Origin: Candidatus Komeilibacteria bacterium | Lineage (GTDB): Bacteria; Patescibacteriota; Patescibacteriia; UBA1558; 2-01-FULL-52-15 | NCBI GenBank assembly: GCA_043801745.1 | Contig: JAZDLR010000021.1 | Location: forward strand, 6,018 to 70,017 | Length of the DNA stretch: 64,000 nt | Direction: 5' to 3' | Shown here: positions 1 to 64,000 of the stretch, piece by piece | Layout of the letters: each line of letters starts with the position of its first letter | Numbering within the stretch: position 1 is the first letter of the stretch | The notes under the pieces: model-generated | Told to the model about the DNA's origin: nothing | What the model saw: only the letters and a program-made list of their open reading frames with translations | Database searches by the model: none | Program-made: the position numbers and the translations under genes

Positions 1-584
1 TGCTTGCCGGTGTCAGTATTTCACGGGATAAGTCGGCACAGACACTTTATTTAGAAACTAAGGGTTTAATTGAGCAGATATTGCAGCACTATTCCTTGCC
101 TTATGAATTCCGCTCGGAAACAGTTAAGTTCGGCAGTCAGGTATTAGGTATCCAAGCTCATGATCAAAAATTTGGTCTGCTGGGAACTCTCCGGCCGGAA
201 ATAATGGAGGAACACTTTTCTGGCTACAACATTGTTTGGTGGCAGATTAATTTACAAAAAATGGTTAAGCATGCCGAAGTTCGGCGCAGCTTTACGGCTT
301 TCCCTAAATTTCCCAGTGTTGTCCGGGATTTGGCTATTGTTGTGGATCGCACTATTGCCTGGGGTGATATTTATCAACAGTTAGTTGGTAGCTCGGGTTT
401 GATAGAGGAAATTGAACTATTTGATGTCTTTGAATCGCCGCAACTGGGCGAAGGCAAGCGGTCGCTGGCTTTTTCCCTAACTTTCCGCAGCAATGAGAAA
501 ACTTTAGAATCAGCCGAAATTGATTCCTTAGTTAAGCGCATCGTGGCTGATTTAACCAAGAAATTTGGAGCTAAACAGAGGTAG
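1..584 (+). CDS. pheT: Phenylalanine--tRNA ligase beta subunit, C-terminal part (5' end lies outside the window)
   Basis: The frame is open from the window edge. The C-terminal FDX-ACB-like segment reads '...FDVFESPQLGEGKRSLAFSLTFRSNEKTLESAEIDSLVKRIV', typical of the PheT C-terminus. Confidence 0.65.
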   Translation, partial: LAGVSISRDKSAQTLYLETKGLIEQILQHYSLPYEFRSETVKFGSQVLGIQAHDQKFGLLGTLRPEIMEEHFSGYNIVWWQINLQKMVKHAEVRRSFTAFPKFPSVVRDLAIVVDRTIAWGDIYQQLVGSSGLIEEIELFDVFESPQLGEGKRSLAFSLTFRSNEKTLESAEIDSLVKRIVADLTKKFGAKQR

Positions 585-708
585 CGGTTGTTTTGGTTTA
601 TCTATTAAAAATAAGCGTCCCAAAACGCTTATTTTCTCATTTGCGAACCTCATACACGCTGCTGTACGTTGCAGCGCAAAAACTCTGACTCTGGATATTG
701 TCCGAGTT

Positions 709-990
709 TTATTTGGATGTGTCTAGCTTGCGTCTTATCAGTTCAACAAGCTGACCGCAGGTGGAAAGAAGCGAGTCCTCTCCGCCATGATGGTCAATTA
801 TATTGTTTAGGTCGGTTATATCGCTTTCGTTGACTTCACATTTTCGTGCAAGTTCGACCAGTCTAGTACCGATCGACATTAAGGAATCCTCTCCCAGGTG
901 ATGATCGAGCTGTCTGTCGAGATCCTCCAAAGTCTTCTCGTTTAAGCTCTTTTGATCCATGTTTTTTTCGGGCAGACCTTCTTTACTCAT
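709..990 (-). CDS. Hypothetical small protein with internal duplication (DHHLGEDSLMSIGTRLVELARK / DHHGGEDSLLSTCGQLVELIRRK)
   Basis: 93-aa ORF. The sequence shows an internal repeat. An AT-rich promoter-like region and a C-rich repeat lie upstream at 1040-1100. Confidence 0.35.
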   Translation of the reverse strand: MSKEGLPEKNMDQKSLNEKTLEDLDRQLDHHLGEDSLMSIGTRLVELARKCEVNESDITDLNNIIDHHGGEDSLLSTCGQLVELIRRKLDTSK

Positions 991-1235
991 ATTTTTTTAA
1001 TTAGTCAATTAATTATTTTATAATTTCCGTTACAACGTACAACTGCACAGGATATCCCTGCCCGCCAGGCGAGCAAGGCGGCTTGCCCCGCTTAGGAATA
1101 TTCAATCTCTATGGGGTGTTAGGTGAAATACTAAAAAAATTAACCATTACACATTAATTATTGTATCAATTTTTAGGTAATGCGTTACTATAGAATATAA
1201 AAAGAACCCCCCCCATGTGCGCTCTTTATTAATTT

Positions 1236-1475
1236 CTATTTTTTAGAGTCCTTGGATAGTGTGCCAAGAAGTGTTCCGTTTGGTCCTCTTTTTTCTCGAA
1301 GCACTTCTAAACGCGCCTTCTCCTCAGTAGTTAGAGGTTGTTTCGGCTCTTTGCTGATGGATGCCAAAAGACTATTTCTACTTTCTAAATCGCGTAACTC
1401 CTGCATCTCTTCAGGAGAGAGGTCATTTTGTGTTATTTCCGAAGGGTTTTCTTGTAATGGCCATTCTTTGGACAT
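1236..1475 (-). CDS. Hypothetical small charged protein (starts MSKE, like the neighbouring gene)
   Basis: 79-aa ORF. The related repeat 'cctgcccgc...gccccgc' lies upstream at 1570-1640, matching the module upstream of 709-990. Confidence 0.3.
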   Translation of the reverse strand: MSKEWPLQENPSEITQNDLSPEEMQELRDLESRNSLLASISKEPKQPLTTEEKARLEVLREKRGPNGTLLGTLSKDSKK

Positions 1476-1682
1476 AATGTGATGATTAGTTATTTAGTAA
1501 GAAACGATGCATGTATATTATATCAAAATTATCTAATAGCTCAAGTTTTTTGCCATTTTACCTAACTGGCCATAATATTCCTGCCCGCTAAGTGAGTAAA
1601 ACGAGGCAGGCGAACTGCCTGCCCCGCAGAGCAGAGGTAAGGCGAAGTGTTGGGTAATGTACATTTCCGCTGTTTGAATTTA

Positions 1683-2156
1683 CTATGATACTTTGATTTG
1701 GCCAGCGTTTTTTTTCGCAGTTTCTACTTCCTCTTGAGACATTGTACGGTCATTGCTGAATTTTTTTACTATCTCCGGAAACCGCGCTTCAGCTAATCTT
1801 TCTACTGCTCTGGCAGCGACGACAACAGCATTGCTAATACTATCGTCGAGATTTTCCGCCACACCAGCTACAGCTGCAATTTCCCCTAGATTATTTCTGA
1901 CATATCTGCCTATGGCATCATCCCATTCTTGAAAAGCTGTTAGTTTTTGTAAAAGCTCTAGTGTTTTTAAAATTCCCTCTTTATGGTCGTTTGTTTTTGA
2001 TGATGTACCGACTTCAGCTCTAAGTCTCATGACTTCTTCTCCTAATTTTCTCGTGTCGATGGTTTCCAAAAGTCCTTTGAGGGTTTCAATGTCCTGTTGA
2101 TATTGCGTTTCGTACATACTCTGTTCTGTTTCGAACACGTTGAAAGATCGCTCCAT
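1683..2156 (-). CDS. Hypothetical protein
   Basis: 157-aa ORF of protein-like composition. I recognise no motif. Confidence 0.4.
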   Translation of the reverse strand: MERSFNVFETEQSMYETQYQQDIETLKGLLETIDTRKLGEEVMRLRAEVGTSSKTNDHKEGILKTLELLQKLTAFQEWDDAIGRYVRNNLGEIAAVAGVAENLDDSISNAVVVAARAVERLAEARFPEIVKKFSNDRTMSQEEVETAKKNAGQIKVS

Positions 2157-2368
2157 AAGTATATGTTTAATTTGTTAATCCCGCGATAATTAAGTCGCAA
2201 TTGAAAATTAAGTTTTTAAGTTGGTTTCAAGAAAGGCAAGAATGAATTTCACCTAACAGTTGGTCGCCTAACCCCCTGAAATTTTAGCTAAAGTTAGCCG
2301 GCTTGTAAAGCATTATTTTACTCTTATAATGCTTAATTTAAAGCATTGAAATTGGTTAGATAAAAGTC

Positions 2369-2397
2369 TTGTTTTTACCCTGAATTAGTGCTATACT
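2369..2397 (+). promoter_or_regulatory. Sigma70-like promoter with extended -10 (TTGTTT-17-TGcTATACT) upstream of gyrB
   Basis: TGCTATACT at 2389-2397 with TTGTTT 17 nt upstream. The identical TGCTATACT box recurs upstream of gap (52329-52337). Confidence 0.4.
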
Positions 2398-2478
2398 GTA
2401 ATAGTTAAAATGTGGCTAGAGTTAGCTATTAAATAGCGATTTTAGCTAAAAATTATACCATTATTTTTTTGTCATTAA

Positions 2479-4521
<2,043 letters not shown>

Positions 4522-4571
4522 GGGCTTGGGGCTTGTTACTTGGGGCTTGGCCGCCTCGCGTCATCACTTAC

Positions 4572-4697
4572 TGTCATTGCGAGCTTCCGCCTACGGCGGG
4601 AGCGCGGCAATCCAGTCTATACCATCTCAAAGCTAGATTGCTTCGTCGCCCAGCACCACTTGGCAGACAAGTGGTGCTGGGCTCCTCGCAAAGACAG
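4572..4697. repeat. MITE-like element, family C copy 1 (TIR TGTCATTGCGA...CTCGCAAAGACA; internal hairpins AATCTGT-AA-CAGATT and AGCACCACTTGGC/GCCAAGTGGTGCT)
   Basis: Near-identical copies at 11326-11428 and 17899-18011. All three are intergenic. Confidence 0.55.
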
Positions 4698-4720
4698 TAG
4701 CGAGGCGGGTAGTACTATTT

Positions 4721-5614
4721 ATGACGAATTTTGAAGATTACTTAAAAGAACGCGGCCAGTTAATCAACGATTATCTAGTCGAGCTGACCAAAGGCTCGCT
4801 TTTTAAAGATAAACTAGGCGAAGCCATGAAATATAGCTTACTCGCCGGCGGCAAGCGCCTGCGTCCGATTTTAGTTTTGGCCGCCTATGAAACTTGCGGT
4901 GGTAAGGATTTGCCATCGATGCTTCCGGTGGCGGCGGCTTTGGAATGTATTCATACATCTTCTCTGATTCATGATGATCTGCCGGCCATGGATAATGATG
5001 ACTACCGCCGCGGTAAATTAACTAATCATAAAGTTTATGGTGACGCCATGGCTATACTGGCCGGAGACGGATTATTGATCATGGCTTTTGAATTATTGAC
5101 CAGAGATGATTTAAATCCGGCGTTAGCGCCGGCTATTCGCGTTCGCTTAGTTGAAGAATTAGCTAGGGCCACCGGATCAGAGGGTATGGTTGGCGGTCAG
5201 TCAACTGACATTCTGTCTGAAGGCAAAAAGATTTCTTTAGATGAGCTGCGCAGTATTCATTCCAGAAAAACCGGAGCCCTGATTCGTGCCAGTGTGCGTA
5301 TGGGGGCTATTGGCGCGGAAATCGGGGAGGATCAGCTAGAAGCTTTAACTCAATTTAGTGACAGCGCCGGTTTAGCTTTTCAGATTGCTGATGATATTTT
5401 AAATGTTACCAGTACCCGTGAGGAGTTGGGTAAGGGCGTAGGAACTGATGTTGTTCAGGAAAAAGCCACTTATCCGCAGCTGGTCGGGTTGGATGAAGCT
5501 AAGAAGCTGGCCGAAGACGAAGTTGAGACAGCTATTAATATTTTGAATAAAATTCCGGGTAATACCGAGACGTTGAAAAGTTTGGTTAAGTATATTGTTG
5601 AACGTAAGAAATAA
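4721..5614 (+). CDS. Polyprenyl diphosphate synthase (FPP/GGPP synthase family)
   Basis: First and second Asp-rich motifs: 'LIHDDLPAMDNDDYRRGK' and 'FQIADDILNV'. Confidence 0.8.
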   Translation: MTNFEDYLKERGQLINDYLVELTKGSLFKDKLGEAMKYSLLAGGKRLRPILVLAAYETCGGKDLPSMLPVAAALECIHTSSLIHDDLPAMDNDDYRRGKLTNHKVYGDAMAILAGDGLLIMAFELLTRDDLNPALAPAIRVRLVEELARATGSEGMVGGQSTDILSEGKKISLDELRSIHSRKTGALIRASVRMGAIGAEIGEDQLEALTQFSDSAGLAFQIADDILNVTSTREELGKGVGTDVVQEKATYPQLVGLDEAKKLAEDEVETAINILNKIPGNTETLKSLVKYIVERKK

Positions 5615-5653
5615 TTTTTTAACGAATTAGCCTCATAATTTGACGGAGTTGAT

Positions 5654-5690
5654 TCCGTTAGAATCTTTGTTTCTAACGGAGTTGACAACC
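5654..5690 (+). promoter_or_regulatory. Palindrome TCCGTTAGAA-N7-TTCTAACGGA abutting a TTGACA -35 box
   Basis: Member of the recurring CCCCGTTAGA/TCTAACGGGG palindrome family, also at 8452, 50094, 55504. It directly precedes GTTGACA upstream of the GC-rich ORF at 5739. Confidence 0.3.
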
Positions 5691-5738
5691 GGCAGCCTGG
5701 CGTTAAACTTTAAGTAGTAATAAATTAACAGTAAAACT

Positions 5739-6245
5739 ATGCCCAGCAAAAAACAAAAAAAAGCTAGTCGAAAAAATATTGTCGCAGCGCAGAAACGCTG
5801 GCAATCAATGACACATTTTCACAGAGCCTTAGCTCAACCCCAAGGCCGGGCGCGGCTAAAGCCAGGTTCAACCGGTAAGGGCGAATTTTATCATATCGTG
5901 GTGCGGCCCAAAGAAGAGTTTACCAGTTTCCGTAATCAGGACGTGGGTAAGAAAGGGCACCTAGAACGGTTAGCTGGACGGCGTTCCAGCGGATCGTGGG
6001 CCACGCAAACTTGGTTGATCGGTAAAACTGATGCCACTGTTAAAAACGGTAAACTAATAGCTAAATCACCGGCAGCCAAAAAATTATTTGCCACTTTAGG
6101 TTCAGTACCAAGTTGGGTCAAGGGCGATATCTTTCAAGCTAAGGACAGGCGTAATATTCCGGAAAAGGACAAGCCGACCCTGGCGCAGCGCCGCGCTCAA
6201 GCTAAAAATATTAAGAAGGCTCAGGCAGCACGCCGCCGGCGTTAA
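5739..6245 (+). CDS. Hypothetical highly basic protein (GC about 50%, above window background)
   Basis: 168-aa ORF with Lys/Arg-rich termini. I recognise no family. Confidence 0.4.
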   Translation: MPSKKQKKASRKNIVAAQKRWQSMTHFHRALAQPQGRARLKPGSTGKGEFYHIVVRPKEEFTSFRNQDVGKKGHLERLAGRRSSGSWATQTWLIGKTDATVKNGKLIAKSPAAKKLFATLGSVPSWVKGDIFQAKDRRNIPEKDKPTLAQRRAQAKNIKKAQAARRRR

Positions 6246-6375
6246 GTTTCGCGGCAATAGTAGGTAGGCGCACTTGTATTTACAGAGTTTTTTTGTTATT
6301 ATTCTGTAGTAACAAGCCGCCATGGGCGGTTTTAAAATAGCCTTTAGCTATATTTGGCTAAAGTTAGCAAAAATT

Positions 6376-6558
6376 ATGAATAAAATTATCAACTATTTAC
6401 GCGGCGCCAGGGTAGAACTGATGAAAGTAGCCTGGCCAACTAGACAACAGACCACCAAATATACCATTGAGGTGGTGGTTATTTCCGCCGGTATAGCCTT
6501 ATTTTTGGGGTTGCTGGATTATATAATCAGCACTGTTTTGCAGCTATTTTTACGTTAA
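6376..6558 (+). CDS. secE: Preprotein translocase subunit SecE
   Basis: 'ELMKVAWPTRQQTTKYTIEVVVISAGIALFLGLLDYII' is the SecE signature with a single TM. It sits directly upstream of nusG, the conserved order. The start could instead be 6322 or 6337. Confidence 0.6.
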   Translation: MNKIINYLRGARVELMKVAWPTRQQTTKYTIEVVVISAGIALFLGLLDYIISTVLQLFLR

Positions 6559-6564
6559 ATCTCT

Positions 6565-7110
6565 ATGGCTAAACAAAATTTACAGCAAGGTCGCCGTTGG
6601 TATGCGCTTCATACCTATTCCGGTTATGAGGAAAACGTCTCTCGTAATCTGAAGCAGCGCATTGAATCCATGGATATGGAAGATAAAATTTTTGATGTTT
6701 TGATTCCGACCGAAACCAAGATCAAGATTAAGAATGGTAAACGCCGTACAGTACGCGAGAAAATATTTCCTGGCTACGTGCTGGTTAACATGATCGTAAC
6801 TGACGCTTCCTGGTATGTGGTGCGCAATACCCCTAATGTCACAGGATTTATCGGTACCGGTACTATCCCGACTCCGGTGGCGGATGAAGAAATAAAGTCC
6901 CTGCAGCAGCGTATGGGTGTAGAAGAGCCGGAATACAAGATTGATATTTCTGTTGGTCAGATGGTTAAGATTGTTGATGGACCGTTTAAGAATTACGAAG
7001 GTAAGGCCAGCGAAATTGACGAGGCCCGCGGCAAAGTTAAAGTTCTGATTTCTGTTTTTGGCCGGGAAACTCCGGTTGAGCTGGACTTTTTACAGGTTAA
7101 GAAGATGTAA
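6565..7110 (+). CDS. nusG: Transcription termination/antitermination factor NusG
   Basis: NGN domain ('WYALHTYSGYEENV', 'FPGYVLVNM') plus C-terminal KOW; in the secE-nusG-rplK-rplA arrangement. Confidence 0.85.
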   Translation: MAKQNLQQGRRWYALHTYSGYEENVSRNLKQRIESMDMEDKIFDVLIPTETKIKIKNGKRRTVREKIFPGYVLVNMIVTDASWYVVRNTPNVTGFIGTGTIPTPVADEEIKSLQQRMGVEEPEYKIDISVGQMVKIVDGPFKNYEGKASEIDEARGKVKVLISVFGRETPVELDFLQVKKM

Positions 7111-7191
7111 GATTAGTTGAAAGTTATAAGTTGAAAGTTAAAAGACGAGTTGATGCTTCTAGTCAACTCATAAGAAATTAAGATAATATTT

Positions 7192-7617
7192 ATGGCTAAA
7201 CCAATTAAAGCCTTAGTAAAATTGCAGATCATGGGTGGTGCGGCTACGCCGGCTCCGCCAGTAGGAACTGCGCTCGGACCGCACGGTGTTAATATTCAGG
7301 ATTTTTGCGCCAAGTTTAATGAAGCGACCAAAGATAAGCGTGGTACCACGGTGCCGATTGATTTGACGATTTATGAAGACCGCACTTTTACTTTTATCCT
7401 GAAAACTCCGCCAGCTTCGGAACTATTAAAGAAAGCTGCCGGTATTGAGAAAGGTTCAGGCAAGCCGTTACAGGAAAAAGTCGGCAGCGTGACCAAAGCG
7501 CAGGTACGGCAGATCGCCGAAGTGAAAATGCCGGATTTAAATGCCAATGATATTGAAGCCGCAATGAAGATTATTGAAGGCACGGCGCGGCAGATGGGAA
7601 TAACAATCAGGGACTAG
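7192..7617 (+). CDS. rplK: 50S ribosomal protein L11
   Basis: '[43 protein letters not shown]' is canonical L11. Confidence 0.9.
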
Positions 7618-7719
7618 GGACTTGGGGCTTGGGACTGGAATCGCTATTCCGTAGCTCACCTATTTAATTAAAGTGGGACCGCGTTGAACGCGGGCTATAA
7701 CCACACAAATTACAACATT

Positions 7720-8400
7720 ATGAAAATCAGTAAAAGAATGCAGGCCCAGAAGGCCAAGTTAGAAGCCGGAAAAGTTTATCCCTTAGCCGAAAGCATTGCT
7801 TTGGTTAAAGATACTTCCGGCGTTAAGTTTGATGCTACGATCGAAGTTCACGTCAAATTGGGAATTGATCCGAAACAGAGTGACCAGTTAGTTCGCGCTA
7901 CAGTTGCCTTGCCGCACGGCACAGGAAAATCGGTTAAAGTCGCTGCTTTTGTTCCGGAAGATTTGGTAGCTGAAGCCAAGAAAGCCGGCGCTGACATTGT
8001 CGGCAACAAGGAGCTAATTGAAGAGATCAAGAAAACCGGCAAATGTGATTTTGCCGTGGCTATTGCTACGCCAGATATGATGAAAGATTTGTCGGCTATC
8101 GCCCGTATCTTAGGTCAGAAAGGCTTAATGCCTAATCCTAAAACTGGCACTATTACCACTAAAGTTGGTCAGACGGTAACTGAACTTAAGGCTGGCAAAA
8201 TCAGCTTTAAGAATGATTCTTTCGGTAATGTCCACGTGGTCATTGGTAAGGTATCATTTGACCCGGCTAAATTGACCGAGAACTTTGAGGCTTTTGCTAA
8301 AGCTTTAAAAAGTGTCAAACCGGAAAAGATGAAAGGCATTTACATTAAGGGAATTTATCTGACCTCATCCATGGGACCGGCGATCAAAGTGAGTCTGTAA
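7720..8400 (+). CDS. rplA: 50S ribosomal protein L1
   Basis: 'MKISKRMQAQKAKLEAGKVYPLAESIALVKD...KFDATIEVHVKLGIDPKQSDQ' is canonical L1. I take the start at the internal ATG at 7720. Confidence 0.9.
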   Translation: MKISKRMQAQKAKLEAGKVYPLAESIALVKDTSGVKFDATIEVHVKLGIDPKQSDQLVRATVALPHGTGKSVKVAAFVPEDLVAEAKKAGADIVGNKELIEEIKKTGKCDFAVAIATPDMMKDLSAIARILGQKGLMPNPKTGTITTKVGQTVTELKAGKISFKNDSFGNVHVVIGKVSFDPAKLTENFEAFAKALKSVKPEKMKGIYIKGIYLTSSMGPAIKVSL

Positions 8401-8451
8401 TCAAAATTTTGACAAAAGGCCTGATTAAATATCGGGTTTTTTGTATTACTG

Positions 8452-8487
8452 CCCCGTTAGAAGCGTTTCCTTATAACGGGGTTGACA
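8452..8487 (+). promoter_or_regulatory. Palindrome CCCCGTTAGA-N10-TATAACGGGG immediately followed by a TTGACA -35
   Basis: Same palindrome family as 5654 and 50094. It lies upstream of the GC-rich membrane-protein gene at 8584. Confidence 0.3.
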
Positions 8488-8583
8488 TTTTTTGATTAAG
8501 ATTGTAGTGTCTAGTATCCGCACTTTGACAGAATTTTTTTTGAATCTGCGCCGTTTCCACCCCAAACCAGGAGGTAGTAATCT

Positions 8584-9408
8584 ATGTCCAGAAGCGATAA
8601 GTATTTGCGAATGTTGATGGCTGGTGCCATTGGCGCCATGATCGGCACGGTCGCGGCTCTGATCTTCAGCTGGTCGTTGATTCCTATGATGTGTTTTGGA
8701 GGCATTATCGGTTTCGTCGGCTATGCTCCGCGGAAGTTCGTGGCCGGAATTGCGCCAGCTTGGCGCAGCGCCAGATATCGTGTCGCACCTGTTGGTCCGG
8801 GGATCATGCAGGTCTGCCGGCGGCTGTGGACACATAAGAAGATGGTGTTCTGGGCCTGGTTGTTTTCTTTCGTTATGATACTTTGGATGTCCCAGCTTTT
8901 TATTCCACTTGTTATTCATTCAACAGTTGAAGAGCGTTCCGCAACACTACGGACGTTGTTTGGGATGTGGGTTTTCTTGTCTACATTCAGCGCTGCATTA
9001 TTTGTGGGAGCTCAGGAAGACGAGACGCGAGTTCAGACTGATGGCGCTTTTTTCCGCACCGTAAGCCTTCACGGTAATCCGATCAGCGCCGCTTTCTACA
9101 TCCTGCGGGCGTTGCTCTACTATCTGCCTCGCTGGGCTTGGCGACAGCTGCCGCAGTGGGGTAGATTCTTCGGGGCATTCTTCATTGCTTGGATGCGGTT
9201 TACCTACTCCCATGAGCGGCTCTTCGCTGGCTTTGGAGCAGCGCTCGGCACCCTGCTTGGCACTTTGTACGGCAGACATAGCGGACAGTTGTTTCCGGCA
9301 GCCATGATCGGTGCTTTAGCAGGTGGAGTGTCGACAGTGGCTGGGAATTTCGTGTTCCGTCTGCTTCTGTTGCGGTTTGATCCGGCGGCCGTGAAGCAGA
9401 GGATCTGA
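8584..9408 (+). CDS. Hypothetical polytopic membrane protein (GC about 52%)
   Basis: Strong RBS (AGGAGGTAGTAATCTATG) and multiple hydrophobic helices. The antisense ORF 8446-8919 is rejected. Confidence 0.5.
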   Translation: MSRSDKYLRMLMAGAIGAMIGTVAALIFSWSLIPMMCFGGIIGFVGYAPRKFVAGIAPAWRSARYRVAPVGPGIMQVCRRLWTHKKMVFWAWLFSFVMILWMSQLFIPLVIHSTVEERSATLRTLFGMWVFLSTFSAALFVGAQEDETRVQTDGAFFRTVSLHGNPISAAFYILRALLYYLPRWAWRQLPQWGRFFGAFFIAWMRFTYSHERLFAGFGAALGTLLGTLYGRHSGQLFPAAMIGALAGGVSTVAGNFVFRLLLLRFDPAAVKQRI

Positions 9409-9425
9409 TACAAGGAGAACTTTGG

Positions 9426-9470
9426 CGGCGGAGTTAGCTGTTTCATTCAGCTGATTCCGCCGTCTTTTTT
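9426..9470 (+). terminator. Rho-independent terminator
   Basis: Stem CGGCGGA/TCCGCCG with inner AGCTG/CAGCT, followed by TCTTTTTTT. Confidence 0.65.
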
Positions 9471-9493
9471 TATCTTCTGAAATATAAATGTTG

Positions 9494-9517
9494 AATCCTC
9501 CCTAAGGGGAGGATTCA
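9494..9517. terminator. Perfect palindrome GAATCCTCCCT-AA-GGGGAGGATTC at the stop of the minus-strand small ORF (possible bidirectional terminator)
   Basis: 11-bp perfect inverted repeat with AT-rich flanks on both sides. Confidence 0.4.
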
Positions 9518-9693
9518 TTGTCTGGCTGTTGGGCTTTTTTTTGGTAGGCACGCAGCAGCCGCAGGACCGGGTGGAGATAGCCGTTTTTGGCTTCTCGGAC
9601 ACGCGCTTTTAGCAGAGCCTGCTGCAGGCGATGTGCAATGTCGGCTACCATGACCGGCTGGGTGCTGGTCTTTTCGCTCTTTTTATCGCTCAT
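9502..9693 (-). CDS. Hypothetical small basic protein (63 aa, MSDKKSEKTS...)
   Basis: The internal ATG at 9693 has an upstream AGGAGGG. The longer ORF reaching 9810 would overlap the divergent deaminase start. Confidence 0.3.
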   Translation of the reverse strand: MSDKKSEKTSTQPVMVADIAHRLQQALLKARVREAKNGYLHPVLRLLRAYQKKAQQPDNESSP

Positions 9694-9809
9694 GAGCCCT
9701 CCTGAGGAACGAGACGCCTGAACTCTACGATGGAACCGGTCAGCCGTCAAGTTTAAATAGTCACTGCCCTTTGGTACAATACAGTCAGCTAATTTTTTAC
9801 TTATCAACA

Positions 9810-10334
9810 ATGACTGTACCTAGACCCTCGTGGGACGATTATTTCATGGCTATGACGCGTATCGTGGCTACGCGTAGCTCTTGTGACCGTTTGTCCGCCG
9901 GAGCTATTTTAGTTAAGCAAAAACGCATTATTGCCACTGGCTATAATGGCGCGCCTCCGGGTCAGCCGAATTGCAATGAGGTTGGTCATTTATTGGAAGA
10001 CGGTCACTGCGTGCGCACGATTCATGCCGAACATAATGCCATTTTGCAGGTGTCACTGTTGCAGGGTTCCAGCACAGAAGGATCCACTTTATATATTAAT
10101 TACAGTCCCTGTATTCACTGTGCTAAATATATTTTAGCCGCTGGGATTAAAAAAATCGTAATTGGTAAAATATACCGCACGCCGCAAGTGGTTGATTATC
10201 TGAAGCAGGCGGGTCTGGAAGTGGTGTTGTATCAGAGAAATGCGGCCTGGGATGAAGGATTGTCGGAAATGTTTAAGCATGAAATAGAGGATAGGAAAGC
10301 GCCGGAAGGTAACATAACTTTAACCAATGGCTAA
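9810..10334 (+). CDS. dCMP deaminase (cytidine/deoxycytidylate deaminase family)
   Basis: Zinc-ligand motifs 'HAEHNAI' and 'PCIHCAKYI', with 'GYNGAPPG'. Confidence 0.8.
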   Translation: MTVPRPSWDDYFMAMTRIVATRSSCDRLSAGAILVKQKRIIATGYNGAPPGQPNCNEVGHLLEDGHCVRTIHAEHNAILQVSLLQGSSTEGSTLYINYSPCIHCAKYILAAGIKKIVIGKIYRTPQVVDYLKQAGLEVVLYQRNAAWDEGLSEMFKHEIEDRKAPEGNITLTNG

Positions 10335-10893
10335 AATAATTCTGGGATTTACCGGGTTGATGTGTTGTGGCAAAGGAACGATTAATGTTTACCTGTCTTC
10401 ACATTACGGCGCCGCAACTTATCGCTATTCTACTATGATACGCGATGTTCTTGATCGCTTATATTTACCGCACAGCCGGGATAATATGAGTCATTTATCG
10501 ACTTTGTTACGGCAAGAATTTGGCGAAGATTTAATGGCCAAAGTTATGGCCCGCGACGTGACGAAAGCTGCCGAGTCACTGATCGCTATTGATGGCATTC
10601 GCCGGCCAATGGACGTGTCCAGTTTGAGAGAACTGCCGGAATTTAAATTAGTGGCTATCAATGCCGCTGAAGAGGTGCGTTATCAGCGCTTGATTAACCG
10701 CGGGGAAAATCCGGATGATAAAACGAAAACCCGGGAGCAGTTCCGCGCCGATCATTTATTGGAAACCGAGGCCTCAATTCCCGGTGCTATGGCCGAAGCG
10801 GATTTTCAATTGGATAATAACGGCGCCTTGGAGCAGTTATATCAGCAGTTAGATGATTTGTTAAAAAAATTGGGCTATGAAGGTAAAATTTAA
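10327..10893 (+). CDS. P-loop nucleoside/nucleotide kinase (dNMP-kinase-like), unusual Walker A 'GLMCCGKGT'
   Basis: N-terminal Walker A GxxxxGKGT with Cys-Cys in the loop, about 188 aa. It overlaps the deaminase stop and lies within the thymidylate operon. Confidence 0.5.
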   Translation: MAKIILGFTGLMCCGKGTINVYLSSHYGAATYRYSTMIRDVLDRLYLPHSRDNMSHLSTLLRQEFGEDLMAKVMARDVTKAAESLIAIDGIRRPMDVSSLRELPEFKLVAINAAEEVRYQRLINRGENPDDKTKTREQFRADHLLETEASIPGAMAEADFQLDNNGALEQLYQQLDDLLKKLGYEGKI

Positions 10894-11299
10894 AAAGTTA
10901 AATCCCGATGTCAGATTGCCGGAGTATAGTCATAGCGGCGACGCTGGGGCTAATGTATTTTCTTTGGAAGATAAAGTGATTAAAGCCGGGCAACGGGAAA
11001 CTTTTCATCTGGGTTTTGCTACAGAATTTCCGGCCACACATGTTGGTTTGATCTGGGACCGCGGCGGATTAGCAGCTCTGCAGGGCCTGACATGTTTAGC
11101 TGGCGTGGCGGATGCTAATTATCGCGGTGAGTGGGTGCTAGTTTTGTTAAATACCTCAGATCAGGATTATCAGGTGAAGAAAGGCGACAAGATCGCGCAG
11201 ATTTTGTTTCAGCCGATTGAAGTGGTTGAATTTGAAGTTGTTGATCAGCTAAGCGAGACCAGTAGAGGAGAGGGGAAGTTTGGATCAACGGGCAGATAA
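10877..11299 (+). CDS. dut: dUTP diphosphatase
   Basis: dUTPase motifs 'SGDAGANVF', 'GLIWDRGGLA', 'RGEGKFGSTG'. Confidence 0.85.
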   Translation: MKVKFKKLNPDVRLPEYSHSGDAGANVFSLEDKVIKAGQRETFHLGFATEFPATHVGLIWDRGGLAALQGLTCLAGVADANYRGEWVLVLLNTSDQDYQVKKGDKIAQILFQPIEVVEFEVVDQLSETSRGEGKFGSTGR

Positions 11300-11325
11300 T
11301 TAAATGGAACGCCCGTTTCGTTTCT

Positions 11326-11428
11326 GTCATTGCGAACCGCGTCCGACGCGGGAAGCAATCTGTAACAGATTGCTTCGTCGCCCTTCGACCTTCGACAAGC
11401 TCAGGTCTTGGGACTCCTCGCAATGACA
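11326..11428. repeat. MITE-like element, family C copy 2
   Basis: TIR TGTCATTGCGAAC...CTCGCAATGACA with the internal AATCTGTAACAGATTGCTTCGTCGCCC shared with copies 1 and 3. Confidence 0.55.
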
Positions 11429-11466
11429 ATGATGGTGTGCGGACAACTTACAATAAATAACTAACA

Positions 11467-13164
11467 ATGTTTACCCCAGAAGAAAAAGCCATACTAAAAA
11501 AATACGTCACCGATCCGGACGGTGATGTTTTCTGCGTTCAGAATCTGGAAGGCATTGTAGGCGCGGTTTATGCCCGTTACAGCCGGGCGCGCGGCGGTTT
11601 CCGTGAGGTGATGTTGAAAGAGTTTATTAAGGAGGGCTTGCTAGACGTTGAGAAAGCTAGTCAGTTAATTGAAAGGGTGTTAGTTGCTTATGGTGATGAC
11701 TCTGTTGGTGAACTAGAAGGAACGCATTTATCAGTGGAAAATATTTCTGTTTTAGCCACTAAGGAAATAGAGGACCGCCGAATTGGCGGCTCGCCCATTG
11801 AGCAGTCCACGCGTTATGTTTTCTACGATCAGCGAGATGATCAGGGACAGTTTAGATATTACCGCGAGCCGCGCATCATGGCTTCCAATCATTCCAAGGA
11901 TTACGTGGAGACCATGGATTATATTTTTCAAACCTACTGCGATTTGATTGAGCCGATGAAGGCTTATTATCAGGGATTAAAGTCAATTGACGAGGCCGAG
12001 TATGATGTCTTAGGTACCGGAACTAAACAAAAATTAGCGGATTTAAATGAAGAGAAAGACCGCAAGGCTTTTACCGTAACATATAATTCAGATATCAGAA
12101 CTAAGGCCTGCGACTCTCTGCGCAGTATTTTACCCATTGCTACGAAGACTAACGTCGGCTTATTTGGCAATGGCCGTTTCTTTCAATGGATGCTATCGCA
12201 TTTATATACCTCACCTTTATCCGAAGCAGCCGGCGTGGCCCAGCAGGCGAAAAATGAATTAGATAAAGTTATTCCGCATTACGTTAAACGGGCCAAGAAA
12301 AACGACTATCGGATTAAAATCCGCGAGGAAATGGAAAAATTGACCACCGAGTTATTAAGCACGGTTGAGCCAAAAGAAGAGGATAATATCACTTTATTTG
12401 ATCACGGCGAAGCAGTTATGGCTGAGGAAATAAATACTTTAGTCATGCAGCAATCTTTGGTAACGGCTGATCAGTTGCGTGAGCTGATAAAGAACGAGGA
12501 AGATCATTTGACTTATGCTATGATGTTGTATGAATATTGCCGTCATCCTTTGAAACAACTTTTAAAAATTGTGCGCAAGTTACCCCTTGAGACTAAAGAA
12601 AAAATCCGCAGTACTTATATTGGCGAGCGGCAAACACGGCGCGATCGGCCTTACCGCGCTTTGGAAAGCGGCTACCGTTACACTTTTGATTTAGTGACTG
12701 ACTTTGGCACGTATAAAGATTTAATGCGGCACCGGATGACCAGCCAGTTACGTCAGCGTTTCAACCCTTTGTTAGGTTTTATCGTGGTGGAGGATATTAA
12801 ACGGGCCGGTTTTGAAGAAAAAGTTTTGGAGTGCCACCGCCGCTCAGCCGAATTATATGGCCAAGTGGTCAAAGATTTTCCTCTGGAGGCCTCCTATGTT
12901 ACTCTACATGGACATAAGGTGCGCTGGGTCATGGGCTTTAATGAACGCGAGGCTTATCATTTACTGGAACTACGCACCACGCCGCAGGGTCATCCGCAAT
13001 ACCGTCGGGTCTGTCAGCTGATGCATAAGCAAATTGAAGCTAACCGCGCCTGGCGCGCCAGAGCCATGAAGTTTGTGGATCATAATGATTATTTTTGGTC
13101 GCGGGCAGACGCGGAAGCGAAGCAGAGGGTGGGAGAAAAGAAACTGGAAGAGAACAATAAATAA
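11467..13164 (+). CDS. thyX: FAD-dependent thymidylate synthase ThyX, tandem two-domain (pseudo-dimer) form
   Basis: 565 aa. The N-half has a degenerate ThyX motif ('EDRRIGGSPIEQSTRYV', cf. RHRxxSxxEQSxRY). The C-half carries 'RHRMTSQLRQRF'. It lies between dut and tdk. Confidence 0.55.
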   Translation: MFTPEEKAILKKYVTDPDGDVFCVQNLEGIVGAVYARYSRARGGFREVMLKEFIKEGLLDVEKASQLIERVLVAYGDDSVGELEGTHLSVENISVLATKEIEDRRIGGSPIEQSTRYVFYDQRDDQGQFRYYREPRIMASNHSKDYVETMDYIFQTYCDLIEPMKAYYQGLKSIDEAEYDVLGTGTKQKLADLNEEKDRKAFTVTYNSDIRTKACDSLRSILPIATKTNVGLFGNGRFFQWMLSHLYTSPLSEAAGVAQQAKNELDKVIPHYVKRAKKNDYRIKIREEMEKLTTELLSTVEPKEEDNITLFDHGEAVMAEEINTLVMQQSLVTADQLRELIKNEEDHLTYAMMLYEYCRHPLKQLLKIVRKLPLETKEKIRSTYIGERQTRRDRPYRALESGYRYTFDLVTDFGTYKDLMRHRMTSQLRQRFNPLLGFIVVEDIKRAGFEEKVLECHRRSAELYGQVVKDFPLEASYVTLHGHKVRWVMGFNEREAYHLLELRTTPQGHPQYRRVCQLMHKQIEANRAWRARAMKFVDHNDYFWSRADAEAKQRVGEKKLEENNK

Positions 13165-13312
13165 ATTTGTTGCTATTACAATGAGAAGTATCAAGATTCA
13201 GGTTACAAGTTCCAAACAATATTTAAGATTCAATTATCAGGTTTCAAAATTTTAAAATTGATAATTGAATATTGTTTGAATATTGATCATTGATTATTGA
13301 AACTTAATCCCA

Positions 13313-13870
13313 ATGCCTATCCCCAACATCCGCGTCATTTCCGGTTGTATGTTCTCCGGCAAAACTAGCCGCCTTTTATGGTATTTGAAACGCGCCGATC
13401 TGGCCAACCGTAAGGTCGTATTATTTAAGCCGCAAATTGATAACCGTTACAGCGCTTCGGAAGTCGTGACGCACGATAATACCCGCGTGCCTTCAATGGT
13501 AATTTCGCAGGCTGTGGAGATTTTACCTTTAGCTGATCAGTATGATGTTATTGGTATTGATGAGATTCATTTTTTTGATGCCAGGCAATTAGTGGCAGTG
13601 GCGGAAAAATTAGCCGCTCAAGGCAAAGCCGTTGTGGCGGCCGGTTTAGATTTAGATGCCGAGGATAACGCTTTTGAAGCTACTAAGGAACTTATGGGTA
13701 TTGCCGAGTTTGTGGAAAAACTTCAGGCCGTGTGTGCTGACTGCAATAATGAATATGCCTCACGCTCTTACCGCAAGTCGCAGTCTAAAGAAAAGTTTGA
13801 AGTTGGCGGCAAAGAGGCCTACTTACCTTTGTGCCGCGTGTGTAATGCTAAACGGAAAGCGCCAAAATGA
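13313..13870 (+). CDS. tdk: Thymidine kinase
   Basis: P-loop 'MFSGKTSRLL', 'IGIDEIHFFD', C-terminal zinc ribbon 'CADC...CRVC'. Confidence 0.85.
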   Translation: MPIPNIRVISGCMFSGKTSRLLWYLKRADLANRKVVLFKPQIDNRYSASEVVTHDNTRVPSMVISQAVEILPLADQYDVIGIDEIHFFDARQLVAVAEKLAAQGKAVVAAGLDLDAEDNAFEATKELMGIAEFVEKLQAVCADCNNEYASRSYRKSQSKEKFEVGGKEAYLPLCRVCNAKRKAPK

Positions 13871-14553
13871 CGGGCAAGTTAATTGTTATTGACGGCACCG
13901 ACGGTTCGGGTAAGGCCACGCAGGTTGAATTATTGGCCGAGCGTCTAAAAAAAGATGGCTATAAGGTAGCGATTGCGGATTTTCCGCGTCACGGCGAGCC
14001 GTCAGCTTATTTTGTGCAAGAGTATTTGAATGGTCGCTTCGGACCCTTAGAAACTATTGGACCCAAGAAAGGTTCAATTTTTTATGCGCTTGATCGTTAT
14101 GCGGCCAGTTTTCCTATGCGCCAGCAGTTAGAACAAGGTTATATTGTTTTGTCTAATCGTTATGTTACGGCCAACATGGGACATCAGGGGGGTAAAATTG
14201 CGGATCCTGAAGCCAGACACAAATTTTTCGACTGGCTGTATGAATTAGAATTTGAAATTGTGGGTATTCCTAAGCCGGATTTGAATATTATTCTGCACGT
14301 GCCGGCGGAAATTGGTCAGCAGCTGGTAGATCGAAAATCCAGCAGGGATTATATTGGTGGTAAGAAGCGCGATTTGCATGAGCAGGACATTAATCATTTA
14401 AAGGCCGCGGAGCAGGTATATTTGGAAATTGCCAAGAAGTATCCCAATTTTGCTTTGATTGAGTGCGTAGACAATGGTATGATTATGTCTAGAGAGAAGA
14501 TAAATGATTTGATTTGGGAAACTATCGAGAAATGTCTAAATACGAACCCGTAA
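13867..14553 (+). CDS. tmk: Thymidylate kinase
   Basis: 'LIVIDGTDGSGKATQ' with DRY-like 'LDRY'. ATGA overlap with tdk. Confidence 0.85.
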   Translation: MTGKLIVIDGTDGSGKATQVELLAERLKKDGYKVAIADFPRHGEPSAYFVQEYLNGRFGPLETIGPKKGSIFYALDRYAASFPMRQQLEQGYIVLSNRYVTANMGHQGGKIADPEARHKFFDWLYELEFEIVGIPKPDLNIILHVPAEIGQQLVDRKSSRDYIGGKKRDLHEQDINHLKAAEQVYLEIAKKYPNFALIECVDNGMIMSREKINDLIWETIEKCLNTNP

Positions 14554-16040
14554 TTGGTCTGGAAATTCACTTGCAGCTTAAAACTAAGAGCAAGATGTTT
14601 TGCCGTTGTGCCAATGAGCGTGACAATCAGCAGCCGAATTCCGCTGTTTGTCCGGTGTGTCTGGGGCATCCCGGCACTTTGCCGGTAGTGAATGCCGAAG
14701 CTATCCGTCAGGGTATCCGGCTGGGTCTGGGGATTAATTGCTATATTAACCGTTTTTCCAAGTTTGACCGCAAAAATTATTTTTATCCGGATTTACCCAA
14801 AGGTTACCAGATTACTCAATTTGATCAGCCGCTGGCTACGGACGGTTATTTGCTGTTATTGATTGGTGGTCAGGAGCGGCGTTTCAGCATTGAAAGGATG
14901 CATCTGGAAGAAGACACGGGCAAGAATTTTCATATTAAGGATCAGACTTTGATTGATTTTAACCGGGCCGGCGCGCCACTGGGTGAAATTGTGACTAAGC
15001 CGGATTTCCGCTCGCCGCAGGAAGCTAAGCGTTTTTTGCAGGAATTGAAATTAATCGCCCGCTATTTAGGAGTGTCTGACGCGGATATGGAAAAAGGACA
15101 ATTGCGCGTGGATGTTAATATTTCCCTGCGTCCGGTTGGTGACGTCAAACTATATCCCAAAACGGAAGTTAAAAATGTCAATTCTTTCCGTTCAGTGGAG
15201 CGGGCTCTGCAATATGAGATTGAGCGGCAAACTAAGTTATGGCAAGGCGAGATGCCGCCACAGCAGGGTAGTACCCGCGGCTGGGATGATTCCCGGGAGA
15301 TAACCGTGGAGCAAAGAGTAAAAGAAGAAAGTAATGATTACCGTTTCTTCCCCGAGCCGGATTTACCGCCCCTGGAGTTATCAGTAGAAGAAGTGGAAGA
15401 AATTAAGAAATCTTTACCCGAATTGCCGCTGGCTAAGCGTCACCGTTTTCAGGAGGAATTTCTGCTAAATTATGGCGAGGCTGAAGTTCTTTCTATGGAT
15501 ATCGCGACAGCCAATTATTTTGAAGCCACGGTCAGTGAATTACGAGCTTGGCTGTTATCATCCGGCGAAACCAGCGGCAGTGAAGAAGAAATTTGGGCCG
15601 CCAACCGCAAGAAATTAGCCCGTCTGGCTCTGGCTTGGATTACCACGGAATTATTCAAGCATTTGAATGCCGGCAATAAGACCATTGAGCAGTCGCCGGT
15701 AACACCGGAAGATATGACGGAATTTATTGTTCTGGTTTATCAGGGTAAAGTTAATAGCTCGGCGGCGCAGACAATTTTTGCCACTATGGTCACCACGGGC
15801 GAGGATCCGCAGGCTATTGCTGACCGTTTGGATTTGCATCAGGAGAGCAATGAAGAATCCTTGTCAGAAATTGTGCGAACTATTATTGAGAATAATCCTG
15901 ATCAGGTGAATGATTACCGCAGCGGCAAGCAAGCCATTATGAAATATTTTGTCGGTCTGGCCATGAAAGAATCTAAAGGTAGGGGAAATCCCCAGGTGCT
16001 GGAAAAGCTGTTTAAAGAAGAACTGGAAATTAGGCAGTAG
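14532..16040 (+). CDS. gatB: Asp-tRNA(Asn)/Glu-tRNA(Gln) amidotransferase subunit B
   Basis: 'YEPVIGLEIHLQLKTKSKMFCRC...CPVCLGHPGTLP'. I take the start at the internal ATG. Confidence 0.9.
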   Translation: MSKYEPVIGLEIHLQLKTKSKMFCRCANERDNQQPNSAVCPVCLGHPGTLPVVNAEAIRQGIRLGLGINCYINRFSKFDRKNYFYPDLPKGYQITQFDQPLATDGYLLLLIGGQERRFSIERMHLEEDTGKNFHIKDQTLIDFNRAGAPLGEIVTKPDFRSPQEAKRFLQELKLIARYLGVSDADMEKGQLRVDVNISLRPVGDVKLYPKTEVKNVNSFRSVERALQYEIERQTKLWQGEMPPQQGSTRGWDDSREITVEQRVKEESNDYRFFPEPDLPPLELSVEEVEEIKKSLPELPLAKRHRFQEEFLLNYGEAEVLSMDIATANYFEATVSELRAWLLSSGETSGSEEEIWAANRKKLARLALAWITTELFKHLNAGNKTIEQSPVTPEDMTEFIVLVYQGKVNSSAAQTIFATMVTTGEDPQAIADRLDLHQESNEESLSEIVRTIIENNPDQVNDYRSGKQAIMKYFVGLAMKESKGRGNPQVLEKLFKEELEIRQ

Positions 16041-16271
16041 GAAGGTAGCTTGTAGTGCGGCCGTCATGGCGATTTATCTTGGCTTAGGCTGGGATTTTTT
16101 TGATATATATTTGTACGGACAGGTCGCGACCTGTCCGTACGCGGAAAATCAGAGCTGAAATTTAAAATATGAAATCGCAATGACGGCCGGTTTGACACCC
16201 GCTATTTTTTCTATATACTGTAGTAACTTCTTTTCGCGTTCACAGTTGGTTGACTATACAGGAGGTGTCCG

Positions 16272-16640
16272 TTGAAGATAATGTTCATTGTTTTTCTGGT
16301 TTTGGCGGCCATACTAGCGGCTGTACCAGCCAGTGCCATCACTTTGCCGCTTGATTGTTTGGCGGCAGGGGATACGCTGAGCCTGCAGTATTTGCCTGAT
16401 TGCGACGCCCGAACCGGCGTCTTGCTTCCGCTCGGGCCCTGCCCACAGCAATTGTCCATGTTTTACATGGGCGGGCAGAACTGGATCGTGATTGGTGACC
16501 AGATCTACGGCGTGGTGGTGGATAACCCGGCGTTTGGGGTTATCCGTTATGTCATGATCTTGCCACGCTGTCACAAATCGGTTCTTCGGTTTGGCAGATG
16601 GCAGTTTCCTGGCCGCAGGCTGGTTTTCCACAATGGATAG
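16272..16640 (+). CDS. Hypothetical small secreted protein (signal peptide; GC-rich)
   Basis: RBS AGGAGGTG, N-terminal signal 'MKIMFIVFLVLAAILAAVPASA', downstream terminator. An antisense ORF also exists, so the call is uncertain. Confidence 0.35.
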   Translation: MKIMFIVFLVLAAILAAVPASAITLPLDCLAAGDTLSLQYLPDCDARTGVLLPLGPCPQQLSMFYMGGQNWIVIGDQIYGVVVDNPAFGVIRYVMILPRCHKSVLRFGRWQFPGRRLVFHNG

Positions 16641-16667
16641 CTGGAGACAAACCAAGGAGGAAAAAGG

Positions 16668-16715
16668 ACGGCCGTGTCGTTTGAGTGACATGGCCGTTTA
16701 AAATTTATTTTCTAC
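16668..16715 (+). terminator. Rho-independent terminator
   Basis: CGGCCGTGTC/GACATGGCCG stem with one G.U pair, then TTTAAAATTTATTTT. Confidence 0.55.
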
Positions 16716-16750
16716 CACCCCTTTCCCCTCCTTGGTAAGGAGGGGATGGA

Positions 16751-17719
16751 TTAAGAGTCCAGAAATTTTAAGGCTGCGGATTTGGCTTCGGCTTCGTTGC
16801 CGACCCAGGTGATTGGTGTTTTCTTTTCCATACGCCAGAACCAGGTCATTTGCCGTTTGGCATAGTTGCGGGTGTCTTGCTGAATCTGACTAATTATTTG
16901 TTCGCGGGTTATTTTTTTGTCAAAATAATCATGCCATTCGCGGTAACCGATGGAAAGCATGGCCGGGCAGTCCCAGCCGTATTGGGCTGATAGCTTTTTA
17001 ACTTCATCTTCTAAACCGCGCTTAAGCATTTCATGTACTCGGGTATTAATGCGGGAGTAGAGTAGTTCACGGTCGACCTCAATACCAATAAGACAGTAAT
17101 CATGTTTTGGTTCGGCTGTGGCCTGACTAGTGACAAAGCCGCGGCCGGTAATTTCACTGAACTCAATGGCGCGGATTAGTTTTAACCGGTTATTCTGATA
17201 AATCAGTTGCGAGCCTTCGGGATCAACTTTTTTTAAACGGAAAATTAATTCATCAGTAGTGAGCTTGTCTAGTTCTTCGCGTAATTTTGGTTGCGGCGCA
17301 ACGTTAGGAATTTGATAATTTTCCACCACAGCCGATAAGTATAATCCGGTACCGCCGACTAAAAAAGGCACTTTTTGCTGTTTTAAAATATCGTCGATTT
17401 TAGCCACAGCCATTGCCTGATAATCCGGCAAATAGATTTGATCTGTTGGTTCGGCAATGTCAATTAAATAATGCGGAATAACTTTCTGCTCTTCAATCGT
17501 AATTTTATTCGTGCCGATGTTAAAGTATTTATAAACATGCCGCGAGTCAGCTGACACAATTTCGCCGTTTAGCTCTTGGGCTAAGTGAATTGCCATAAGC
17601 GATTTGCCTGAAGCGGTGGGCCCAAGAATAACTATTACTTTGGGTTTAGGCAAGGCTAACGGGCGCTTGATTACAGCGGTAGAAGCTTTAACTTTTGGCT
17701 TGGTTTTGGTTGTTAACAT
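16751..17719 (-). CDS. miaA: tRNA dimethylallyltransferase
   Basis: 'VIVILGPTASGKSLMAIHLAQELNGEIVSADSRHVY'. Confidence 0.85.
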   Translation of the reverse strand: MLTTKTKPKVKASTAVIKRPLALPKPKVIVILGPTASGKSLMAIHLAQELNGEIVSADSRHVYKYFNIGTNKITIEEQKVIPHYLIDIAEPTDQIYLPDYQAMAVAKIDDILKQQKVPFLVGGTGLYLSAVVENYQIPNVAPQPKLREELDKLTTDELIFRLKKVDPEGSQLIYQNNRLKLIRAIEFSEITGRGFVTSQATAEPKHDYCLIGIEVDRELLYSRINTRVHEMLKRGLEDEVKKLSAQYGWDCPAMLSIGYREWHDYFDKKITREQIISQIQQDTRNYAKRQMTWFWRMEKKTPITWVGNEAEAKSAALKFLDS

Positions 17720-17898
17720 ATTATTTAAAGCGTACCGCCACTTTGGGTTTTTTAGTTCGAACTTTACATTTTAATTGGTCTGCCAAAGAAACGCGTTTAG
17801 TTAAGCGCTTTTTTTTGAGTAGTTCCCGTTTTTCGGACTTGGTGAGCATAAGGAAAGTATAGCAGAAAAGATGGAAAACGACCCGCTTGCCCCAGTCT

Positions 17899-18011
17899 TG
17901 TCATTGCGAACACCGCGCCGCTAGGCGGGGTGGTGGAACAATCTGTAACAGATTGCTTTGTCGCCCAGCACCACTTGGCTGCCAAGTGGTGCTGGGCTCC
18001 TCGCAATGACA
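17899..18011. repeat. MITE-like element, family C copy 3 (between miaA and miaB)
   Basis: TIR TGTCATTGCGAAC...CTCGCAATGACA. The internal hairpins are shared with copies at 4572 and 11326. Confidence 0.55.
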
Positions 18012-18035
18012 AGTGAGGGATAGGGGCGGGCGGGT

Positions 18036-19337
18036 TTATGGGACTAACTCACCGTCCAGGCCAAACGCTTTGGCTTTAGTGATGTGGACATTAACAAACT
18101 CGCCGATCAGCGGCAGATCTGGAGCATTAAAAGTGACTGTTTTGGATTCAGACGTTTTGCCTTCATAACGCCAGCCATCGCTTTTTTTGCGTCGGCTATC
18201 GACCAGCACTTTTACGGTTTGACTTTCAAATTGCCGGTTATAAGCCAATCCGGTTTGACCCAGTACTTCATTTAATTCAAATTCACGCTTTTCTTTGATA
18301 GCATGCGGTATGTCATCGGCATATAGTTTAGCCGCTGCTGTGCCCGGACGGGTGGAGTATTGAGATAAATAAGCCATATCAAATTTGACGTCCTTAAATA
18401 GTTGCAAGGTTTTTTGAAATTGTTCCTCGGTTTCGCCGCAAAAACCAACAATGACGTCAGTAGAAAGTCCGATAGTTGGCCGGACTTTACGGATTTTTTC
18501 AATCAGCTGTTTATAATGTTTGATAGTATAGTGACGATTCATTTTTTCCAAAATTTGGTCATCACCTGACTGCATGGGCAAATGCAAATAATTAGTCAGG
18601 TGTTTATTGCGGCCGAGTTCTTTTATTAAATCATCGGACATATCATAAGGATGTGAGGTCATGAAACGCAGCCACCAGTCACCTTGAATTTTGTCTAATT
18701 TTTGAAGCAGTGCCGGAAATTTAATTTCGTCTTTAAGATCCAGTCCATAAGAATTAACATTCTGACCAACCAGAATGATTTCTTTATAACCGCGTTTGAT
18801 TAAGTTTTTAACCTCTTCAATTATTTCAGACGAGGGCCGCGAAATCTCTTTACCTCTGGTATAGGGCACGGCGCAGTAAGTACAGAATTTATTACAGCCC
18901 GTAGCGATCGGCACATAGGCGGAAAATATGGACTGGTACTTGGGTTCAATTTTAAAATAGCTAGGTAAGTCAATTAGTTGTTCGTCCGTCAGCTTTTTCA
19001 GCTGCTCGGGTAAAGTATCAAGTTGTTTTATATCCAAAAAAATGTCAAATTTGTCATTTAACTGCTCACGGTCTTGCTGTAGTACACAGCCGGATAGCAG
19101 AGTAATCAGCGGCCGTTTGGTTTTTTCCAACTGCCATTGGCGTACCTTACCGTGAATGCGGTCCATGGCTGATTGCCGTACAGCGCAGGCCACGACGCCG
19201 ACCAGATCAGCCTGTGATTCATCATCTGTCGGCTGATAACCGATTTTTTCCAGAATTGTAGCTAAGCGCTCGGCGTCATTTTTGTTCATTTGGCAACCAA
19301 GAACGAGCAAATGGTAATATTTGGGGGCAATAGTCAT
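18036..19337 (-). CDS. miaB: tRNA-i6A37 methylthiotransferase MiaB (radical SAM MTTase)
   Basis: N-terminal MTTase cysteines, radical-SAM 'CNKFCTYCAVPYTRG', C-terminal TRAM. Adjacent to miaA. Confidence 0.8.
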   Translation of the reverse strand: MTIAPKYYHLLVLGCQMNKNDAERLATILEKIGYQPTDDESQADLVGVVACAVRQSAMDRIHGKVRQWQLEKTKRPLITLLSGCVLQQDREQLNDKFDIFLDIKQLDTLPEQLKKLTDEQLIDLPSYFKIEPKYQSIFSAYVPIATGCNKFCTYCAVPYTRGKEISRPSSEIIEEVKNLIKRGYKEIILVGQNVNSYGLDLKDEIKFPALLQKLDKIQGDWWLRFMTSHPYDMSDDLIKELGRNKHLTNYLHLPMQSGDDQILEKMNRHYTIKHYKQLIEKIRKVRPTIGLSTDVIVGFCGETEEQFQKTLQLFKDVKFDMAYLSQYSTRPGTAAAKLYADDIPHAIKEKREFELNEVLGQTGLAYNRQFESQTVKVLVDSRRKKSDGWRYEGKTSESKTVTFNAPDLPLIGEFVNVHITKAKAFGLDGELVP

Positions 19338-19395
19338 GCTCGCATTCTAGCAAACGCAACAGGAAATTCAAACCATGCAATTTATCTGTATTTAT

Positions 19396-19403
19396 TGTAT
19401 AAT
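19396..19403 (+). promoter_or_regulatory. Extended -10 element TGTATAAT upstream of the giant protein gene
   Basis: TGnTATAAT consensus about 25 nt upstream of the ATG. Confidence 0.35.
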
Positions 19404-19427
19404 ATCAATTAGATATTTCGAGATTTT

Positions 19428-22400
19428 TTGGTTATGAAAAACAATAAGCAGTCAGGTCTTTTTTGGAGAATGGCGTCAATTATTGGGGCAGTACTTTTTT
19501 TGATTTTTATCAGCAGATGGGCAGCAGCTAGAATCACTAAGCGGCGCAAAATGACTCTATTCGGTGGAGTAGCCATTCTGGCTTTAGCTTTTGTTAGCTT
19601 TAATGTCCAGGGAAAATATAACGATGTTTTAACTGTACCAGCTTATTTGAGTGATAATACGGTAAAGATGGCCACCTATCAGCCGACTTTTCATAACGCT
19701 TTATATTGGCCGTTTCAATCTTGTTATGAAGGTAGCTGCTCGGGTTATCATCGGACGCTGCCAGTGGGTTGGCCCGGTGATACTACCGATTCTGAAACTA
19801 TCCGATCTATTGGCGCGGAATCAATATTATATGGAGATACGGGTTTAAATTTATATTCCGAAGGTACTTCTGCTGATCCGGCTGTCATGGCTCAATTGGA
19901 TTGGGCTGCGTCCGTGGGAATGAAAGTTAATATGTGGGATTCAGTCACTGATTATTATATCAGATGGGGTACTTATTATTCGCTACCTCAGATTCAGATT
20001 CATATTAATCGGGTTGTCGAGCTTTATGCTTCACACTCCGGATTAGGTGGCTACGATGTTGCCGGAGAACCAGAGGGCTGGGGAGCGTCACCAATACAAC
20101 GCGAAGGCATGTATGCCCGTCTGGGTCAGGTAACAGCCCTTTATAAAGCGGCTGACCCGAATCACCGCGTCTATGCGGGCACGGCTTCGGCAGCTAAGAT
20201 GCGTTTTTGCCGCGAGGGTCGCCCCACTGAATGGGCAAATTCCGGTTTTGACTCCCTCCGGGGAGGTGGCGCTTTGATTGATGAAAATAGTCAGGAATTT
20301 CAGACTAATATCGAAAACAGGATTGATCTTTTAGACGTAGATTATTTATGCACGGAAAATTATGGTATTCCCTTTGGTTTTTCTTTGGCCGCGAATTATT
20401 GGGCTGGCGATAGTATCACACCGGCAGAAACCAGAATGTACATTTATCTGCTGTTGGCTCATGGCGGACAGGGTTTAGAGTGGTTTCCTTATGGTACGGA
20501 AGGTGGATTGGTCTGGGACAATCAGGCACCTGATTATACCTTGAATTTTTCCAATTGGTTGCCGGCTATGCAGGGAGGTTTGATTTATAAAGATTCGCAA
20601 TTTAAAAAACCGCCCGGCTCCAGTAATGTTCATTATGCCGTTGATACGTTGGAAAAACACAGTGGTAATTATTCGGCCCGCATGGATTTTTCCGGAGTAG
20701 CTGGTTACAATTTTAATTTACGACTTTTTCCCCCGGGGGATGTTTCGGCTACCTGGCCTCCGAATTTTAGAGGCTTAAAAGCTAATACGAGTTACACGAT
20801 GAAGGGTTGGGTTAAGATCGATGGCGATGCGGACATTCAATTAAAAGCCATTGGCCCGATGATAGCGGGTGACGGCTCCGACGTTAATTATGCCTATTCA
20901 GAGAATCTTCGTGGGACACATGATTGGACTGAAATTACTAAAAGTTTTACCACGGGGGCCACGACCGGCTTGTTTACCTTCGGACCTTATAGTAATTCTG
21001 CTTCGACCGGTAGTGTCTGGTTTGATGATTTTTCCTTAATTGAAACTGCGGACCCAACTCAGAGGAATTTAGCAGCTAAATTTAATCCTGGTTTTGAAAC
21101 CGTGACTGGCGCTGACCGCACGCCCCGTGAACCATTATATTCTGCGGTCCGTACTTTAAATTCGGAACTGGCGACTCTGGGACCGTTGATGGTTAGTTTA
21201 AAAAGGATTAGCGCCTTTGATGATCAGAAGGTGCCGACTAAAGGATTGGTAAATTCGGTCAGCTCATCAGTGCCAGTGGGACAACCACGCGTGGAAATAG
21301 GTGTTTTTGCTACAGCAGACAGCAATGCGGATTATTATTTAGCTGTGGTAAACAGAAATATCAATTCAGCAGCCACGGTTAATTTGGTTGTGAATTCGGC
21401 TGCTAATTTAAGCTTGACTGATGCTTTAACCGGCGCCAGTCAAAACGCTGTTTCCAACGGAACAACGGCTTCTACGGTCATATCTCTACCAGCCGGCGGC
21501 GGAAAAATTTTTCACCTAACAGGAATTAAGTATAATCCGCCGCAAAAAACTTTAGTCTATTCAGAAGATTTTGACGATGGTGCTGCTCAGGGCTGGACCA
21601 TGACCGGCGGAACCTGGACTTATGTTAATGATAATGACGGTAAAGTTTTAGACGTGCGTGATAGTAGCGGCTTGGCTTATGCCTTAGATAGGGCTCATGT
21701 TTATGATGACTTGGAGTATAGCGGCAAGGTCAAAATTATGAGTGATCATGATATGAGTTATGGTGTTAGTCCAATTGATATTACTTTTAGAAAAGATCCT
21801 AATGACCCCAGTCCCGGAAATAACAAATATGATATGAGGATTACTCTTGATCCCGGTGCTGAGAGTAGCGTTGGGGTGGTTGAGCTTGGCCGGCGTGATA
21901 CTGGTAGTACTACTTGGTTTTGTTTACTTACTGACGAGAATTTTGCCCGCGGTGACCGCTATGTTGATTTTAAAATCAGGGCTTATGGTAATAGAATTGA
22001 AGGTTACTTTGACGGCACCAAATATATTGATTGTATTGATAATAGCGGTTTAGGATTTTCCTCTGGTTATATTGGTTTGCGTGTTTCAGCCGGAGCGCAT
22101 TTACGTTTCGATGATTTGCAAGTTTATTCTTTAACGGCCGCTTCAAGTTCGTGCACGGAAAACTGGGGTTGTAGTGATTGGAGTGCTTGTGTCAATAGTT
22201 TACAGACCCGCACCTGCGTTGATGCTAATAGCTGTGGCACCGAGACCACTAAGCCGGCAACCTCACAAGCTTGTTTGCCTCCGTGTGAATCAAACTTTCA
22301 ATGTGATGATTGGAGCGTTTGTAGCTCACAAGGAGGTCAGACCCGCGCTTGTGTTGATATTAATTCCTGCGATCCGCCAGGAGTGAGCCCGCCGACAACT

Positions 22401-24068
22401 CAATCATGCACTTATGTTTGTCAGACAAATTGGCAATGTTCAGCTTGGTCGGTTTGTAGTAATAGTCAGCAAGTACGCGGCTGTATTGATGCTAATAACT
22501 GTAATATTTTTTCCGGTAAACCAGCCGAGAGTCAATCCTGTATCAACCCACCTAGAAGCGGAGGTGGTGGGGGCGGTAGTGGCCCCGCAATTTCCGGTTG
22601 CGAGGAAAGGTGGGTTTGTAGCGACTGGACAAATTGTTCCGGCGGAACTCAGATGCGTGCCTGCACTGACAGCAATCAGTGTGGCACAGTCTTGAATAAG
22701 CCTCTTTTGTCTCAGAGCTGTCAGGCGGCTTGTAAACCTTTTAAGGTGTGTCAGGAGTGGTCAGCCTGTATAAATGGGAGTCAGATTAGGGACTGTCAGG
22801 ATGTCAGTAGCTGTGGCGCCACAGCGGATACGACACTCACCCGCGACTGCTTAAGTGATACAGCTGCGGATATTATTTCGCCGGAAACTTATATTTCCCA
22901 GGCAGCAGTTCAGGGAGATACGGCTTCAATATTAGTTTATGCCAGTGATAATCAGACACCTTCGGCCAGCTTGAAATTATTTTGCCGCGTTGATCGCACG
23001 GAGGAAACTCAGTGTCCAACTGGTCAGCGGGTAATTTTAAGAAATTTAGCCAACGGCAGACACATCATTCATATTAGCAGTCTTGATGCTGCTGGTAATA
23101 AAGATTTGACGCCGGCTGAAGCAATAATCACAGTCACTAATTTACAACAAATTATTACTATTCCCAAGTCGGGCCCAAGTTTAGTCAGGATATTTGATAA
23201 TTTAGGCCGCCTGCTGTCGCAATTTTATGCCTTTGCTGCTTGGCATAAGTGGGGCGGCAGCGTCGGGGTGATTTATACTAATCAAGGACAGGAAATTGTT
23301 GCTGCTGCCGGCCGTGGTGGTCCGCCCGAAGTCAAGCTGTTTACTAAGGAAGGGAATTTGCTTAGCAGCTTTATGGCTTATCCGGATAATTTCCGCGGTG
23401 GCGTCAACGTGGCCGTGGCTGATTTAAATGGTGATGGCTTGCAGGAAATTATTACTGCTCCGGCTAGCGGAACCGGTCCTTGGCTCCGAGTTTTTAAAAC
23501 CGATGGAACTTTGGTAGGAGAGGGTTTGGCCGGAGACAAAGATTTCCGCGGCGGTTTGAATATCGCGGCCGGCACTTTAGATAACAGTGGAACTGATAAA
23601 CTGGTAGTAGCGGCGGCCAGTAACGGTACAGGAGAGATTAGTATTTATTCCTTGAAAGATGGAATTTTAGCTCAGGATAAAATTGTGAAACTGGAAGTAG
23701 TAACAGCCACCGCTGGCATATCTGTTGCTATTTCTCAAGTTACCGGTGAGGAGCCGCAGATTATTGCCAGTGTGACTGAAGGTTCTAAGACGCCGGAGAT
23801 TTATGTTTATGCTGCAACTTTGGATTATGTCGGCAAGATTCTGGCCGGAGACGCGAAATTTACCGGTGGTCTAACGGTTGGTAGCGGGGGATTGCGGTCG
23901 GAAGCCGGAGCCAAGGAAATTATTTCCGCTATTTACTCACAAGCCCGCTGCCGCATAACTTTATATTCTCCCGGAGAAAATCTTAAAAATTTACAGCCGG
24001 TCAGAACATTCGCTCCTTATGGTTGGAGTCGGTTTAGTATCAATGCTGTTATCGGCGCGCTTTATTAG
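19428..24068 (+). CDS. Giant (1546 aa) membrane-anchored surface protein: GH-like TIM-barrel region, CBM4/9-like domain, LamG/DUF1080-like jelly-roll, 6 tandem ~42-aa Cys-rich W-x-C-S-x-W-S-x-C repeats, Ig-like region, FG-GAP/VCBS beta-propeller repeats
   Basis: N-terminal TM helix. 'DVAGEPEGWG'. CBM-like 'GWVKIDGD...WTEITKSFTT...VWFDDFSLIE'. 'YIGLRVSAGAHLRFDDLQVY'. Repeats such as 'NWGCSDWSACVNSLQTRTCVDANSCG'. 'ADLNGDGLQEIITAP' FG-GAP-like repeats. Confidence 0.8.
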   Translation: MVMKNNKQSGLFWRMASIIGAVLFLIFISRWAAARITKRRKMTLFGGVAILALAFVSFNVQGKYNDVLTVPAYLSDNTVKMATYQPTFHNALYWPFQSCYEGSCSGYHRTLPVGWPGDTTDSETIRSIGAESILYGDTGLNLYSEGTSADPAVMAQLDWAASVGMKVNMWDSVTDYYIRWGTYYSLPQIQIHINRVVELYASHSGLGGYDVAGEPEGWGASPIQREGMYARLGQVTALYKAADPNHRVYAGTASAAKMRFCREGRPTEWANSGFDSLRGGGALIDENSQEFQTNIENRIDLLDVDYLCTENYGIPFGFSLAANYWAGDSITPAETRMYIYLLLAHGGQGLEWFPYGTEGGLVWDNQAPDYTLNFSNWLPAMQGGLIYKDSQFKKPPGSSNVHYAVDTLEKHSGNYSARMDFSGVAGYNFNLRLFPPGDVSATWPPNFRGLKANTSYTMKGWVKIDGDADIQLKAIGPMIAGDGSDVNYAYSENLRGTHDWTEITKSFTTGATTGLFTFGPYSNSASTGSVWFDDFSLIETADPTQRNLAAKFNPGFETVTGADRTPREPLYSAVRTLNSELATLGPLMVSLKRISAFDDQKVPTKGLVNSVSSSVPVGQPRVEIGVFATADSNADYYLAVVNRNINSAATVNLVVNSAANLSLTDALTGASQNAVSNGTTASTVISLPAGGGKIFHLTGIKYNPPQKTLVYSEDFDDGAAQGWTMTGGTWTYVNDNDGKVLDVRDSSGLAYALDRAHVYDDLEYSGKVKIMSDHDMSYGVSPIDITFRKDPNDPSPGNNKYDMRITLDPGAESSVGVVELGRRDTGSTTWFCLLTDENFARGDRYVDFKIRAYGNRIEGYFDGTKYIDCIDNSGLGFSSGYIGLRVSAGAHLRFDDLQVYSLTAASSSCTENWGCSDWSACVNSLQTRTCVDANSCGTETTKPATSQACLPPCESNFQCDDWSVCSSQGGQTRACVDINSCDPPGVSPPTTQSCTYVCQTNWQCSAWSVCSNSQQVRGCIDANNCNIFSGKPAESQSCINPPRSGGGGGGSGPAISGCEERWVCSDWTNCSGGTQMRACTDSNQCGTVLNKPLLSQSCQAACKPFKVCQEWSACINGSQIRDCQDVSSCGATADTTLTRDCLSDTAADIISPETYISQAAVQGDTASILVYASDNQTPSASLKLFCRVDRTEETQCPTGQRVILRNLANGRHIIHISSLDAAGNKDLTPAEAIITVTNLQQIITIPKSGPSLVRIFDNLGRLLSQFYAFAAWHKWGGSVGVIYTNQGQEIVAAAGRGGPPEVKLFTKEGNLLSSFMAYPDNFRGGVNVAVADLNGDGLQEIITAPASGTGPWLRVFKTDGTLVGEGLAGDKDFRGGLNIAAGTLDNSGTDKLVVAAASNGTGEISIYSLKDGILAQDKIVKLEVVTATAGISVAISQVTGEEPQIIASVTEGSKTPEIYVYAATLDYVGKILAGDAKFTGGLTVGSGGLRSEAGAKEIISAIYSQARCRITLYSPGENLKNLQPVRTFAPYGWSRFSINAVIGALY

Positions 24069-24087
24069 ATTGAACCAGATCTGGACA

Positions 24088-24128
24088 TAAAAAAACAGAG
24101 GCTTGATCATAACCTCTGTTTTGTTGTT
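24088..24128. terminator. Bidirectional Rho-independent terminator between the convergent giant gene and thrS
   Basis: ACAGAGG/CCTCTGT stem flanked by an A-run upstream and a T-run downstream. Confidence 0.65.
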
Positions 24129-25888
24129 TATAACTTTAATTCACCGGAACGGCCAGTGATAAGTTCCCGGAGTTTATTCAGTAGCGCTTCTGATTCAATA
24201 TTAACCAGCTGTTCTTGTCCGCGTATACGTACCTGCAAATCGCCGCCATCAACTTCTTTTTGCCCTAACACAATCTGATAGGGGATTTTCTGACCAGCAG
24301 CTTTACGGATTCTATTACCCAGAGTTTCATTACCATCATCAATAGTAACGCGGATTCCCTGCGCTTTCCAGTTAGCCGCCAGTTTATGAGCAGACTCAGT
24401 AAATTTGTCGCTGACCGGTAATAAGATGACTTGAATCGGCGCCAGCCAGAGGGGGAAGTTGCCGGCGTAGTGTTCGATTAAGAAACAGAGGAATCTTTCG
24501 TGAGTGGACAGTGGGGCGCGGTGGATAACAAAGACCTGATTATTTAGAGCGCCAGTACTGTCAGTATAGGATAGATGAAAACGCTCTTTGGCCAGGAAAT
24601 CCAGCTGAATCGTCGACATAGACTCTTCACGGCCAATAACCGAGCGGAACTGCACGTCAATTTTTGGGCCATAGAAAGCTGCTTCGTCACTGACCTCTTC
24701 AAATTTAACATTCATTTTTTTTAATAGCTGGCGCAGAATATCTTCGGTCATGGACCAATTTTCCGGCTGGTCAATGTACTTTTCCTTATGAGCCGGATCC
24801 CAGAGTGATAGCCGGAACCAATAATCATTCAGACCGAATAGCTGGAAGTATTTTTGTGTTAGCTGCATTACTTTGGCCACTTCTTCTTCGATCTGATCGG
24901 CGCGAACGTAAATATGGCCATCATTCATGGATAGCATGCGTACGCGCAGTAAACCTGCCAAAGCCCCAGATAATTCATTACGGTAGCAGGTGCCGTATTC
25001 AGCTAAACGTACAGGTAAATCACGGTAACTGCGCGGCTTGGATAAGTAAATCAAATGGTGATGTGGACAGTTCATGGGTTTAAGATAATAGGTACCATCA
25101 TCCATTTGCATAGCCGGGTACATACTGTCTTTATAGTAGGGAAGGTGCCGCGACATTTGAAATAGTGGCTCTTTAGCCATATGTGGAGTGGAAACTCGCT
25201 GATAGCCATCAGCATTTTCCATTTCAATGGCTAGTTTCTCAATCTCATTTTTAATAATCGTTCCGTTGGGAAGCCATAAAGGCAGACCCTTACCGACCAG
25301 ATCATCGAAAGTGAAGAGCTCCATTTCTTTACCGATTTTACGGTGGTCACGTTTTTTGGACTGCTCCAGATTATTGAGATAGACATTCATTTCGTCCGCC
25401 GTGGCAAAAGCCGTACCGTAAATGCGGGTCAGCATTTTATTTTTCTCATCTCCGCGCCAGTAAGCACCGGCTAGGGAAAGTAATTTGAAATGCTGCAAAT
25501 CTTGGCCGGGATTGTCCGTGTGACCGCCGCGGCAAAGGTCAGTAAAGTTGCCGGCGGTGTAAAGAGAAATTTTCTGTCCGGCTTTAATAATTTCCTCAAT
25601 AAGCTCCAGCTTGAAAGGATTGTCAGCAAACATTTTCTTAGCCTCTTCCGGACTGACTTCCCGACGTTCAAATTTGTTCCAGGTTGGAGCCAAGAGCCGC
25701 ATTTTGTCTTCAATTTTTCCCAATTCATTCTCGGAGATAGGACTGGCAAAATCGAAGTCATAATAAAAGCCCTCATCGATAACCGGACCGATAGTATGTT
25801 TGGTGTTAGGATAAAGTTCCATCACCGCGGCGGCCAGTAAATGTGCGGCGGAGTGACGGAGATTATTTAGGTCATTATTTTTTTCCAT
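24128..25888 (-). CDS. thrS: Threonine--tRNA ligase
   Basis: Class II aaRS motifs, 'HRAPLSTHERF', second-additional-domain 'HSAAHLL'. Confidence 0.9.
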   Translation of the reverse strand: MEKNNDLNNLRHSAAHLLAAAVMELYPNTKHTIGPVIDEGFYYDFDFASPISENELGKIEDKMRLLAPTWNKFERREVSPEEAKKMFADNPFKLELIEEIIKAGQKISLYTAGNFTDLCRGGHTDNPGQDLQHFKLLSLAGAYWRGDEKNKMLTRIYGTAFATADEMNVYLNNLEQSKKRDHRKIGKEMELFTFDDLVGKGLPLWLPNGTIIKNEIEKLAIEMENADGYQRVSTPHMAKEPLFQMSRHLPYYKDSMYPAMQMDDGTYYLKPMNCPHHHLIYLSKPRSYRDLPVRLAEYGTCYRNELSGALAGLLRVRMLSMNDGHIYVRADQIEEEVAKVMQLTQKYFQLFGLNDYWFRLSLWDPAHKEKYIDQPENWSMTEDILRQLLKKMNVKFEEVSDEAAFYGPKIDVQFRSVIGREESMSTIQLDFLAKERFHLSYTDSTGALNNQVFVIHRAPLSTHERFLCFLIEHYAGNFPLWLAPIQVILLPVSDKFTESAHKLAANWKAQGIRVTIDDGNETLGNRIRKAAGQKIPYQIVLGQKEVDGGDLQVRIRGQEQLVNIESEALLNKLRELITGRSGELKL

Positions 25889-25953
25889 AGGTTTTATATT
25901 TTAAGTTTCAAGTATCAATTACCAAGTTTCAAACAATAATTAAGTTTCAAGTT

Positions 25954-26316
25954 TCAATTTCGTTGCTCAGTCTTGATGATAATCGCCGTGAAAATTTTTA
26001 CTAACTGTCTAGCTTCTGATAATAAATCCTGATGTATCAAATTCTGGGTTGCTTCTACTTGAATCAGCTCAAGCCAATAGGCTGATTCCCTCGCTTCTTT
26101 GCGAGAAATTTTTAGGCGCATAAGAAAATCCTTTTTACTAAGCGCCTCGCAGGCCTCGAGGTAGTTGGCACCAACAGATCCAGATGATCGGGTTAGTTGC
26201 TTACCGTCTTCAATATTTGTCAGGGTTCGCGGCAGTGTTTTAATGAGCTGTCTGATACTTCTGGCAAAGTTTAGTGTGCGATCTGCAATGTCGTATTTTT
26301 TGCTGGGGATAGTCAT
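25954..26316 (-). CDS. Four-helix-bundle protein (TIGR02436-like, the family often found in 23S rRNA intervening sequences)
   Basis: '...FARSIRQLIKTLPRTLTNIEDGKQLTRSSGSVGANYLEACEALSKKDFLMRLKISRKEARESAYWLELI'. Confidence 0.6.
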   Translation of the reverse strand: MTIPSKKYDIADRTLNFARSIRQLIKTLPRTLTNIEDGKQLTRSSGSVGANYLEACEALSKKDFLMRLKISRKEARESAYWLELIQVEATQNLIHQDLLSEARQLVKIFTAIIIKTEQRN

Positions 26317-26603
26317 AATTATTAAATGATTATTATTAAATCCCCGTTTTAATTTAACTTGATTATTGTTGCTTAAATATTGTTTGGAAATTGATTATTG
26401 AATATTGGCCATTTAATAAAACCCCAAGAATTTCCCGGGGTCCCTTAGTAAATTAACTTAGGACGTTTCCACCCGAGTTCCCCCTGTATTATCAGGAGAC
26501 ACTCATTTATCTGACTTAGGCCAGTTACCCAGCACTTATTCAGTAGTGAGTTGGTAGCTCACTCAATCGTCATTAGGTATCTTAAAACTAATGTTTTTTC
26601 TTG

Positions 26604-27740
26604 TCAATTACTGTTCGCTTGATCGGGATTAATCATTTCAATTTTGATGTGATCTACTAAGCGTGGAATATGACGAACCCAGAAAGGAAATAATACGACC
26701 TGGGCATTTTTTACTCCCTGATCGTTAAGATATTTTTGCGCCTCTTGGGCGGTCTTACCCACTAAGACGGACGGATCGATGAAATCATTGATCGTATTGT
26801 TGCTGGCAATAGAAGCTTCCAGATGTATTTTGGCCGTGGCAGAAGCTGTGGTGGTGTTAAAGTCAGTTAAACTATAAGTAAAGCTGTCGTTTTTGATTTG
26901 TAATAGGCTGGCGCTACTAGGCAGTTTCTCCTGTAATTTATCTGTAGCTAATAATAACAGGCGGTCAGGTTCAAAAATCATAGTGGTAAAAGTCGCCTCA
27001 ACTTGATAGCTAAATTGCTGAGTTTTAGTTCCCAAGCCCGGGTCAATTTTTTCGTTGATCACTGTGGCCACAATATGATCAGGTGAGAGATCAAGGGCGG
27101 TAGGCATTTGGGTTTTAAGTTGCTTTGCTGCAGTTTGTTTCAGGCCTTCCAGTAAACTTTTCCGCGCCTGGTCAACATCAGCGCTGCCCAGGGTTAGAGC
27201 TTCAGGTCGCTCCATTGACGCCGGTTTGTCACTCTGGCCGTAAATTTTATCTTGTTGACTTAAGGGTAATCCCGGAATAGTAAAGCGTCCGGCCGCTACC
27301 TGATAGTCGGTTCCGGGTTTGTCAGCCACAATCAGCGCTCCAATGGTTCCGTTGGCCGGTACTGTGGTACTGGCCGCCAGGCGAAACAGCTTATTGTCGG
27401 CGCTTAAGAAACGGGTAGTTTTGACTAAGGTTTGCGGCCTGGCAGTAGTATTGGTAATGGTAATTGTCGCGCTGGCTGTGTCGCTGGTGATTAATTTGCC
27501 CGATACAGAAAAAACTTTTTGCTGTTCCAGATCAATTGAAGCGGTTTCACCGTAAACCTCATCAGGCCCAGCACTATTAGTAATTTCAATTGGCGCTTCG
27601 AGGATGAAGTTCTCAACTTTAGCTGGAATTTTTATAGTGGCTAGGGCCAAAGTTATATGGACAATAACAATAATGACAATTACAGTGATTATCATAAAAA
27701 AGGTGGCAATATGGCTATAGAGGTTGCCCGAGCGTTTCAT
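26604..27740 (-). CDS. Hypothetical N-terminally membrane-anchored protein
   Basis: 378-aa ORF with an N-terminal TM ('FFMIITVIVIIVIVHITLALA'). Confidence 0.45.
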   Translation of the reverse strand: MKRSGNLYSHIATFFMIITVIVIIVIVHITLALATIKIPAKVENFILEAPIEITNSAGPDEVYGETASIDLEQQKVFSVSGKLITSDTASATITITNTTARPQTLVKTTRFLSADNKLFRLAASTTVPANGTIGALIVADKPGTDYQVAAGRFTIPGLPLSQQDKIYGQSDKPASMERPEALTLGSADVDQARKSLLEGLKQTAAKQLKTQMPTALDLSPDHIVATVINEKIDPGLGTKTQQFSYQVEATFTTMIFEPDRLLLLATDKLQEKLPSSASLLQIKNDSFTYSLTDFNTTTASATAKIHLEASIASNNTINDFIDPSVLVGKTAQEAQKYLNDQGVKNAQVVLFPFWVRHIPRLVDHIKIEMINPDQANSN

Positions 27741-27789
27741 AGGGTTATTATAGTGAATTGAAGACGTGCTGTCTATCAGTCAAATAATT

Positions 27790-28221
27790 TTATTTATTCA
27801 ATATGGCAAAGCCTTTTTTAATCGCTTTGCCTTCCTCTTCGTTTCCAGCAAATAACTTAGCTGCCTCTTCGGGTCCGACCCAGCGGAATTCGGAATGGTC
27901 TGCGGCATTGATTTTAATGTCTTGGTCGGGACTGACCAGGGTAGCGAAATAATCAACTTCGATTGAATGCTCCGAGTTATTGTCAATATAAGTGAAAACA
28001 AAGAAAGGTTCATCAATTTTTACGTCGATATGCAACTCTTCTTTAATTTCACGGGCCAAGCCTTGTTCCATGGTTTCGCCAAATTCAATATGACCGCCCG
28101 GCAACTCATATTGTCCGGCTAAAAATTTTTTGGTATCGGCCCGGCGCGCTACCAATAATTTCCCCTCTCGGTGAATAAAAGCGCTGGCTGTGATTTTTTG
28201 AGTTTTGTTGTCGATATTCAT
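27790..28221 (-). CDS. NUDIX hydrolase
   Basis: Nudix box 'GGHIEFGETMEQGLAREIKEELHIDV'. Confidence 0.75.
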   Translation of the reverse strand: MNIDNKTQKITASAFIHREGKLLVARRADTKKFLAGQYELPGGHIEFGETMEQGLAREIKEELHIDVKIDEPFFVFTYIDNNSEHSIEVDYFATLVSPDQDIKINAADHSEFRWVGPEEAAKLFAGNEEEGKAIKKGFAILNK

Positions 28222-28228
28222 AGATATA

Positions 28229-28564
28229 TTAGGTTATCTTATTTCCCGCCAGTAAATGAAAATGTAAATGAGGAGAATCTTGAAATTTACCCATATTAGT
28301 TATCAGTTTAGCCCCGTCTTTTTCTAAATTAATTTTTTTAGCTAAATCTCTGGTAACATTCAATATTTCCATCAGTATTGGTTGATCTTCAGTCGATAAA
28401 TCAACCAGGCTATTTATATGTTTTTTCGGAATAATGACAATATGAGTCATATATTGAGGTTTGGTATGTTGGAAAGCCAAAACGTTATCTGATTCATATT
28501 CAATATTCACTTTTGTTTTGCCGGATAGTACTTGGTCACAATAGAAATCGAGCGGGTTATTCAT
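28229..28564 (-). CDS. HIT-family (histidine triad) protein
   Basis: 'HLHFHLLAGN' histidine triad near the C-terminus. Confidence 0.75.
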   Translation of the reverse strand: MNNPLDFYCDQVLSGKTKVNIEYESDNVLAFQHTKPQYMTHIVIIPKKHINSLVDLSTEDQPILMEILNVTRDLAKKINLEKDGAKLITNMGKFQDSPHLHFHLLAGNKIT

Positions 28565-28630
28565 AAATATCAGAGGCTAATCATTTTGACTAAGATATGA
28601 AATAAGTGGTTCTGGATAATTTGTAATTCT

Positions 28631-29416
28631 TTACTTTGAACTTTTTTCTCGTATTGTTTTGAGAGAGGTCTCATAGCGGATTCTTTCTGGATTCGAAAAA
28701 TCTTTAAGTGCTTCAATTCTTGTCGAGATATTGGCTAGATTTTTTTCAAGCTGATTGAAGAACTCCGGCTTCAGAAAATCTTGAACGCTCTTTAAAAGCG
28801 GCTCAACATGGTATTTGATAAAACCATGCCGATTAACTATCCAATCGGTCATATTGGCAGGACTATTTTGCGGCGATTCTTCTAATAAGCGCATACTTTC
28901 ATCAATCCAGCCATCCCAACCCTTAATAAATCCACTGACATCCGCCAGCGCCAGGAGTTTTTGTGCCGGCGTTTTAGGCCCGTAGTCCCGATAGTAAGTT
29001 TTTTTATTATCCGGCAGCTTGGCTTTGTCAGATTGCCCGAAAGAAGTTGCCAGAATATTGTCTCGCATGAATCGTAGGTCGTCATCGGGTAGAAGGCCGT
29101 GTGTATCTTCTCCCAATAATTTTACGGCGTATTCTTCATTACTTAGCCCATCATCTAGGGTATCCTGTCGGTAAGTATTTCCTGAATGTCCATCGTCGTG
29201 ACGTAAAGCACATTCTAGCAGCATTGCTTTTTCCTTTTCCGTCAGCAAGGTATTATCGGACAGATTGTCTAAAAATTTTTTAACATTAGCCTGAACTTCT
29301 TCAGCGTGTTGTTTATTATGATACGGATGATCTAATTCTTGAAGTCTCCGGTCCAATTTTTCTCTTGTCCCTCGGAAAACTTCCTCAATATTTGGTGGAT
29401 TTTCTGGCAGTTCCAT
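28631..29416 (-). CDS. Hypothetical protein, possible HD-domain phosphohydrolase-like
   Basis: 'NKQHAEEV' followed by 'ALRHDDGH' resembles the H...HD signature. Confidence 0.35.
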   Translation of the reverse strand: MELPENPPNIEEVFRGTREKLDRRLQELDHPYHNKQHAEEVQANVKKFLDNLSDNTLLTEKEKAMLLECALRHDDGHSGNTYRQDTLDDGLSNEEYAVKLLGEDTHGLLPDDDLRFMRDNILATSFGQSDKAKLPDNKKTYYRDYGPKTPAQKLLALADVSGFIKGWDGWIDESMRLLEESPQNSPANMTDWIVNRHGFIKYHVEPLLKSVQDFLKPEFFNQLEKNLANISTRIEALKDFSNPERIRYETSLKTIREKSSK

Positions 29417-29498
29417 AGATATGAATAAGTTAAGATATTAGTGTTCTTGTCTGCTAATCAGACACTTAATAAACCTTAGCCAATCCCAGCGAATTTGT

Positions 29499-32400
29499 CT
29501 ACGCCCGTTCTTCCAGTTTCCAACTTCCGGCTCCAACTAATTGTTCCAAAGCTGATTGTAATTCTTGGCTGGCAGTAACGTGCAGATTAGTGCGGACTTT
29601 GCGGGTCTCGTGATTTTGAATAACTAAATAAACAGGTACCGGTCCCTGGTGCTGCTGACAAATTTCTTTGATGGCAGTTAATTTTTCCCGGGCAAAATTA
29701 GCCGGCAAGGTGAGCCAGACCTTGAGGTCGCGTAAGCGCGACTGCTGATATTTTTGTAAGGTTTCTTCGGTTAATTCTTTAACTGAATCGGCAATAATTT
29801 TCGGTACCCCATCTTTATCCGATACTTTACCTTCCACCATGACCAGTAAACTGTTACGCCAGGCAATAGCCGTACTTTGCAGTAATTTGGGAAAAATTAT
29901 GACTTCGGGTGAAGCTGTGCTATCTTCAATGGTAATAAAAAGCATGGGATCGCCGGCTTTGGTCACGACTTTGTGCACATTAGTAACTACGCCGGCCACT
30001 GTAACGCCGCGGCCATCGTGTTTTTTTAGATCACGCAGCGGAACAATGGCTTCTTTCAGCCAGGTCAGGTAGGGTTTAAAAGGATGATCGCTGACATAGA
30101 GGCCCAATAATTCCTTTTCCCAGGCCAGCCGTTGCCAGTTATCCGTGGCCGGAGCCGGTTCCAATTTTAAGCGGGCATTAATTTTTATGGGTAGGTCAGC
30201 GAATAAATTAGTAATACCGACCTTGCCATCGTTATGACTTTTTTTATTAAAGGTCAGTAGAGTTTCCAAGTTGGCCAACATTTGACCACGTTCGCCAAAA
30301 GCGTCTAAGGCTCCGGCTTTAATTAAACTTTCTAAGGATTTTTTATTCAAATCTTTATCAGTCACTCGTTGCAGGAAATTTTCCAGAGTCTGGTAAAAGC
30401 CATTGGTTTTTCTTTCGCGCACAATAGCTTTACTGATATGTTCGCCCACGTTTTTAATTGCATTTAAACCGAAACGCAAGGTACGGGGTTTTTCTTGAGG
30501 CTTGTCAGGATTCATCACAACGGAGAAAGTGCTGAAGCTTTCATTAACATCCGGCGGCAGCACAGCTAAGCCCATGGCCGAGCAGTCATTAACTTCTTTG
30601 GACACAGTTTCAATATCATGCAAATCAGCAGTCAGCAGGGCAGCCATGAATTGCGCCGGAAAATGCGCTTTAAGATAAGCCGTATGGAACGAAATCATGG
30701 CATAGGAGGCGGCGTGCGACCGGTTAAAGCCGTAACGGGCAAAGGGTACGATAAAATCCCAAATTTTTTGAGCAGTCTCGGCCGGTATATTGTTGGTTAC
30801 CATGCCTTTAATCAATAATTCTTCCTGCTCGTCCAGTAATTTTTTGATTTTTTTACCCACGGCTTTGCGTAGAATGTCGGCCTGACCATAAGTAAAGCCG
30901 GCCAGTTTGCGGGCAATTTCCATGATCTGTTCCTGATAGACTGCGATACCATAAGTATTAGCCAGTATCGGCTCCAGCTCCGGATGCAGATAGGTAATTT
31001 TTCTGGTGCCGTGTTTGCCACCAATATATTCTTCAATAAATTCCATCGGGCCTGGGCGGTAGAGGGAGATCATAGCAATAATATCTTCAATAGAAGTTGG
31101 TTTCAGCTGTTTCAAGTAGCGGGTCATGCCGCTGGATTCTAGCTGGAAGATGCCGCGCGTATCGCCCCGCTGCAATAGTTGGAAGGTGGTCGGATCATCC
31201 AACGGAATGGCGTCGAGCTTAATTTCAGTACCCGTGGTAGCGCGGATAATATCCAGAGCGTTTTCAATAATAGTGAGATTTTTCAAGCCCAAAAAATCCA
31301 TTTTCAATAAACCCAGATCTTCTACCGGATGCATGGAATACTGCGAGATAATGGAAGTATCGTCTGAGCTGGAATATTGTAAGGGTACATAATTGACCAG
31401 AGCATCTTTGGTGATCAGCACGGCGCAGGCATGGGTCGAAGCGTGTCGGGCCACACCTTCCAGTTGACGCGCGGCGTCAATCAGGCGTTTGGCTTGCTCA
31501 TCTTCCTGGTAGACTTCCTGTAATTCTTTAACTTTGGCCAAAGCATCGCTCAAAGTGCTCATCAGCGGAATTAATTTAGCAATACGGTCACAGTAACTGT
31601 AGCCAAAATCCAATACGCGGCCGACATCGCGGATCGCCGCCCGGGCCGCCATAGTACCGAAAGTGATGATTTGTGCCACGCGGTCATGACCGTATTTAGT
31701 TTCGACGTATTTTAAGACTTCTTCCCGCCGCACGTCGGCAAAGTCCATATCAATATCCGGCATAGATACGCGTTCCGGATTTAAGAAACGTTCAAACAGC
31801 AGTTTGTAGGTTATGGGATCAACATTGGTGATGTTAAGCAAGTAGGAGACAATACTGCCGGCGGCGCTGCCACGTCCGGGTCCGACCACGATGCCATTTT
31901 TTTTAGCCCAGTTAACAAAATCCTGCACAATTAAAAAATAAGCCGCAAAGCCGGTTTTGGAAATGATATCCAGCTCATAATCCAGCCGGTCCTTGAGTTC
32001 TTGAGGCGCAGTTTCATAGCTGGTCTGATAGCGCGCCGGTAAGCCCTGATAGGTTAATTGACGCAGGTAATCTTCCGGTGTCAAGCCATTAGGTACTTCA
32101 AATTCGGGCAAATTAATCTTGCCTAATTCAATTTCCAGATTACAGCGTTCGGCGATGGCAGCCGTATTACTGATGGCTTCGGGTGTGTTGGTAAAATTGG
32201 CGCCCATGTCTTCGGCTGACAGCAGAGAATAGTCTTCGCCAATATAGCTTAAGCGGTCTTTGTCGGTAATTTTACTCTTAGTCTGTAGACAGATCAGAAT
32301 GTCGTGAGCTAAAGAATCTTCAGACCGAGCATAATGCACATCGTTGGTGGCTACCAGAGGTAAACGGTGCTTCTTACTAAGACGGATTAATCCGCTGTTG

Positions 32401-32951
32401 ACTAGGCTTTGTTCCGGCATAGTGGGCCGGTTTTGCATTTCCAGATAAAAATTATCTGAACCAAAAATTTTTACAATTTTTTGTAGATTCAGTTCAGCCT
32501 GCTGATCGTCATTTTGCGCCAGGTGGCGGGCTAGGGGACCATTGAGACAACCGGAAAGAGCAATTAAGCCGTCAGAATATTGCTCTAGTAGCTGCCAATC
32601 AATACGCGGTTTATAATAAAATCCCTGCAGATGAGCTATAGAGGTGAGCTGCAATAAATTTTTATAACCGGTTTTATTTTTAGCCAGTAAAGTCAGATGA
32701 TAAGGCCGTTCGCGGCTAGGCTGGTCCTGGATGGATTCATTGGCCAGATAAGCTTCCATGCCAATGATGGGTTTAATTCCGGCTTTGAGGCACTTCTGAT
32801 AAAATTCAATAGCGCCGTACATGACGCCGTGATCTGTCAGGGCTAAGGCGGTCATGTTCAGGTCTTTGGCTCGGCTGATCAACTGATCAATTTTGCCTAG
32901 GCCATCAAGCAGACTGAAATGTGAGTGGACGTGGAGGTGAGTAAATTCCAT
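29499..32951 (-). CDS. dnaE: DNA polymerase III alpha subunit
   Basis: N-terminal PHP domain ('HLHVHSHFSLLDG', 'ALTDHGVMYG'), polymerase core, OB fold. 1150 aa. Confidence 0.9.
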   Translation of the reverse strand: MEFTHLHVHSHFSLLDGLGKIDQLISRAKDLNMTALALTDHGVMYGAIEFYQKCLKAGIKPIIGMEAYLANESIQDQPSRERPYHLTLLAKNKTGYKNLLQLTSIAHLQGFYYKPRIDWQLLEQYSDGLIALSGCLNGPLARHLAQNDDQQAELNLQKIVKIFGSDNFYLEMQNRPTMPEQSLVNSGLIRLSKKHRLPLVATNDVHYARSEDSLAHDILICLQTKSKITDKDRLSYIGEDYSLLSAEDMGANFTNTPEAISNTAAIAERCNLEIELGKINLPEFEVPNGLTPEDYLRQLTYQGLPARYQTSYETAPQELKDRLDYELDIISKTGFAAYFLIVQDFVNWAKKNGIVVGPGRGSAAGSIVSYLLNITNVDPITYKLLFERFLNPERVSMPDIDMDFADVRREEVLKYVETKYGHDRVAQIITFGTMAARAAIRDVGRVLDFGYSYCDRIAKLIPLMSTLSDALAKVKELQEVYQEDEQAKRLIDAARQLEGVARHASTHACAVLITKDALVNYVPLQYSSSDDTSIISQYSMHPVEDLGLLKMDFLGLKNLTIIENALDIIRATTGTEIKLDAIPLDDPTTFQLLQRGDTRGIFQLESSGMTRYLKQLKPTSIEDIIAMISLYRPGPMEFIEEYIGGKHGTRKITYLHPELEPILANTYGIAVYQEQIMEIARKLAGFTYGQADILRKAVGKKIKKLLDEQEELLIKGMVTNNIPAETAQKIWDFIVPFARYGFNRSHAASYAMISFHTAYLKAHFPAQFMAALLTADLHDIETVSKEVNDCSAMGLAVLPPDVNESFSTFSVVMNPDKPQEKPRTLRFGLNAIKNVGEHISKAIVRERKTNGFYQTLENFLQRVTDKDLNKKSLESLIKAGALDAFGERGQMLANLETLLTFNKKSHNDGKVGITNLFADLPIKINARLKLEPAPATDNWQRLAWEKELLGLYVSDHPFKPYLTWLKEAIVPLRDLKKHDGRGVTVAGVVTNVHKVVTKAGDPMLFITIEDSTASPEVIIFPKLLQSTAIAWRNSLLVMVEGKVSDKDGVPKIIADSVKELTEETLQKYQQSRLRDLKVWLTLPANFAREKLTAIKEICQQHQGPVPVYLVIQNHETRKVRTNLHVTASQELQSALEQLVGAGSWKLEERA

Positions 32952-33022
32952 AAGTGTAAACCGAATTCCCGCCTAAGACAGGGGGAGTAAGAGCACAATC
33001 GTGAATATAATTAATTACCCGC

Positions 33023-33072
33023 TTACGCTCCTCGTCGAGCTAAGCTCGATCGGAGCTTCAGCGGGTTCGTCT
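33023..33072 (-). terminator. Terminator hairpin (ACCCGCT...AGCGGGT with inner TCGAGCTTAGCTCGA palindrome)
   Basis: Long stem followed on the minus strand by an AT-rich stretch. The same TCGAGCTTAGCTCGATC palindrome recurs at 33527. Confidence 0.45.
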
Positions 33073-33155
33073 TTTCTTCATATTCACCTGGTGAATATTC
33101 GAAACAGACGAAAAATCCGGCCATTAACAAGCAGGAAATTATGAAGAGCTGTTGT

Positions 33156-33473
33156 TTATTTTTCTTTTTCTTCTGACTGCCGTTTGCCGCGTTTAGATTT
33201 CTTGTCAGTAAATTTCTCAATTACAGATTTAAGTTCAGCTCCACCGCGGATAATCAGGGGGATGTAGGTGGCCAGATCTTCAGTTTTACGGCGCATAGCC
33301 TGGGTGGCTTCGTGAATTGAGCTGGTAATAGCTTCCACCCGGTTGATAATGCGGCTGGTTTTACGCAGGAAATTAACCACATAAAACATCATCCAGCAGA
33401 GGAAGAAGGTAATGGCTACGGCGCAGATTGCCAGCACAAGCCAGAAAATATCCAAGGTAGTGTTGATGACCAT
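33156..33473 (-). CDS. DUF948-like small membrane protein
   Basis: N-terminal TM followed by a charged coiled region and a Lys-rich tail. Confidence 0.45.
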   Translation of the reverse strand: MVINTTLDIFWLVLAICAVAITFFLCWMMFYVVNFLRKTSRIINRVEAITSSIHEATQAMRRKTEDLATYIPLIIRGGAELKSVIEKFTDKKSKRGKRQSEEKEK

Positions 33474-33613
33474 AAGTTCAACTGGAATTATAGCACAAAT
33501 TAGGCATTAGGAAATAGGCGTTAGTCGAGCTTAGCTCGATCAGGTTGTAGTCAGAGGGGGGATTTACTAAGAACCTAATGCCCAATTCCTAACGCCTATG
33601 CTATAATTAACTC

Positions 33614-34489
33614 ATGCCCATAAATGTTAGTGACCAACAACTTGAGCGGTCATTGCTGATTGCGCGGCATAAATTACGCATCCGCTGGTCAATATTGGCA
33701 GCCCTGCTTTTAGTGGCTACACTTTCTTTGCTGTTTGCTGCTAATGGTCTATTAGCTTATTTTTCCCAGTCAGATAGTTATAACCGTTCAATGTCGCAAC
33801 TGTGGCATCCGGGAACTGATTGGGCAGCGGTGCATCAGCAGCAGAAGCCGCAGTCTTTGGTTATTGGCGCGGCTTATGTCTGGCCGCGGGGTAATGGCCG
33901 CTATGATCTGGCAGCTGAAGTCAGTAATCCTAATGCTCATTGGGGCGTGCAGCAACTGGATTATCAATTTTTTCGTGACAATGACGTCGTGGCTCAGGGT
34001 AGTACCACATTACTGCCAAGTCAGAGTCGTTTACTTACAGTCTTAGGCCAAACAGCTTCATCAACATTAGACACTATTGATGGCATACGTTTGACTAAAA
34101 CCAATTGGCGTTATATTCCGGACGATTCTTCTGGCTGGTGGCCCTTTAGCACTGAACCGCAATTTCAGGCCAGGACAGTTAGTGGTGACGGCAGTGGTGG
34201 AGGAGTGACGACTCTGCCGCGGGTGTCCTGGGAAGCGATGAATAACACTAAAATAAATCTGCGTCAGGTTGTCTGGCAAATAATCTTGCGCACCAGTGAT
34301 CGGGTGGATCAGGTTATTGAATATACTGCCAACAATGTGGCTTTTGGGGTGCTGCGTCGTTATGAGGTGGGGATAGCTTCAGACGTTGGTCGGCCGGATA
34401 CTATTAGTGTGCTACCGATTAGTGATGTTTATAATTCGGACAATAGCTATTCGCCGGTTCCGATAGATCCCTTATTACCTAACCGCTAG
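33614..34489 (+). CDS. Hypothetical membrane-anchored protein
   Basis: 291-aa ORF with an N-terminal TM ('WSILAALLLVATLSLLFAANGLLAYF'). Confidence 0.45.
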   Translation: MPINVSDQQLERSLLIARHKLRIRWSILAALLLVATLSLLFAANGLLAYFSQSDSYNRSMSQLWHPGTDWAAVHQQQKPQSLVIGAAYVWPRGNGRYDLAAEVSNPNAHWGVQQLDYQFFRDNDVVAQGSTTLLPSQSRLLTVLGQTASSTLDTIDGIRLTKTNWRYIPDDSSGWWPFSTEPQFQARTVSGDGSGGGVTTLPRVSWEAMNNTKINLRQVVWQIILRTSDRVDQVIEYTANNVAFGVLRRYEVGIASDVGRPDTISVLPISDVYNSDNSYSPVPIDPLLPNR

Positions 34490-34539
34490 GCAGTTACCTG
34501 GCCGTTGACTAGATCAGGTGACTTGGCTACAGTAGAGTT

Positions 34540-35637
34540 ATGTATCAGTGGCTAGCTTTCGCCAGAAAATTTGACTGGCTGCTAACGGCAGCAGTTTTAT
34601 TTTTGATTTTTTTCGGTTTATTGATGATGTACAGCTTTGGACTCAATGACCCGGCCAGTCACTATATTCTTTTTAAGAAGCAGCTACTTTTCGCAGTTGT
34701 GGGCTTGATTCTCTATGCCCTGGTGGCCAATATGAATCACCGCATCTGGCAGACTTTTAGTAAATTAATCTACTGGTTATTTGCCTTGGTATTAATTTTA
34801 GTGGTTTTATTTGGCCGGACCATTAATGGCACCACTGGTTGGCTGCAGATAGCCGGCTTTGGTTTACAGCCAGTGGAGTTTGCCAAAGTGGCGGTCGTTA
34901 TTTTTTTAGCCAAATATTTTAGCCAGTACGCGCGGGAATTTTTTCTCTGGCGGCATGTCATTATTAGCGGCGCCAGTGTTCTCTTGATTGTTGGCTTAAT
35001 TCTATTACAGCCGGATTTGGGTTCGGCTATGGTAATTTTAGCCAGCTGGATTTTAATGTTGTTAATTGTAGGTGTGAAGAAATCTCATTTAGCGACTATT
35101 CTGATAATTTTTGTCGTAGTGGCTTTAGCCGGCTGGCTGTGGGTGCTGCAGCCGTATCAGAAGCAGCGTATTATCACTTTTGTTAATCCACAGTCAGATC
35201 CTTTGGACCGCGGTTATAATGTTCGTCAGTCGATTATTGCTGTTGGTTCCGGCCAGCTGATTGGCCGCGGCTATGCGCTGGGTTCGCAGAGTCAGCTGCA
35301 TTTCTTGCCGGAACCGGAAACAGATTTTATTTTCGCTGTTATTGGCGAGGAGTTTGGTTTGGTCGGAATTACCCTAATTCTGCTGGCTTATGCGGCGATT
35401 TTATATCGTTTGACGGTAATTGCCAATAAAACACGGGATAATTACGCGGCCTATTACTGTCTGGGTTTGGGCGCGGTTTTGTTGGTGCAGATTTTTATTA
35501 ACGTGGGAATGAACATGGGTATTGCTCCGGTAACGGGAATTCCCTTGCCCTTTCTTAGCGCCGGCGGCAGTTCCATGATTGCTATTTTGATTGCCTTAGC
35601 AATGGTCAATAATATGGGAGCGGAGAATAGGAATTAG
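34540..35637 (+). CDS. SEDS-family peptidoglycan glycosyltransferase (FtsW/RodA)
   Basis: Polytopic, 'GFGLQPVEFAKVAVVIFLAKYF', 'PEPETDFIFAVIGEEFG', 'IPLPFLSAGGSS'. Confidence 0.8.
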   Translation: MYQWLAFARKFDWLLTAAVLFLIFFGLLMMYSFGLNDPASHYILFKKQLLFAVVGLILYALVANMNHRIWQTFSKLIYWLFALVLILVVLFGRTINGTTGWLQIAGFGLQPVEFAKVAVVIFLAKYFSQYAREFFLWRHVIISGASVLLIVGLILLQPDLGSAMVILASWILMLLIVGVKKSHLATILIIFVVVALAGWLWVLQPYQKQRIITFVNPQSDPLDRGYNVRQSIIAVGSGQLIGRGYALGSQSQLHFLPEPETDFIFAVIGEEFGLVGITLILLAYAAILYRLTVIANKTRDNYAAYYCLGLGAVLLVQIFINVGMNMGIAPVTGIPLPFLSAGGSSMIAILIALAMVNNMGAENRN

Positions 35638-35783
35638 GTTGTAGGTTTTGGGAATTAGGTTGTAGGCATTAGGCGTTAGCTTCTTAGCAGGTCTTCATCC
35701 GGCTACAACCTAAAGCCTAATTCCTGATTAGATCTTGACTTGGTTCTATAACTATGATTAAATAGTGGCCTAAACTTATATTT

Positions 35784-36476
35784 ATGCAATATACATTAAA
35801 GGCAGAAAAGCGGGAAATTGGTACGCCGTCAGCTTTGAATGAGCTGCGCGCAGCCAAAAAGATCCCGGGAATTATTTATGGCCACGGTACTGAACCGCTG
35901 ACTATTGCAGTTGATTATTTGGCGTTTAGCCGCTTAGTTACCCAGGCCGGTGAAAGCAGCTTGGTGACCATGGAAATCCCCGGTGTTGAGCCTTTCAGCG
36001 TGCTGATTAAGGATGTTCAATATGATCCGGTTAAGGATAGGGTGATTCATTTTGATTTACACCGCATCCGCATGGATGAAGAGGTGAAAGCCGAAGTTAA
36101 ATTGGTTTTTGTCGGCGAATCCCCGGCAGTCAAAGAAATGGGCGCCAATTTAGTTACAAATATGGACCACGTCAGAGTGGAATGTTTGCCCAAAGATTTG
36201 CCGCACGAGTTATCAGTTGATTTGTCCGGTTTGAAAGAAATTGGTGATGCTATTTCTATTGCTGATTTGAAAATACCAACCGGCGTTAAGGTTGTCGATG
36301 AAGCTGAATTGACCATTGTTTCTGTCATGCATGTGAAGGAAGAGAAAGTTCCTGAAGGTCCGGTGGAAACCGTGGTGGCTGAAGCTGTTAAACAGGGCGC
36401 TGAAGCTGAGCCGGCTGTTGAAGGTGATAAGAAGGAAGGTAAGAGAGAGGAAAAGAAGGAAGGGAAGAAAGAGTAG
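35784..36476 (+). CDS. rplY: 50S ribosomal protein L25 / general stress protein Ctc
   Basis: 'LKAEKREIGTPSALNELRAAKKIPGIIYGHGTEP' with a C-terminal Lys/Glu-rich tail. Confidence 0.85.
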   Translation: MQYTLKAEKREIGTPSALNELRAAKKIPGIIYGHGTEPLTIAVDYLAFSRLVTQAGESSLVTMEIPGVEPFSVLIKDVQYDPVKDRVIHFDLHRIRMDEEVKAEVKLVFVGESPAVKEMGANLVTNMDHVRVECLPKDLPHELSVDLSGLKEIGDAISIADLKIPTGVKVVDEAELTIVSVMHVKEEKVPEGPVETVVAEAVKQGAEAEPAVEGDKKEGKREEKKEGKKE

Positions 36477-36587
36477 TTTGGTAGATTGGTAGTTTGGTAG
36501 TTGAGCGGGGCGAGTTGGAAAAGATAGTTTGAATTTTTTAAACCGTTGGGTGTGGGACGCTAAGCGTCCTAAACTTGGCGGTTTTTT

Positions 36588-36805
36588 GTTAACTCCCCTT
36601 GTCACTGAAACTCCCTCTGTCTCCCTCTTGTTAAGAGGGAGAACCTTCTCATAGCGTGCCCCTCTTGAAAAGAGGGGACAGGGGAGTTAGTAAGTCGAAG
36701 CCAGTTTTTCAATAACCCCTCTTAGTCTCCCCTTATACTAAGGGGAGAAACTCTTTATCAGGGTTTCCCCCTCTTAAAGTAAGAGGGGAACAAGGGGAGT
36801 TATTT
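36588..36805. repeat. Two tandem MITE-like hairpin elements (TIR TAACTCCCCTTG...CAAGGGGAGTTA; modules CTCCCC-loop-GGGGAG)
   Basis: TAACTCCCCTTGTC at 36588. Its reverse complement occurs at 36676 and 36793. Internal hairpins CTCCCTCTTGTTAAGAGGGAG and CCCCTCTTGAAAAGAGGGG. Confidence 0.45.
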
Positions 36806-36837
36806 GAGATAGAAAAACTCCGTAAATTTAATAGCGC

Positions 36838-36882
36838 CGCGCTTCTATCGATGTTCTGATAGATGCGCGGCGCTGTGTTTCT
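36838..36882 (-). terminator. Intrinsic terminator of the GC-rich island operon
   Basis: AGCGCCGCGC...GCGCGGCGCT 10-bp stem, then ATTAAATTTACGGAGTTTTT on the minus strand, just after the stop of 36900-37673. Confidence 0.55.
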
Positions 36883-36899
36883 CACCTCGTGAAGAGGTG

Positions 36900-37673
36900 T
36901 TACTCGGCGGTCAGATCGGCCAGGACCTGCCCCCAGTCCTTGCGGTCCTGGCGAACGTCGTCCTGCTTGCCGGTTCCCTTGCAGGTTCTGCACTTGCCCA
37001 CATCTTCGTGGCAGCCATTGCACTCGCCATCGACATACTCGTCGTGGCGCTGGCCGGAGCCGTGGCAGTATTGGCATTTGCCGGAGCCGTAACAGTACTC
37101 ACAGTCCTTCTGGCCGAGAACTTCGCGGTAGAAGGGAGTGTGCACGAACATGACCTTGGCCCCGTTGACCCCGAAGTTGGGCTTGAAGCCCTCACGATAG
37201 TAGGACGTTCCAAGATGATCGATGGCGGCGCTCATCGCGCCCTTATGGTGGTTGGTGTCCGTGACCATGGCCACGAACTTGGCGCCGACTTTGGCCGCCT
37301 TCAGGGCTATGATGAAGCCGTATGGCACCTGCTCGGCGGGATGGTAGGCCTCCGAAGCAAGCGTCTGCCTGCTCATCGGCATCATCATGTCGGTGAGCAC
37401 CACATCGAACGGGAAAGGAACCACCGACTTGGCTTCTGCCTCGCGGTGGGCCTTCCAGAAAGCCTTCCATTCCTCGTCACCACCATTCCGGTCGGGCGTG
37501 GCCGGGAAGCCGGCCTCGGTCATGAGGCGCGTGACGTTCTCGTCGTCGATCTTCTTGGCCATGAGTCCCATGGCAGCATCGAAGGAGTCGACGATGGTCA
37601 CATCGTGACCAGCGAGGGAGTCGCGGGCCGACTGACGATGCATTTCCTTGTCTTCGACCACCAGAATTTTCAT
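36900..37673 (-). CDS. Receiver (REC) domain protein fused to a DnaJ-type (CxxCxGxG)x4 zinc finger; about 60% GC
   Basis: 'MKILVVEDKE' acidic pocket and 'DVVLTDMMMP' phospho-acceptor context. C-terminus 'CEYCYGSGKCQYCHGSG...CNGCHEDVGKCRTCKGTG'. The antisense low-complexity ORFs are rejected. Confidence 0.6.
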   Translation of the reverse strand: MKILVVEDKEMHRQSARDSLAGHDVTIVDSFDAAMGLMAKKIDDENVTRLMTEAGFPATPDRNGGDEEWKAFWKAHREAEAKSVVPFPFDVVLTDMMMPMSRQTLASEAYHPAEQVPYGFIIALKAAKVGAKFVAMVTDTNHHKGAMSAAIDHLGTSYYREGFKPNFGVNGAKVMFVHTPFYREVLGQKDCEYCYGSGKCQYCHGSGQRHDEYVDGECNGCHEDVGKCRTCKGTGKQDDVRQDRKDWGQVLADLTAE

Positions 37674-37899
37674 CTCTTCTCCTCATTGCCCGATCAGGGG
37701 CGTGGGGGTTTACGAACTCGTTGTCTTGAAGTTTATATTAACCGCGCAAAAGCACGGTTGATGTTTAAAGAACTTTTCGGATCACTTGAGCATACTAAGT
37801 TTTAGTTACTATGCTCGAGTGATCCCCCCGTCTAATCTTTCGACTAGACGAGGGGTATTGCTGGCGGTCGCGTTGCGCGGCGCGGGTCATGATGGTCGC

Positions 37900-38313
37900 C
37901 TACTGCTTCATGATGAAGCTTTCGGCCGCCCACTTCCACTGGGGCGTGCCTCTCTTGTAGACTTCCACGAAAGCCCGCGGGATGTACTTCCGGGGACAGG
38001 TATAGTCGCCGGTAAGGGCGTGCCCTTTCCCCCAGTAGTGGATCGAGCCATCATCCTTGATGTGGGCGATGGCGACGATCAGGCCGTCGTTCCGGCGGAG
38101 CAGGTCTCCGACCTGCAGGCTGTCTACCTCGGCTTGAGTGATGCCGTCGGTGGAGTTGACGTCGACTGCGGCGGAGGCCGGCGCCGGGTGGGTGGAGTGG
38201 TTCTTGGTACTGTCGCGAGGCAAGATCCAGATGAACACCAGCACTGCTGCAATTAAGAATATGATCACAGCCTGAAAGGGCGTGAGACCCATATTCTTCG
38301 GGCTCTCTTGCAT
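37900..38313 (-). CDS. Membrane-anchored hypothetical protein, paralog 1 (C-terminal ...AFVEVYKRGTPQWKWAAESF)
   Basis: RBS AAGGAGAAAGAGTC-ATG. TM helix, then a Pro/Ala/Ser linker and a roughly 80-aa domain shared with the next gene. Confidence 0.5.
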   Translation of the reverse strand: MQESPKNMGLTPFQAVIIFLIAAVLVFIWILPRDSTKNHSTHPAPASAAVDVNSTDGITQAEVDSLQVGDLLRRNDGLIVAIAHIKDDGSIHYWGKGHALTGDYTCPRKYIPRAFVEVYKRGTPQWKWAAESFIMKQ

Positions 38314-38357
38314 GACTCTTTCTCCTTCTTGCCCATCAGCTGATGGACGGTGGAAGT

Positions 38358-38741
38358 TTACTGGGCGAAGTACCGTTCGGCAGCCCAGATCCAGCCCGGC
38401 TCACCCTTCTTGTAGACAGCGATGAACCTGGTGTCGACTTGGCCGAGCGGGCAGAGCATGGGGGCCGTGTGGTGGCCTTGGTACTCGATGTTGCCGGTTT
38501 TGAGATTCGACCAACTTGGCCGATACTCCACGACCATTGAGTCGGTAGTCAGGAACAGCTTGCCGGGTGTGAAATCCAGGAAGTCGTTCCTGGTGACCGT
38601 GACGGAATTGACGGCGACCGCGGCGGACACCGGCGCCGGCTGGGTGGGGCGTTGCATGGCCGCTATGACAACCCAGGTTACCAATCCCACAGCTATTGCT
38701 GTGCCTATCATGGCATACGGGCCGAGCATTTTTTGGCTCAC
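38358..38741 (-). CDS. Membrane-anchored hypothetical protein, paralog 2 (C-terminal ...FIAVYKKGEPGWIWAAERYF), GTG start
   Basis: An identical upstream block 'CTGATGGGCAAGAAGGAGAAAG' precedes a GTG at 38741. Same architecture as 37900-38313. Confidence 0.45.
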   Translation of the reverse strand: MSQKMLGPYAMIGTAIAVGLVTWVVIAAMQRPTQPAPVSAAVAVNSVTVTRNDFLDFTPGKLFLTTDSMVVEYRPSWSNLKTGNIEYQGHHTAPMLCPLGQVDTRFIAVYKKGEPGWIWAAERYFAQ

Positions 38742-39183
38742 GACACTTTCTCCTTCTTGCCCATCAGCTCCGTCGGTTGGCGGATGGCTGGGGCGGTGAG
38801 GGTAAATTGAAAACTGATTCCTACTCACACAACTGAAGACAGGAGTTGATTGCTATCAACCAAAGGTCAATAGCATGGGCTTTACCTCTACGAGAGAAGG
38901 AAACCCGGCAAACAAGATTCGGGCAGTAACTAGATAAATCCAGTTGCGGCCACAAATACAAGTTCGCAAAATATCAGCAACCTGCCTCCATCTGTGTGAG
39001 TAGGAACGTTTAGTGGAATTAATCGCGTCAAATCACGTTAAACGTGACTAGCGCGATTTTAGTTTCAAGGAACTGACTTTGAATTAGTCACTTCTAAGCT
39101 TTCAACCAGTTAAAAGTTTAGAAGTGAGGAGGAGGAAAACAGCTGATGCTGTCTGCCTCCTCCTTGTGCCCATACGATCGGGA

Positions 39184-39471
39184 CTAGACCGGGATGAAGT
39201 GGTCGTTGTCCGCGTCGTCCCATTCGTTGGGGTCGCCGCAGGACACGCCGGTGGCGGTCCAGGCGGGGAGGAAGTTGATGGTCACCGGCAGCAGGTCGGA
39301 ACAGGTGTCGGCAGAGACGATTCGGGCCCACCGCCTTTCGATCCGCCGGAGGTGGTTCAGGGTCCAGTCATCAACGCTGTTCCAGAACTTCCACCCCTTC
39401 TCACCACCGAAGCGGTGAGACTGGGGCCTGAACTTCTTTCCGCGGCCGGGCAGTCTGACGAAAACGCGCAT
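39184..39471 (-). CDS. Hypothetical 95-aa Trp-rich protein of the GC-rich island
   Basis: RBS AAAGGTGG-5-ATG at 39471. The antisense ORF is Gly/Val/Pro low-complexity. Confidence 0.4.
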   Translation of the reverse strand: MRVFVRLPGRGKKFRPQSHRFGGEKGWKFWNSVDDWTLNHLRRIERRWARIVSADTCSDLLPVTINFLPAWTATGVSCGDPNEWDDADNDHFIPV

Positions 39472-39651
39472 TTCTGCCACCTTTCTTTTGTGGAGGATGA
39501 CAAAAACCCGTGAAAAAACTAAATTGATCTCAAGGTACACTTTGTCGTATCGAGCGTTGCTCGACAGCGACTCATCTAAACTTACATCTCTTGATATAAA
39601 CTTGGATGAGCGCGCGAGTCCCGAAGGACCTCGCGCGGCGGAGACTAGCAC

Positions 39652-39819
39652 CTAGCGCCGGTTGATGGCCTTGATGATTTCCTGGGCCGAGATGTCGATC
39701 TGAGTGACGACTGCCAGGATTCCGGCAATCACGCCCGGCCCGATCAGGAAGTCGCACACCGGAAAAATCGCAGCGAACATGAAGCAAGTTGCTGACAGGA
39801 AAGCAAGAATGAAGGGCAT
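39652..39819 (-). CDS. Hypothetical 55-aa hydrophobic peptide (MPFILAFLSATCFMFAAIFPVCDFLIGPGVIAGILAVVTQIDISAQEIIKAINRR)
   Basis: Hand-translated. RBS AAGGAGACTATC-ATG. First gene downstream of the consensus promoter at 39899-39927. Not in the supplied ORF track. Confidence 0.35.
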   Translation of the reverse strand: MPFILAFLSATCFMFAAIFPVCDFLIGPGVIAGILAVVTQIDISAQEIIKAINRR

Positions 39820-39898
39820 GATAGTCTCCTTATTGGCGTCGCCCTATGGGCGAGCCGGTCAAGGTACGTCATAAGCTAACCTTAGCCTAGAATATAGT

Positions 39899-39927
39899 AT
39901 TATAGCACCAATTCTAGCCATTGTCAA
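39899..39927 (-). promoter_or_regulatory. Perfect consensus sigma70 promoter (TTGACA-17-TATAAT) driving the GC-rich island operon
   Basis: On the minus strand: cTTGACAatggctagaattggtgcTATAATact, about 70 nt upstream of the ATG at 39819. Confidence 0.55.
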
Positions 39928-39967
39928 GTAGGGGGTGGTAGGGGGCGGAAATGGGGGTTTGAGCACA

Positions 39968-40005
39968 AGAAAAAGCCCCTGTTTGGGGCTTATTGTTATT
40001 GATTT
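39968..40005. terminator. Hairpin AGCCCC-TGTTT-GGGGCT with T/A-rich flanks; likely terminator of the rpmE-prfA-prmC operon
   Basis: GC stem with T-rich tracts on both strands. Immediately 3' of prmC beyond the MITE. Confidence 0.4.
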
Positions 40006-40010
40006 TTTAA

Positions 40011-40170
40011 TACCTCACCCCAACCCTCTCCTTGAAAAGGAGAGGGAGGATGCGCGGAGGTTGAGTAGAGCGACTAGCTTTATAAATAGCGTTCCTCTCC
40101 TTTTGAAGGAGAGGACAGGCCTGCCCGCCGTAGCTCTGAAAGTAACGAAGAGCGAAGGCGGGTGAGGTAA
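40011..40170. repeat. MITE family A copy 1 (TIR TACCTCACCCC...GGGTGAGGTA; internal CTCTCC-TTGAAAA-GGAGAG hairpins)
   Basis: Terminal 11-bp inverted repeats. Homologous copies at 61644-61824 and 62227-62384; a related fragment at 59225-59300. Confidence 0.6.
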
Positions 40171-40179
40171 TCTAACAAA

Positions 40180-41028
40180 TTATTGACGACTCAAAGCCAG
40201 CACCCGAATCCGGTTACTGAGATCAGGATAGAAAGTATAATCCCAATCAGGCAGAGTTTGCTTAATATCGCTTTCAATAATATCTTTTTGACTGGGATCA
40301 AGTTCTAAGAGAACCAGTGAACCTGATTTGGTAAATGCCGGCAGTTGCGGTAAAAGTTGTCGGATAAAGTGCAATCCTTGTTTACCGCCGTGCAGAGCTA
40401 ACTCCGGTTCGTGCTTAATCGAGGGCTCGGTTAATTGTTCAATGGTAAGGTAGGGGAGATTAGCTACAATCAGGTTGTAGGTTGTAGGTTGTAGGTTGTA
40501 GTCAGAGAACGTATTAAAAAGATTTGATTGTATGAAAGTAACAGCCGCGTTATTTTCAATGGCATTTTTTTTCGCTACTGCCAGAGCTTTGGCTGAAATA
40601 TCACTGGCAAAGTAATTAAACTGATTATTGGTTTCACAAGCCAAAGTAATGATCAGACAGCCCGAGCCAGTTCCGACATCCAGAATACTGGCTTGTTTTT
40701 TATCTTTCAGATATGCTAAAGCTTTCATAATTAGAACTTCGCTATCCGGCCGGGGAATTAGCACATCAGGATTAACTTTAAATTTCAGGCCATAGAATTC
40801 CTGTAAACCGCGGATATAGGCCATCGGTTTACCCGTTGCCCGCTCTTTAACCTGATTAATAAAATTGTTGTATTTATCATCGTTAATGTCTTGTCCCGGA
40901 TGCATCAGTAGCTGACTGCGGTCTACTTCTAAAACATGACTAAGCAAAAGATCGGCTTCGCCGGGATCAATAGATTGGGCTCGTAAGATTGAAGCTGCCT
41001 GTTCTAGGGCAGCTTGGATGGTAGGCAT
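40180..41028 (-). CDS. prmC: Release factor glutamine N5-methyltransferase PrmC (HemK)
   Basis: SAM motif 'ILDVGTGSGCLIITLA' and 'LIVANLPY' (NPPY-type). Directly downstream of prfA. Contains an in-frame (CTACAAC)4 repeat. Confidence 0.8.
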   Translation of the reverse strand: MPTIQAALEQAASILRAQSIDPGEADLLLSHVLEVDRSQLLMHPGQDINDDKYNNFINQVKERATGKPMAYIRGLQEFYGLKFKVNPDVLIPRPDSEVLIMKALAYLKDKKQASILDVGTGSGCLIITLACETNNQFNYFASDISAKALAVAKKNAIENNAAVTFIQSNLFNTFSDYNLQPTTYNLIVANLPYLTIEQLTEPSIKHEPELALHGGKQGLHFIRQLLPQLPAFTKSGSLVLLELDPSQKDIIESDIKQTLPDWDYTFYPDLSNRIRVLALSRQ

Positions 41029-41029
41029 A

Positions 41030-42082
41030 TTAAGTTGTGGCCGTCTGTTTTTCGGCTGTATGCAGGGCTTGGATTAATTCATCTAAATCGCCGTCCATAA
41101 TATCCGGCAAGCTATGACCGGTATATTTTATGCGGTGGTCAGTCAGCCGGTCTTGGGGAAAGTTATAGGTGCGGATTTTCTCACTTCGGTCACCGGTGCC
41201 GATCTGACTTTTACGCGCATCAGCCCGCTCTTGATGCAGACGTTCTTTTTCTAGCGCGAGAAGCCGCGAAGCTAAGACTTGCAGGGCTTTTAAGCGGTTT
41301 TGCTGTTGTGACTTTTCATCCTGACAAGTTACTATCATTCCTGTGGGCACGTGGACTACGCGTACGGCGGAATAAGTTGTATTAACTGATTGTCCGCCGT
41401 GTCCGCCGGCCATAAAAGTATCTATGCGTAGATCCTCGGGCTTAAGTTGAATATCCGCTTCTTCCGCTTCCGGCAGAACAGCCACAGTGACAGTGGAAGT
41501 ATGAACACGGCCGGCTTTTTCCGTGGCCGGTACCCGCTGTACGCGGTGTACCCCGGATTCATATTTAAGATCACGGTAAACGTGGTCGCCGTGCACTTCG
41601 AAAATGATTTCTTTATAACCGCCAAGCTCCGTGCGGTTGGCGGAAATAATGTGCGGCCGCCAACCGTGACGCTCAGCGTAGCGGGTATACATGCGGAATA
41701 ATTCCGCGGCAAAAAGCGCCGACTCATCGCCACCGGCCCCGGGACGGATTTCTATAATAATATCTTTCTTGTCCAGAGGGTCAGCTGGATTAGTCAGGTC
41801 TTCCAGTTTATTTTTAGCTTCGGTGAGTTGCGATCCCAGTTGAATAATCTCCTCCCGCGTCAGAGCAGCCATTTCCGGATCAGGCTCGTTGTTCAAGGAC
41901 AACTCCAGATGCTCAATTTCGAACAGCAGCTGGCTGACAGTTTCGCTGGTTTCCACAATGTCTTTCTTTTCCTTGTATTCTTTATTTAAAGCTTGCATTT
42001 TCGCCGGATCAGAAGCAGCGGCCGGAGTGGACATTTCAGCCTCTAGTTCTTGCAGACGTAGTTTTAGTTCTTGAATATTCAT
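41030..42082 (-). CDS. prfA: Peptide chain release factor 1
   Basis: GGQ motif 'GGHGGQSVNTT', RF1-type 'PATEKAGRVHTS'. Confidence 0.9.
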   Translation of the reverse strand: MNIQELKLRLQELEAEMSTPAAASDPAKMQALNKEYKEKKDIVETSETVSQLLFEIEHLELSLNNEPDPEMAALTREEIIQLGSQLTEAKNKLEDLTNPADPLDKKDIIIEIRPGAGGDESALFAAELFRMYTRYAERHGWRPHIISANRTELGGYKEIIFEVHGDHVYRDLKYESGVHRVQRVPATEKAGRVHTSTVTVAVLPEAEEADIQLKPEDLRIDTFMAGGHGGQSVNTTYSAVRVVHVPTGMIVTCQDEKSQQQNRLKALQVLASRLLALEKERLHQERADARKSQIGTGDRSEKIRTYNFPQDRLTDHRIKYTGHSLPDIMDGDLDELIQALHTAEKQTATT

Positions 42083-42141
42083 GGTGGGAATTAAAAACAG
42101 AGCTCGGCTTCATTATAGCAGGAAGCAGAACTCTGGCGTAG

Positions 42142-42432
42142 TTACTTTTCGGCTTTGGCTTTGCCGGCTTTCTTGACTTTGGCCGCGGCTTTCTTGACCT
42201 TGCGGCCCTTGCGCACAGCCGATTCAGCTGCTTGCTTGCTGACCAATTTCTTGAAGCGGTCAACGCGGCCGGCAGTATCAATCAGCTTATCTTTACCGGT
42301 ATAGAAAGGGTGACATTGGGAGCAAATTTCCACTTGTAGTGATTCTACAGTAGAACCCACGGTAAATACATTACCACAGGCGCAGGTAATCTTAGCTTTG
42401 GGATAATAGGTGGGGTGGGTGTCTTTTTTCAT
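42142..42432 (-). CDS. rpmE: 50S ribosomal protein L31 (with Lys-rich C-terminal extension)
   Basis: '[23 protein letters not shown]...[11 protein letters not shown]'. Confidence 0.85.
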
Positions 42433-42466
42433 AGTAGTCGCATAATAACAGAGGATTAGGGGGTTG

Positions 42467-43285
42467 TCAATAATCTAGCTTGGAGAGTAATTTTTTGACC
42501 TTGCCACTATCAATCCTTTGATCCCAACCCGTAAGATTAGTTAGTTTCTTATTGACCTTGCCTTTTTTCAGAGCAGTGCTGACAATAACTCCGTTGGCAT
42601 AATTAAGAATAGTGGTGATATTTTTCGAATTAACTCCGCTACCGGCCAGAATAGGATGTTGACCGGCTGCCCCGCGGGCAATAGCCAGGTCAGTTGTTTG
42701 CGGCGCGTCACCAGTCCAGCTGCCGGTTATGATTAAAGCGTCTGAACCTTTCTTAATTGCCAGACGGGCTGATTGCGCCAGTGAATAGCGGGACAATAAT
42801 TTTGCATGCTTAACGTGAATATCAGTAAAAATTTGCACGCCTTCAGCTTTGATTTGACGCCGGTAGCGTATTACATCATCGGGCTGACCTTTGATGATGC
42901 CGCAGGCAGTTTTAACGGTGTCCACAAAAACCGGAATTCTGATAAAAGATAAATCGGCAATTTTAGCAATTGATAATGCGGCGCGGTAATCGTTCCAAAG
43001 TACCGATATACCCAGAGGCAGCCGGGGAAAGCTCTGACGTAGTTTGACAGCCAGATATGTCAGGCAGGCCAAGGATCCGGCCGGAATATTTACCTGATGC
43101 GGCAGGTCATAATTATTTTCCATTATAACTCCTGGCGCTCCGCCGGCTATAAAATTTTTGATGTCTTGGGTGGAATTTTTTAAAGACGTTTTAATACCTG
43201 GAAATTCCGGGTAGCCCAATAAAGGGGGAAAATGAACTGCCCCGATGACAATATGGGAATTTTGCTGAAATATAGACTTTAACAT
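42467..43285 (-). CDS. BtpA/SgcQ-family TIM-barrel protein (putative)
   Basis: '[14 protein letters not shown]...', '[10 protein letters not shown]', '[10 protein letters not shown]' resemble BtpA-family signatures. Confidence 0.45.
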
Positions 43286-43495
43286 TGTGTTAGTATAGCA
43301 TCAGTTATTTTCAGAAAGAAGAGCGGCCCGCGCATAAGAAGGCGCGGGCCGCGGGCTGTCAGGCCAGGAATTCCCGTATGTTCTGAACATGGTTAAAGAC
43401 CTGACCGCTGGCAAAAACTTCGCTGGCCAGCTTCTGAAGTAGTCAAGCAAAACCAGAATACCCGAAGCCCTGGCGGTTACCAAACTGCCGGGGCT
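43283..43495 (+). ncRNA. Candidate small RNA (promoter-like TGTTAGTAT, two strong hairpins, intrinsic terminator)
   Basis: Hairpin GGCCCGCGC-ATAAGAAG-GCGCGGGCC at about 43322-43352. Terminal hairpin GAAGCCC...GGGCTTC followed by TTCTTTTTATT at about 43455-43495. No ORF. Confidence 0.25.
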
Positions 43496-43692
43496 TCTTC
43501 TTTTTATTATGAGAAATAGTTCGCTATAGTGCTTTGTAAGAAAAGAATCTTATCAGCGGCTAATATTAGTCAGGTGTATATTCTGGGGATAATTTCACTA
43601 GCGACAAAGTTGAAATATTAGGTTATATTAAAGGTGGAATTTAGCCTTATTTACATTTTTATTTAGTTGTGCTCTAATGTGGTCACTAATTA

Positions 43693-44313
43693 ATGCCTCT
43701 CTCAATGCCTAGAAAGACCCTTATCCGTGTAATTTTACTAGCTGCCTTTGTGGCGTCTTTTGGCTATCTTTCCTGGACTTCGGTCAGAATCTATAGTCAG
43801 TCGCTGCCAACAGCGGAAACGGCTGATCAGGCAACGTCAACCGATACAGACCAACCCTTGCAAGGAACTAATATTGCTCAAGCAGCTACCGCTAAGTCCG
43901 AAGTCGCGGCTAATCAAATCAATACTTTGCAGGTTGCTGCCATGAAAGTTGACAGCCGGATCTGGGAAGGCGCTGGAACTGCGACACTGAATAAAGGTTT
44001 ATGGCGCATTCCCGGCAGTTCCACTCCGGATAAAGGCGGCAACACCGTTATTGCGGCACACCGCTGGAAATGGTTGCCCACCAGTAAGAAGTCTTTTTAC
44101 GATATTGATAAAGTTAAAGTCGGTGACCAAATTTCTCTGCAGTGGGCCGGCAAAGATTATCAGTATAAGGTTTCTAAAATTAGCACTGTAACTCCGGACA
44201 AGGTTGATATTTTAAAAAATAGTGATCAGCCCAAGCTGACGCTTTTTTCTTGCACGCCGCTTTTTTCCAGCAAGTACCGCCTGATTGTTGAAGCTGATCT
44301 GATAACAACTTAA
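43693..44313 (+). CDS. Sortase (transpeptidase)
   Basis: N-terminal TM. Catalytic His ('VIAAHRW'), Cys in 'LTLFSCTP' (TLxTC), Arg in 'YRLIV'. Confidence 0.7.
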   Translation: MPLSMPRKTLIRVILLAAFVASFGYLSWTSVRIYSQSLPTAETADQATSTDTDQPLQGTNIAQAATAKSEVAANQINTLQVAAMKVDSRIWEGAGTATLNKGLWRIPGSSTPDKGGNTVIAAHRWKWLPTSKKSFYDIDKVKVGDQISLQWAGKDYQYKVSKISTVTPDKVDILKNSDQPKLTLFSCTPLFSSKYRLIVEADLITT

Positions 44314-44360
44314 TTTATTAAATTATTTATTAATTTTCGAGGAGGGTCGACAATAATTAT

Positions 44361-47300
44361 ATGAAAAAATATTTTCACAAGCTGCAGCGGACACTGACGT
44401 TGCTATCCTTGCTGGCTCTGGTCGTGAGTCAAGCGGGATTGCAATCAGTGCCTTTAGCAGGATTGAACTTGACTAAGAAGGCCCAAGCTCAATTAGCGGC
44501 ACCAGTAATAACTATTGGTGGCATGAAATGGGAAGATTTAAACGGGAATGGCGTGCTAGATAGTGGTGAACCAGGTGTTCAAGGGGTTCAGATTAATATC
44601 AATCAATTGCTTTTAGCTGATGCGCCGTCAATAAGAGGTTTATTTATTCCTACGGCCCATGCTGATTTTGTTTATTCCGCCAGTACCGTGACTGATAGTC
44701 AGGGTAACTATTCTTTTACTGATGTACCTCTGGGCGGTAGCTATGATGTTTGTGAAACCGTACCCTCTGGTTGGCACCAAACCTTTCCGATAAATGCTAA
44801 TAATAATTGTCATCGGATAAATTTAAATCTTTCAGAGACAGAATCAGTGACTGGTGCACCCATCTATGATTTTGGTAATCAACGTAATCAGGCTACTATC
44901 GTTGTTGATAAGATCGTTTGTCCGAATGAATCTGACTTGCCCAATTGGGGCGATCATTCTGGCGGCCCAATTGACGCTAATACCGCCGCTGTCTTTTTAC
45001 GGGAACATAAGGATTGTCATCTGGCTTCCGGATGGAGTTTCCAGTGGGCTTTCAATAATGTTGAGAATCCCGGAGATCAAACGGCAACATCAAGTGATTT
45101 GACTACCTTTGGCCCAACAGATGGCTCTGGTCGGACATCAACCCAGGTAGTACTGGGTGATAAGGACGAAATTAGGGTGCGGGAAGTTTTTCAGTCAGGT
45201 TATATACCGTTTACTGGTGCCAGTACTGCCGATAATGTCAGCGCGGAGATTTACTGTAATGATGATGTTCTGAATTATGATAATTATGATTATATCCGTG
45301 GTGCCAGCGTTGGCAACACATATTATTGTGTAGCCTGGAACGTGGCTCAATTGCCAGCCCAGCAGTGCGGTAATGGTCAGGTAGAGGGTACGGAAGTTTG
45401 TGATGAAGGTACGGTTAATGGTCAGCCGCTACATTGTAACCTTGACTGCAGCGGTAACACTCTACCGGTTTGCGGCAACCAGATTACCGAAAGTGATCCT
45501 TACGGCGCTGAGCAATGTGATGACGGCAATTTGAATGACGGTGACGGTTGTAGCTCAACTTGTCAGCAGGAACAGATTGCCTGTCATTCACCGCTAGACT
45601 ATGTCAATACTGAAGGTGTACTCGGTCCTGATCACGGATTAACTTTGAGCGATGCGGTGATTTTTACCCAGAGATACGAAGCAGCTTTAGGCAGTCACAC
45701 TGGTGATGGTAACTTTGATGCTACGGTTGACGTGAATAATGACGGTGCCATTACTGCAGCTGATTATCTTTGCACTCGGCCTTATTACGCTGCCAATGGT
45801 CCGTACACCTGTCAGCTAGATTGTAATAATATCTGCGTCAATCCTTTGGATTATGACCAAAACTATCAGATTACCTTGAGTGATGGAACTGAATTTACGA
45901 ATTATTACGAGAATAAAACTTATGCCACCTCTAGCGCCAGATATTTGGCTGACCTAAATGGTAATGGCGGGGTTGATTATGGTGATTATCTTTGCTCTTA
46001 TGATCAGCTGGCTATGGCTGATTATCAGTGTCCGATTAAGTGCGCCTCGGTTTGTGGCGATGGCACTATTCAGCCACGTTTAGGTGAAACTTGCGATGAT
46101 GGTAATCATATTGATTTTGATGGTTGCAGTTCTTTCTGCCAGACAGAAACTAATGAATGCCAGGAGCCGAATAAATTGGATTATAATCATGATTATCAGT
46201 TTACCGGCGGTGACGCAGTTATCTTTACCAGTTTTTATGAAGCTGATAATAGTCAGGCTGACGTCAATAACGACGGATTAGTTGATTATGGCGATAAGCT
46301 CTGTGCCAATAAATATTACAGCGCAGCCTTAGCTTATGTCTGTGATATTGTTTGTCCAGACTATACTCCAGTTTGCGGTGACACCCATATAGATGAGGGT
46401 GAACAATGTGATGATGGTAATACCACTAATGGTGACGGTTGTAATTCTAGATGTCAGAATGAACAGCTAATGTGTGTTGGTACTGGTACCTATACTCTGG
46501 ACGCTGATTTTGATAAAGGTACTTTGATCAATGTCGTGCATACTCCGAGCGATCAGTTGCAGTTAAGCAGTGAGATGAAGGCTTTTAACTTCATCTGGGT
46601 AGCCGTTTCTACCAAAGGAACAGTGGTGAAGATAAATACTGACACCGGAGCGATTATGGGCGAATATGCCACTAATCCGGCCTCACATGGCTGGGGCCAG
46701 GGCAATCCTTCACGAACGACAGTTGATAAAGACGGCAGTGTTTGGCTGACTAACCGCAACGATGTTTATGAAGGCGTTGGTTCAGTCATCCACATAGGAT
46801 TGGTGGAAAATAATCAGTGCCAAGACCGTAATGGTAATGGTCTGATTGATACTTCGACTGCCCAGAATGATATTAAGCCCTGGACCACTGCTTCGGTTTC
46901 GCCGGGTGTTGGTACAGCCGAAGATGAATGTATTATTCATTATGTGAAATTACCCAACTCCAGCGGTACTAGACACGTTTCTGTTACTGCCAATAATGAT
47001 GTTTGGGTGGCTGGATTATATTCCAGAAATTTTGATTTGGTAAAAGGTGGAGGTCCTGGAGTACCTGGTTCTGGCACCATTATCCGCAGTGAATCTAGTG
47101 TTGGTTATGGCGGTTATGGTGGTTTAATTACACCGAGCGGCGTGATTTGGTCCTCTAATCCGTTAATGCGCTGGGATACATCTGTACCGCTAGTAGCTGG
47201 AAATTTCCTCGGCTACGGACACGATAGCTATGGTTTATGTATAGATCCGAGTGGTAATGTCTGGAATACCTCACTATCCGGAGACCAAATACGGAAATTT

Positions 47301-48743
47301 GCTCCGGATGGTTCTCTGCTAGGAACATTCGGACATGGAAGCTATTACGCTCAGGGTTGTGCTGCAGCTGCCAACGGTGATATTTGGGTAGCTGGCTCTC
47401 TCTATGATACTGTGGTTGGTCACTTGAAAAATAATGGAACTTTGGTCGGTACTGTATCTGTGCCTTCCGGACCTACCGGCATTGCTGTAGATGCTAATGG
47501 AAAAGTTTGGTCAACGAATTACAATGCCGGCAATGTGACCCGTATAGATCCGTTAGGCGGAGCAATTGGTGGCGATGGGGTAACTCCTATTGGATCAGTT
47601 GATCTTACTACAGTTGGTTTAGGTGGAAATCCTTATAACTATTCTGATATGACTGGCAGTACCTTATCCGGCAGCGCCACTAACGGTACTTGGACAGTTA
47701 TTCATGATGGTGAAGTTTCTCTGCCCTGGGGTAGTTTGACTTGGACTGCTACTGGTTCACTGACTGTTACTGTTGCGACCAGTGAAGACGGTTCTACTTT
47801 TGGTGCGCCCCAGACAATTACTAGCGGTCAGGATCTATCCAGCTTAACCTCGCGTTATCTGAAGATTGTTGTTGCTTTCGAGCGGGAAGTTACTGGTGCC
47901 AGTCCGATTCTCTATGATCTGACAGTTAATAGACTTTGCGATCAGCCGCCGGCACCAAGCTGCGGTAATAGCGTTATTGATGAAGGTGAGCAGTGTGATG
48001 AAGGTGAAGTGAACGGTCAACCGGGACACTGCAATAGTCAGTGCTCAGGCATAACGGAAGCGACCTGCGGGAATACAATCGTTGAAGCCGGTGAGCAATG
48101 TGATGATGGTAATATTAATGATGGTGACGGCTGCTCTGCTAGCTGTCAAAGTGAGCAAAATCCGCCCACACCTCCTCCAACTCCTGGTCCTTCCCGCAGT
48201 GGCGGCGGTGGCGGAGGTGGTATGACAACCTTAGCCAGTTTGCTGGTTGCTAAGACAGCTTCTTTGCCTTTCGTTTCACCCGGCTCACAGGTTACCTTCA
48301 CAATTTCAGTTACCAATAATGGTAATGTGATTGCTACCAATGTTTCCTTGGATGATTCTTTACCGGCCGGATTTACTTTTGCTGATGGTGGCGGTACGGC
48401 CAAGACTTGGACCTGGGACACGATTGGAGTTGGTCAGACTGTAACGGTATCCTATTTAGTTAATGTTAGCTCTACCGCGTCTCTGGGCGTTTATTCCAAC
48501 ACAGCCGTGGTTAAATCCAATGCCGGAATCGTCTCAGCTCAAGGTTCGGTAAATGTTGAGGTCCGCAGCCCGCAGGTTCTGGGAGTGGAAACTGAAGTCC
48601 CGGCTAGCGCGGAAAAAGTCAAAGTTCTAGGCTTTGAAGCACTGCCTGATACTTCCGGTGACTGGAGTTACTTAGGAATCTTTGGCGCTTTGATCGTCAT
48701 GGGCCTAAGTATTTTCTACGGCCGTAAAGCTTTCCAAGACTAG
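44361..48743 (+). CDS. Giant (1460 aa) LPXTG-type (LPDTSG) cell-surface protein: signal peptide, 5-6 Myxococcus-type Cys-rich repeats (DUF4215; CGxG...E.CDDGN...GDGCS..C), dockerin/EF-hand-like Ca-binding loops, NHL-like beta-propeller, DUF11 domain, sorting signal
   Basis: Repeats such as 'CGNTIVEAGEQCDDGNINDGDGCSASCQSEQ'. 'DVNNDGAITAADYL'. Propeller 'GSVWLTN/NDVWVAG/GDIWVAG/GKVWSTN'. C-terminal 'LPDTSGDWSYLGIFGALIVMGLSIFYGRKAFQD'. Confidence 0.8.
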   Translation: MKKYFHKLQRTLTLLSLLALVVSQAGLQSVPLAGLNLTKKAQAQLAAPVITIGGMKWEDLNGNGVLDSGEPGVQGVQININQLLLADAPSIRGLFIPTAHADFVYSASTVTDSQGNYSFTDVPLGGSYDVCETVPSGWHQTFPINANNNCHRINLNLSETESVTGAPIYDFGNQRNQATIVVDKIVCPNESDLPNWGDHSGGPIDANTAAVFLREHKDCHLASGWSFQWAFNNVENPGDQTATSSDLTTFGPTDGSGRTSTQVVLGDKDEIRVREVFQSGYIPFTGASTADNVSAEIYCNDDVLNYDNYDYIRGASVGNTYYCVAWNVAQLPAQQCGNGQVEGTEVCDEGTVNGQPLHCNLDCSGNTLPVCGNQITESDPYGAEQCDDGNLNDGDGCSSTCQQEQIACHSPLDYVNTEGVLGPDHGLTLSDAVIFTQRYEAALGSHTGDGNFDATVDVNNDGAITAADYLCTRPYYAANGPYTCQLDCNNICVNPLDYDQNYQITLSDGTEFTNYYENKTYATSSARYLADLNGNGGVDYGDYLCSYDQLAMADYQCPIKCASVCGDGTIQPRLGETCDDGNHIDFDGCSSFCQTETNECQEPNKLDYNHDYQFTGGDAVIFTSFYEADNSQADVNNDGLVDYGDKLCANKYYSAALAYVCDIVCPDYTPVCGDTHIDEGEQCDDGNTTNGDGCNSRCQNEQLMCVGTGTYTLDADFDKGTLINVVHTPSDQLQLSSEMKAFNFIWVAVSTKGTVVKINTDTGAIMGEYATNPASHGWGQGNPSRTTVDKDGSVWLTNRNDVYEGVGSVIHIGLVENNQCQDRNGNGLIDTSTAQNDIKPWTTASVSPGVGTAEDECIIHYVKLPNSSGTRHVSVTANNDVWVAGLYSRNFDLVKGGGPGVPGSGTIIRSESSVGYGGYGGLITPSGVIWSSNPLMRWDTSVPLVAGNFLGYGHDSYGLCIDPSGNVWNTSLSGDQIRKFAPDGSLLGTFGHGSYYAQGCAAAANGDIWVAGSLYDTVVGHLKNNGTLVGTVSVPSGPTGIAVDANGKVWSTNYNAGNVTRIDPLGGAIGGDGVTPIGSVDLTTVGLGGNPYNYSDMTGSTLSGSATNGTWTVIHDGEVSLPWGSLTWTATGSLTVTVATSEDGSTFGAPQTITSGQDLSSLTSRYLKIVVAFEREVTGASPILYDLTVNRLCDQPPAPSCGNSVIDEGEQCDEGEVNGQPGHCNSQCSGITEATCGNTIVEAGEQCDDGNINDGDGCSASCQSEQNPPTPPPTPGPSRSGGGGGGGMTTLASLLVAKTASLPFVSPGSQVTFTISVTNNGNVIATNVSLDDSLPAGFTFADGGGTAKTWTWDTIGVGQTVTVSYLVNVSSTASLGVYSNTAVVKSNAGIVSAQGSVNVEVRSPQVLGVETEVPASAEKVKVLGFEALPDTSGDWSYLGIFGALIVMGLSIFYGRKAFQD

Positions 48744-48766
48744 GTAAGAGATTAGTTAAGCAATAA

Positions 48767-48800
48767 ACAGAGCTCCTGCGGGGGCTCTGTTTGGTTTTAT
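48767..48800 (+). terminator. Rho-independent terminator
   Basis: ACAGAGCTCC-TGCG-GGGGCTCTGT then TTGGTTTT. Confidence 0.7.
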
Positions 48801-48814
48801 GAAATTTATTATAT

Positions 48815-48950
48815 CCCCTCGCCGGGGAGGCCCTACTTTTGTAACCAAAAGTAGGCAAAAGTTTTGGGGTCGCGTAAGTCGCGTGGGTCTTTTTAGTTTG
48901 ATCTCGCCAGTCGTGGCTATCAGTACGCGACCCCAAACCCCTTAAAATAT
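48815..48950. repeat. Repeat family D copy 1 (hairpin CCTACTTTTGTAACCAAAAGTAGG; long-range IR TTGGGGTCGCGTA...TACGCGACCCCAA)
   Basis: Second copy at 52078-52215 with the same two modules. Confidence 0.45.
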
Positions 48951-49089
48951 AAAATTAGTAGGCGTTGATTAAACATTAGCGTTCTTACTTTAATCATATC
49001 AACTTCGGCAAAAAATTAACTACGGAAATTCAAAAGGACCCGTCCAGTACAGCGAGATGCTGCACCGGACGGGCCCAAGATGATTCGGG

Positions 49090-49947
49090 CTAGTTGCCCG
49101 GTTTCGGAGTCATACAGTTGATGGCCTCGATGTCGTCGAGGAACCGGTTGAGGAGTCTCACCTTTTCCTCCATCCGCTTGTGCGCCTGGAACCAGTTCGG
49201 CCACTTGGCATTGATCTGAATTTCAGCGGTGTCGAGATCTTCAGCTAGGGCAGCGATCGCGGCGTTCTTGGCGCCGGCCCGCTTCAGCTGATCGGTCATG
49301 CTGGCAACTTTACTCAGATCAGCCAACAGGCCCTGACATTCCATCTGGCTGCACTGAAAATCGGTTCTGGTCGTTCCCAGCTGCAGCTGCAGGTCTTCTA
49401 GCTGAGCCAGGAGACCCTGTTTGTCTTTCCAGGAAGCAACCTGCTGCCGGAACTCGTCGGCCGTGATGATGCCGGCCGCGTAGCGGCAGATCAAATTTCC
49501 ATTGACCTGGCCGTGCAGGTTGGCATCTTCCTTCTCCGCCTCGGTGTAGAGCGCGCGGGTCGTGAAGAGATCCTTGCCGATCTGGATTTCCAGATGGCCG
49601 TATCTGACGATCTGGAGTAGACGGTCAGCAGCCGGGACCCAGCCCCGGTCCAGGTTGATGCTGAACTCCATCTCAGAAGCTTCAACCGGAGCAATGAAAT
49701 TGTAGCGGTAAGAAGATGTGTTCTTGCCCGAACCTTCGGACACAATCACCTCGAAGGCAACCAGATGGTCACAGTTTTCCGTCGGCCGAGCAATGGTGAA
49801 GCTGTTGATCTCTTCAGTTCCAGGTTGAGCGCTGCAATTGCAGCTGGAACCGGAGAACCTCAGACGATAACTCTTCTTGGTCACCAGCTGAAGAACGTCC
49901 GTCGTTGAGGGTGACCTTTCGATAACCACCACTTCATTGGCTTTCAT
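49090..49947 (-). CDS. Hypothetical protein (GC about 55%, foreign-looking), C-terminal coiled-coil-like region
   Basis: 285-aa ORF with RBS AAAAAGGAGTACGGCC-ATG and a long 5'UTR from a strong promoter. No recognisable family. Confidence 0.5.
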   Translation of the reverse strand: MKANEVVVIERSPSTTDVLQLVTKKSYRLRFSGSSCNCSAQPGTEEINSFTIARPTENCDHLVAFEVIVSEGSGKNTSSYRYNFIAPVEASEMEFSINLDRGWVPAADRLLQIVRYGHLEIQIGKDLFTTRALYTEAEKEDANLHGQVNGNLICRYAAGIITADEFRQQVASWKDKQGLLAQLEDLQLQLGTTRTDFQCSQMECQGLLADLSKVASMTDQLKRAGAKNAAIAALAEDLDTAEIQINAKWPNWFQAHKRMEEKVRLLNRFLDDIEAINCMTPKPGN

Positions 49948-50069
49948 GGCCGTACTCCTTTTTTGTCCCCGTAGGGGAGCTTTGGAAGGTACTGGCGACA
50001 GTGCGAAGCAGCTGTCTGAACGGCTATGGCCCGCCGTCTTACAGGGCTCCTCCTAGTTGAGGATTTTGC

Positions 50070-50098
50070 AGTATACTATATAGTTAAATATTTGTCAA
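50070..50098 (-). promoter_or_regulatory. Strong sigma70 promoter (TTGACA-17-TATACT) for the GC-rich ORF 49090-49947
   Basis: Minus strand: gTTGACAaatatttaactatatagTATACTgc. Confidence 0.55.
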
Positions 50099-50198
50099 CC
50101 CCGTTAGATATAATTAAGTTTAATTGAGAAAAACAAGGTTTTGTATGATTTTTCGCTTACTTACCTAATGCATGAAAAACATATATCTAACGGGGTCA
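50092..50198. repeat. 16-bp perfect inverted repeat ACCCCGTTAGATAT...ATATCTAACGGGGT bracketing 69 bp; left arm overlaps the -35 box
   Basis: Arms at 50094-50111 and 50181-50198. Same half-site as 5654, 8452 and 55504. Confidence 0.4.
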
Positions 50199-50417
50199 AT
50201 GTTTTAAATTTAGCTCTTGCGGAAGCCTAAAATATCTGCTATTCTATTGCGGTCATTGATTTTCTCAATGATGACAATCCTTTTCACTCCCTCGACAAGC
50301 TCGGGGCTAAGGCGAGCAAGGACACAAACCTATCAATTAAGCCTTCTAGGCAATTCTGCCCCGTCAAAGGGGTCGCCCAGAAGTAGATAGGACTTATTAT
50401 TTAAAGAAGAAAACAAT

Positions 50418-51179
50418 ATGGTTACTATACCAACGGCTTTGGAGATGCTGAAGTCCGGTGTCCATTTCGGCCATCAGACCCAGAAGCGTCATCCTAAAAT
50501 GAAGCCTTTTATTTTTACCAAACGTAACAACGTCTCCATTATTGATCTGGAGAGCACACGTGTTAAGTTAGAGGAAGCTCTGGACTTTGTGCGGCAGATC
50601 AGCGCTAACGGCGGCGTTATTTTATTTGTTGGTACCAAGAAACAGGCCCGGTCAGCTGTCAGGAAAGCGGCGGAAAGTTGTAAGTCACCGTTTATTATTG
50701 TGCGTTGGATCGGCGGCATGTTTACCAACTATGATAATATTTCCCGTTTGTTCACTAAATTAAAAAGTTTAGAAAGCGGTCAGACCACCGGTGAATGGAA
50801 AAAGTATACTAAAAAAGAACAAGTTTCTTTGGCCAAAGAAATGAAAAAGTTGGACGAATTTGTCGGCGGTGTCAAAGATATGAATAAATTACCCAAGGCA
50901 ATATTTGTGGTGGATATTAAGAAAGAAGAAACCGCCGTGGCTGAAGCCAACAAGCGCGGCATCCCGATCATTGCCATGACCGACACTAATGTTAATCCGG
51001 AGCTGGTTCAGTATCCGATCCCGGCCAACGATGACGCGGTAAAATCCATTGAAATGATCTCCGGTTTAATTGCCGCAGCTATCCAAGAAGGTCAGGCTAA
51101 TCCGGCCCGCCTGGAACCGAAAGCCGAGGTTAAGACTGAAAGTCAGCCTGTGGCTAAAGTAGCCCAAGAAGTTAAATAA
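50418..51179 (+). CDS. rpsB: 30S ribosomal protein S2
   Basis: 'LEMLKSGVHFGHQTQKRHPKMKPFIF'. Confidence 0.9.
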   Translation: MVTIPTALEMLKSGVHFGHQTQKRHPKMKPFIFTKRNNVSIIDLESTRVKLEEALDFVRQISANGGVILFVGTKKQARSAVRKAAESCKSPFIIVRWIGGMFTNYDNISRLFTKLKSLESGQTTGEWKKYTKKEQVSLAKEMKKLDEFVGGVKDMNKLPKAIFVVDIKKEETAVAEANKRGIPIIAMTDTNVNPELVQYPIPANDDAVKSIEMISGLIAAAIQEGQANPARLEPKAEVKTESQPVAKVAQEVK

Positions 51180-51199
51180 TTATTTTAAGCAAAACAAAT

Positions 51200-51973
51200 A
51201 TGTCTTTAGAATTGATCAAAAAAATTCGCACTCTGACCGGCGCCGGTATGATGGATGTGCAGAAAGCTTTGGCTGAAGCCGGCAATGATGAACAGAAAGC
51301 TATTGATTTATTGCGTGAGCGCGGACAGAAAATGGCGGCCAAACGTTCTGACCGTGAGACCAAAGAAGGCGTTATTGCTCTGGCCAAAGGTCAGGGGAAG
51401 CTAGCTTGGGCCTATTTAACTTGCGAAACTGATTTCGTGGCGCTGAACGCTGATTTTATTCAGGCAGTACAGGATTTCGCTGACCAGGCTCTAAGTCAGG
51501 GTGCTGATAGTGTGAATGCTAACGCGCCGGAAAAGGTTAACAAAGAATTGATTTTGAAAATTGGCGAGAACATTCAGTTTGGTGGCGTTGCCAGTTTCAG
51601 TGGCGCTGTTATCGGTTCCTATCTGCACGGCAACCGCAAAGTAGCCGCAGTTGTTATTTTAGAATTCGGCAGTCAGGAAGTGGCTAATGATATTGCTATG
51701 CAGGCAGCGGCTATGCGCCCCGATTATCTGCAGCCTGCCGATGTGCCAGCTGATATAGTTGCCAAAGAGAAAGAAGTCTATCGTAAGCAATTGGAAACTG
51801 AAGGTAAACCAGCGGCCATGATTGAGAAAATTTTGCCCGGTAAATTGGATAAATATTATTCTGAAGTTTGTCTGATTAAGCAAAAGTTTATTAAGGATGA
51901 TAAGCTGACTGTCGAGCAGTACTTGCAGAATAACCAGGCTGCCATTGTTTCTTTCAAATATCTGGCGTTGTAA
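51200..51973 (+). CDS. tsf: Elongation factor Ts
   Basis: UBA-like N-terminus 'IKKIRTLTGAGMMDVQKALAEAGNDEQKAIDLLRE'. Follows rpsB. Confidence 0.9.
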   Translation: MSLELIKKIRTLTGAGMMDVQKALAEAGNDEQKAIDLLRERGQKMAAKRSDRETKEGVIALAKGQGKLAWAYLTCETDFVALNADFIQAVQDFADQALSQGADSVNANAPEKVNKELILKIGENIQFGGVASFSGAVIGSYLHGNRKVAAVVILEFGSQEVANDIAMQAAAMRPDYLQPADVPADIVAKEKEVYRKQLETEGKPAAMIEKILPGKLDKYYSEVCLIKQKFIKDDKLTVEQYLQNNQAAIVSFKYLAL

Positions 51974-52077
51974 ACGGAATAAGCTCAGTAATTTAGGCTC
52001 CTCATCAATCAATGATTGGTGGGGAGTTTTGTAAATTTTACTAACTATCGGATATTATGGATAAAATTCGGTTTTAC

Positions 52078-52215
52078 CGCTCGCCGCTAGGGCATTACTT
52101 TTGTGACCAAAAGTAATCAAAAGTCTTGGGGTCGCCTAGACTCGCCTTCGGTCTATTGATCCTTATCTTTCTTTTCTTGGGCTCAAACAAGTAGGCGACC
52201 CCAAACCCCAAGAGT
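52078..52215. repeat. Repeat family D copy 2
   Basis: CATTACTTTTGTGACCAAAAGTAATCAAAAGTCTTGGGGTCGCCTA...TAGGCGACCCCAAACCCC, homologous to 48815-48950. Confidence 0.45.
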
Positions 52216-52328
52216 GATTTTGATATTTAAATTGGGTTATTTTTCAATGCTGCTGCAGGTATCAGCAACAGGACCCCCTCGTGAATTAAACTGCGTTGGG
52301 TTTTGTCAGGGCAAAAAAAGCCTCAATG

Positions 52329-52337
52329 TGCTATACT
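52329..52337 (+). promoter_or_regulatory. Extended -10 promoter element TGCTATACT upstream of gap
   Basis: Same 9-mer as the gyrB promoter, 30 nt upstream of the ATG. Confidence 0.4.
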
Positions 52338-52366
52338 ATTTCTAGTATTATTATTAATTTACACCT

Positions 52367-53377
52367 ATGCCCGCAGCAGCTAAAAAAGTCCGCGTTGCTA
52401 TTAACGGCTTTGGCCGTATTGGCCGGGCGGCTTTCAAAATCGCTTTGACCAATAAGCGTTACCGGATTGTGGCGATTAATGATTTAACTGACGCTCTAAC
52501 CCTGGCTCATTTATTGCAGAATGACACTGTTTACGGACGTTATGATAAAAAAGTTTCAGCCAGCGGCAGTAACTTGATAGTAGATAAGAAATCTTATCCG
52601 GTTATTGCCCAGCCCGATCCGACAAAATTGCCCTGGAAAAAATATCAGGTAGACGTGGTGCTGGAATGTACCGGCCGGTTTGTTGACGGTGATAAAGCTA
52701 AGGCTCATCTGAAAGCCGGTGCCAAGCGGGTAATTCTTTCTGCTCCGGCCAAAGGCGGAGGAGTGCAGACTTATTTGCTGGGAGTTAACGCTCATCACTA
52801 TAAAGGTGAAGCTATCATTTCTAATGCTTCTTGCACTACGAACTGCATCGCGCCGGTCGCTCAGGTGATGGAATCGGTGTTCGGTGTGGAGAAAGCTATG
52901 ATGACCACGATTCATTCTTACACCGCTGATCAAAATTTAATGGACGGTCCGCATAAAGATCAACGCCGGGCCCGGGCAGCTGGCGTGAACATTGTCCCGA
53001 CCACGACCGGCGCGGCCCTGGCCATGGGCGAAGTTATTCCGGAGTTGCAGGGAATCTTTGATGGTTTGGCCATCCGCGTGCCAACCATTTGCGGCTCGCT
53101 GTCGGATTTCACTTTTTTACTAAAGAAAAATGTGACGGTTAAGCAGGTTAATGACGCTTTGATTAAAGCCAGCAAGTCGCCGCGGATGCGGGGTATTTTG
53201 ATGTGTACTGATGAACCTTTGGTTTCCACGGACATTATCGGCAATCCCTATTCTTCGATTGTTGATCTGTCATTAACTAAGGTAGTGGACGGCAATTTGG
53301 TGAAAGTTATTGCCTGGTATGATAATGAATACGGTTACTCGCGGCGTTTGGTGGAAATGATTGATTCAATTATGTAA
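52367..53377 (+). CDS. gap: Glyceraldehyde-3-phosphate dehydrogenase
   Basis: 'VAINGFGRIGR', active site 'SNASCTTNCIAP'. Confidence 0.9.
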   Translation: MPAAAKKVRVAINGFGRIGRAAFKIALTNKRYRIVAINDLTDALTLAHLLQNDTVYGRYDKKVSASGSNLIVDKKSYPVIAQPDPTKLPWKKYQVDVVLECTGRFVDGDKAKAHLKAGAKRVILSAPAKGGGVQTYLLGVNAHHYKGEAIISNASCTTNCIAPVAQVMESVFGVEKAMMTTIHSYTADQNLMDGPHKDQRRARAAGVNIVPTTTGAALAMGEVIPELQGIFDGLAIRVPTICGSLSDFTFLLKKNVTVKQVNDALIKASKSPRMRGILMCTDEPLVSTDIIGNPYSSIVDLSLTKVVDGNLVKVIAWYDNEYGYSRRLVEMIDSIM

Positions 53378-53379
53378 TC

Positions 53380-53745
53380 ATGTCAGTAGAAATCCCTGAT
53401 CCTAATAATGAATTAGCTTTTGGTCCAGGCGATCGTGTGGAGGATTTTGATTTTCACCCCGACCATGAAGGTAAATATGATTTTGCTGAAGCATTGGAAC
53501 TGAGTGAGGATTTCGTTGACTTATGTCTAGTGTTCCGGGAGCAGGATACAATTAAGTCTGCCTCTGGCTCTGATGTTTCGGTTGATGATACTGTGCGTTT
53601 ACTTGAGCAGATTGCCGCCAAGGCCAAGGAGGAGATATCCGTTCGCAATGAGCAAGAGTTGCACGCTCTGATCTTACAGCTGCCCAATGTCGTGGGTTTA
53701 TTTGACAAAGTTATCAAGTTGTTGAATCCTGAAGGTAAGAATTAA
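53380..53745 (+). CDS. Hypothetical acidic protein
   Basis: 121-aa ORF, start overlapping the gap stop. Confidence 0.35.
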   Translation: MSVEIPDPNNELAFGPGDRVEDFDFHPDHEGKYDFAEALELSEDFVDLCLVFREQDTIKSASGSDVSVDDTVRLLEQIAAKAKEEISVRNEQELHALILQLPNVVGLFDKVIKLLNPEGKN

Positions 53746-53757
53746 CTTTTTGTCGCC

Positions 53758-54963
53758 ATGAAACTCTATAATAGCCTGACGCGAGTTAAGGAGGATTTCC
53801 TGCCCTTAGTGCCTGGTCAGGTGGGTTTGTATACTTGCGGACCCACTGTTTATGACTATCAGCACATTGGCAATTTACGCGCTTATATTACCTGGGACGT
53901 GCTTAAGCGGCTGTTAACCCATCATGGCTTAGCCGTCACGCATATTATGAATATTACCGATGTCGGTCATCTGACTTCGGATAATGACAGCGGCGAAGAT
54001 AAGTTGGAGGTGGCCAAACTGCGCGACCGTAAGAGCGCCTGGGATGTGGCCTTGGATTATACCCAAATTTTTAAAGACGATTTAGCGGCTGTCAATGTTC
54101 TGTCGCCGACTCATTTTGTGCCGGCTACGGAAACGATCACCGAGCAGATTGCGCTGGCGCTGAAATTAGACGCGGCCGGCTTTCTTTACCGCACCAGCGA
54201 TGGCATGTATTTTGATACCAGCAAATTGGCTGACTACGGTAAACTGGCGCAGATAAATAAAGTGGATTTACTGGCTGGCGCGCGTGTGGAAATGAATCCG
54301 GAAAAGAAAAATGTCAGTGATTTTGCCGTTTGGAAATTTAGTCCCAAGAAAAGCCAGCGCGATATGGAGTGGAACAGTCCCTGGGGCAAGGGTTTCCCGG
54401 GTTGGCATTTGGAATGTTCGGCTATCAGCATGTTGTATTTAGGTGAGACTTTTGATATTCATACCGGCGGTATTGATCATCTGACCGTGCATCATCCTAA
54501 TGAAATGGCGCAGTCAGAGGCGGTTACCGGTAAGCCGCTGGCCAAATATTGGCTGCATAATGCTTTCTTAAATTTCGGTGAAGATAAAATGTCTAAATCC
54601 AAGGGTACTTTCGTGACTTTGGATGATCTGCGGGAAAAAGGTATTCCGCCGCTGGCTTACCGTTTTTTCCTGCTGCAAACTCATTACCGTAAAGTTGTAC
54701 AGTTTTCTTGGGACGCTCTGGAAGCAGCCAAGACCGGTCTGATTAACTTAGGCCAGCAGATTGTCTATTTTCCCGATGCCTCAGGTTCCTGTCAGGAATA
54801 TGATCAGCAATTCTTGGAAGCCATAGATAATGATTTGGCTACGCCTCAGGCCCTGGCCGTAATGATGGAAATGTTAGGCTCGCGTTTGCCTTCAGCGCAG
54901 AAGATGGGCAGTTTGGAAATGATGGAAAGTATTTTAGATTTAGGCTTACTGGAAGAGCGCTAG
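53758..54963 (+). CDS. cysS: Cysteine--tRNA ligase, catalytic and DALR region, ending at an in-frame TAG
   Basis: 'LYTCGPTVYDYQHIGNLRAYITWDV' (HIGH), 'KMSKSKGT'. Only 401 aa. The in-frame TAG lies at 54961-54963. Confidence 0.8.
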   Translation: MKLYNSLTRVKEDFLPLVPGQVGLYTCGPTVYDYQHIGNLRAYITWDVLKRLLTHHGLAVTHIMNITDVGHLTSDNDSGEDKLEVAKLRDRKSAWDVALDYTQIFKDDLAAVNVLSPTHFVPATETITEQIALALKLDAAGFLYRTSDGMYFDTSKLADYGKLAQINKVDLLAGARVEMNPEKKNVSDFAVWKFSPKKSQRDMEWNSPWGKGFPGWHLECSAISMLYLGETFDIHTGGIDHLTVHHPNEMAQSEAVTGKPLAKYWLHNAFLNFGEDKMSKSKGTFVTLDDLREKGIPPLAYRFFLLQTHYRKVVQFSWDALEAAKTGLINLGQQIVYFPDASGSCQEYDQQFLEAIDNDLATPQALAVMMEMLGSRLPSAQKMGSLEMMESILDLGLLEER

Positions 54964-55131
54964 CGCCGCCGGCAAATTCCGCAGATTGCTTATCCTTTGC
55001 TTAATGAGCGCACTAAGGCGCGTGAGGAAAAGAATTGGAAACGTTCGGACCGTTTGCGTGAAGAACTGTCCAAGTTAGGAATTGAAGTAAAAGATACCGG
55101 CGATGGTCAGCAGGCCGTGATGAGGCACTAG
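54964..55131 (+). pseudogene. cysS: In-frame continuation of cysS after the TAG encoding the conserved CysRS C-terminal anticodon-binding helices (...ERTKAREEKNWKRSDRLREELSKLGIEVKDTGDGQQAV)
   Basis: 56 codons in the same frame as cysS. The motif pattern matches canonical CysRS C-termini (ARKAKDW..AD.IRDEL...GI.LEDT..G). Confidence 0.5.
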
Positions 55132-55174
55132 GGAAATTCAAAATTTAAAATTCAAAAAGCAAAATCAAAGGTAT

Positions 55175-55615
55175 ATGGAAATTGGATTAATTGTCCATGT
55201 TTTAATTTTAAATACTGAGGGTAAGCTTTTAGTTTTGCGCCGGCAGAAGAATGATAATGTTTTACCGGGTTATTGGGATATACCCGGCGGAACTTTAGAA
55301 GTAGGGGAGGATCCGGCAGTTGGCGCAGCGCGTGAGGCGCGTGAGGAATGCGGTTTGGAAGTTGAGCATCTGCGGATCGTACATTTTACTTCTAATATTG
55401 ACCAAGAGAAGAATAAACAGTTTGTCCGGTTAATTTTTCAGGCCCGCGCTAAAACCGATAATATTAAGCTTAATCCGGAGGAGCATGATCATTACCGTTG
55501 GATTGACCCCGTTAGAGAGGAAATCTCTAACGGGGTTGATCTTGCACATCCCGACGACCTAAAATATGTTGATTATTTGAAGGGGTGTTTTGGGTTGTTG
55601 ATTGCCAGGAGTTGA
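55175..55615 (+). CDS. NUDIX hydrolase
   Basis: Nudix box '[26 protein letters not shown]'. The 3' end contains the CCCCGTTAGAG-N7-CTCTAACGGGG palindrome. Confidence 0.7.
55504..55539. repeat. Perfect 11-bp inverted repeat ACCCCGTTAGAG-aggaaat-CTCTAACGGGGT embedded in-frame in the NUDIX CDS (encodes [12 protein letters not shown])
   Basis: Same half-site as the intergenic palindromes at 5654, 8452 and 50094. Followed by TTGATC-18-TAAAAT. Confidence 0.45.
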
Positions 55616-55686
55616 TTTAGTTTTGGCGAATAGGCCAGAGTTATTTTTAAAAGCTCCATCTGTAATGTTTCTGGTAGAAATTTAGT

Positions 55687-56235
55687 TTAAGATTTACACC
55701 ACTGAGACCAATCATTATAACTGGCAACCCTTCGATGATCACGACCGACTTTATATTCTGCGCTAAAGGCATCAAAAGGAATGAATTTGTTCTTTCCTGG
55801 CAGATAAACCTCAATCCAGGCATGACTGCGCCAGACACCGTTTCTCTTTAATTTTCCGTCAATAAGTTTCGTTGGTAAGCCAAGGTAACGAAGCACCAGA
55901 GCACTGACGCTGGCGATGCTGCCACAAGTACGTAGTCGCCGCCGGAGTATGACCGATACCGGTAGACAGCGCGACTCACTCTTTTTTTGAGTTGTGGAGG
56001 TGTGATATTTGGCGGGATTAAAATAGTTTCGAATATCGGTGATAATTTTAAAAATGAGCTTATCGCTTACTTGATAATTCTTATAGTTAGAAAAGTTTCG
56101 TAAAAATGAAATTGGGTAGTCGGAGCAATAAGGGCCATTAGTTAAATATTTCGAGGGTGAGGTCAAAATATTATTGCTATTTTGAATTAATAATTTTTTC
56201 TCTTTCTTCGTGCTCGAGATGTTTTGTTTCTTCAT
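55687..56235 (-). CDS. Transglutaminase-like cysteine protease-fold protein
   Basis: Cys in 'LRTCGSIASV', His in 'RSHAWIEVYLP', Asp in 'IPFDAF', with core spacing. Last gene of the candidate RiPP operon. Confidence 0.5.
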   Translation of the reverse strand: MKKQNISSTKKEKKLLIQNSNNILTSPSKYLTNGPYCSDYPISFLRNFSNYKNYQVSDKLIFKIITDIRNYFNPAKYHTSTTQKKSESRCLPVSVILRRRLRTCGSIASVSALVLRYLGLPTKLIDGKLKRNGVWRSHAWIEVYLPGKNKFIPFDAFSAEYKVGRDHRRVASYNDWSQWCKS

Positions 56236-56548
56236 AATATATTAGGTGCTTAATTTCATGATCAATAACTTTGTTGAAACCACCGGCATTTTCAATTTCC
56301 CAAGGGCAGATAAAAATTTTATTAGGAGGAGTAAAGGCTCCCCAGGTGCCACAGTGTACCCAATAACAAATAATATCTCGATCGGAAAAGAGTTCGATTT
56401 TGGGTCTCTTGAACCACAGCAATAACATTCTAAAGATATTTGGATAGAAAACTACGAGTTTTTTTTGTTTAAGCCACTTAAGATTGCTTAAAGTTCTATA
56501 ACTCCAGCGTAAGTCTTCAATTAGGCTATATTTATAGGCAATCATCAA
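56177..56548 (-). CDS. Small HExxH-motif protein (putative zinc metallopeptidase-like)
   Basis: 'VIDHEIKHLIYYEETKH'. 123 aa. Overlaps the next gene by 59 nt, so the true start is uncertain. Confidence 0.35.
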   Translation of the reverse strand: MMIAYKYSLIEDLRWSYRTLSNLKWLKQKKLVVFYPNIFRMLLLWFKRPKIELFSDRDIICYWVHCGTWGAFTPPNKIFICPWEIENAGGFNKVIDHEIKHLIYYEETKHLEHEEREKIINSK

Positions 56549-56698
56549 GAATAATTTCTAAGATAGTGTGTTTAGAAACAACGATAAAGCATTTACTAAT
56601 TGAGGTAAATTTTGTCCGTTTATAGTCTCGTTCGTGGACAATCGGCGTAGTAGAGACCGTTGATTATGTATTTTGAGTACACGGGTGTCTGGCACGTC

Positions 56699-57409
56699 TT
56701 AAATATTATTCAAATATTCTTCTGATAGTTTATCAAAGGTCGTGATAATATCGCGATTTACTTTCCAGCTATCAATCACTAATTGACGTAGTTTCTCATG
56801 ACCCAGATAGCCAATTTCAGGACGTTCAATTAAATCGCTCAATTCTAAATTAAGTAATTCAGTCAAGGACTCTTTGATATCGTACCTCTTCTTTTCCTCC
56901 ATTTCACGTAATTTTTTGTCAAAAACGTGATAAGTGTAAAAATGAAGTAGCTCGTGGCAAATTATTCTTAGTGGCTCATTACTATAAGCCGTGACAAAAA
57001 AATAATTTTGACCTAAACCGCATCTATCATTTGTTGTCAAATAGGCGGTCAATTCTTGTTGCGGGTAATCGTAATTGAAAATTTTATCCAGGCGGGTTTT
57101 AACGTTATTTTCAACTGGTAGCCATAATGTCTGGATGTCAAGTAATTTTTGTCGAAGATCAAATTTATTATATTTGACGAAGCCTTCGATAAATTTTGTC
57201 AAATTATTATCGCTAAAATCATATGCAAATTTTTTAGTAAAAAACGCCAAAACCTTTGAATCGCCGCCTTTATATTTGGTATTGGCAATTATTTTATAGT
57301 TTTCTATATCTTTTTCTAGATCATACTTTATATTTAGCAGCATAATGAATATTGTTAATAAATAGTTGAGGCCCACCTTTAGGGTAGGCCTCAATGGATT
57401 ACTAGTCAA
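56699..57409 (-). CDS. HExxH-motif protein (putative metallopeptidase-like), possibly membrane-anchored
   Basis: 'LRIICHELLHFYTYHV' with a downstream Glu. N-terminal hydrophobic segment. Confidence 0.4.
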   Translation of the reverse strand: MTSNPLRPTLKVGLNYLLTIFIMLLNIKYDLEKDIENYKIIANTKYKGGDSKVLAFFTKKFAYDFSDNNLTKFIEGFVKYNKFDLRQKLLDIQTLWLPVENNVKTRLDKIFNYDYPQQELTAYLTTNDRCGLGQNYFFVTAYSNEPLRIICHELLHFYTYHVFDKKLREMEEKKRYDIKESLTELLNLELSDLIERPEIGYLGHEKLRQLVIDSWKVNRDIITTFDKLSEEYLNNI

Positions 57410-57420
57410 CGTGATGTCAA

Positions 57421-57588
57421 CTAGTCCTGATCACATGACACGCAGTTGGTGCCACCGCTTCCGCTGCTACCGCCGTCTGAGCAGTCACAGTTGTAGCAGT
57501 TGTCAACGATGACGAGCGGTAACATTTGCATGGCTGGAAAGTCTTCCCTTGCTTCCAGCATGGCTTTTATGTCGAACTCCTCATTCAT
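57421..57588 (-). CDS. Candidate RiPP precursor peptide (55 aa): MNEEFDIKAMLEAREDFPAMQMLPLVIVDN-CYNCDCSDGGSSGSGGTNCVSCDQD
   Basis: RBS AGGAGGACGGTT-ATG. The ATG overlaps the radical-SAM stop in ATGAATGA (translational coupling). The C-terminal core has 5 Cys plus many Asp/Ser/Thr/Gly. Confidence 0.55.
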   Translation of the reverse strand: MNEEFDIKAMLEAREDFPAMQMLPLVIVDNCYNCDCSDGGSSGSGGTNCVSCDQD

Positions 57589-58948
57589 AACCGTCCTCCT
57601 TTCGCTCTCGGTCAAGAGAGATGAACCCCCTTGAAGCAAGTAGAGAAATGACGCGCGTGAATTCTCTATCGCCAGGATGACATCCGGACAATTGAGCTAG
57701 ACGTGCAAGCGATATTGGAGAATTGTTCCTAAGAAAGATGACAAAATGAAACATTGGCCCATTGATCGCGGTTACGTTCCTGTTTGCCCGCGAAGAGGCG
57801 ATCAAATATGTGTTTTTTCCCTCCCCTCTATATCTTAGTGGGTTTGACAACGTTACTACAGTGTCGGGTGTTAACTGTGGTGCTATACCTGAATTTGGTT
57901 TCTCAGGTGGTCTTGCGGTGGGAGTTGTCATCCATGGGTCCTCACCTTTGTCATGGCCGGTTAAAGCTTTGGCGGTAATTCTGCAGCCGCCGAAGCAATT
58001 TGTCACTAGGCCACAGGCGAGGCATCTATCGGGAGTTGTCTGTGTGTCTCGCCACTCAGACATTTTTTCCCAGATTGTCTCCAGTGGTTCGGATAGAAGG
58101 TTCCCATAGATTTTTGGGTTATGAGAACAGGGACGGATGTCGCCATTGTTGGCAATAGAAGCTACGGTTTTTCCCGCCTGACAGCAACGACTTACGAAAG
58201 AGTAACCGGCATCTCTTACGTACGGCGGGAATATACATTTGGGTAGCGCTTCAAAGATGTCAACCTCCATCCGTAGTTTTTCCTTAATACGGATTAGCTC
58301 TTTGATGACGGTTAGAACATCTTCTTGAGACAGCAGACGTGTGGAGTCAGGATTTTGAAGATTGAGTGCCATTGGGGTGACACCAAACATCCTTACTCCT
58401 AGATCACGCATCCGTTCCGCGGTTTGTCTGATATCGGCCAGATTTCGTTTATTGACCACCATATTGATGGCAAAGCGCTGTCCACTAGCGATAAGCATTT
58501 TAAGGTTATATTCAAACCTTTCGTAAATGCCGCCGCCAGTCATAGCCGAGTACAGTCGAGCATCACTCGAAGGACAGGAAACGAGCATGCTGTCGAGACC
58601 ACGGGCCACAAGAGATGCCAGTGATGCTTGATTGAGAAGAATCAGATTGGTGTTAAGCGATACATAAACACCATTTTGTTTGAGGTAATGAATCACCCTG
58701 AGAGCTAGCTCCTTGCGTACTAAAGGCTCGCCCCCGGTAACTACCACACCAAAAATCCGATCTTCAACGAGTTTCCTGGCCATTTCCATTACCAGCTCAT
58801 CAGGAATATCGGCCGTTTTTTTGACACGGTCGAATTCGAGATGATAGCAATGACTGCAACGCAAATTACATCTGTCAGTAATCTCCAGTTGCATATTTAT
58901 GGGTCGAGTCAGAGTCGGCATCTTGTCCTCCGAGGTATCGTTATGCAC
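57581..58948 (-). CDS. Radical SAM enzyme with C-terminal SPASM/twitch cysteine cluster (RiPP maturase-like; SCIFF/ranthipeptide-type)
   Basis: 'CNLRCSHCY' (CX3CX2C). Auxiliary clusters 'CCQAGK...CSHNP...CLACGLVTNCFGGC'. The likely start is the internal ATG at 58921 (GGAGGACAAG-ATG). Confidence 0.8.
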   Translation of the reverse strand: MHNDTSEDKMPTLTRPINMQLEITDRCNLRCSHCYHLEFDRVKKTADIPDELVMEMARKLVEDRIFGVVVTGGEPLVRKELALRVIHYLKQNGVYVSLNTNLILLNQASLASLVARGLDSMLVSCPSSDARLYSAMTGGGIYERFEYNLKMLIASGQRFAINMVVNKRNLADIRQTAERMRDLGVRMFGVTPMALNLQNPDSTRLLSQEDVLTVIKELIRIKEKLRMEVDIFEALPKCIFPPYVRDAGYSFVSRCCQAGKTVASIANNGDIRPCSHNPKIYGNLLSEPLETIWEKMSEWRDTQTTPDRCLACGLVTNCFGGCRITAKALTGHDKGEDPWMTTPTARPPEKPNSGIAPQLTPDTVVTLSNPLRYRGEGKNTYLIASSRANRNVTAINGPMFHFVIFLRNNSPISLARLAQLSGCHPGDREFTRVISLLASRGFISLDRERKEDGYE

Positions 58949-59224
58949 ATAGCAGACCGACGGCTATCAAATATGCCGTCTCACATTCCTTCGCCAAGGT
59001 AGGTACTGTTCATGACAAAGTCGTCAGTTTGAGTCTGAAACCGACGGCTATATTTGTGTTAAAGTACTTGTTTACATATGTATTTTAGCATCTTGTTCTG
59101 CTATTGGTAATCGCTTATGGTTTTCTTTAAAAAAATATGATCTATTGATTTAGCCTAAATAATTTATTTATCGGCGCAACAAAAAGATTAGTAATAATTT
59201 TTATTTAAATAGATTCTGGTAGGG

Positions 59225-59300
59225 ATAATTTGTTTTAGCGTTCCTCCTTTTGAAAGGGGAGGGTGACCGAGTGATTTCAAAAGATGGTGCCCTCTTGACA
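59225..59300. repeat. MITE family A-related fragment (TTCCTCCTTTTGAAAGGGGAGG hairpin)
   Basis: Shares the CTCC-TTTTGAA-GGAG hairpin module with 40011-40170. Confidence 0.3.
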
Positions 59301-59369
59301 TTTTTTTAGGTAGCGTTATGCTAAAGCCGTCTATATATTATCCGACGGCTTATTAATTAATGCCAATAT

Positions 59370-60062
59370 ATGAGTAAAATCCTGGCAGATCCGCAGTTAT
59401 TAGGACTGGCAATCGTTACTCTGTTAAATCTAGCTTTAGGACTGTATGTTTTTTTAAAGGATTTTAGAAATGTTTTAAATAAGATATTTCTGTTTTTAGC
59501 CATTTCAATAGTGGCTTGGTGTATCGCTATCTTCTGTACAATTTATTTTTATGAGGATGTCTTCCTATATGATTTGTCTGATAAGTTTACTTACATTGCC
59601 GGTCTTCTAATAGCCATTGGTTTTTATCTTTTTAGCATTTATTACGGCTATAAAAACCATAAGATCTCATCTTTAATTGTCATTGGTTATATTTTATTTT
59701 TTGCTATATTTTCTTATTTAGCCCTATTCTCACATTTGTTTGTGATTAATACTGCCAAAGAGGGCTTAATAACAGTTATTTACCGCAATCAGATGTCTTA
59801 TGCGATATATTCTTTGGCACTCATAAGCTTGTTCATTCTAGGATTAGTTGAATTATGGAAGAAAATGAAGGGCGGGGACGGAGTATATAAACAGCATTTC
59901 TTGACCTTAATCATATTAGTGGGTTTTTCTATTATTCTGAGTATATTCTTTGATCTATCGCTTTCAGCATTTAATAATTATTCTTATAGCGCTGTTGGCC
60001 CCCTATCGTCAGTTTTATTTATCTTCGCCATTATGAGGATGATTAATAGCAGTAAAGAATAG
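59370..60062 (+). CDS. Hypothetical polytopic (about 7 TM) membrane protein
   Basis: 230-aa ORF of alternating hydrophobic helices, Phe/Ile-rich. Divergent from the RiPP-like operon. Confidence 0.5.
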   Translation: MSKILADPQLLGLAIVTLLNLALGLYVFLKDFRNVLNKIFLFLAISIVAWCIAIFCTIYFYEDVFLYDLSDKFTYIAGLLIAIGFYLFSIYYGYKNHKISSLIVIGYILFFAIFSYLALFSHLFVINTAKEGLITVIYRNQMSYAIYSLALISLFILGLVELWKKMKGGDGVYKQHFLTLIILVGFSIILSIFFDLSLSAFNNYSYSAVGPLSSVLFIFAIMRMINSSKE

Positions 60063-60065
60063 CCA

Positions 60066-61034
60066 ATGTCTAAACGCAAGAAAATCGCTTTAATCTATTC
60101 AACTGGCACAGTCTTATCTTCCCTGAAAAACCGCAGTATTGTTTTTGTTGATTCTGATAGTGATATTCCCAAGTGGCTGGAGTCTATTCCGGAGATTTCT
60201 CTAATTGCTGATATTGAGCCGCAATTTTTTTTGTCTGAATCCGCGACTATGGGATATTCTGATACTTTGCGGTTGTCAGAGCAGATTGACATTCTGCGGC
60301 GGCAGGTTGATGGCATTGTGATTCTGATGCGGACCGAAAGTATTATTCAGCAAGCTACGCTACTGAATTTTCTCAATCAAAATGTCACCATTCCGGTTAT
60401 TATTACCGGCGCTGTGGTTTCGCCCCAAGCTTTGACCGAGGGCGTACTGTCGGATATTTCCAAGAAAAATGTCGCCTTGAGCCTGAAGAGTAATGTGATT
60501 AACGCCACTCAGGTAGCAACCCGGGATTTTCACGGCTTTGGCCTGATGTATGGTAACCGTTTAATCGAACCGGTCCGCGCCCAGAGAGATAATATTGAAG
60601 CGCTTAATGTATTTAGTTCAATTGATGGTAACTACGCCGGCCGGGTGGAATTTGGCATTAGCTTGAATCAGCCCAAAAAGGCCGATAAGCCAACTAAACA
60701 TTATAATAATTTTTCTACTAATGTAACTGTTATTGACTCGTCTTTCTTAACTCTGGGTAGCTTAAAAAATCTGACAGCTGACGCGGTTATTATTAAAATT
60801 CGGGAAAATGAGCAGTTACCTTTGGAAGTTTACGAAGCCTTACGTCAGTTAAAACAGCCGGTAATTCTTTATAATTATTGGTACGTTTTGGAGCATAAAG
60901 GCCTGATAGATATTTCTCATATTACTGAAGAGAGCTTATTGGCAAAAGTAATGTGGCTGGCGGCTGACAGCAAATCAACGGCAGCGTTTTATCAAAGAAT
61001 AAGCGAAAACGTAATTGGGGAACTACTGCAATGA
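60066..61034 (+). CDS. Asparaginase-family-like protein with degenerate catalytic motifs (possibly non-catalytic)
   Basis: 'IALIYSTGTVLSS' (cf. TGGTIAG) and 'GIVILMRTESI' (cf. HGTDTM), 'PVIITGAVVSP'. 322 aa. Confidence 0.35.
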   Translation: MSKRKKIALIYSTGTVLSSLKNRSIVFVDSDSDIPKWLESIPEISLIADIEPQFFLSESATMGYSDTLRLSEQIDILRRQVDGIVILMRTESIIQQATLLNFLNQNVTIPVIITGAVVSPQALTEGVLSDISKKNVALSLKSNVINATQVATRDFHGFGLMYGNRLIEPVRAQRDNIEALNVFSSIDGNYAGRVEFGISLNQPKKADKPTKHYNNFSTNVTVIDSSFLTLGSLKNLTADAVIIKIRENEQLPLEVYEALRQLKQPVILYNYWYVLEHKGLIDISHITEESLLAKVMWLAADSKSTAAFYQRISENVIGELLQ

Positions 61035-61597
61035 GAATCTATTATTTTGCTAATGTCAAGAATCCGGCTCAACTTCTGATATTTCAGGAAGCGTCTTCAT
61101 TATTACGTAAGTATGGCTTATCAGTGGTTGACAACGTTAAATCCAAGCCTGACTTTGAATTAGGCGAGCAGGGAGGCGTTGATCAGATAGACGCGGTGAT
61201 TATTGATGCTAGTGGTTCCGATGCCGAAGCCGGTTATTTACTGGCCGTGGCTATTGCTCATAAGAAGCCGGTTTTATATTTATTGCCGGCTGGTACGCAG
61301 CTTGACACGTCGGTGAAAGCTTTGACTCTCAATAAAGCCATCAAAGATTATCTGCGCGTGGAATTTTTCCTGACAGTGAATTTTTCCAAGAAGATTAAAG
61401 AATTTCTACAGTATTTGGATCAGGATATTGGCAAGGAAGCGCATTCAGTGAAATTTACTTTACGCCTGACGCCGAAACTGGAACGTTATTTAAACTGGAA
61501 AGCCGAAAAAGGTAATCGTAACAAGGCGGATTATGTCCGTAGCTTTCTGGAGGAGTCCATGAAAGCGGACGAGGAATATAAGAATCGGTTAAAGTAG
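61031..61597 (+). CDS. Hypothetical protein, nucleoside 2-deoxyribosyltransferase-like fold suspected
   Basis: 'MRIYYFANV...DAVIIDASGSDAEAGYLLAVAIAHKKPVLYL' resembles the NDT-like Rossmann pattern. Weak. Confidence 0.3.
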   Translation: MRIYYFANVKNPAQLLIFQEASSLLRKYGLSVVDNVKSKPDFELGEQGGVDQIDAVIIDASGSDAEAGYLLAVAIAHKKPVLYLLPAGTQLDTSVKALTLNKAIKDYLRVEFFLTVNFSKKIKEFLQYLDQDIGKEAHSVKFTLRLTPKLERYLNWKAEKGNRNKADYVRSFLEESMKADEEYKNRLK

Positions 61598-61643
61598 AGG
61601 AGCAGAAAACGGGGATGATGAGTCCTTGTTTTATTATTTAACG

Positions 61644-61824
61644 ACCTCACTCCCGCCTGCTAACGCCTGAGCGTAGCGATGGCGGGCAGGCCAACCCTCT
61701 CCTTAGAAAAGGAGAGGGAGGATGCACTCCTAAACAGGGTTCCTCTCCTTTTTAAGGAGAGGACAGGTGAGGTAATTAAAATAACTCCGAGGACAGCTCG
61801 CCCGCCTCTGGTGAAGTGAGGTAA
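61644..61824. repeat. MITE family A copy 2
   Basis: ACCTCACTCCC...GTGAGGTAAT termini. Internal CTCTCC-TTAGAAAA-GGAGAG and CTCTCC-TTTTTAA-GGAGAG hairpins. Confidence 0.55.
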
Positions 61825-61851
61825 TCTAAAAAATTGCTAGGCAATTTAATA

Positions 61852-62250
61852 ATGACAAAATTATTTAATAAACCAGAAGAGACATTTAAACGTCGAATCT
61901 TGAGAGTCAATAATCCATTGGCTGAATTAAGAATGTGGTACTTATTGCGAAATAGACGATTAAATAATCAAAAATTTCGTCGTCAGTATGGTATTGGTTC
62001 GTTTGTTGTGGATTTCTATTGTCCTGAAGCAAAGTTAGTAATTGAGATCGATGGTGCTACTCATAGTACTAAAGGGGAGCTTGAAAATGACCAGAAACGT
62101 CAGGATTACATAGAATCCTTAGGACTAACTGTTATACGCTTTACGAATGAAGAGGTATATTACAGACCTGACAGAGTATTAAGAAAAATACGGAGAGTTT
62201 TGAAACAATTGAAGAATTGTTTGAATACCTCATCCCAACCTTCTCCTTGA
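61852..62250 (+). CDS. DUF559/Vsr-like endonuclease-domain protein
   Basis: 'FRRQYGIGSFVVDFYCPEAKLVIEIDGATHS...DQKRQDYIESLGLTVIRFTNEEV'. The last 8 codons and stop lie inside MITE copy 3. Confidence 0.65.
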   Translation: MTKLFNKPEETFKRRILRVNNPLAELRMWYLLRNRRLNNQKFRRQYGIGSFVVDFYCPEAKLVIEIDGATHSTKGELENDQKRQDYIESLGLTVIRFTNEEVYYRPDRVLRKIRRVLKQLKNCLNTSSQPSP

Positions 62251-62384
62251 AAAGGAGAAGGGGGTAGCGCGTGGCGGAAAAGAGCGACTAGCCATTAATT
62301 TACGTCCCTCTCCTTTTTAAGCCAGCCCCGAGCGAGGTCGAGGGGGAGAGGACAGCTTGCCCGCCTCTGGTGGGGTGAGGTAAT
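62227..62384. repeat. MITE family A copy 3 (TACCTCATCCC...GGGGTGAGGTAAT)
   Basis: TIRs and hairpin modules homologous to copies 1 and 2. Overlaps the 3' end of the DUF559 gene. Confidence 0.55.
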
Positions 62385-62439
62385 TAAAATAATTTTTCCT
62401 CTAGATTTTTTCGCTAGTTTATGCCATAATCCAGGCACT

Positions 62440-63255
62440 ATGGCGACTGTTGCCACCAGAGCTGATATTTTAGATTACACCTTACGGACGGACATTAAGA
62501 AGAATGCCCTGCCGTTCTTTTTTCCGGCTCAAGATAAGAAGAATCTGGCCATTTTAATTCACGGTTTCAGTGGCTCGCCTTATGATATGGCCGAGCTGGG
62601 ACAGTATTTGGGCGAACAGGGGATTAGCGCCAGAGGCGTTCTGCTGGCCGGTCACGGCGGCGATTATGACCATTTGGCTCAAGCCGGACATCAGGAGTGG
62701 TGGCAGAGTGTCAAGGATGAGCTGGACCGTAATGAAGGTCAATATGAAAATATTTATTTAATCGGCTATTCTTTTGGTTCTAACTTGGCTATTGATCTGG
62801 CTAACCGTTATCCCGACAAATTGAAGGGTATTATCTGTATGTCAGCTTCGGTTTTTATCCGTAGCGATAAGAAAGTTAGATTGCTTAATACCGCGCTGTC
62901 ATTATTCACTGACCGCGTGAAGAAGCGCCGCATGCGCAAAGAACGTCAATCAGTTTATGAAGCCGGCGGCCGGCATTTGGTGGTTCCGCTTAAGGGCCTG
63001 GCTGATTTTTTCCATTTTATTGATAATTTTACCAAGCGGGAAATCGGGCAGGTAAAAACTCCGATCTTATTAATTCACGCCCGTGATGATTATGCTTCTG
63101 ATCCTAAAAGTTCGGAATATATCTTTGAACATATTGGCAGCGAAGACAAGGAATTATTTATGATCAATGAATTTGAACACAATCCCTTAAATACTAATAG
63201 CCGCAACGTAATTTTTGCCAAGATTTTACAATTTGTGGCCGAACATCAGCAATGA
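62440..63255 (+). CDS. Alpha/beta-fold hydrolase (esterase/lipase-like)
   Basis: 'ILIHGFSGSP', nucleophile elbow 'IGYSFGSN', C-terminal His. Confidence 0.7.
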   Translation: MATVATRADILDYTLRTDIKKNALPFFFPAQDKKNLAILIHGFSGSPYDMAELGQYLGEQGISARGVLLAGHGGDYDHLAQAGHQEWWQSVKDELDRNEGQYENIYLIGYSFGSNLAIDLANRYPDKLKGIICMSASVFIRSDKKVRLLNTALSLFTDRVKKRRMRKERQSVYEAGGRHLVVPLKGLADFFHFIDNFTKREIGQVKTPILLIHARDDYASDPKSSEYIFEHIGSEDKELFMINEFEHNPLNTNSRNVIFAKILQFVAEHQQ

Positions 63256-64000
63256 CTACAATTTTTTCCAGATTTAAGGAAGTTGCTGCACGTTATAGCG
63301 CTAACGTATTTGTTGCTGATATACGTGATAATCAGATTTACCGGCAAACTTACAGTGAGGTGTTGGAGAAAGTACAGCGTGTATCCGCTGCTCTACGCTC
63401 ATTGGGTCTGATTAAGGGTGACCGTCTGGCTTTATTACTGCCTAACTCCTCCGATTGGGTGATTGTTGATTTGGCCTGCGCCCAACTGGGACTAATTGAC
63501 GTCCCTATTCATACGACCTATAGCTGGCATTACATCAAATATACCATTGAACATTCCGGATCTAGTGCCTTAGTTATCGATAATTTCCTTTGGCAAAAGT
63601 ATTCCGAGCAGATTAGTCAATTAGGCCTGAAGCATATTATTGTGCGGGCGAATGAGGTGTCCGCACCGGCCATTACTCTGAATCACTGCTTTGAACAGCC
63701 GCCATTATTGGAAGCGGAAAAGTTAGCGGAAACCGACGTTCATACTATAGTTTATACTTCCGGCACTACAGCTGAACCCAAAGGCGTTATGCTGACGCAT
63801 CAAAATATGTTATTTGATACTGACAGTGCCCGCCAAATACTTCCGATAGATCCTACTGACAGCTTTTTTTCTTTTCTGCCTTTGTCCCATATGATGGAAA
63901 GAACCGGTTGTTATTACACAGCCTTATCAGTAGGGGCGTCTGTCTATTTTTGCAGTGATAAATCGCGGATCATTAACGAAATCAAACTGGTGCGCCCGAC
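63252..64000 (+). CDS. AMP-dependent synthetase/ligase (long-chain-fatty-acid--CoA ligase-like), 3' end outside the window
   Basis: AMP-binding motif 'VYTSGTTAEPKGVMLTHQN'. ATGA overlap with the upstream hydrolase gene. Confidence 0.8.
   Translation, partial: MTTIFSRFKEVAARYSANVFVADIRDNQIYRQTYSEVLEKVQRVSAALRSLGLIKGDRLALLLPNSSDWVIVDLACAQLGLIDVPIHTTYSWHYIKYTIEHSGSSALVIDNFLWQKYSEQISQLGLKHIIVRANEVSAPAITLNHCFEQPPLLEAEKLAETDVHTIVYTSGTTAEPKGVMLTHQNMLFDTDSARQILPIDPTDSFFSFLPLSHMMERTGCYYTALSVGASVYFCSDKSRIINEIKLVRP

Follow-up and report, generated by a model that had tools for sequence, protein, structure and literature searches.

A GC-rich islet of Candidatus Komeilibacteria with one gene from a large family of atypical CheY-like receivers that lacks annotation

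A Candidatus Komeilibacteria (CPR) genome harbours, in the gap where rplY and the prfA-prmC operon converge, an islet of about 3.1 kb carrying five minus-strand genes. Four of them are near-orphans, while the fifth encodes a stand-alone receiver belonging to an unusual CheY-like family that is widespread yet unannotated. The islet is probably an accessory one, acquired horizontally in about three units that make up a patchwork and were drawn from a GC3-rich pool of genes common to CPR genomes. The proposal of a new signalling or defence system made of its five genes is not upheld.

Composition and anatomy of the islet

In the 64-kb window (the whole stretch of DNA that was analysed), windowed GC rises to 0.55-0.64 over 36.9-39.4 kb, against 0.41-0.48 to either side; overall, GC is 0.60 in the island and 0.44 in its flanks. 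The atypical composition is limited to five ORFs (55, 95, 156 or, from a GTG codon, 127, 137 and 257 aa), whose GC3 is 0.71-0.86 versus 0.38-0.50 in rodA, rplY, prmC and prfA. Only one other gene of the window, at 49090-49947, has a GC3 of at least 0.70. For the smallest gene, h55, GC3 is 0.75 compared with about 0.45 for host genes. The compositional break, the five minus-strand ORFs and the location between rplY and the prmC operon, all put forward by the sequence-only reading, were thus recovered, with rplY, prmC, prfA and ftsW/rodA confirmed as neighbours.

Such sharp steps, in a metagenome-assembled genome (MAG) that the databases have on a single contig, could be due to chimeric assembly, in which contaminating DNA of high GC was joined to a low-GC contig. 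This is exceedingly improbable: both junctions are intergenic, host-type repeats lie outside them, the promoter/terminator layout is that of the host, and GC-rich receiver genes amid low-GC housekeeping DNA are seen in many independent assemblies, including the closed 1.09-Mb genome CP064989.1.

Table 1. Features of the islet and of its borders (positions in the window; a dot marks features given without strand)
Feature	Position	Strand	Remarks
Related hairpin repeat, two units in tandem	36588..36805	.	stems CCCCTCTT and CTCCCCTT; in the rplY/islet gap
Islet-terminal hairpin, putative terminator	36833..36874	-	17-nt arms, 94% complementary; fold z = -7.5
REC-ZnF, 257-aa atypical stand-alone receiver	36900..37673	-	E7-D8, D95, T138-DTNHH, H178 for Lys
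Putative zinc module, residues 191-235 of REC-ZnF	36969..37103	-	C191/C194, C200/C203, C218/C221, C228/C231
Two neighbouring strong hairpins, par2/receiver gene gap	37780..37855	-	MFE -53.3 kcal/mol, z = -6.6
par2, 137-aa paralog of par1	37900..38313	-	TM helix 12-30, Pro/Ala/Ser linker, domain 60-135
par1, 127-aa membrane-anchored protein	38358..38741	-	GTG start; GC3 0.77
385-nt low-GC (~0.42) spacer, very strongly structured	38742..39126	-	MFE -148 kcal/mol, z = -9.5
Terminator-like hairpin 3' of W95	39127..39164	-	GGAGGAGG...CCTCCTCC + T-rich tail
W95, 95-aa Trp-rich ORFan	39184..39471	-	6 Trp; GC3 0.86
Structured h55/W95 spacer	39520..39651	-	three stacked hairpins; MFE -53.8 kcal/mol, z = -4.5
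h55, 55-aa peptide (ORF)	39652..39819	-	two hydrophobic segments; AAGGAG RBS; GC3 0.75
Sigma-70-type promoter	39899..39927	-	TTGACA-17-(TG)TATAAT; 12/12 match, TG extension
MITE-like repeat	40011..40170	.	TIR ACCTCACCC...GGGGTGAGGTA; two CTCTCCTT hairpins; further copies elsewhere

The textbook promoter claimed for the islet is the sole perfect TTGACA-17-TATAAT of the 64-kb window, where 0.05 would be expected by chance. It would drive a first unit made of two tiny ORFan genes, h55 and W95, up to a terminator-like hairpin (17-nt arms, 88% complementary; fold z = -3.6). The second unit would comprise the structured low-GC spacer followed by par1 and par2, and the third the stand-alone receiver gene, ended by a hairpin of its own. 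Besides a weak promoter-like site (39083-39056, score 9/12), the 385-nt spacer holds a 189-nt element bounded by inverted repeats of 26 nt (38818-38843 and 38981-39006); an Rfam search with this spacer gave no match. At the 3' end of the islet, a small hairpin (36883-36899) precedes the terminal one. The strong terminator proposed there is present as a strong hairpin but its A/T-rich tail lacks a clean U-run.

Profile searches with h55 gave no significant family match, and the only match of W95 among 5.8 billion protein clusters is itself (V1846_04455). The small proteins par1 and par2 are paralogs anchored in the membrane, as had been noticed from the sequence, and form a local duplication: they share 33% identity (E = 6e-15), and in the AF2 model of par2 a disordered linker joins the TM helix to a beta-rich domain of about 75 aa (pLDDT ~85-90) with a C-terminal helix. 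Their RBS blocks, described as identical, do derive from a duplicated 31-nt block, the identity being 94%. The start of par1 was placed at the GTG matching this block, while the longest ORF (156 aa) extends to 38828. Outside the window, the par family has two members only, P0122 and P0125, which are likewise GC3-rich (0.74-0.76); one of them, next to fusA and rpsG, is part of a GC-rich group of ORFs for small membrane proteins.

Hairpin repeats do occur on both sides of the islet. The right-hand copy, from the ACCTCAC...GGTGAGGTA family, is located past the stop codon of prmC but ahead of the terminator of that gene (39973-39991) and has further copies at 61645-61785 and 62230-62390, whereas the two left-hand units belong to a different hairpin sub-family. 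As these MITE-like families are dispersed (copies at 16.7 kb as well as at 61.7 and 62.3 kb) and differ between the two sides, the bracketing that had been taken as a sign of horizontal acquisition does not argue for it. The flanking elements share with MITE/REP-like repeats a size of about 150 nt, terminal inverted repeats, internal hairpins and several intergenic copies. However, neither a target-site duplication nor a matching autonomous transposase was found for them, and their occurrence is not restricted to the islet. A composite mobile unit bounded by MITEs was rejected, since its ends carry different sub-families and neither a target-site duplication nor a direct repeat above chance flanks the islet. 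An integron cassette array was also rejected: a regex search of 36.7-40.0 kb on both strands found no attC R''(RYYYAAC)...R'(GTTRRRY) pair. No integrase is adjacent to the islet.

An atypical receiver with a putative zinc module inserted in a loop

The product of the receiver gene, REC-ZnF, was described by the sequence-only reading as a CheY-like receiver fused to a DnaJ-type zinc finger. Structural modelling confirmed a (beta-alpha)5 flavodoxin-like receiver fold, with a helical insertion at about residues 40-85 and a C-terminal alpha5 helix (244-257), and the Asp pocket is recognisable; the protein nevertheless stays below the curated Pfam cutoff. The REC profile PF00072 gives 15.7 bits for a cutoff of 30.2 (E = 0.017, residues 3-38 only), and a precomputed PF00072 match exists for just 4 of the 120 homologues listed. 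In the same way, the CpdR profile of NCBIfam gives 15 bits for a threshold of 180, and the receiver-family profile retrieved no PDB chain below E = 0.059.

The phosphoacceptor-like residue D95 ends strand 91-95, is invariant in 50 sequences and is aligned by hhalign with D57 of CheY (FDVVLTDMMMP on YGFVISDWNMP). E7-D8 come after strand 2-6, D8 being kept in at least 90% of sequences, and T138, invariant in the family alignment, ends strand 133-138; both positions were assigned through secondary structure, without superposition. Canonical receivers have a conserved Lys in the beta5-alpha5 loop (K109 of CheY, motif K-P-F). Here the motif is F-V-H-x-P-F, with His replacing the switch Lys in 103 of the 104 scorable homologues, and a nearly invariant Lys, K245, stands just before alpha5. 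REC-ZnF thus resembles the single-domain response regulators CheY, DivK and CpdR by the acidic pair after beta1, by the absence of an attached output domain and, like the whole family, by the invariant Asp ending beta3 (D-x-x-M-P) and Thr ending beta4. It differs from them by the His in place of Lys, by a family-specific T-D-T-N-H-H, by two lineage-variable insertions (helical between alpha2 and beta3, zinc module between beta5 and alpha5), by its scores below Pfam and NCBIfam thresholds and by the lack of an adjacent kinase. A crude H-box regex found no histidine kinase in the 64-kb window, and none is adjacent to the receiver gene at any locus examined.

Residues 191-231 contain eight Cys arranged as four CxxC pairs, as had been claimed; CxxCxGxG is exact at C191, C200 and C228, and the C218 pair is a CxxC without GxG. 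The likeness to the DnaJ zinc finger is only partly borne out, the match to Pfam DnaJ_CXXCXGXG (PF00684) being not significant (E = 0.29, 11.8 bits for a threshold of 32.7). Foldseek gave, with a probability of 0.84, weak local matches to Cys-rich DnaJ proteins of viruses. Judging from these motifs, the module is a putative DnaJ-like double zinc site: REC-ZnF shares with DnaJ/Hsp40 the eight Cys, the four pairs and three CxxCxGxG, and the Cys spacing fits two interleaved zinc sites. However, in DnaJ this is a domain of its own, between the G/F and substrate-binding domains, whereas here it is inserted in the beta5-alpha5 loop, within the receiver fold. A C-terminal output domain was therefore rejected, as the alpha5 helix RKDWGxVLxDL that follows the module completes this fold. 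The suggested REC-(CxxCxGxG)4 output architecture is also contradicted by the optional character of the module, which is absent in 20 and reduced to 1-3 CxxC pairs in 28 of the 104 scorable homologues (48 in total).

REC-ZnF could act as a single-domain CheY-like switch, its Asp pocket (E7/D8, D95 and T138) being kept, with His178 for Lys. A phosphoryl group or a metal bound at D95 would reshape the alpha4-beta5-alpha5 face, and the two-zinc module of the beta5-alpha5 loop may be the surface offered to a partner.

The receiver family and the status of the five genes

The receiver family comprises 178 members or more, almost all of them carrying a Patescibacteria/CPR label, and its records are mostly labelled 'hypothetical'. 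Those close relatives that carry the zinc module stand as single genes, each equipped with a promoter and a terminator, in unrelated contexts: SET/peptidase S66, topA/dprA, IS1595, greA/DUF1905 or MFS/FAD oxidase genes. A gene encoding a TrmB-type regulator lies divergently upstream in 10 of 21 receiver loci, and this wHTH protein would be the likely partner or regulator in an older branch of the family; it is not adjacent to the receiver gene in this window.

The sequence-only reading suggested that the islet may be a self-contained signalling or defence-like module. On such a view, the consensus promoter would command one operon, and the membrane proteins would be sensors and REC-ZnF the effector. 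The five genes do lie on the same strand, with a common codon bias and one outstanding promoter. Very stable or terminator-like hairpins follow h55, W95 and par2, but these internal hairpins have no clean U-tracts, and read-through from the single strong promoter over the five genes may occur. However, the array is split by the 385-nt structured low-GC spacer, and tblastn of h55, W95, par1 and par2 against 24 loci of receiver homologues gave zero matches. Furthermore, W95 is devoid of any homologue and neither of the two outside members of the par family was shown to adjoin a receiver gene. Concerning defence, PADLOC detected no complete system, its single weak and partial match being to the candidate-defence protein PDC-M01B (E = 3e-5, residues 97-239), and no relatives were found in phages or viral contigs. 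PDC-M01 has been described as duplicating Septu calls (PMC11811056), so this match may reflect Cys-rich similarity only. A single five-gene operon of this kind is therefore very doubtful.

Origin of the islet and its meaning for CPR bacteria

Horizontal origin is the most economical reading of the foreign composition, and all three units (GC3 0.71-0.86) would come from a GC3-rich pool circulating among CPR genomes. A scan of genome contigs for prmC gave only distant Bacteroidota, and the exact rplY protein has no record outside this genome. As no genome with an empty site was found, it is from composition alone that we infer an insertion.

The islet could also be the decayed remnant, or 'moron'-like cargo, of an integrative element or a CPR phage that has lost its recombinase. 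Such cargo typically consists of small ORFans and membrane peptides, has strong promoters and terminators of its own and is atypical in composition. Moreover, one receiver homologue (L025) lies within an 8-kb ORFan block ending at a large serine recombinase, and another (L005) abuts an IS1595 transposase. However, no recombinase, tRNA, att-like direct repeat or target-site duplication was found at the islet, no homologue was found among IMG/VR viral contigs, INPHARED phages or PLSDB plasmids, and the PHROG matches are all insignificant. In addition, mobile or acquired DNA is usually AT-richer than its host, whereas the islet is GC-richer. We thus regard this remnant as rather unlikely. Like other genomic islets of horizontally acquired ORFans, the present one has an unusual composition, contains ORFans, occupies a gap between convergent genes and bears autonomous promoter/terminator signals, but it is GC-richer than its host, lacks integrase, tRNA and direct repeats, and has one gene belonging to a large CPR-wide family whose GC is independent of the host.

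Whatever the GC of the host, the receiver gene keeps to about 0.55-0.60. Across 21 loci, its full range is 0.49-0.63 and that of its flanks 0.34-0.60; the gene exceeds its flanks in 18 of them (mean +0.083; Wilcoxon p = 1.8e-5), and in the one host with 0.60 GC it is below them. GC3 remains at 0.7-0.8 even in relatives of ~30% identity from genomes of 0.39-0.40 GC (L016, L017). This host-independent GC3 could result from selection or GC-biased gene conversion rather than from repeated transfer. The genes may also be long-resident, with selection on mRNA, or a recombination hot spot where gene conversion favours GC, keeping their GC3 high. The GC3 of such distant relatives is hard to fit with many independent recent transfers, and in one locus (L001) the GC enrichment stops at the CDS borders. 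Nevertheless, the ribosomal and translation genes of the window have no raised GC3 (0.45-0.53), which makes translational selection unlikely; furthermore, four of the five genes are near-orphans and the position of receiver homologues varies from genome to genome. Long residence seems to us quite improbable, and horizontal acquisition in about three units remains the preferred reading.

In a broader and speculative extension, which we hold to be unlikely, the receiver and par families, together with their small-ORF neighbours, would form an unrecognised pool of self-contained promoter-ORF-terminator cassettes that move among CPR genomes and are GC3-rich whatever the host, and the TDTNHH receivers with His for Lys would be a new functional class, ancestrally paired with TrmB and distinct from the classical phospho-switch. 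If so, this pool may also reach DPANN genomes, and its cause would be either an undiscovered GC-rich CPR virus or plasmid, or very frequent recombination accompanied by gene conversion biased towards GC.

The genomes of CPR bacteria are tiny and encode few signalling proteins that can be recognised, so that a receiver-fold family of at least 178 mostly 'hypothetical' members is a useful gain for annotation. This family is a candidate entry to the study of CPR regulation, chiefly through its recurrent pairing with TrmB. Its host-independent GC3-rich composition, also seen in unrelated small-protein genes of similar islets, is unusual and could point either to a mobile gene pool that these CPR symbionts share or to a process driven by recombination.

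Composition and setting of the islet

The islet is a GC-rich minus-strand segment of about 3.1 kb that carries, in transcription order, h55, W95, the paralogs par1 and par2, and the receiver gene REC-ZnF (see the table). As rplY is read on the plus strand and prfA-prmC on the minus strand, the gap that it occupies is convergent. According to the GC profile of the window, the region from about 36.9 to 39.4 kb reaches 0.55-0.64, against 0.41-0.48 outside the islet. A codon-position comparison of the five ORFs with four host genes indicates that this increase is synonymous: GC3 amounts to 0.80 for REC-ZnF, 0.80 for par2, 0.77 for par1, 0.86 for W95 and 0.75 for h55, versus 0.38-0.50 for rodA, rplY, prmC and prfA, while GC1 and GC2 are similar in both sets. 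The order GC3 > GC1 > GC2, found in each named frame, is further evidence that each of the five ORFs truly codes for protein. Both the sharp compositional break and the five ORFs described in the sequence-only reading are thus borne out. The same is true for its textbook promoter, a 12/12 match with a TG extension, which is the single perfect TTGACA-N16-18-TATAAT in 64 kb (chance expectation 0.05).

An ORF survey of the whole window reveals only one singleton with GC3 >= 0.70 outside the islet. This 285-aa ORF (GC3 0.70) has no significant Pfam match and belongs to a cassette with its own near-consensus promoter and intrinsic terminator, a layout that is also that of the singleton relatives of the receiver gene. 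Elsewhere in the window, a predicted surface protein of 1460 aa displays repeated Cys-rich CDDGN...GDGC motifs and, as read from the translation, a sortase-signal-like C-terminus (LPDTSG ahead of hydrophobic residues and a basic tail).

Features of the islet and of the surrounding window
Feature	Position	Strand	Remarks
rplY (L25/CTC)	35784-36476	+	left neighbour of islet; FtsW/RodA further left
left-hand repeats	36588-36805	.	two tandem units, different hairpin sub-family
terminal hairpin of islet	36833-36874	-	very stable, z = -7.5; tail A/T-mixed
REC-ZnF	36900-37673	-	257 aa
zinc region	C191...C231	-	residues of REC-ZnF
two adjacent hairpins	3' of par2	-	z = -6.6
W95-par1 spacer	38742-39126	-	385 nt, 42% GC; MFE -148 kcal/mol, z = -9.5
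hairpin GGAGGAGG...CCTCCTCC	3' of W95	-	T-rich tail; z = -3.6
three stacked hairpins	3' of h55	-	z = -4.5
islet promoter	39927-39899	-	TTGACA-17-TATAAT
prmC terminator hairpin	39991-39973	-	just upstream of islet promoter
right-hand repeat	40011-40170	.	terminal inverted repeats ACCTCACCC...GGGGTGAGGTA; two CTCTCCTT hairpins
prfA-prmC operon	42082-40180	-	right neighbour of islet
1460-aa surface protein	44361-48743	+	
singleton cassette	49036-50098		
cassette terminator	49076-49036		18-bp stem
285-aa ORF	49090-49947	-	
cassette promoter	50098-50070		TTGACA-17-TATACT
copy of right-hand repeat	61645-61785		
DUF559 gene	61834-62250		
copy of right-hand repeat	62230-62390		

The receiver protein and its zinc module

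The 257-aa product of REC-ZnF is a 100% match to the MAG protein V1846_04440 (Candidatus Komeilibacteria bacterium), encoded on a 70-kb contig. Its receiver domain is barely detectable by sequence methods: the Pfam REC match (E = 0.017) is under the curated cutoff, the NCBIfam CpdR match reaches 15 bits for a cutoff of 180, and a search of the receiver-family profile against PDB gave nothing significant, with no chain below E = 0.059. The protein carries E7-D8 after beta1, an invariant D95 that closes beta3 within a D-M-M-M-P motif and is paired by hhalign with CheY D57, and an invariant T138 at the end of beta4. The family is devoid of the switch Lys and shows the motif F-V-H-x-P-F, whose His is found in 103 of 104 members, as well as a family-specific and nearly invariant T-D-T-N-H-H. 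A simple regex scan of the window detected no histidine kinase motif.

The zinc region follows beta5 and precedes the C-terminal helix RKDWGxVLxDL, the element that completes the receiver fold, and is therefore a loop insertion rather than a fused output domain. Of the earlier proposal of a REC domain fused to four CxxCxGxG repeats, the receiver residues stand, the repeats read as three CxxCxGxG and one CxxC, and the fused-output architecture is not supported. The region is comparable to the DnaJ Cys-rich domain at the pattern level and weakly in structure, but is not a member of it. Among the 104 homologues whose beta5-alpha5 insert could be scored for CxxC pairs, 56 have four pairs, 16 three, 9 two and 3 only one; the other 20 have none and a linker of only 5-20 residues. 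The alpha2-beta3 helical insertion is missing in 29/96 homologues. Residues 97-239 of REC-ZnF also weakly match positions 220-357 (of 366) of the PADLOC profile for the candidate defence protein PDC-M01B (E = 3e-5). A Bacillus cereus survey describes PDC-M01 only as an unpublished candidate, with calls that repeat those made for Septu (PMC11811056).

The receiver family in other genomes

The receiver gene has at least 178 homologues at E <= 1e-3, and those that are named come almost all from Patescibacteria/CPR (Falkow-, Moran-, Lipton- and Parcubacteria). JGI annotates some homologues as "CheY-like", and NCBI annotates the homologues as "hypothetical". One homologue, P0003 (68% identity), is located on a 5.2-kb contig binned as a Diapherotrites (DPANN) archaeon, which reflects either a cross-domain transfer or a mis-binning. 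Close relatives (56-71% identity) are single genes found in unrelated neighbourhoods. For example, the receiver gene of locus L001 is served by a TTGACG-17-TATAAT promoter of its own, preceded by a leader of about 185 nt and closed by a classic terminator; the GC increase is limited to its CDS. A 5' leader is conserved between L001 and L005 (Falkowbacteria, Moranbacteria; 7885-8003 in both), where it forms a long hairpin around TAGCGCATTGGA and the Shine-Dalgarno sequence is paired with a 5' segment of the leader (z = -5.0 and -6.4); it is a possible translational control element. A leader of this type was looked for in the window and is absent. The L005 homologue adjoins an IS1595 transposase. 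At L025 (3823-12786), the homologue is embedded in about 12 small genes that span 8 kb and are for the most part ORFans on one strand; one of them encodes a sigma-70 region-4-like HTH. A large serine recombinase closes this run, which may therefore represent an integrative element.

Comparison of gene and flank GC across 21 non-redundant receiver loci gives 0.49-0.63 for the gene and 0.34-0.60 for the flanks. The gene exceeds its flanks in 18/21 loci (mean +0.083, Wilcoxon p = 1.8e-5) and is below them in the sole 0.60-GC host. This bias is still present in relatives sharing about 30% identity (L016, L017). No publication linking Patescibacteria receiver domains with GC content was found. It is rather improbable that the islet genes are residents in which selection or gene conversion sustains the high GC3. 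An assembly chimera is far less credible still, because many independent assemblies, a closed genome among them, show the same picture of a GC-rich gene amid low-GC housekeeping DNA.

A TrmB-type wHTH gene is located divergently upstream of the receiver gene in 10/21 loci, within the family's more divergent half. The two genes are direct neighbours in six of these loci (L011, L016, L017, L020, L029 and L030) and 0.9-2.7 kb apart in four (L014, L018, L022 and L025). This conserved arrangement, which the sequence-only reading does not mention, points to a TrmB-receiver pair that is ancestral in CPR genomes. No TrmB gene adjoins the receiver gene in the window, and no paper was found that connects CPR and TrmB with response regulators.

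Companion genes, repeats and origin of the islet

When the five islet proteins were searched against Pfam, PHROGs, NCBIfam and PADLOC, every match stayed below threshold, and W95 has no homologue but itself among 5.8 billion protein clusters. The tandem membrane-anchored paralogs sharing an RBS block were correctly recognised from the sequence: par1 and par2 are 33% identical (E = 6e-15), and each carries a 31-nt RBS block, 94% identical between copies, which places the par1 start at GTG 38741 (127 aa). In the AF2 model of par2, a disordered linker joins a TM helix (12-30) to a beta-rich domain with a helix (60-135; pLDDT about 85-90). Kinship with YajC was rejected as too weak (NCBIfam E = 0.008, hhalign probability 17%). 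A full HMMER profile search of 1.8 billion representatives found only two members of this family outside the window, P0122 and P0125 (GC3 0.74-0.76); its remaining hits were par1 itself, in a shorter gene call, and two repeat proteins judged spurious. P0125, a distant member, belongs to a GC-rich cluster (L031, 173-1835; GC 0.54-0.60) in which ORFs of 96, 68 and 71 aa encode small membrane proteins with GC3 of 0.69-0.80; fusA and rpsG (GC3 0.48-0.50) lie next to it. This cluster echoes the islet.

The gaps between islet units all fold far better than shuffled sequence. Within the W95-par1 spacer, terminal inverted repeats of 26 nt flank a 189-nt element. The spacer occurs only once in the window and may represent either a structured RNA or an unclassified MITE. 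The spacers have no Rfam match at E <= 1. The proposed strong terminator at the islet end is retained as a stable hairpin, although its tail is not that of a typical one. Relatives of h55, W95, par1 and par2 were not found by tblastn in any of the 24 loci with receiver homologues. With this result, the orphan status of W95 and the structured gaps, the self-contained five-gene module envisaged earlier is not borne out, and it is very unlikely that the five genes form one functional operon. An integron cassette array was ruled out, as both attC-like core pairs and an integrase are absent from the islet.

The flanking hairpin repeats, previously considered as bracketing the islet, are real, MITE/REP-like and dispersed. 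Since the two sides of the islet do not match and the right-hand copy falls within the 3' region of prmC, upstream of its terminator, the repeats do not mark out a mobile unit. Two right-hand-type copies also bracket a low-GC DUF559 gene (Vsr-like endonuclease fold), the second one overlapping its 3' end. The islet has neither direct repeats above chance nor a recombinase. tRNA-linked integration was ruled out, the window having no tRNA genes. In the search for an empty site, a prmC scan of 185k species genomes led to distant Bacteroidota only, and an exact-match look-up of the rplY protein found nothing. The islet could tentatively be seen as what is left of an integrative element or phage, but its relatives are absent from IMG/VR contigs, INPHARED phages and PLSDB plasmids, and this origin is unlikely. 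It is fairly probable that the islet is accessory and was put together from some three units of foreign DNA with high GC3, with one widely conserved gene, a stand-alone atypical receiver.

Because this protein has His for Lys and the TDTNHH motif, it cannot be taken for granted that it is a classical phospho-switch. REC-ZnF would act as a CheY-like single-domain switch, in which phosphorylation of D95, or metal binding there, would reshape the alpha4-beta5-alpha5 face. The zinc module of the beta5-alpha5 loop would provide a partner-binding surface, and TrmB may be the ancestral partner or regulator of the receiver.

Follow-up and report, generated by a model that had tools for sequence, protein, structure and literature searches.

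The DNA analysed here (the window) is a stretch of 64,000 nucleotides from a Candidatus Komeilibacteria contig, and it carries a gene for a DUF559 (Vsr-like PD-(D/E)XK) endonuclease at 61852..62250 (plus strand, 132 aa). The ORF matches PF04480 (E = 5e-32), profile comparison links the family to PDB entry 3HRL (E = 1.6e-31), and the acidic and histidine residues D54, E65, D67, H71 and D80 are invariant. Judged by its sequence, the protein is a plausible nuclease. It diverges faster than the products of neighbouring genes (65% versus 76-93% identity), as RAYTs also do, and one DUF559 gene was found per locus in the loci sampled. On both sides the gene is flanked by members of a repeat family, copy 2 upstream (61643..61824) and copy 3 downstream (62226..62384), and copy 1 stands alone as a doublet (40011..40170); none of the three is assigned a strand. 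The first-pass annotation had reported three full copies with terminal inverted repeats and hairpin modules, two of them bracketing the gene. The family is real, all three copies lie within 1 bp of where they had been placed, and two do bracket the gene.

The copies (n = 3) are 160-180 bp long and end in TACCTCACCCC/GGGGTGAGGTA. The exact 11-mer TACCTCACCCC occurs at 40011 (plus strand) and 62372-62382 (minus strand), and with one mismatch at 40159-40169 (minus) and 62226-62236 (plus); the ends of copy 2 are degenerate (GACCTCACTCC at 61643 and TACCTCACTTC at 61813-61823, minus strand). The pattern CCTCTCC-N6-9-GGAGAGG is found four times, always within copies 1 and 2 (0.00 expected from shuffles), and the hairpins of copy 3 are the variants CCTTCTCC/GGAGAAGG together with one interrupted hairpin. 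Copies 1, 2 and 3 have folding energies of -78.7, -84.1 and -70.6 kcal/mol (z versus shuffled sequence -7.0, -5.4 and -3.3).

The notion of a single 160-bp element had to be abandoned: the copies share no one colinear 160-bp consensus and are mosaics of a REP-like module of ~40 bp, each with two inverted modules plus nested extra hairpins. The module consists of a pyrimidine-rich tail of ~10 nt (ACCTCACCCC), a spacer of 2-4 nt and a hairpin of 8-10 bp (CCCTCTCC-loop-GGAGAGGG), one arm being all-pyrimidine and the other all-purine; the count of covariation in this hairpin is partly circular, since modules were chosen as perfect hairpins. Copy 1 is built from a left module (tail 40011-40021, hairpin 40024-40046) and a right module (hairpin 40093-40115, a nested CCCGCC...GGCGGG hairpin at 40120-40162, tail end 40169). 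The left module of copy 2 (tail 61643-61649, hairpin 61695-61718) encloses a nested hairpin at 61650-61690, and its right module (hairpin 61741-61763, tail CAGGTGAGGTA to 61774) is followed by a second, partial right end at 61785-61824. In copy 3, the left module (tail 62226-62236, hairpin 62239-62261) overlaps the end of the ORF, while the right module has its 5' arm at 62305-62313, a loop insert of ~22 bp, its 3' arm at 62345-62352 and the tail GGGGTGAGGTA at 62372-62382. In the related locus L002, the terminator of the upstream operon falls between the left and right halves, and hence the halves are independent modules; the corresponding intrinsic terminator in the window (61606..61632, plus strand) lies outside copy 2. 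Modules are found singly, paired in inverted doublets whose tails point outward (the 160-bp copies) and with small hairpins nested inside, and the same module sequence is found again in distant phyla.

Elsewhere in the window, copy 1 lies between the prmC stop codon (40180, minus strand) and the prmC terminator (39973-39991) and, as had been noticed earlier, adjoins a GC-rich island at 36-40 kb (GC 0.52-0.55 versus ~0.45 elsewhere). Two sets of modules had been overlooked, at 16708-16744 and 36604-36805. The latter (36604..36805, no strand assigned) consists of two tandem doublets from a sister subfamily, with tails AACTCCC/GGGGAGTT and stems CTCCCTC, CCCCTC and CTCCCC, and lies on the opposite side of the island from copy 1. 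The former (16708..16744, plus strand) belongs to a third subfamily and stands alone at the 3' end of a miaA-like gene, with tail CTACCACCCC and hairpin CCCCTCCTT-GGT-AAGGAGGGG, and scores 39.2 bits with the covariance model (E = 1.5e-8). What had been listed as a fragment at 59225-59300 does contain a single module (59243..59279, minus strand), but a degenerate one with a marginal score (14.4 bits, E = 0.07). The window thus holds three module subfamilies, yet just one DUF559 gene in its 64 kb.

The gene end is itself taken from the repeat. The C-terminus TSSQPSP and the stop codon lie inside copy 3, as proposed earlier, although the repeat supplies seven codons and not eight, and the stop TGA (62248-62250) falls within the loop of copy 3's first hairpin. 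Many orthologues from Cyanobacteria and CPR bacteria likewise end in (T/S)(S/P)PQPSP, the peptide obtained when the module is translated.

To place this arrangement, we surveyed 80 DUF559 loci from named genomes of Cyanobacteria, Patescibacteria, Nitrospirota, Bacteroidota, Planctomycetota and Proteobacteria, scoring perfect pyrimidine/purine hairpins located ≤250 bp upstream or at the 3' end. Such a hairpin is present upstream of 62/80 DUF559 genes, downstream of 55/80 and on both sides of 45/80 (56%), whereas the values for control ORFs of the same loci (n = 1,186) are 2.4%, 2.7% and 0.17%, at a background density of 0.10 hairpins per kb. The orientation is fixed (hairpin-GGGTGAGGT, gene, ACCTCACCC-hairpin). 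On the upstream side, the closest hairpin has a GRGGT tail after it in 41 loci and an ACCYC tail before it in 13; on the downstream side, ACCYC stands before the closest hairpin in 40 loci and GRGGT after it in 9. Identical 7-nt stems are shared by the two flanking modules in 21/44 loci (shuffled mean 4.4, maximum 12) and identical loops in 17/44 (shuffled mean 0.65, maximum 4); the flanking modules of one locus are true inverted repeats. Nearest neighbours in protein sequence share the stem class in 39/74 cases (14 expected, maximum 27), and dispersed modules match the stem of the local DUF559-adjacent module exactly in 28% of comparisons, versus 5.8% for a random other locus. Such co-variation of module and protein is also expected from common descent of a linked unit. 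Most modules are far from DUF559, and only 2/91 module-bearing viral or proviral contigs contain the gene. Altogether, the conservation of the module-gene-module layout across phyla suggests that the partner protein is DUF559 itself.

The gene and its flanks behave as one cassette of ~0.5-0.6 kb, in which DUF559 (~120-130 aa) is the sole gene and two oppositely oriented modules, their tails facing it, serve as the terminal inverted repeats. The relatives L001-L009 carry the cassette at the same site as the window, while the syntenic site in the relative L182, whose flanking orthologues show 81% and 62% amino acid identity, lacks DUF559 and any module. In other genomes, DUF559 cassettes that are 84-93% identical in nucleotide sequence lie between unrelated flanks, and homology stops at the outer hairpin edges. 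The cassette is therefore gained or lost and relocated as a unit, which bears out the first-pass view of a composite cassette, and it is conserved from CPR bacteria to Escherichia coli, where the gene is ycjD.

The same layout is seen in E. coli K-12 at ycjD, in Picosynechococcus PCC 7002 on pAQ6 and in Neisseria gonorrhoeae around the gene for the 3HRL protein. In K-12, the hairpin-plus-tail design recurs in the module that separates ycjD from fabI (CCCCTCGCCCCTCTGGGGAGAGGGTTAGGGTGAGGGG), and the covariance model, although built on modules of other phyla, recovers it (E = 6.6e-4); in 5,426 genomes, the median number of places with the E. coli module is 19. This module is probably the classical BoxC repeat. 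BoxC was originally described from the envM (= fabI) region. It is a 56-bp E. coli repeat of ~32 copies and unknown function (PMC2267715); this published count is near the ~19 places per genome of the E. coli module, whereas the modules of the window are AT-richer and mostly doublets. In the literature searched for DUF559, COG2852 and ycjD, we found no link of BoxC to ycjD/DUF559 and no BoxC outside enterobacteria.

We consider a nuclease-and-repeat system resembling REP/RAYT the best reading, with a probability of about 0.55; the association is observed directly, and the mechanism is inferred from the arrangement. The DUF559 nuclease would recognize the tail-plus-hairpin module as a DNA hairpin, a cruciform or a palindrome of two tails, and a cut at the module would lead host repair to copy or maintain both the cassette and the gene-less modules. 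Spread would need host repair because a PD-(D/E)XK nuclease cannot rejoin DNA, and the whole may thus work like REP/REPIN with a RAYT, a cut-only nuclease replacing the HUH transposase. In the window, the modules near the gene have since gained further parts (downstream a second half, upstream an additional right end), and as one result the module supplies the C-terminal TSSQPSP and the stop codon. For insertion at new sites no mechanism is evident, and neither a target-site duplication nor an insertion scar was found. Also against this reading are the distance of most modules from any DUF559 gene, the single DUF559 gene beside three subfamilies in the window, the outward tails of the stand-alone doublets and the repair-type behaviour of Caulobacter VsrA. 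No published description of a DUF559-plus-module system was found either.

The bracketing could also have arisen the other way round, an older and independent repeat family having served as landing sites for a free-standing homing-type endonuclease gene. The enzyme would cut at a module-tail site, for instance the palindrome GGGGTGAGGTAAT/ATTACCTCACCCC, with the modules acting as homology arms for repair and as the split half-sites of the target. The gene indeed lies exactly between mutually reverse-complementary tails and is present or absent at a conserved site, most modules are not beside DUF559, and 3R3P, a genuine group I intron homing endonuclease, is hit by the family profile (E = 1.6e-4). 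Among the functions listed for the PD-(D/E)XK clade that unites VSR, DUF559 and DUF2726 is that of a group I intron homing endonuclease (PMC3424549, Table 1). Away from DUF559, gene-less module pairs include 10 with tails inward, that is tail to tail, as such landing sites would be; another 18 have tails outward, the opposite of an internal-deletion product, and so the stand-alone doublets are not simple deletion derivatives of the cassette. We nevertheless regard this origin as unlikely, since the empty L182 site has no module, so that in this case gene and modules came together and the modules did not precede the gene. In L001, L002 and L004, moreover, the only modules within 20 kb are the three around the gene, and each locus sampled has one DUF559 gene. 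If a homing gene were active and its targets numerous, a high copy number per genome would be predicted.

Alternatively, DUF559 may be an ordinary resident Vsr-like repair nuclease whose own expression is controlled by the flanking hairpins, as RNA or DNA structures. Control might act on mRNA stability or through base pairing between the ACCUCACC tail on the 3' side and the Shine-Dalgarno-like GGUGAGGU tail on the 5' side, hairpins elsewhere being general REP-like 3'-UTR elements independent of the protein. It would suit this idea that the upstream tail GGTGAGGTAAT resembles a ribosome-binding site 5-60 bp before the start codon and has a complementary downstream tail, that Caulobacter VsrA, a DUF559 protein, has a repair-type phenotype, and that copy 1 and the left module of L002 lie between stop codon and terminator and thus in transcribed 3' UTR. 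We think it rather improbable, as it leaves unexplained the excess of two-sided hairpins over other ORFs, the identical loops at both ends, the recurrence of one module sequence in distant phyla, and the joint gain, loss and relocation with homology ending at module edges. Least probable, and by our estimate very much so, is a classical MITE served by a DDE-type transposase with matching TIRs elsewhere in the genome, DUF559 having been passively caught between copies. Such an element would be compatible with the 11-bp terminal inverted repeats, the short length and stable folds of the copies, their number within 64 kb and their intergenic 3' positions, and mobilisation in trans by a TIR-matched transposase had been suggested before. 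Yet no transposase is present in the window or in the conserved parts of the 80 cassettes, the element halves are separable, and oriented bracketing in 45-62/80 loci across phyla is more than chance capture can explain. No target-site duplication, for which a check (possibly TA/TAA) had been proposed, is visible, and the AAT/ATT beside the ends extends the inverted repeat.

Among known systems, the fold and the catalytic motif are shared by E. coli Vsr and by Caulobacter VsrA, which has a DUF559 domain and acts in Vsr-like, methylation-linked repair, in a description that does not mention repeats (PMC12907096). Those enzymes are, however, tied to cytosine methyltransferases and T:G mismatches, whereas no methyltransferase adjoins the DUF559 gene of the window, and the model of very-short-patch repair contains no repeat bracketing. 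The EDxHD homing endonuclease I-Bth0305I (PDB 3R3P) falls in the same nuclease clade (profile E = 1.6e-4; PMC3424549), and genes of this type resemble DUF559 in their small, selfish-gene size and in being present or absent at a conserved site, but the DUF559 gene is outside any intron or intein and is flanked by structured inverted repeats that are also dispersed. Bacterial MITEs such as Nezha, Correia and Chunjie (PMC3184786) are likewise intergenic, 100-200 bp long, stably folded, equipped with TIRs and able to fuse to ORF ends; the DUF559 modules differ in having neither a direct target duplication nor a cognate IS transposase, and in being separable 40-bp units conserved at the DNA level across phyla. 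Our preferred reading takes REP/REPIN with its RAYT (Nunvar et al. 2010, PMC2817692; Bertels & Rainey 2011, PMC3116915) as its model. Here the protein is a Vsr-like PD-(D/E)XK DUF559 nuclease of ~125 aa and not a Y1 HUH transposase, and hence cannot form the covalent intermediate of RAYT/IS200 chemistry; the tail is ACCYCNCCC instead of the GTAG or CGTC of REP, and each hairpin strictly has one arm of pyrimidines only and one of purines only. In both systems, nonetheless, the unit is a short palindrome to which a conserved tail is attached, and pairs of inverted units can fold as one long hairpin. They also share a gene present once per sampled locus between two inverted units that co-vary with its protein, a gene that outpaces its neighbours in evolution, and mostly vertical inheritance with occasional transfer.

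All three copies of the element that the first-pass annotation had named MITE family A are present, at 40011-40170 (copy 1), 61643-61824 (copy 2) and 62226-62384 (copy 3), and repeat finding ties them together through shared blocks (families D6, D7, D10, D12, D17 and D19; inverted families I4, I19 and I20). Their 11-bp terminal inverted repeats could likewise be located: copies 1 and 3 end in TACCTCACCCC / GGGGTGAGGTA, the TACCTCACCCC 11-mer being exact at 40011 (+) and 62372-62382 (-) and carrying one mismatch at 40159-40169 (-) and 62226-62236 (+), while the ends of copy 2 (61643 and 61813-61823) are degenerate. The internal hairpins were recovered as CCTCTCC-N6-9-GGAGAGG, which occurs four times, every time within copies 1 and 2, and not at all in shuffled sequence. 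Folding energies of -78.7, -84.1 and -70.6 kcal/mol for copies 1, 2 and 3 lie far below those of shuffled sequence (z-scores of -7.0, -5.4 and -3.3, respectively). At 59225, where a fragment had been reported, a trace is indeed present, yet it is marginal and decayed (E = 0.07). Scanning the window for Rfam families and tRNAs returned no matches, and the elements thus fall outside every curated RNA family. They did not score as intrinsic terminators; genuine terminators stand beside them.

A multiple alignment reveals that the copies are mosaics of a recurring unit of ~40 bp, here called a module, composed of a tail ACCTCACCCC, a spacer of 2-4 nt and a hairpin CCCTCTCC-loop-GGAGAGGG. In a left module the tail leads; a right module is the reverse complement, with the hairpin followed by GGGGTGAGGT. 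Each 160-bp copy combines a left and a right module, tails outward, around a variable linker. Smaller hairpins are nested between tail and main hairpin at the equivalent position of copy 1 (40120-40162) and copy 2 (61650-61690), as inverted versions of one another (I4); copy 3 bears a further insert inside the loop of its second hairpin, and copy 2 an additional partial right end (61785-61824). In the closest relative, the syntenic locus L002, the intrinsic terminator of the upstream operon lies between the left and right modules upstream of DUF559; in the window the same terminator lies outside copy 2. Because this terminator splits left from right module, the halves are separable and do not form one colinear unit. 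A covariance model trained on modules from elsewhere, in other genomes, matched a solo module in the window (16708-16744), a configuration that recurs at many other loci, and a tandem pair of doublets belonging to a sister subfamily (36604-36805). The view of a single 160-bp MITE does not survive the mosaic structure and the split halves in L002.

As the first-pass annotation had noted, copy 1 adjoins a GC-rich island (36850-39950; GC of 0.52-0.55 versus ~0.45), whose left border is formed by the tandem doublets and whose right border by copy 1 at 40011. The island holds overlapping ORFs on both strands with no Pfam match. A minus-strand promoter (39927 to 39899), matching the sigma-70 consensus at 12/12 positions and bearing a TG extension, is directed into it. 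A second, unrelated repeat family has three copies (4568-4696, 11321-11428 and 17928-18011) of the form AGATTGCTTCGTCGCCC...hairpin...CTCCTCGCAATGACA, with partner TTACTGTCATTGCGAG and a 35-nt palindrome inside each copy (D3, D20, I3, I5). AT-rich inverted repeats of 52-60 nt (13192-13307 versus 25901-25960 and 26356-26407; I1, I2), ~12.6-13.1 kb apart, may delimit a larger segment that is mobile or invertible. Furthermore, the heptamer AGGTTGT is repeated 4.3 times within the prmC ORF (40472-40501), TAGGTTG-type heptamers recur at 35628-35673, and a 1,460-aa ORF (44361-48743), in which Cys-rich units of the form GEQCDDGN..GDGC...C recur (family D1), is probably a surface protein.

The DUF559 gene at 61852-62250 is bracketed by copies 2 and 3, as had been described, and is the sole gene in the window bounded by modules, with tails pointing inward. 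That the gene end is read from the element also holds, TSSQPSP and the TGA stop lying within copy 3, although these are seven codons and not the reported 8; the stop falls within the first hairpin loop of copy 3. The first round alone of a search for relatives yielded 2,152 DUF559 proteins, and a profile from a 10-sequence alignment located at least 563 loci among species-representative genomes. We examined 80 such loci, from Cyanobacteria, Nitrospirota, Patescibacteria, Ignavibacteria, Bacteroidota, Planctomycetota, Alpha- and Gammaproteobacteria and others, and on reading the flanks found the same design in nearly all of them. Counting perfect pyrimidine/purine hairpins (background density 0.10 per kb), with 1,186 ORFs from the same 80 loci as controls, a hairpin lies within 250 bp upstream in 62/80 DUF559 genes versus 2.4% of controls, at the 3' end in 55/80 versus 2.7%, and on both sides in 45/80 versus 0.17%. 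Upstream of the gene, a GRGGT tail follows the nearest hairpin in 41 loci, and an ACCYC tail precedes it in 13. Downstream the pattern is mirrored, with ACCYC ahead of the nearest hairpin in 40 loci and GRGGT behind it in 9. The oriented tails therefore define the conserved unit, here termed the cassette, as hairpin-GGGGTGAGGT, gene, ACCTCACCCC-hairpin; tail to tail, the modules form the palindrome GGGGTGAGGTAAT/ATTACCTCACCCC. In Cyanobacteria and CPR, homologues end in STPPQPSP, TSPQPSPL, TSPQPSPSKGEGG and the like, which is the module translated.

Module and protein co-vary. Stems differ by lineage, with both arms changed to match (CCCTCTCC, CCCCTCC, CCTCCCC, CCCCCC, GTCCCCC and CCCGCCCC), and the tail sequence tracks that of the stem. 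The hairpins show 98.8% pairing with 7/8 pairs altered on both sides, a descriptive and partly circular statistic since modules were chosen as perfect hairpins. The two modules flanking a gene are true inverted repeats, sharing the exact stem in 21 of 44 loci (4.4 expected) and the exact loop in 17 (0.65 expected), as simple linkage would also predict. Nearest protein neighbours share a stem class in 39/74 cases versus 14 expected, for which simple linkage would again suffice. Dispersed modules match the stem adjacent to the local DUF559 gene five times more often than that of a random locus.

The cassette is gained, lost and relocated as a unit. In L182, a more distant syntenic relative, the order is asparaginase, 188-aa gene, 192 bp and hydrolase, with neither DUF559 nor a module; the proteins on either side share 81% and 62% identity with their counterparts in the window. 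The window and relatives L001-L009 are filled at this conserved site. The empty site (1590-1660 of L182) is occupied by CCTACNN repeats, complementary to the TAGGTTG-type heptamers of the window. Across 20 kb of L001, L002 and L004, no modules occur other than the three around DUF559. The gene is present once per locus. Genes 84-93% identical in nucleotide sequence occur in unrelated contexts (L166/L178, L131/L154, L152/L175, L134/L158); in these pairs, homology is bounded by the outer edges of the hairpins, and the upstream end matches the inverse of the downstream one. Such relocated pairs stand beside syntenic ones (L124/L153, L135/L146), which indicates mostly vertical inheritance with occasional relocation. 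Between the window (61852-62250) and L002 (10001-10435), DUF559 is 65% identical while its immediate neighbours reach 76-93%, a difference that reflects either fast evolution or replacement of the cassette allele. Plasmid carriage is rare (24 of 72,556 records, several of them chromosomes). The cassettes of a Candidatus Jettenia MAG (L148) and a Thaumarchaeota MAG (L163) are 83-85% identical in nucleotide sequence, through either cross-domain transfer between planctomycete and archaeon or mis-binning; the L163 copy has an in-frame stop.

Modules are dispersed as well: typed modules away from the gene are mostly solo, with 113 solo units, 18 tails-outward pairs and 10 tails-inward pairs. The left-module pattern further matches 91 viral or proviral contig stretches, chiefly as a high-GC CCCTCACCCCAACCCTCTCCC-loop-GGGAGAGGG form, and in the two of these that carry DUF559 the module lies at the 3' end of the ORF.

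The same arrangement extends to model organisms. In E. coli K-12, the DUF559 protein YcjD ends in ...RRSPSP* inside a module, and a right module (CCCCTCGCCCCTCTGGGGAGAGGGTTAGGGTGAGGGG) lies between ycjD and fabI, ~170 bp downstream of ycjD, where the covariance model from other phyla finds it with E = 6.6e-4. A 51-bp piece of this K-12 module occurs at a median of 19 places per genome across all 5,426 E. coli genomes. The founding copy of the BoxC repeat lies at fabI/envM, and in copy number and location the ycjD-fabI module fits classical BoxC, to which it may belong. Published BoxC elements measure 56 bp and number 22-32 copies (PMC2267715: 56 bp, ~32 copies). The gene itself is polymorphic, ycjD taking the place of eefRABCD between sapF and fabI in phylogroups A, B1 and C, with eefRABCD present instead elsewhere (PMC12817139). 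In the K-12 locus (L181), an incomplete second copy of the 3' end of ycjD (GGAGACGGTGCTGGAGAATATTC...GAACCG; 11250-11420, minus strand) lies between two downstream modules, and a perfect palindrome CACCTCATTCTGACAA...TTGTCAGAATGAGGTG with ACCTCA/TGAGGT tails lies upstream of ycjD. Modules likewise flank the DUF559 genes of Picosynechococcus PCC 7002 plasmid pAQ6 and of N. gonorrhoeae, the latter encoding the protein of PDB entry 3HRL. Downstream of the gonococcal gene (L184, 1938-2664), the module is repeated three times at 281-bp intervals and thus lies inside a larger tandem repeat.

The ORF at 61852-62250 matches PF04480 (DUF559; E = 5e-32) and PF18741, both PD-(D/E)XK families, and is not an IS200/IS605-type Y1 (HUH) transposase. 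Its closest solved structure is 3HRL (E = 2e-21; 1.6e-31 with the family profile), and the same profile further matches I-Bth0305I, a group I intron homing endonuclease (3R3P, E = 1.6e-4). Residues D54, E65, D67, H71 and D80 are invariant across 29 homologues. VSR, DUF559 and DUF2726 form one PD-(D/E)XK clade (PMC3424549).

With this in mind, we propose that pan-bacterial, BoxC-like hairpin-plus-tail repeats have small DUF559 (YcjD-type) endonucleases as their cognate enzymes, which would make up a second gene and intragenomic repeat population of the REPIN/RAYT type built on a PD-(D/E)XK nuclease that only cuts; we put the probability of this reading at roughly 0.4. The nuclease would recognise and cut modules, and such cutting, through host repair, would maintain or spread both the cassette and gene-less modules. 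Our confidence in the association of DUF559 with modules is high, while for the nuclease acting on modules it is moderate to low.

Three other explanations have to be weighed against this proposal. The first-pass annotation had read the element as a MITE mobilised in trans, which of the three is the least compatible with bracketing of the same gene across phyla, and both a target-site duplication and a transposase are lacking in the window. Inspection of the flanks of all window copies and of L002 gave no consistent duplication: the copies are flanked by AAT...AAT, ACG...AAT and GAT...AAT, and the flanking AAT/ATT extends the inverted repeat (ATTACC/GGTAAT) and is therefore not a direct duplication. 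No partner transposase with matching inverted repeats is encoded within the 64-kb window. For the intergenic DNA around copy 1, the nearest PrmC homologue (53% identical) is too distant for an alignment of filled and empty sites; the exact DUF559 and PrmC proteins are recorded from a 'Candidatus Komeilibacteria' MAG, and the closest named PrmC relatives are Patescibacteria, placing the window in the CPR although its repeats look cyanobacterial.

The gene might instead be of the homing type, targeting modules already in place. Its presence or absence at an otherwise conserved site resembles a homing endonuclease gene, and the complementary tails flanking it fit a split palindromic site; yet DUF559 does not reside in an intron or intein, and the empty site of L182 holds no such sequence. 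Alternatively, the hairpins could be purely cis-regulatory for a resident repair gene. In Caulobacter, the DUF559 protein VsrA causes SOS induction upon deletion of a cytosine methyltransferase (PMC12907096), and Vsr repair is linked to cytosine-5 methyltransferases, whereas DUF559 here neighbours an asparaginase, a 188-aa protein and an alpha/beta hydrolase, with no such methyltransferase linkage.

Openly accessible papers on DUF559, COG2852, ycjD, BoxC, the module sequences, and MITEs and small dispersed repeats of cyanobacteria do not describe the association. What appears new is a putative system of repeat and cognate nuclease that uses a different enzyme, though it may have been described before. 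If true, the proposal would provide a biological role for a very large family whose role is unassigned, and for a 30-year-old orphan repeat, BoxC-type elements having gained neither an origin nor a function through decades of cataloguing in E. coli. The cassette, found from CPR to E. coli, offers a directly testable hypothesis for DUF559 and BoxC alike. Read-through into modules also bears on annotation, for it gives rise to the '...TSPQPSP' C-termini that recur in DUF559 proteins and to many short hypothetical ORFs of the 'PSP/GEG' kind.

Altogether, the closest parallel is the REP/REPIN-RAYT system, in which, likewise, short palindromic units with conserved tails form inverted doublets and the gene lies between two inverted units. 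Of the features by which Nunvar et al. (PMC2817692) linked RAYTs to REPs, inverted flanking units and fast gene evolution have counterparts here, and the co-variation of module and protein may correspond to the third, co-evolution. A second class with another enzyme chemistry would widen the explanation of short bacterial hairpin repeats. DUF559 differs from RAYT in belonging to another superfamily and in being unable to rejoin DNA; the cassette would therefore work like REP/RAYT without being a member of it.

Follow-up and report, generated by a model that had tools for sequence, protein, structure and literature searches.

A two-gene locus and its sortase

Within the window, by which the whole 64,000-nucleotide stretch of DNA under analysis is meant, two open reading frames follow one another on the + strand. 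The first (43693-44313, 206 aa) codes for a sortase (Pfam Sortase, E = 9.7e-26) and the second (44361-48743, 1460 aa) for a giant protein, the presumptive substrate of that sortase; 47 nt lie between them. The initial annotation had placed both ORFs at precisely these positions, and the ORF listing agreed with it. GenBank already carries automatic annotations of both genes, the sortase as MFH0874063.1, which starts there at the second Met (202 aa), and the giant protein, which also matches P0001 at 100%, as MFH0874064.1, a 'DUF4215 domain-containing protein'. A ribosome-binding site, GGAGG (44341-44345, +), was read in the 47-nt gap, and no terminator-like site was present there. A terminator-like hairpin with a 13-bp stem and a T-run (48764-48793, +) lies 21 nt past the stop codon of the giant-protein gene and probably marks where the two-gene unit ends. 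Because the gap is short and holds a GGAGG site, and a hairpin terminator follows the second gene only, the two genes are likely to be co-transcribed.

The sortase has an N-terminal membrane anchor (aa 9-28, TLIRVILLAAFVASFGYLSW; 43717-43776, +), and this hydrophobic segment is kept across the clade in the alignment. The catalytic domain, as spanned by the Pfam match, covers aa 79-203 (43927-44301, +). The enzyme contains only one His (H123, in 'IAAHR'; 44059-44061) and only one Cys (C187, in 'TLFSCTP'; 44251-44253). In the clade alignment these two residues and R196 (44278-44280) are invariant in 36/36 members, and all three line up with their counterparts in the class C sortase 7d6p. Thus the earlier call of a sortase with a His/Cys/Arg triad and a 'TLFSCTP' motif was borne out. 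Its description as 'housekeeping-type', on the other hand, did not hold in the class A sense, as the NCBIfam class A models gave no match.

The sortase scores 70.6 against TIGR01076 (NCBIfam, cutoff 39.35), and no class cutoff was reached among the curated NCBIfam class models. The best class scores were 88 for class C (NF033745) and 75.7 for class E (NF033747), each against a cutoff of 160, and the marine_sortase model TIGR03784 gave 39 bits (cutoff 158). The best solved relatives are the class C pilus sortases 7d6p, 3rbi and 24rr (55-58 bits, PDB). The sortase belongs to a Patescibacteria-specific clade and, since every curated class cutoff is missed, neither its specificity nor its acceptor can be read from any characterised class. 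A sortase family occurs in over half of CPR genomes (PMC6744442), and for CPR neither sortases nor large surface proteins are new.

It should be noted here that P0241, identical to the sortase, carries the GenBank name 'class E sortase [Ca. Komeilibacteria]'. Like the class E sortases of Actinobacteria (SrtE1, 5CUW), the enzyme has an N-terminal membrane anchor and a catalytic domain of similar size, and class E gives its runner-up NCBIfam class score. However, the motif that class E enzymes bind is LAxTG, read by a conserved beta3/beta4 Tyr (PMC5148588), whereas the substrate here has LPDTSG, with Pro at P3; the NF033747 cutoff is missed, and in the PDB SrtE1 matches with 29 bits, where class C enzymes reach 58.

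The proposed stalk of the giant protein

The 1460-aa protein opens with a putative signal-peptide region (MKKYFHKLQR, TLTLLSLLALVV, ...AQAQ; 44361-44495, +; read from the sequence), which is kept in the orthologues at loci L083 and L084; the N-termini of the orthologous-locus proteins are 59-70% identical. Next comes an SdrD_B domain, CnaB-type and Ca-binding (aa 51-149; 44511-44807, +; Pfam 48.4-52.5 bits, cutoff 29.7), which matches SdrD in the PDB (10ps, E = 2.5e-5). A CnaB/pilin-like domain (aa ~177-330; 44889-45350, +) stands behind it, for which there is no Pfam or NCBIfam model (0/33 members with a Pfam match). It was recognised by invariant residues in alignment A3 (K184, E275 and N327, plus four Cys), by an AF2 model (pLDDT 86.8) and by Foldseek, where the top matches were GBS52, UafA, Cpa, SdrD and SpaA. 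A putative isopeptide triad is made up by the invariant Lys, Glu and Asn (K184, E275, N327), and the domain has 1087 representatives among 1.84 billion proteins. Both the SdrD_B domain and this strongly conserved CnaB-like domain had been overlooked in the initial annotation.

The Cys-rich DUF4215/Myxococcus repeats, earlier counted as '5-6', are six in number (Pfam DUF4215, E = 8.5e-22; TIGR02232 myxo_disulf_rpt, E = 4.3e-43). Repeats 1 and 2 (aa 336-363 and 371-401; 45366-45563, +), repeat 3 (aa 565-593; 46053-46139, +) and repeats 5 and 6 (aa 1201-1228 and 1236-1262; 47961-48146, +) were located by profile matches and a motif scan, and repeat 4 (aa 672-698; 46374-46454, +) by an NCBIfam match and the same scan. 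Dockerin-like Ca loops, which had also been proposed, are supported as well: five 12-residue D-x-[ND]-x-[DNG]-x6-[DE] loops are spread over three modules. Modules 1 and 2 (aa 408-488 and 492-561; 45582-46043, +) are Ca-binding and Cys-bracketed, with loops at aa 457, 497 and 531 and a Pfam Dockerin_1 score of 37.2 bits (cutoff 22.9). Module 3 (aa 600-665; 46158-46355, +) has loops at aa 607 and 634 and weak Dockerin_1 and GC-dockerin matches.

After the last repeats a Pro/Gly-rich linker was read in translation (PPTPPPTPGPSRSGGGGGGG; 48159-48221, +). It leads to a CnaA-like DUF11 domain (aa 1294-1387; 48240-48521, +; Pfam E = 1.9e-15, 57.6-61.9 bits, cutoff 24.6), as had been suggested earlier; DUF11 has since been renamed CLIPPER (PMC12617251). 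In a weak match to 9IFR (E = 0.31), K1298 of this domain aligns within the 'V-K-T' motif of the first strand. Taken together, the stalk could be built from cross-link-type Ig-like domains, namely SdrD_B, the new CnaB-like domain with its K-E-N triad and CLIPPER, together with disulfide-rich DUF4215 repeats and three presumably Ca-binding dockerin-like modules. The repeats resemble those of Myxococcus Cys-rich repeat proteins (TIGR02232/DUF4215; CGxGxxExGExCDDGNxxxGDGCSxxC), and the modules resemble non-cellulosomal dockerin-like modules in their duplicated 12-residue Ca loops, each with a helix after it. Unlike in those systems, both act here as spacers on either side of exchangeable modules, within a protein that is probably anchored to the wall of a CPR cell; a cohesin partner for the dockerin-like modules was not identified. 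The view that an LPXTG anchor rarely carries such a mosaic had to be given up, as hundreds of large Patescibacteria proteins combine SdrD_B, DUF4215, DUF11 and the CnaB-like domain with LPxTG-type tails.

The propeller payload and its exchange

Between Cys-rich repeats 4 and 5 the stalk would carry a conserved payload (46473-47939, +), consisting of a 7-bladed YVTN/NHL/SGL-type beta-propeller (aa ~705-1100) and a beta-sandwich (aa ~1104-1192). The propeller of about seven blades that had been noticed earlier is confirmed by Pfam SGL (44.5-48.9 bits, cutoff 26.3), by seven 'G-x-V/I-W' blade motifs and by an AF2 model with a pLDDT of 91.8. The best solved match of the model is the archaeal S-layer YVTN propeller+PKD structure 1l0q (Foldseek, 1.3e-13), in which a 7-bladed propeller is likewise followed by an Ig-like or beta-sandwich domain. 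The same order is found in uncharacterised COG4257-type 'streptogramin lyase-like' secreted proteins. Over 98% of its length (~490 aa) the payload is 53-61% identical to more than 900 secreted proteins of this kind from Myxococcota, Chloroflexota, Desulfobacterota and Patescibacteria, with ~90 invariant positions. The stand-alone proteins go on into a further domain at the C-terminus (...GRVYHI.FTA.D...GVPHD...GPLYDST), which is missing from the giant protein; in the latter, the payload sits in a sortase-anchored stalk, with Cys-rich repeats on both sides.

The locus is syntenic in relatives, with the order rpmE, sortase, adhesin, rpsB, tsf. At L083 a sortase 67% identical is followed by an adhesin ending LPATSGDWNYLG...YGRKAFRA and then by rpsB, tsf and gap; at L084 rpmE precedes a sortase 75% identical and an adhesin. 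The adhesin of these relatives has PA14, a carbohydrate-binding module, in place of the propeller. The payload is exchangeable, and its replacement at orthologous loci suggests that this locus is a source of diversity in what is bound or processed at the cell surface. A sortase beside its substrate is familiar from Gram-positives; the main interest lies in a different functional 'head' at the same locus in relatives.

A role of the giant protein as a host- or particle-adhesin is plausible, and we tentatively take the payload to be a ligand- or host-binding module. An enzyme displayed on the surface, for example a lactonase- or lyase-like member of the SGL/Vgb superfamily tethered to process host-derived or environmental compounds, is possible but rather unlikely. 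The payload does show Pfam SGL and Vgb_lyase similarity and matches Vgb lyase and regucalcin structures in the PDB, and constraint of the degree seen across phyla is commoner in enzymes than in adhesin tips; such conservation fits a catalytic or some other strongly constrained function equally well. However, Vgb_lyase stays below its cutoff (44.8 vs 50), the NCBIfam Vgb models give 16-22 bits against a cutoff of 600, and the top fold match is a non-enzymatic S-layer propeller. Catalytic residues could not be assigned in the payload, its gene neighbourhoods gave no functional clue and held no conserved metabolic neighbourhood, and its exchange partner is the carbohydrate-binding PA14.

Sorting signal, pairing and proposed fate of the giant protein

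The giant protein ends in a cell-wall sorting signal (48642-48740, +), in which L1428-PDTSG-1433 (48642-48659) is followed by 21 hydrophobic residues (48660-48722) and RKAFQD. In homologues the tail reads VLGFE(K/E/T/A)LP(D/N/E/A)TSG, a hydrophobic stretch and a basic end; the tripartite signal is strictly kept and its T-S-G is invariant across orthologues and paralogues. The LPXTG-type signal of the initial annotation stands as regards its tripartite tail, but the motif is LPxT-S-G and not canonical LPxTG. The anchor model TIGR01167 accepts the tail marginally (16.8 bits vs 15.9), though Pfam Gram_pos_anchor stays below its cutoff (11.1 vs 20).

That the sortase directly precedes its substrate, as had been presumed, is supported by three lines of evidence. 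Firstly, the adjacency is kept in at least 8 related loci despite differing flanking genes. At L001/L007 and L002/L008 the gene after the sortase codes for an SdrD_B-DUF4215-PA14-CLIPPER protein with LPNTSG or LPDTSG at its end, and L004, L006, L009 and L010 are arranged alike. Secondly, a sorting signal was found in 27/84 ORFs directly flanking the sortase and in 7/1376 other ORFs of the same loci, an enrichment of ~60-fold. Thirdly, Rosetta-stone fusions exist: P0021, P0029 and P0079 run in a single ORF from ...VLGVLPHTGEG through a TM, RTVVKTR and a second TM to a sortase domain, a topology that puts motif and catalytic domain both outside the cell. As these lines agree, the sortase and the 1460-aa protein are, on sequence grounds, very probably an enzyme-substrate pair. 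In some Patescibacteria similar LPxTG proteins do not lie beside a sortase, as at L089. We give a probability of about 0.8 to the reading that the locus is a two-gene unit in the chromosome of a tiny, uncultivated Candidatus Komeilibacteria bacterium (Patescibacteria/CPR), in which a membrane-anchored sortase is encoded together with a substrate of its own in cis.

On this two-gene reading, Sec would export the giant protein by way of the N-terminal signal peptide, and the C-terminal hydrophobic segment with the RK tail would keep it in the membrane. By the established sortase mechanism, the H123/C187/R196 enzyme would then cut LPDT|SG after Thr1431, giving a thioacyl intermediate, and transfer the protein to the amine of a peptidoglycan precursor. 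Covalent anchoring to the wall specifically is probable.

Assembly of a pilus or fibre, in which a class C-like sortase joins the giant protein as tip adhesin to a small pilin-like subunit, either instead of or before attachment to the wall, appears improbable. It would fit the best NCBIfam and PDB similarity of the sortase, the Gram-positive pilins among the best structural matches of the CnaB-like domain, and a substrate encoded beside the enzyme. In the closest paralogous cassettes of relatives, moreover, the sortase has directly upstream a small DUF11-like protein of 190-220 aa that ends in an LPxT(D/G)G tail, and downstream the large LPxTSG adhesin, as in class C pilin operons. Here, however, the small gene is absent: when the window was searched by tblastn with six of the small DUF11-like proteins, only the giant protein's own DUF11 domain matched. 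The sortase has neither the DP(F/W/Y) lid motif nor a C-terminal membrane anchor on inspection, it misses the class C cutoff (88 vs 160), and no YPKN-type pilin motif was identified.

Since CPR bacteria have an envelope unlike that of Firmicutes and Actinobacteria, a fate other than wall attachment has also to be weighed: the C-terminal helix may be a mere membrane anchor, the sortase a releasing protease, or the acceptor something other than peptidoglycan, such as a lipid or part of an S-layer. Little is known of how the CPR envelope is built (PMC5220378), the sortase falls outside every curated class, and Ser replaces the canonical Gly in a motif that anchor models either only just accept or reject. 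We nevertheless consider this quite unlikely, as the tripartite signal and the catalytic triad are intact, the topology of the fusions agrees with cleavage on the outside of the membrane, and peptidoglycan synthesis genes are present, with an FtsW/RodA polymerase gene in the window (34540-35637). Coincidental adjacency, with the sortase serving other substrates, is already disfavoured and very improbable in view of the conserved pairing, the enrichment and the fusions, even though the evidence comes from one window of the genome and apparently the same MAG encodes, at another place, a second protein with LPDTSG (P0002).

The locus shares with S. aureus SrtA and its SdrD-type MSCRAMM/fibrillar adhesins the sortase fold, the His-Cys-Arg triad and a TLxTC-like motif, a substrate with a (here putative) signal peptide, LPxT-type motif, hydrophobic segment and basic tail, and CnaB- and CnaA-type stalk domains, a true SdrD_B included. 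It differs in its CPR/Patescibacteria host, in an enzyme that reaches no class cutoff and has no class A match, in Ser at P1' of the LPxTSG motif, and in being a dedicated gene pair, whereas in the SrtA system one housekeeping enzyme serves many scattered substrates. Dedicated pairs such as SrtB-IsdC and class GN 'marine' also have a sortase gene beside one or two cognate substrates with a variant sorting motif, but the sortase clade (TIGR03784, 39 vs 158) and the substrate architecture are different. Among other Patescibacteria proteins, P0122 and P0135 carry the same propeller on DUF11 and an LPVTG anchor.

The sortase and its neighbouring substrate

Two open reading frames were found on the + strand exactly where the initial annotation had placed them, a 206-aa ORF at 43693-44313 and, 47 nt downstream, a 1460-aa ORF at 44361-48743. 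The smaller product carries a hydrophobic anchor at its N-terminus and scores 90.4 bits with the Pfam Sortase model (PF04203; cutoff 26.6, E=9.7e-26) and 70.6 bits with TIGR01076 (cutoff 39.35). Judged by these scores, it is a member of the sortase superfamily. Identical proteins are present in a GenBank MAG of Candidatus Komeilibacteria bacterium, a lineage placed in the Patescibacteria/Parcubacteria group, under the names 'class E sortase' (MFH0874063.1) and 'DUF4215 domain-containing protein' (MFH0874064.1), so both genes had already been annotated automatically. No paper describing the pair was found in the literature, and searches for DUF4215 and for Patescibacteria together with LPXTG yielded no paper on such substrates.

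The pairing of the sortase with its neighbour is real, as four independent lines of evidence (orthologous loci, paralogous cassettes, enrichment and gene fusions) all agree. The window contains one sortase only and one protein with a sorting signal only, and these are the pair itself. Two orthologous loci are syntenic with the window. In L084, rpmE is followed by the sortase (75% identical) and then by the adhesin; in L083, the order is sortase (67% identical), adhesin, rpsB, tsf and gap, and the adhesin ends in VLGFETLPATSGDWNYLGIVGAFMILILSVVYGRKAFRA, nearly identical to the tail of the giant protein. Six further genomes have paralogous cassettes with different flanking genes, in which a small DUF11-like protein ending in LPxT(D/G)G comes first, then the sortase and then an adhesin of 1000-1100 aa ending in VKVLGFEKLP(D/N/E)TSG. 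Of 69 surveyed loci in which a sortase ORF could be recognised, 22 have a gene with a sorting signal directly beside it on the same strand, and such signals occurred in 27 of 84 sortase-adjacent ORFs as compared to 7 of 1376 non-adjacent ones. The fourth line comes from three proteins (P0021, P0029 and P0079), each a single ORF that runs from an SdrD_B/DUF11 protein through VLGVLPHTGEG, a transmembrane segment, RTVVKTR and a second transmembrane segment into a sortase domain of the same clade. Because of this arrangement of two membrane segments around a basic loop, motif and enzyme would both lie outside the cell, and these proteins are apparently self-contained substrate-sortase fusions. P0031 apparently belongs with these fusions as well.

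The small protein of the paralogous cassettes (L004, L006, L007/L001, L008/L002, L009 and L010) is 190-220 aa long, and the large adhesin carries PA14 and ends in LPxTSG; it is frequently followed by a dockerin/DUF4215 protein and one with a CAP domain. The three-gene cassette of these relatives could encode a sortase-built fibre. A second LPDTSG protein, P0002 (MFH0873649.1), shares with the giant protein a dockerin/Cys-repeat block at 70% identity; its accession number suggests that its gene lies at another place in the same MAG.

Class of the sortase and its sorting motif

The sortase has a single histidine, H123 (IAAHR), a single cysteine, C187 (in TLFSCTP, of TLxTC type), and R196. All three are invariant in a 36-member alignment of the clade, which is marked by the signature TSTPDKGGNTVIxxHR ... 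TLFxCTPLxSxKxRLVV, and they align with the triad of 7d6p. The enzyme had been called housekeeping-type, and as a class assignment this did not hold. None of the NCBIfam class A or class B models matched (for class A, none at E<=0.1), and class A structures (SrtA) in the PDB gave 26-38 bits, as against 55-58 bits for the best matches, which are class C pilus sortases; SrtE1 gave 29 bits. Neither the class C model NF033745 (88.4 bits) nor the class E model NF033747 (75.7 bits) reached its cutoff of 160, and the class D variant models of NCBIfam and the marine/GN model scored 61-73 and 39 bits respectively. The sequence contains no DPF, DPW or DPY, the lid motif of class C, and it ends 10 residues past R196, without the class C C-terminal membrane anchor. 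There is a further difference from class C, as no pilin genes are present in the window; the paralogous cassettes of relatives do have a small DUF11-like LPxTxG gene. Class E sortases recognise LAxTG, with Ala at P3 (PMC5148588). In contrast, the adjacent substrate, like its orthologues and paralogues, carries LPxTSG, with Pro where class E substrates have Ala. Model scores and substrate motif thus led to rejection of both the 'class E' label of GenBank and a 'class A housekeeping' label. On sequence grounds, the enzyme is most accurately described as belonging to an unclassified Patescibacteria sortase clade, which is not class A, C or E as these are now defined.

A scan with one genome per species returned 312 relatives of the sortase, essentially all from Patescibacteria MAGs. 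Some of these records are titled 'uncultured Gammaproteobacteria', and among the related loci (L003-L010, L013, L018, L039, L040 and L050) many MAG records bear the title 'uncultured Gammaproteobacteria bacterium' despite a sortase locus of Patescibacteria type. Such titles are evidently a placeholder or mislabel in the deposited records.

The LPDTSG sorting signal proposed for the giant protein stood as regards its layout and only in part as regards the anchor models. At the extreme C-terminus, the tripartite arrangement of LPDTSG (aa 1428-1433), 21 hydrophobic residues and RKAFQD is present. TIGR01167 is marginal, with 16.8 bits for the 42-aa tail and 15.5 bits for the 60-aa tail against a cutoff of 15.9, and PF00746 rejects the tail (11.1 against 20). 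The motif departs from the LPXTG anchor of these models in having Ser1432, not Gly, after the scissile Thr1431, and T-S-G is conserved in the clade. Large adhesins of the clade have LPxT-S-G, neighbouring small or related proteins have LPxT-(D/N/G)-G, and more distant Patescibacteria have ordinary LPxTG or LAxTG. The residues after the scissile Thr vary in other sortase systems as well, as in LPxTA/S, NPQTN and LPQTxE. LPxTSG thus varies a familiar pattern and introduces no new principle.

Just upstream of the motif, at 48579-48659 (aa 1407-1433), 'VLG(x)E' occurs twice, as PQVLGVETE ... KVKVLGFEALPDTSG, and many proteins of distant Patescibacteria likewise have it ahead of LPxTG. Either it belongs to the final CLIPPER strand, perhaps, or it may extend the element that the sortase clade recognises.

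Stalk and payload of the giant protein

The giant protein begins with a signal-peptide region (aa 1 to about 45) and an SdrD_B domain (PF17210, aa 51-149; 48.4-52.5 bits against a cutoff of 29.7), followed by a CnaB-like domain without a model (aa about 177-330; window 44889-45350). Next are Cys-rich repeats 1-2 (aa 336-401), dockerin-like modules 1-2 (aa 408-561), Cys-rich repeat 3 (aa 565-593), dockerin-like module 3 (aa 600-665) and Cys-rich repeat 4 (aa 672-698). A propeller with a beta-sandwich (aa 705 to about 1192; window 46473-47939) leads into Cys-rich repeats 5-6 (aa 1201-1262), a Pro/Gly linker and a DUF11/CLIPPER domain (aa 1294-1387), and the tail is VLGFEA-LPDTSG with its hydrophobic and basic segments. 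The domains listed in the initial annotation all scored above curated thresholds, and only the Vgb_lyase model remained below its cutoff. The DUF4215/Myxococcus Cys-rich repeats, six copies by pattern, gave 77.6 bits with PF13948 (cutoff 27) and 144.8 with TIGR02232 (20.8). Dockerin type I (PF00404) gave 37.2 bits against 22.9 over aa 401-560, with five 12-residue Ca loops in three modules. The DUF11 domain gave 57.6 bits with PF01345 (CLIPPER; cutoff 24.6), and the seven-bladed propeller gave 44.5-48.9 bits with SGL (cutoff 26.3). No cohesin partner for the dockerin-like modules was found among the window ORFs included in a non-exhaustive scan.

DUF11 has been renamed CLIPPER, a CnaA-like domain that often has an intramolecular isopeptide bond, although some DUF11 domains are without it (PMC12617251). 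When the domain of the giant protein was compared with the CLIPPER crystal structure 9IFR, K1298 aligned with the Lys-bearing strand and D1332 with its counterpart motif, in a match that did not reach the Asn and is too weak (E=0.31) to fix the isopeptide residues.

The most widely shared part of the giant protein among homologues is the segment at aa about 177-330 (80 of 119 matches). It was without a family match in Pfam, as were 32 homologous segments, and NCBIfam gave nothing at aa 177-330. Searched with a profile, 1.84 billion representative proteins yielded 1087 matches at E<=1e-3 and 934 at the stricter E<=1e-30, which marks a sharply bounded family, with up to 4-5 copies in some proteins and the signature KIVC..E.DLPNWG ... 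WVREV..GYIPF ... VSAE.YC..DVLNYDNYD ... YYCVAWNV. The best PDB matches by Foldseek for its AlphaFold model (pLDDT 86.8) were Gram-positive pilins and adhesin stalk domains, namely GBS52, UafA, Cpa, SdrD, SpaA and the Mobiluncus cross-linked adhesin, with E-values down to 9e-5 but TM-scores of only about 0.4. K184, E275 and N327 are invariant in the alignment, as are four cysteines; the model places the three residues on the first, central and last strand respectively. By position, these residues form a putative CnaB-type arrangement, in which Glu would catalyse a Lys-Asn isopeptide bond and the cysteines would form two disulfides. With about 1,100 representative proteins, the family merits consideration as a new Pfam entry, which would improve annotation of CPR surface proteins.

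Comparison with the proteins of the orthologous loci shows which parts of the giant protein are held in common. These are the signal peptide (59-70% identity), SdrD_B, the terminal repeats, two dockerin-like modules (61% identical) and CLIPPER with the sorting tail (71%). The orthologous-locus proteins have PA14 between SdrD_B and the dockerins, and they have no CnaB-like domain, third dockerin module or propeller. By this distribution, the giant protein is a lineage-specific mosaic that combines a conserved chassis with a block paralogous to P0002 and with an inserted copy of the widespread propeller module. Each module is bracketed by Cys-rich repeats. These repeats were considered as recombination substrates, but their DNA copies share just 68-79% identity over 68 nt, which gives no hint that they have mediated recent exchange. 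Population genomes could be searched at the syntenic site, where PA14 and propeller are naturally swapped, for links with host range.

The payload of the giant protein is modelled (AF2, pLDDT 91.8) as a 7-bladed propeller followed by a beta-sandwich. Its best solved match by Foldseek in the PDB is the archaeal S-layer YVTN propeller + PKD protein 1L0Q, and 7-bladed designer propellers were matched as well. The segment at aa 705-1200 has roughly 90 invariant residues. Over 900 secreted proteins, about 600-870 aa long, match it with 53-61% identity across about 98% of its length, and they come from Myxococcota, Chloroflexota, Desulfobacterota, Armatimonadota and Patescibacteria. Most of them have an extra C-terminal domain (...GRVYHI.FTA.D...GVPHD...GPLYDST) that is absent from the giant protein. 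The same module stands on DUF11/CLIPPER domains with a VLGAETLPVTGG anchor in the other Patescibacteria proteins P0122, P0123 and P0135. The family (proteins P0121-P0240) has no dedicated Pfam entry and bears the JGI name 'streptogramin lyase'. Identity with virginiamycin B (streptogramin) lyase was rejected, the scores being 44.8 bits against 50 for Vgb_lyase (PF24684) and 22 and 16 bits for NF000022 and NF000096, both against 600. Since the Vgb_lyase score is below its cutoff, the name streptogramin lyase is not appropriate for the propeller. The gene neighbourhoods of stand-alone members in Myxococcales, Desulfobacula and Patescibacteria had no genes in common and gave no functional clue.

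Such conservation argues for a strongly constrained role of the payload, either ligand-binding or catalytic. That the module binds a host or particle ligand is the likelier of the two, though at somewhat less than even odds (about 0.45). The other branch of the same argument, that the module is an enzyme, is a possible but less probable alternative.

Proposed mechanism and genomic setting

The sortase and the giant gene would form one transcription unit, as suggested by the 47-nt gap, the GGAGG at 44341-44345 within it and a 13-bp hairpin with a T-run at 48764-48793, just past the stop codon of the giant gene. The substrate would be exported and retained by its C-terminal helix. By analogy with the established mechanism of the family, the sortase would then cleave after Thr1431 and transfer the protein to a peptidoglycan precursor; FtsW/RodA, encoded in the window, shows the organism to be a peptidoglycan producer. 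The mature protein would be a stalk stabilised by Ca and disulfides, probably also by isopeptide bonds, which projects the propeller module. In this the pair would resemble the way in which Gram-positive sortases anchor fibrillar adhesins. It belongs with other systems of a sortase and an LPXTG substrate.

A bolder proposal is that the Patescibacteria-specific clade with LPxT(S/D/N)G constitutes a new sortase class that builds covalent fibres with interchangeable heads, polymerised in some genomes with the small CLIPPER protein. The head at the rpmE-rpsB locus (PA14 in some Komeilibacteria, dockerin and propeller here) would set the host or substrate of attachment. We regard this as improbable; if true, host range could be read from the genome through payload swapping at the rpmE-rpsB locus. 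Pilus assembly in place of plain anchoring, to which the class C similarity of the sortase and the three-gene cassettes of relatives would point, is very unlikely at the window locus, where it is weakened because tblastn with six small cassette proteins matched only the giant protein's own DUF11 and found no small pilin-like gene that could serve as a pilin partner.

The locus bears on the wider question of how ultrasmall CPR/Patescibacteria cells attach to hosts or particles, on which work has so far dealt mostly with type IV pili and with Pam pili, described only recently. A 2026 preprint on the CPR Pam pilus concerns a chaperone-usher-like system, which is unrelated to sortases. Sortases occur in over half of CPR genomes (PMC6744442), and surface proteins that have propellers and sortase motifs are known from CPR genomes as well (PMC5220378). 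Current understanding is not overturned by the present locus, as sortases and giant surface proteins were already known to be enriched in CPR. What is new is modest: a clade-specific LPxTSG signal, dedicated cis pairing including fusions, a payload swap in synteny and a sizeable domain family without a model. The sortase domain, which is small, and an LPDTSG peptide of defined sequence (GFEALPDTSGDWS) make a testable pair for the question whether CPR bacteria anchor proteins covalently to the wall.

The window is chromosomal and rich in housekeeping genes (gyrB, dnaE, thrS, gatB, prfA, prmC, rpmE, rpsB, tsf, gap and ftsW/rodA), with a GC content of 40-54%. Scans of the window for tRNA and Rfam families gave no match, and no integration-site or RNA feature was tied to the locus. 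Between the adhesin and rpsB lies a 285-aa ORF (49090-49947, - strand) with a hairpin at 49076-49036 and a raised local GC of 51.5%; apart from a sub-threshold Phage_scaffold hit, it has no family match. The syntenic L083 has just a 91-aa ORF at this place, and the 285-aa ORF thus looks like a lineage-specific insertion. A stretch of about 3.6 kb at ~36500-40150 has 52-54% GC, compared with ~44% elsewhere, and no Pfam-recognisable genes. It includes a 257-aa ORF (36900-37673, - strand) with a receiver-like N-terminus and a CxxC-rich C-terminus, and paralogous small membrane proteins at 37900-38313 and 38358-38828 (- strand) that have a common C-terminus, ...VYK.G.P.W.WAAE...; the stretch may be an acquired island. 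A second giant protein, of 1546 aa, is encoded at 19428-24068 (+ strand) and matches LamG-like 3-keto-disaccharide hydrolase, CBM_4_9 and FG-GAP. With an N-terminal membrane anchor and without a C-terminal sorting signal, it is probably another surface protein, independent of the sortase.
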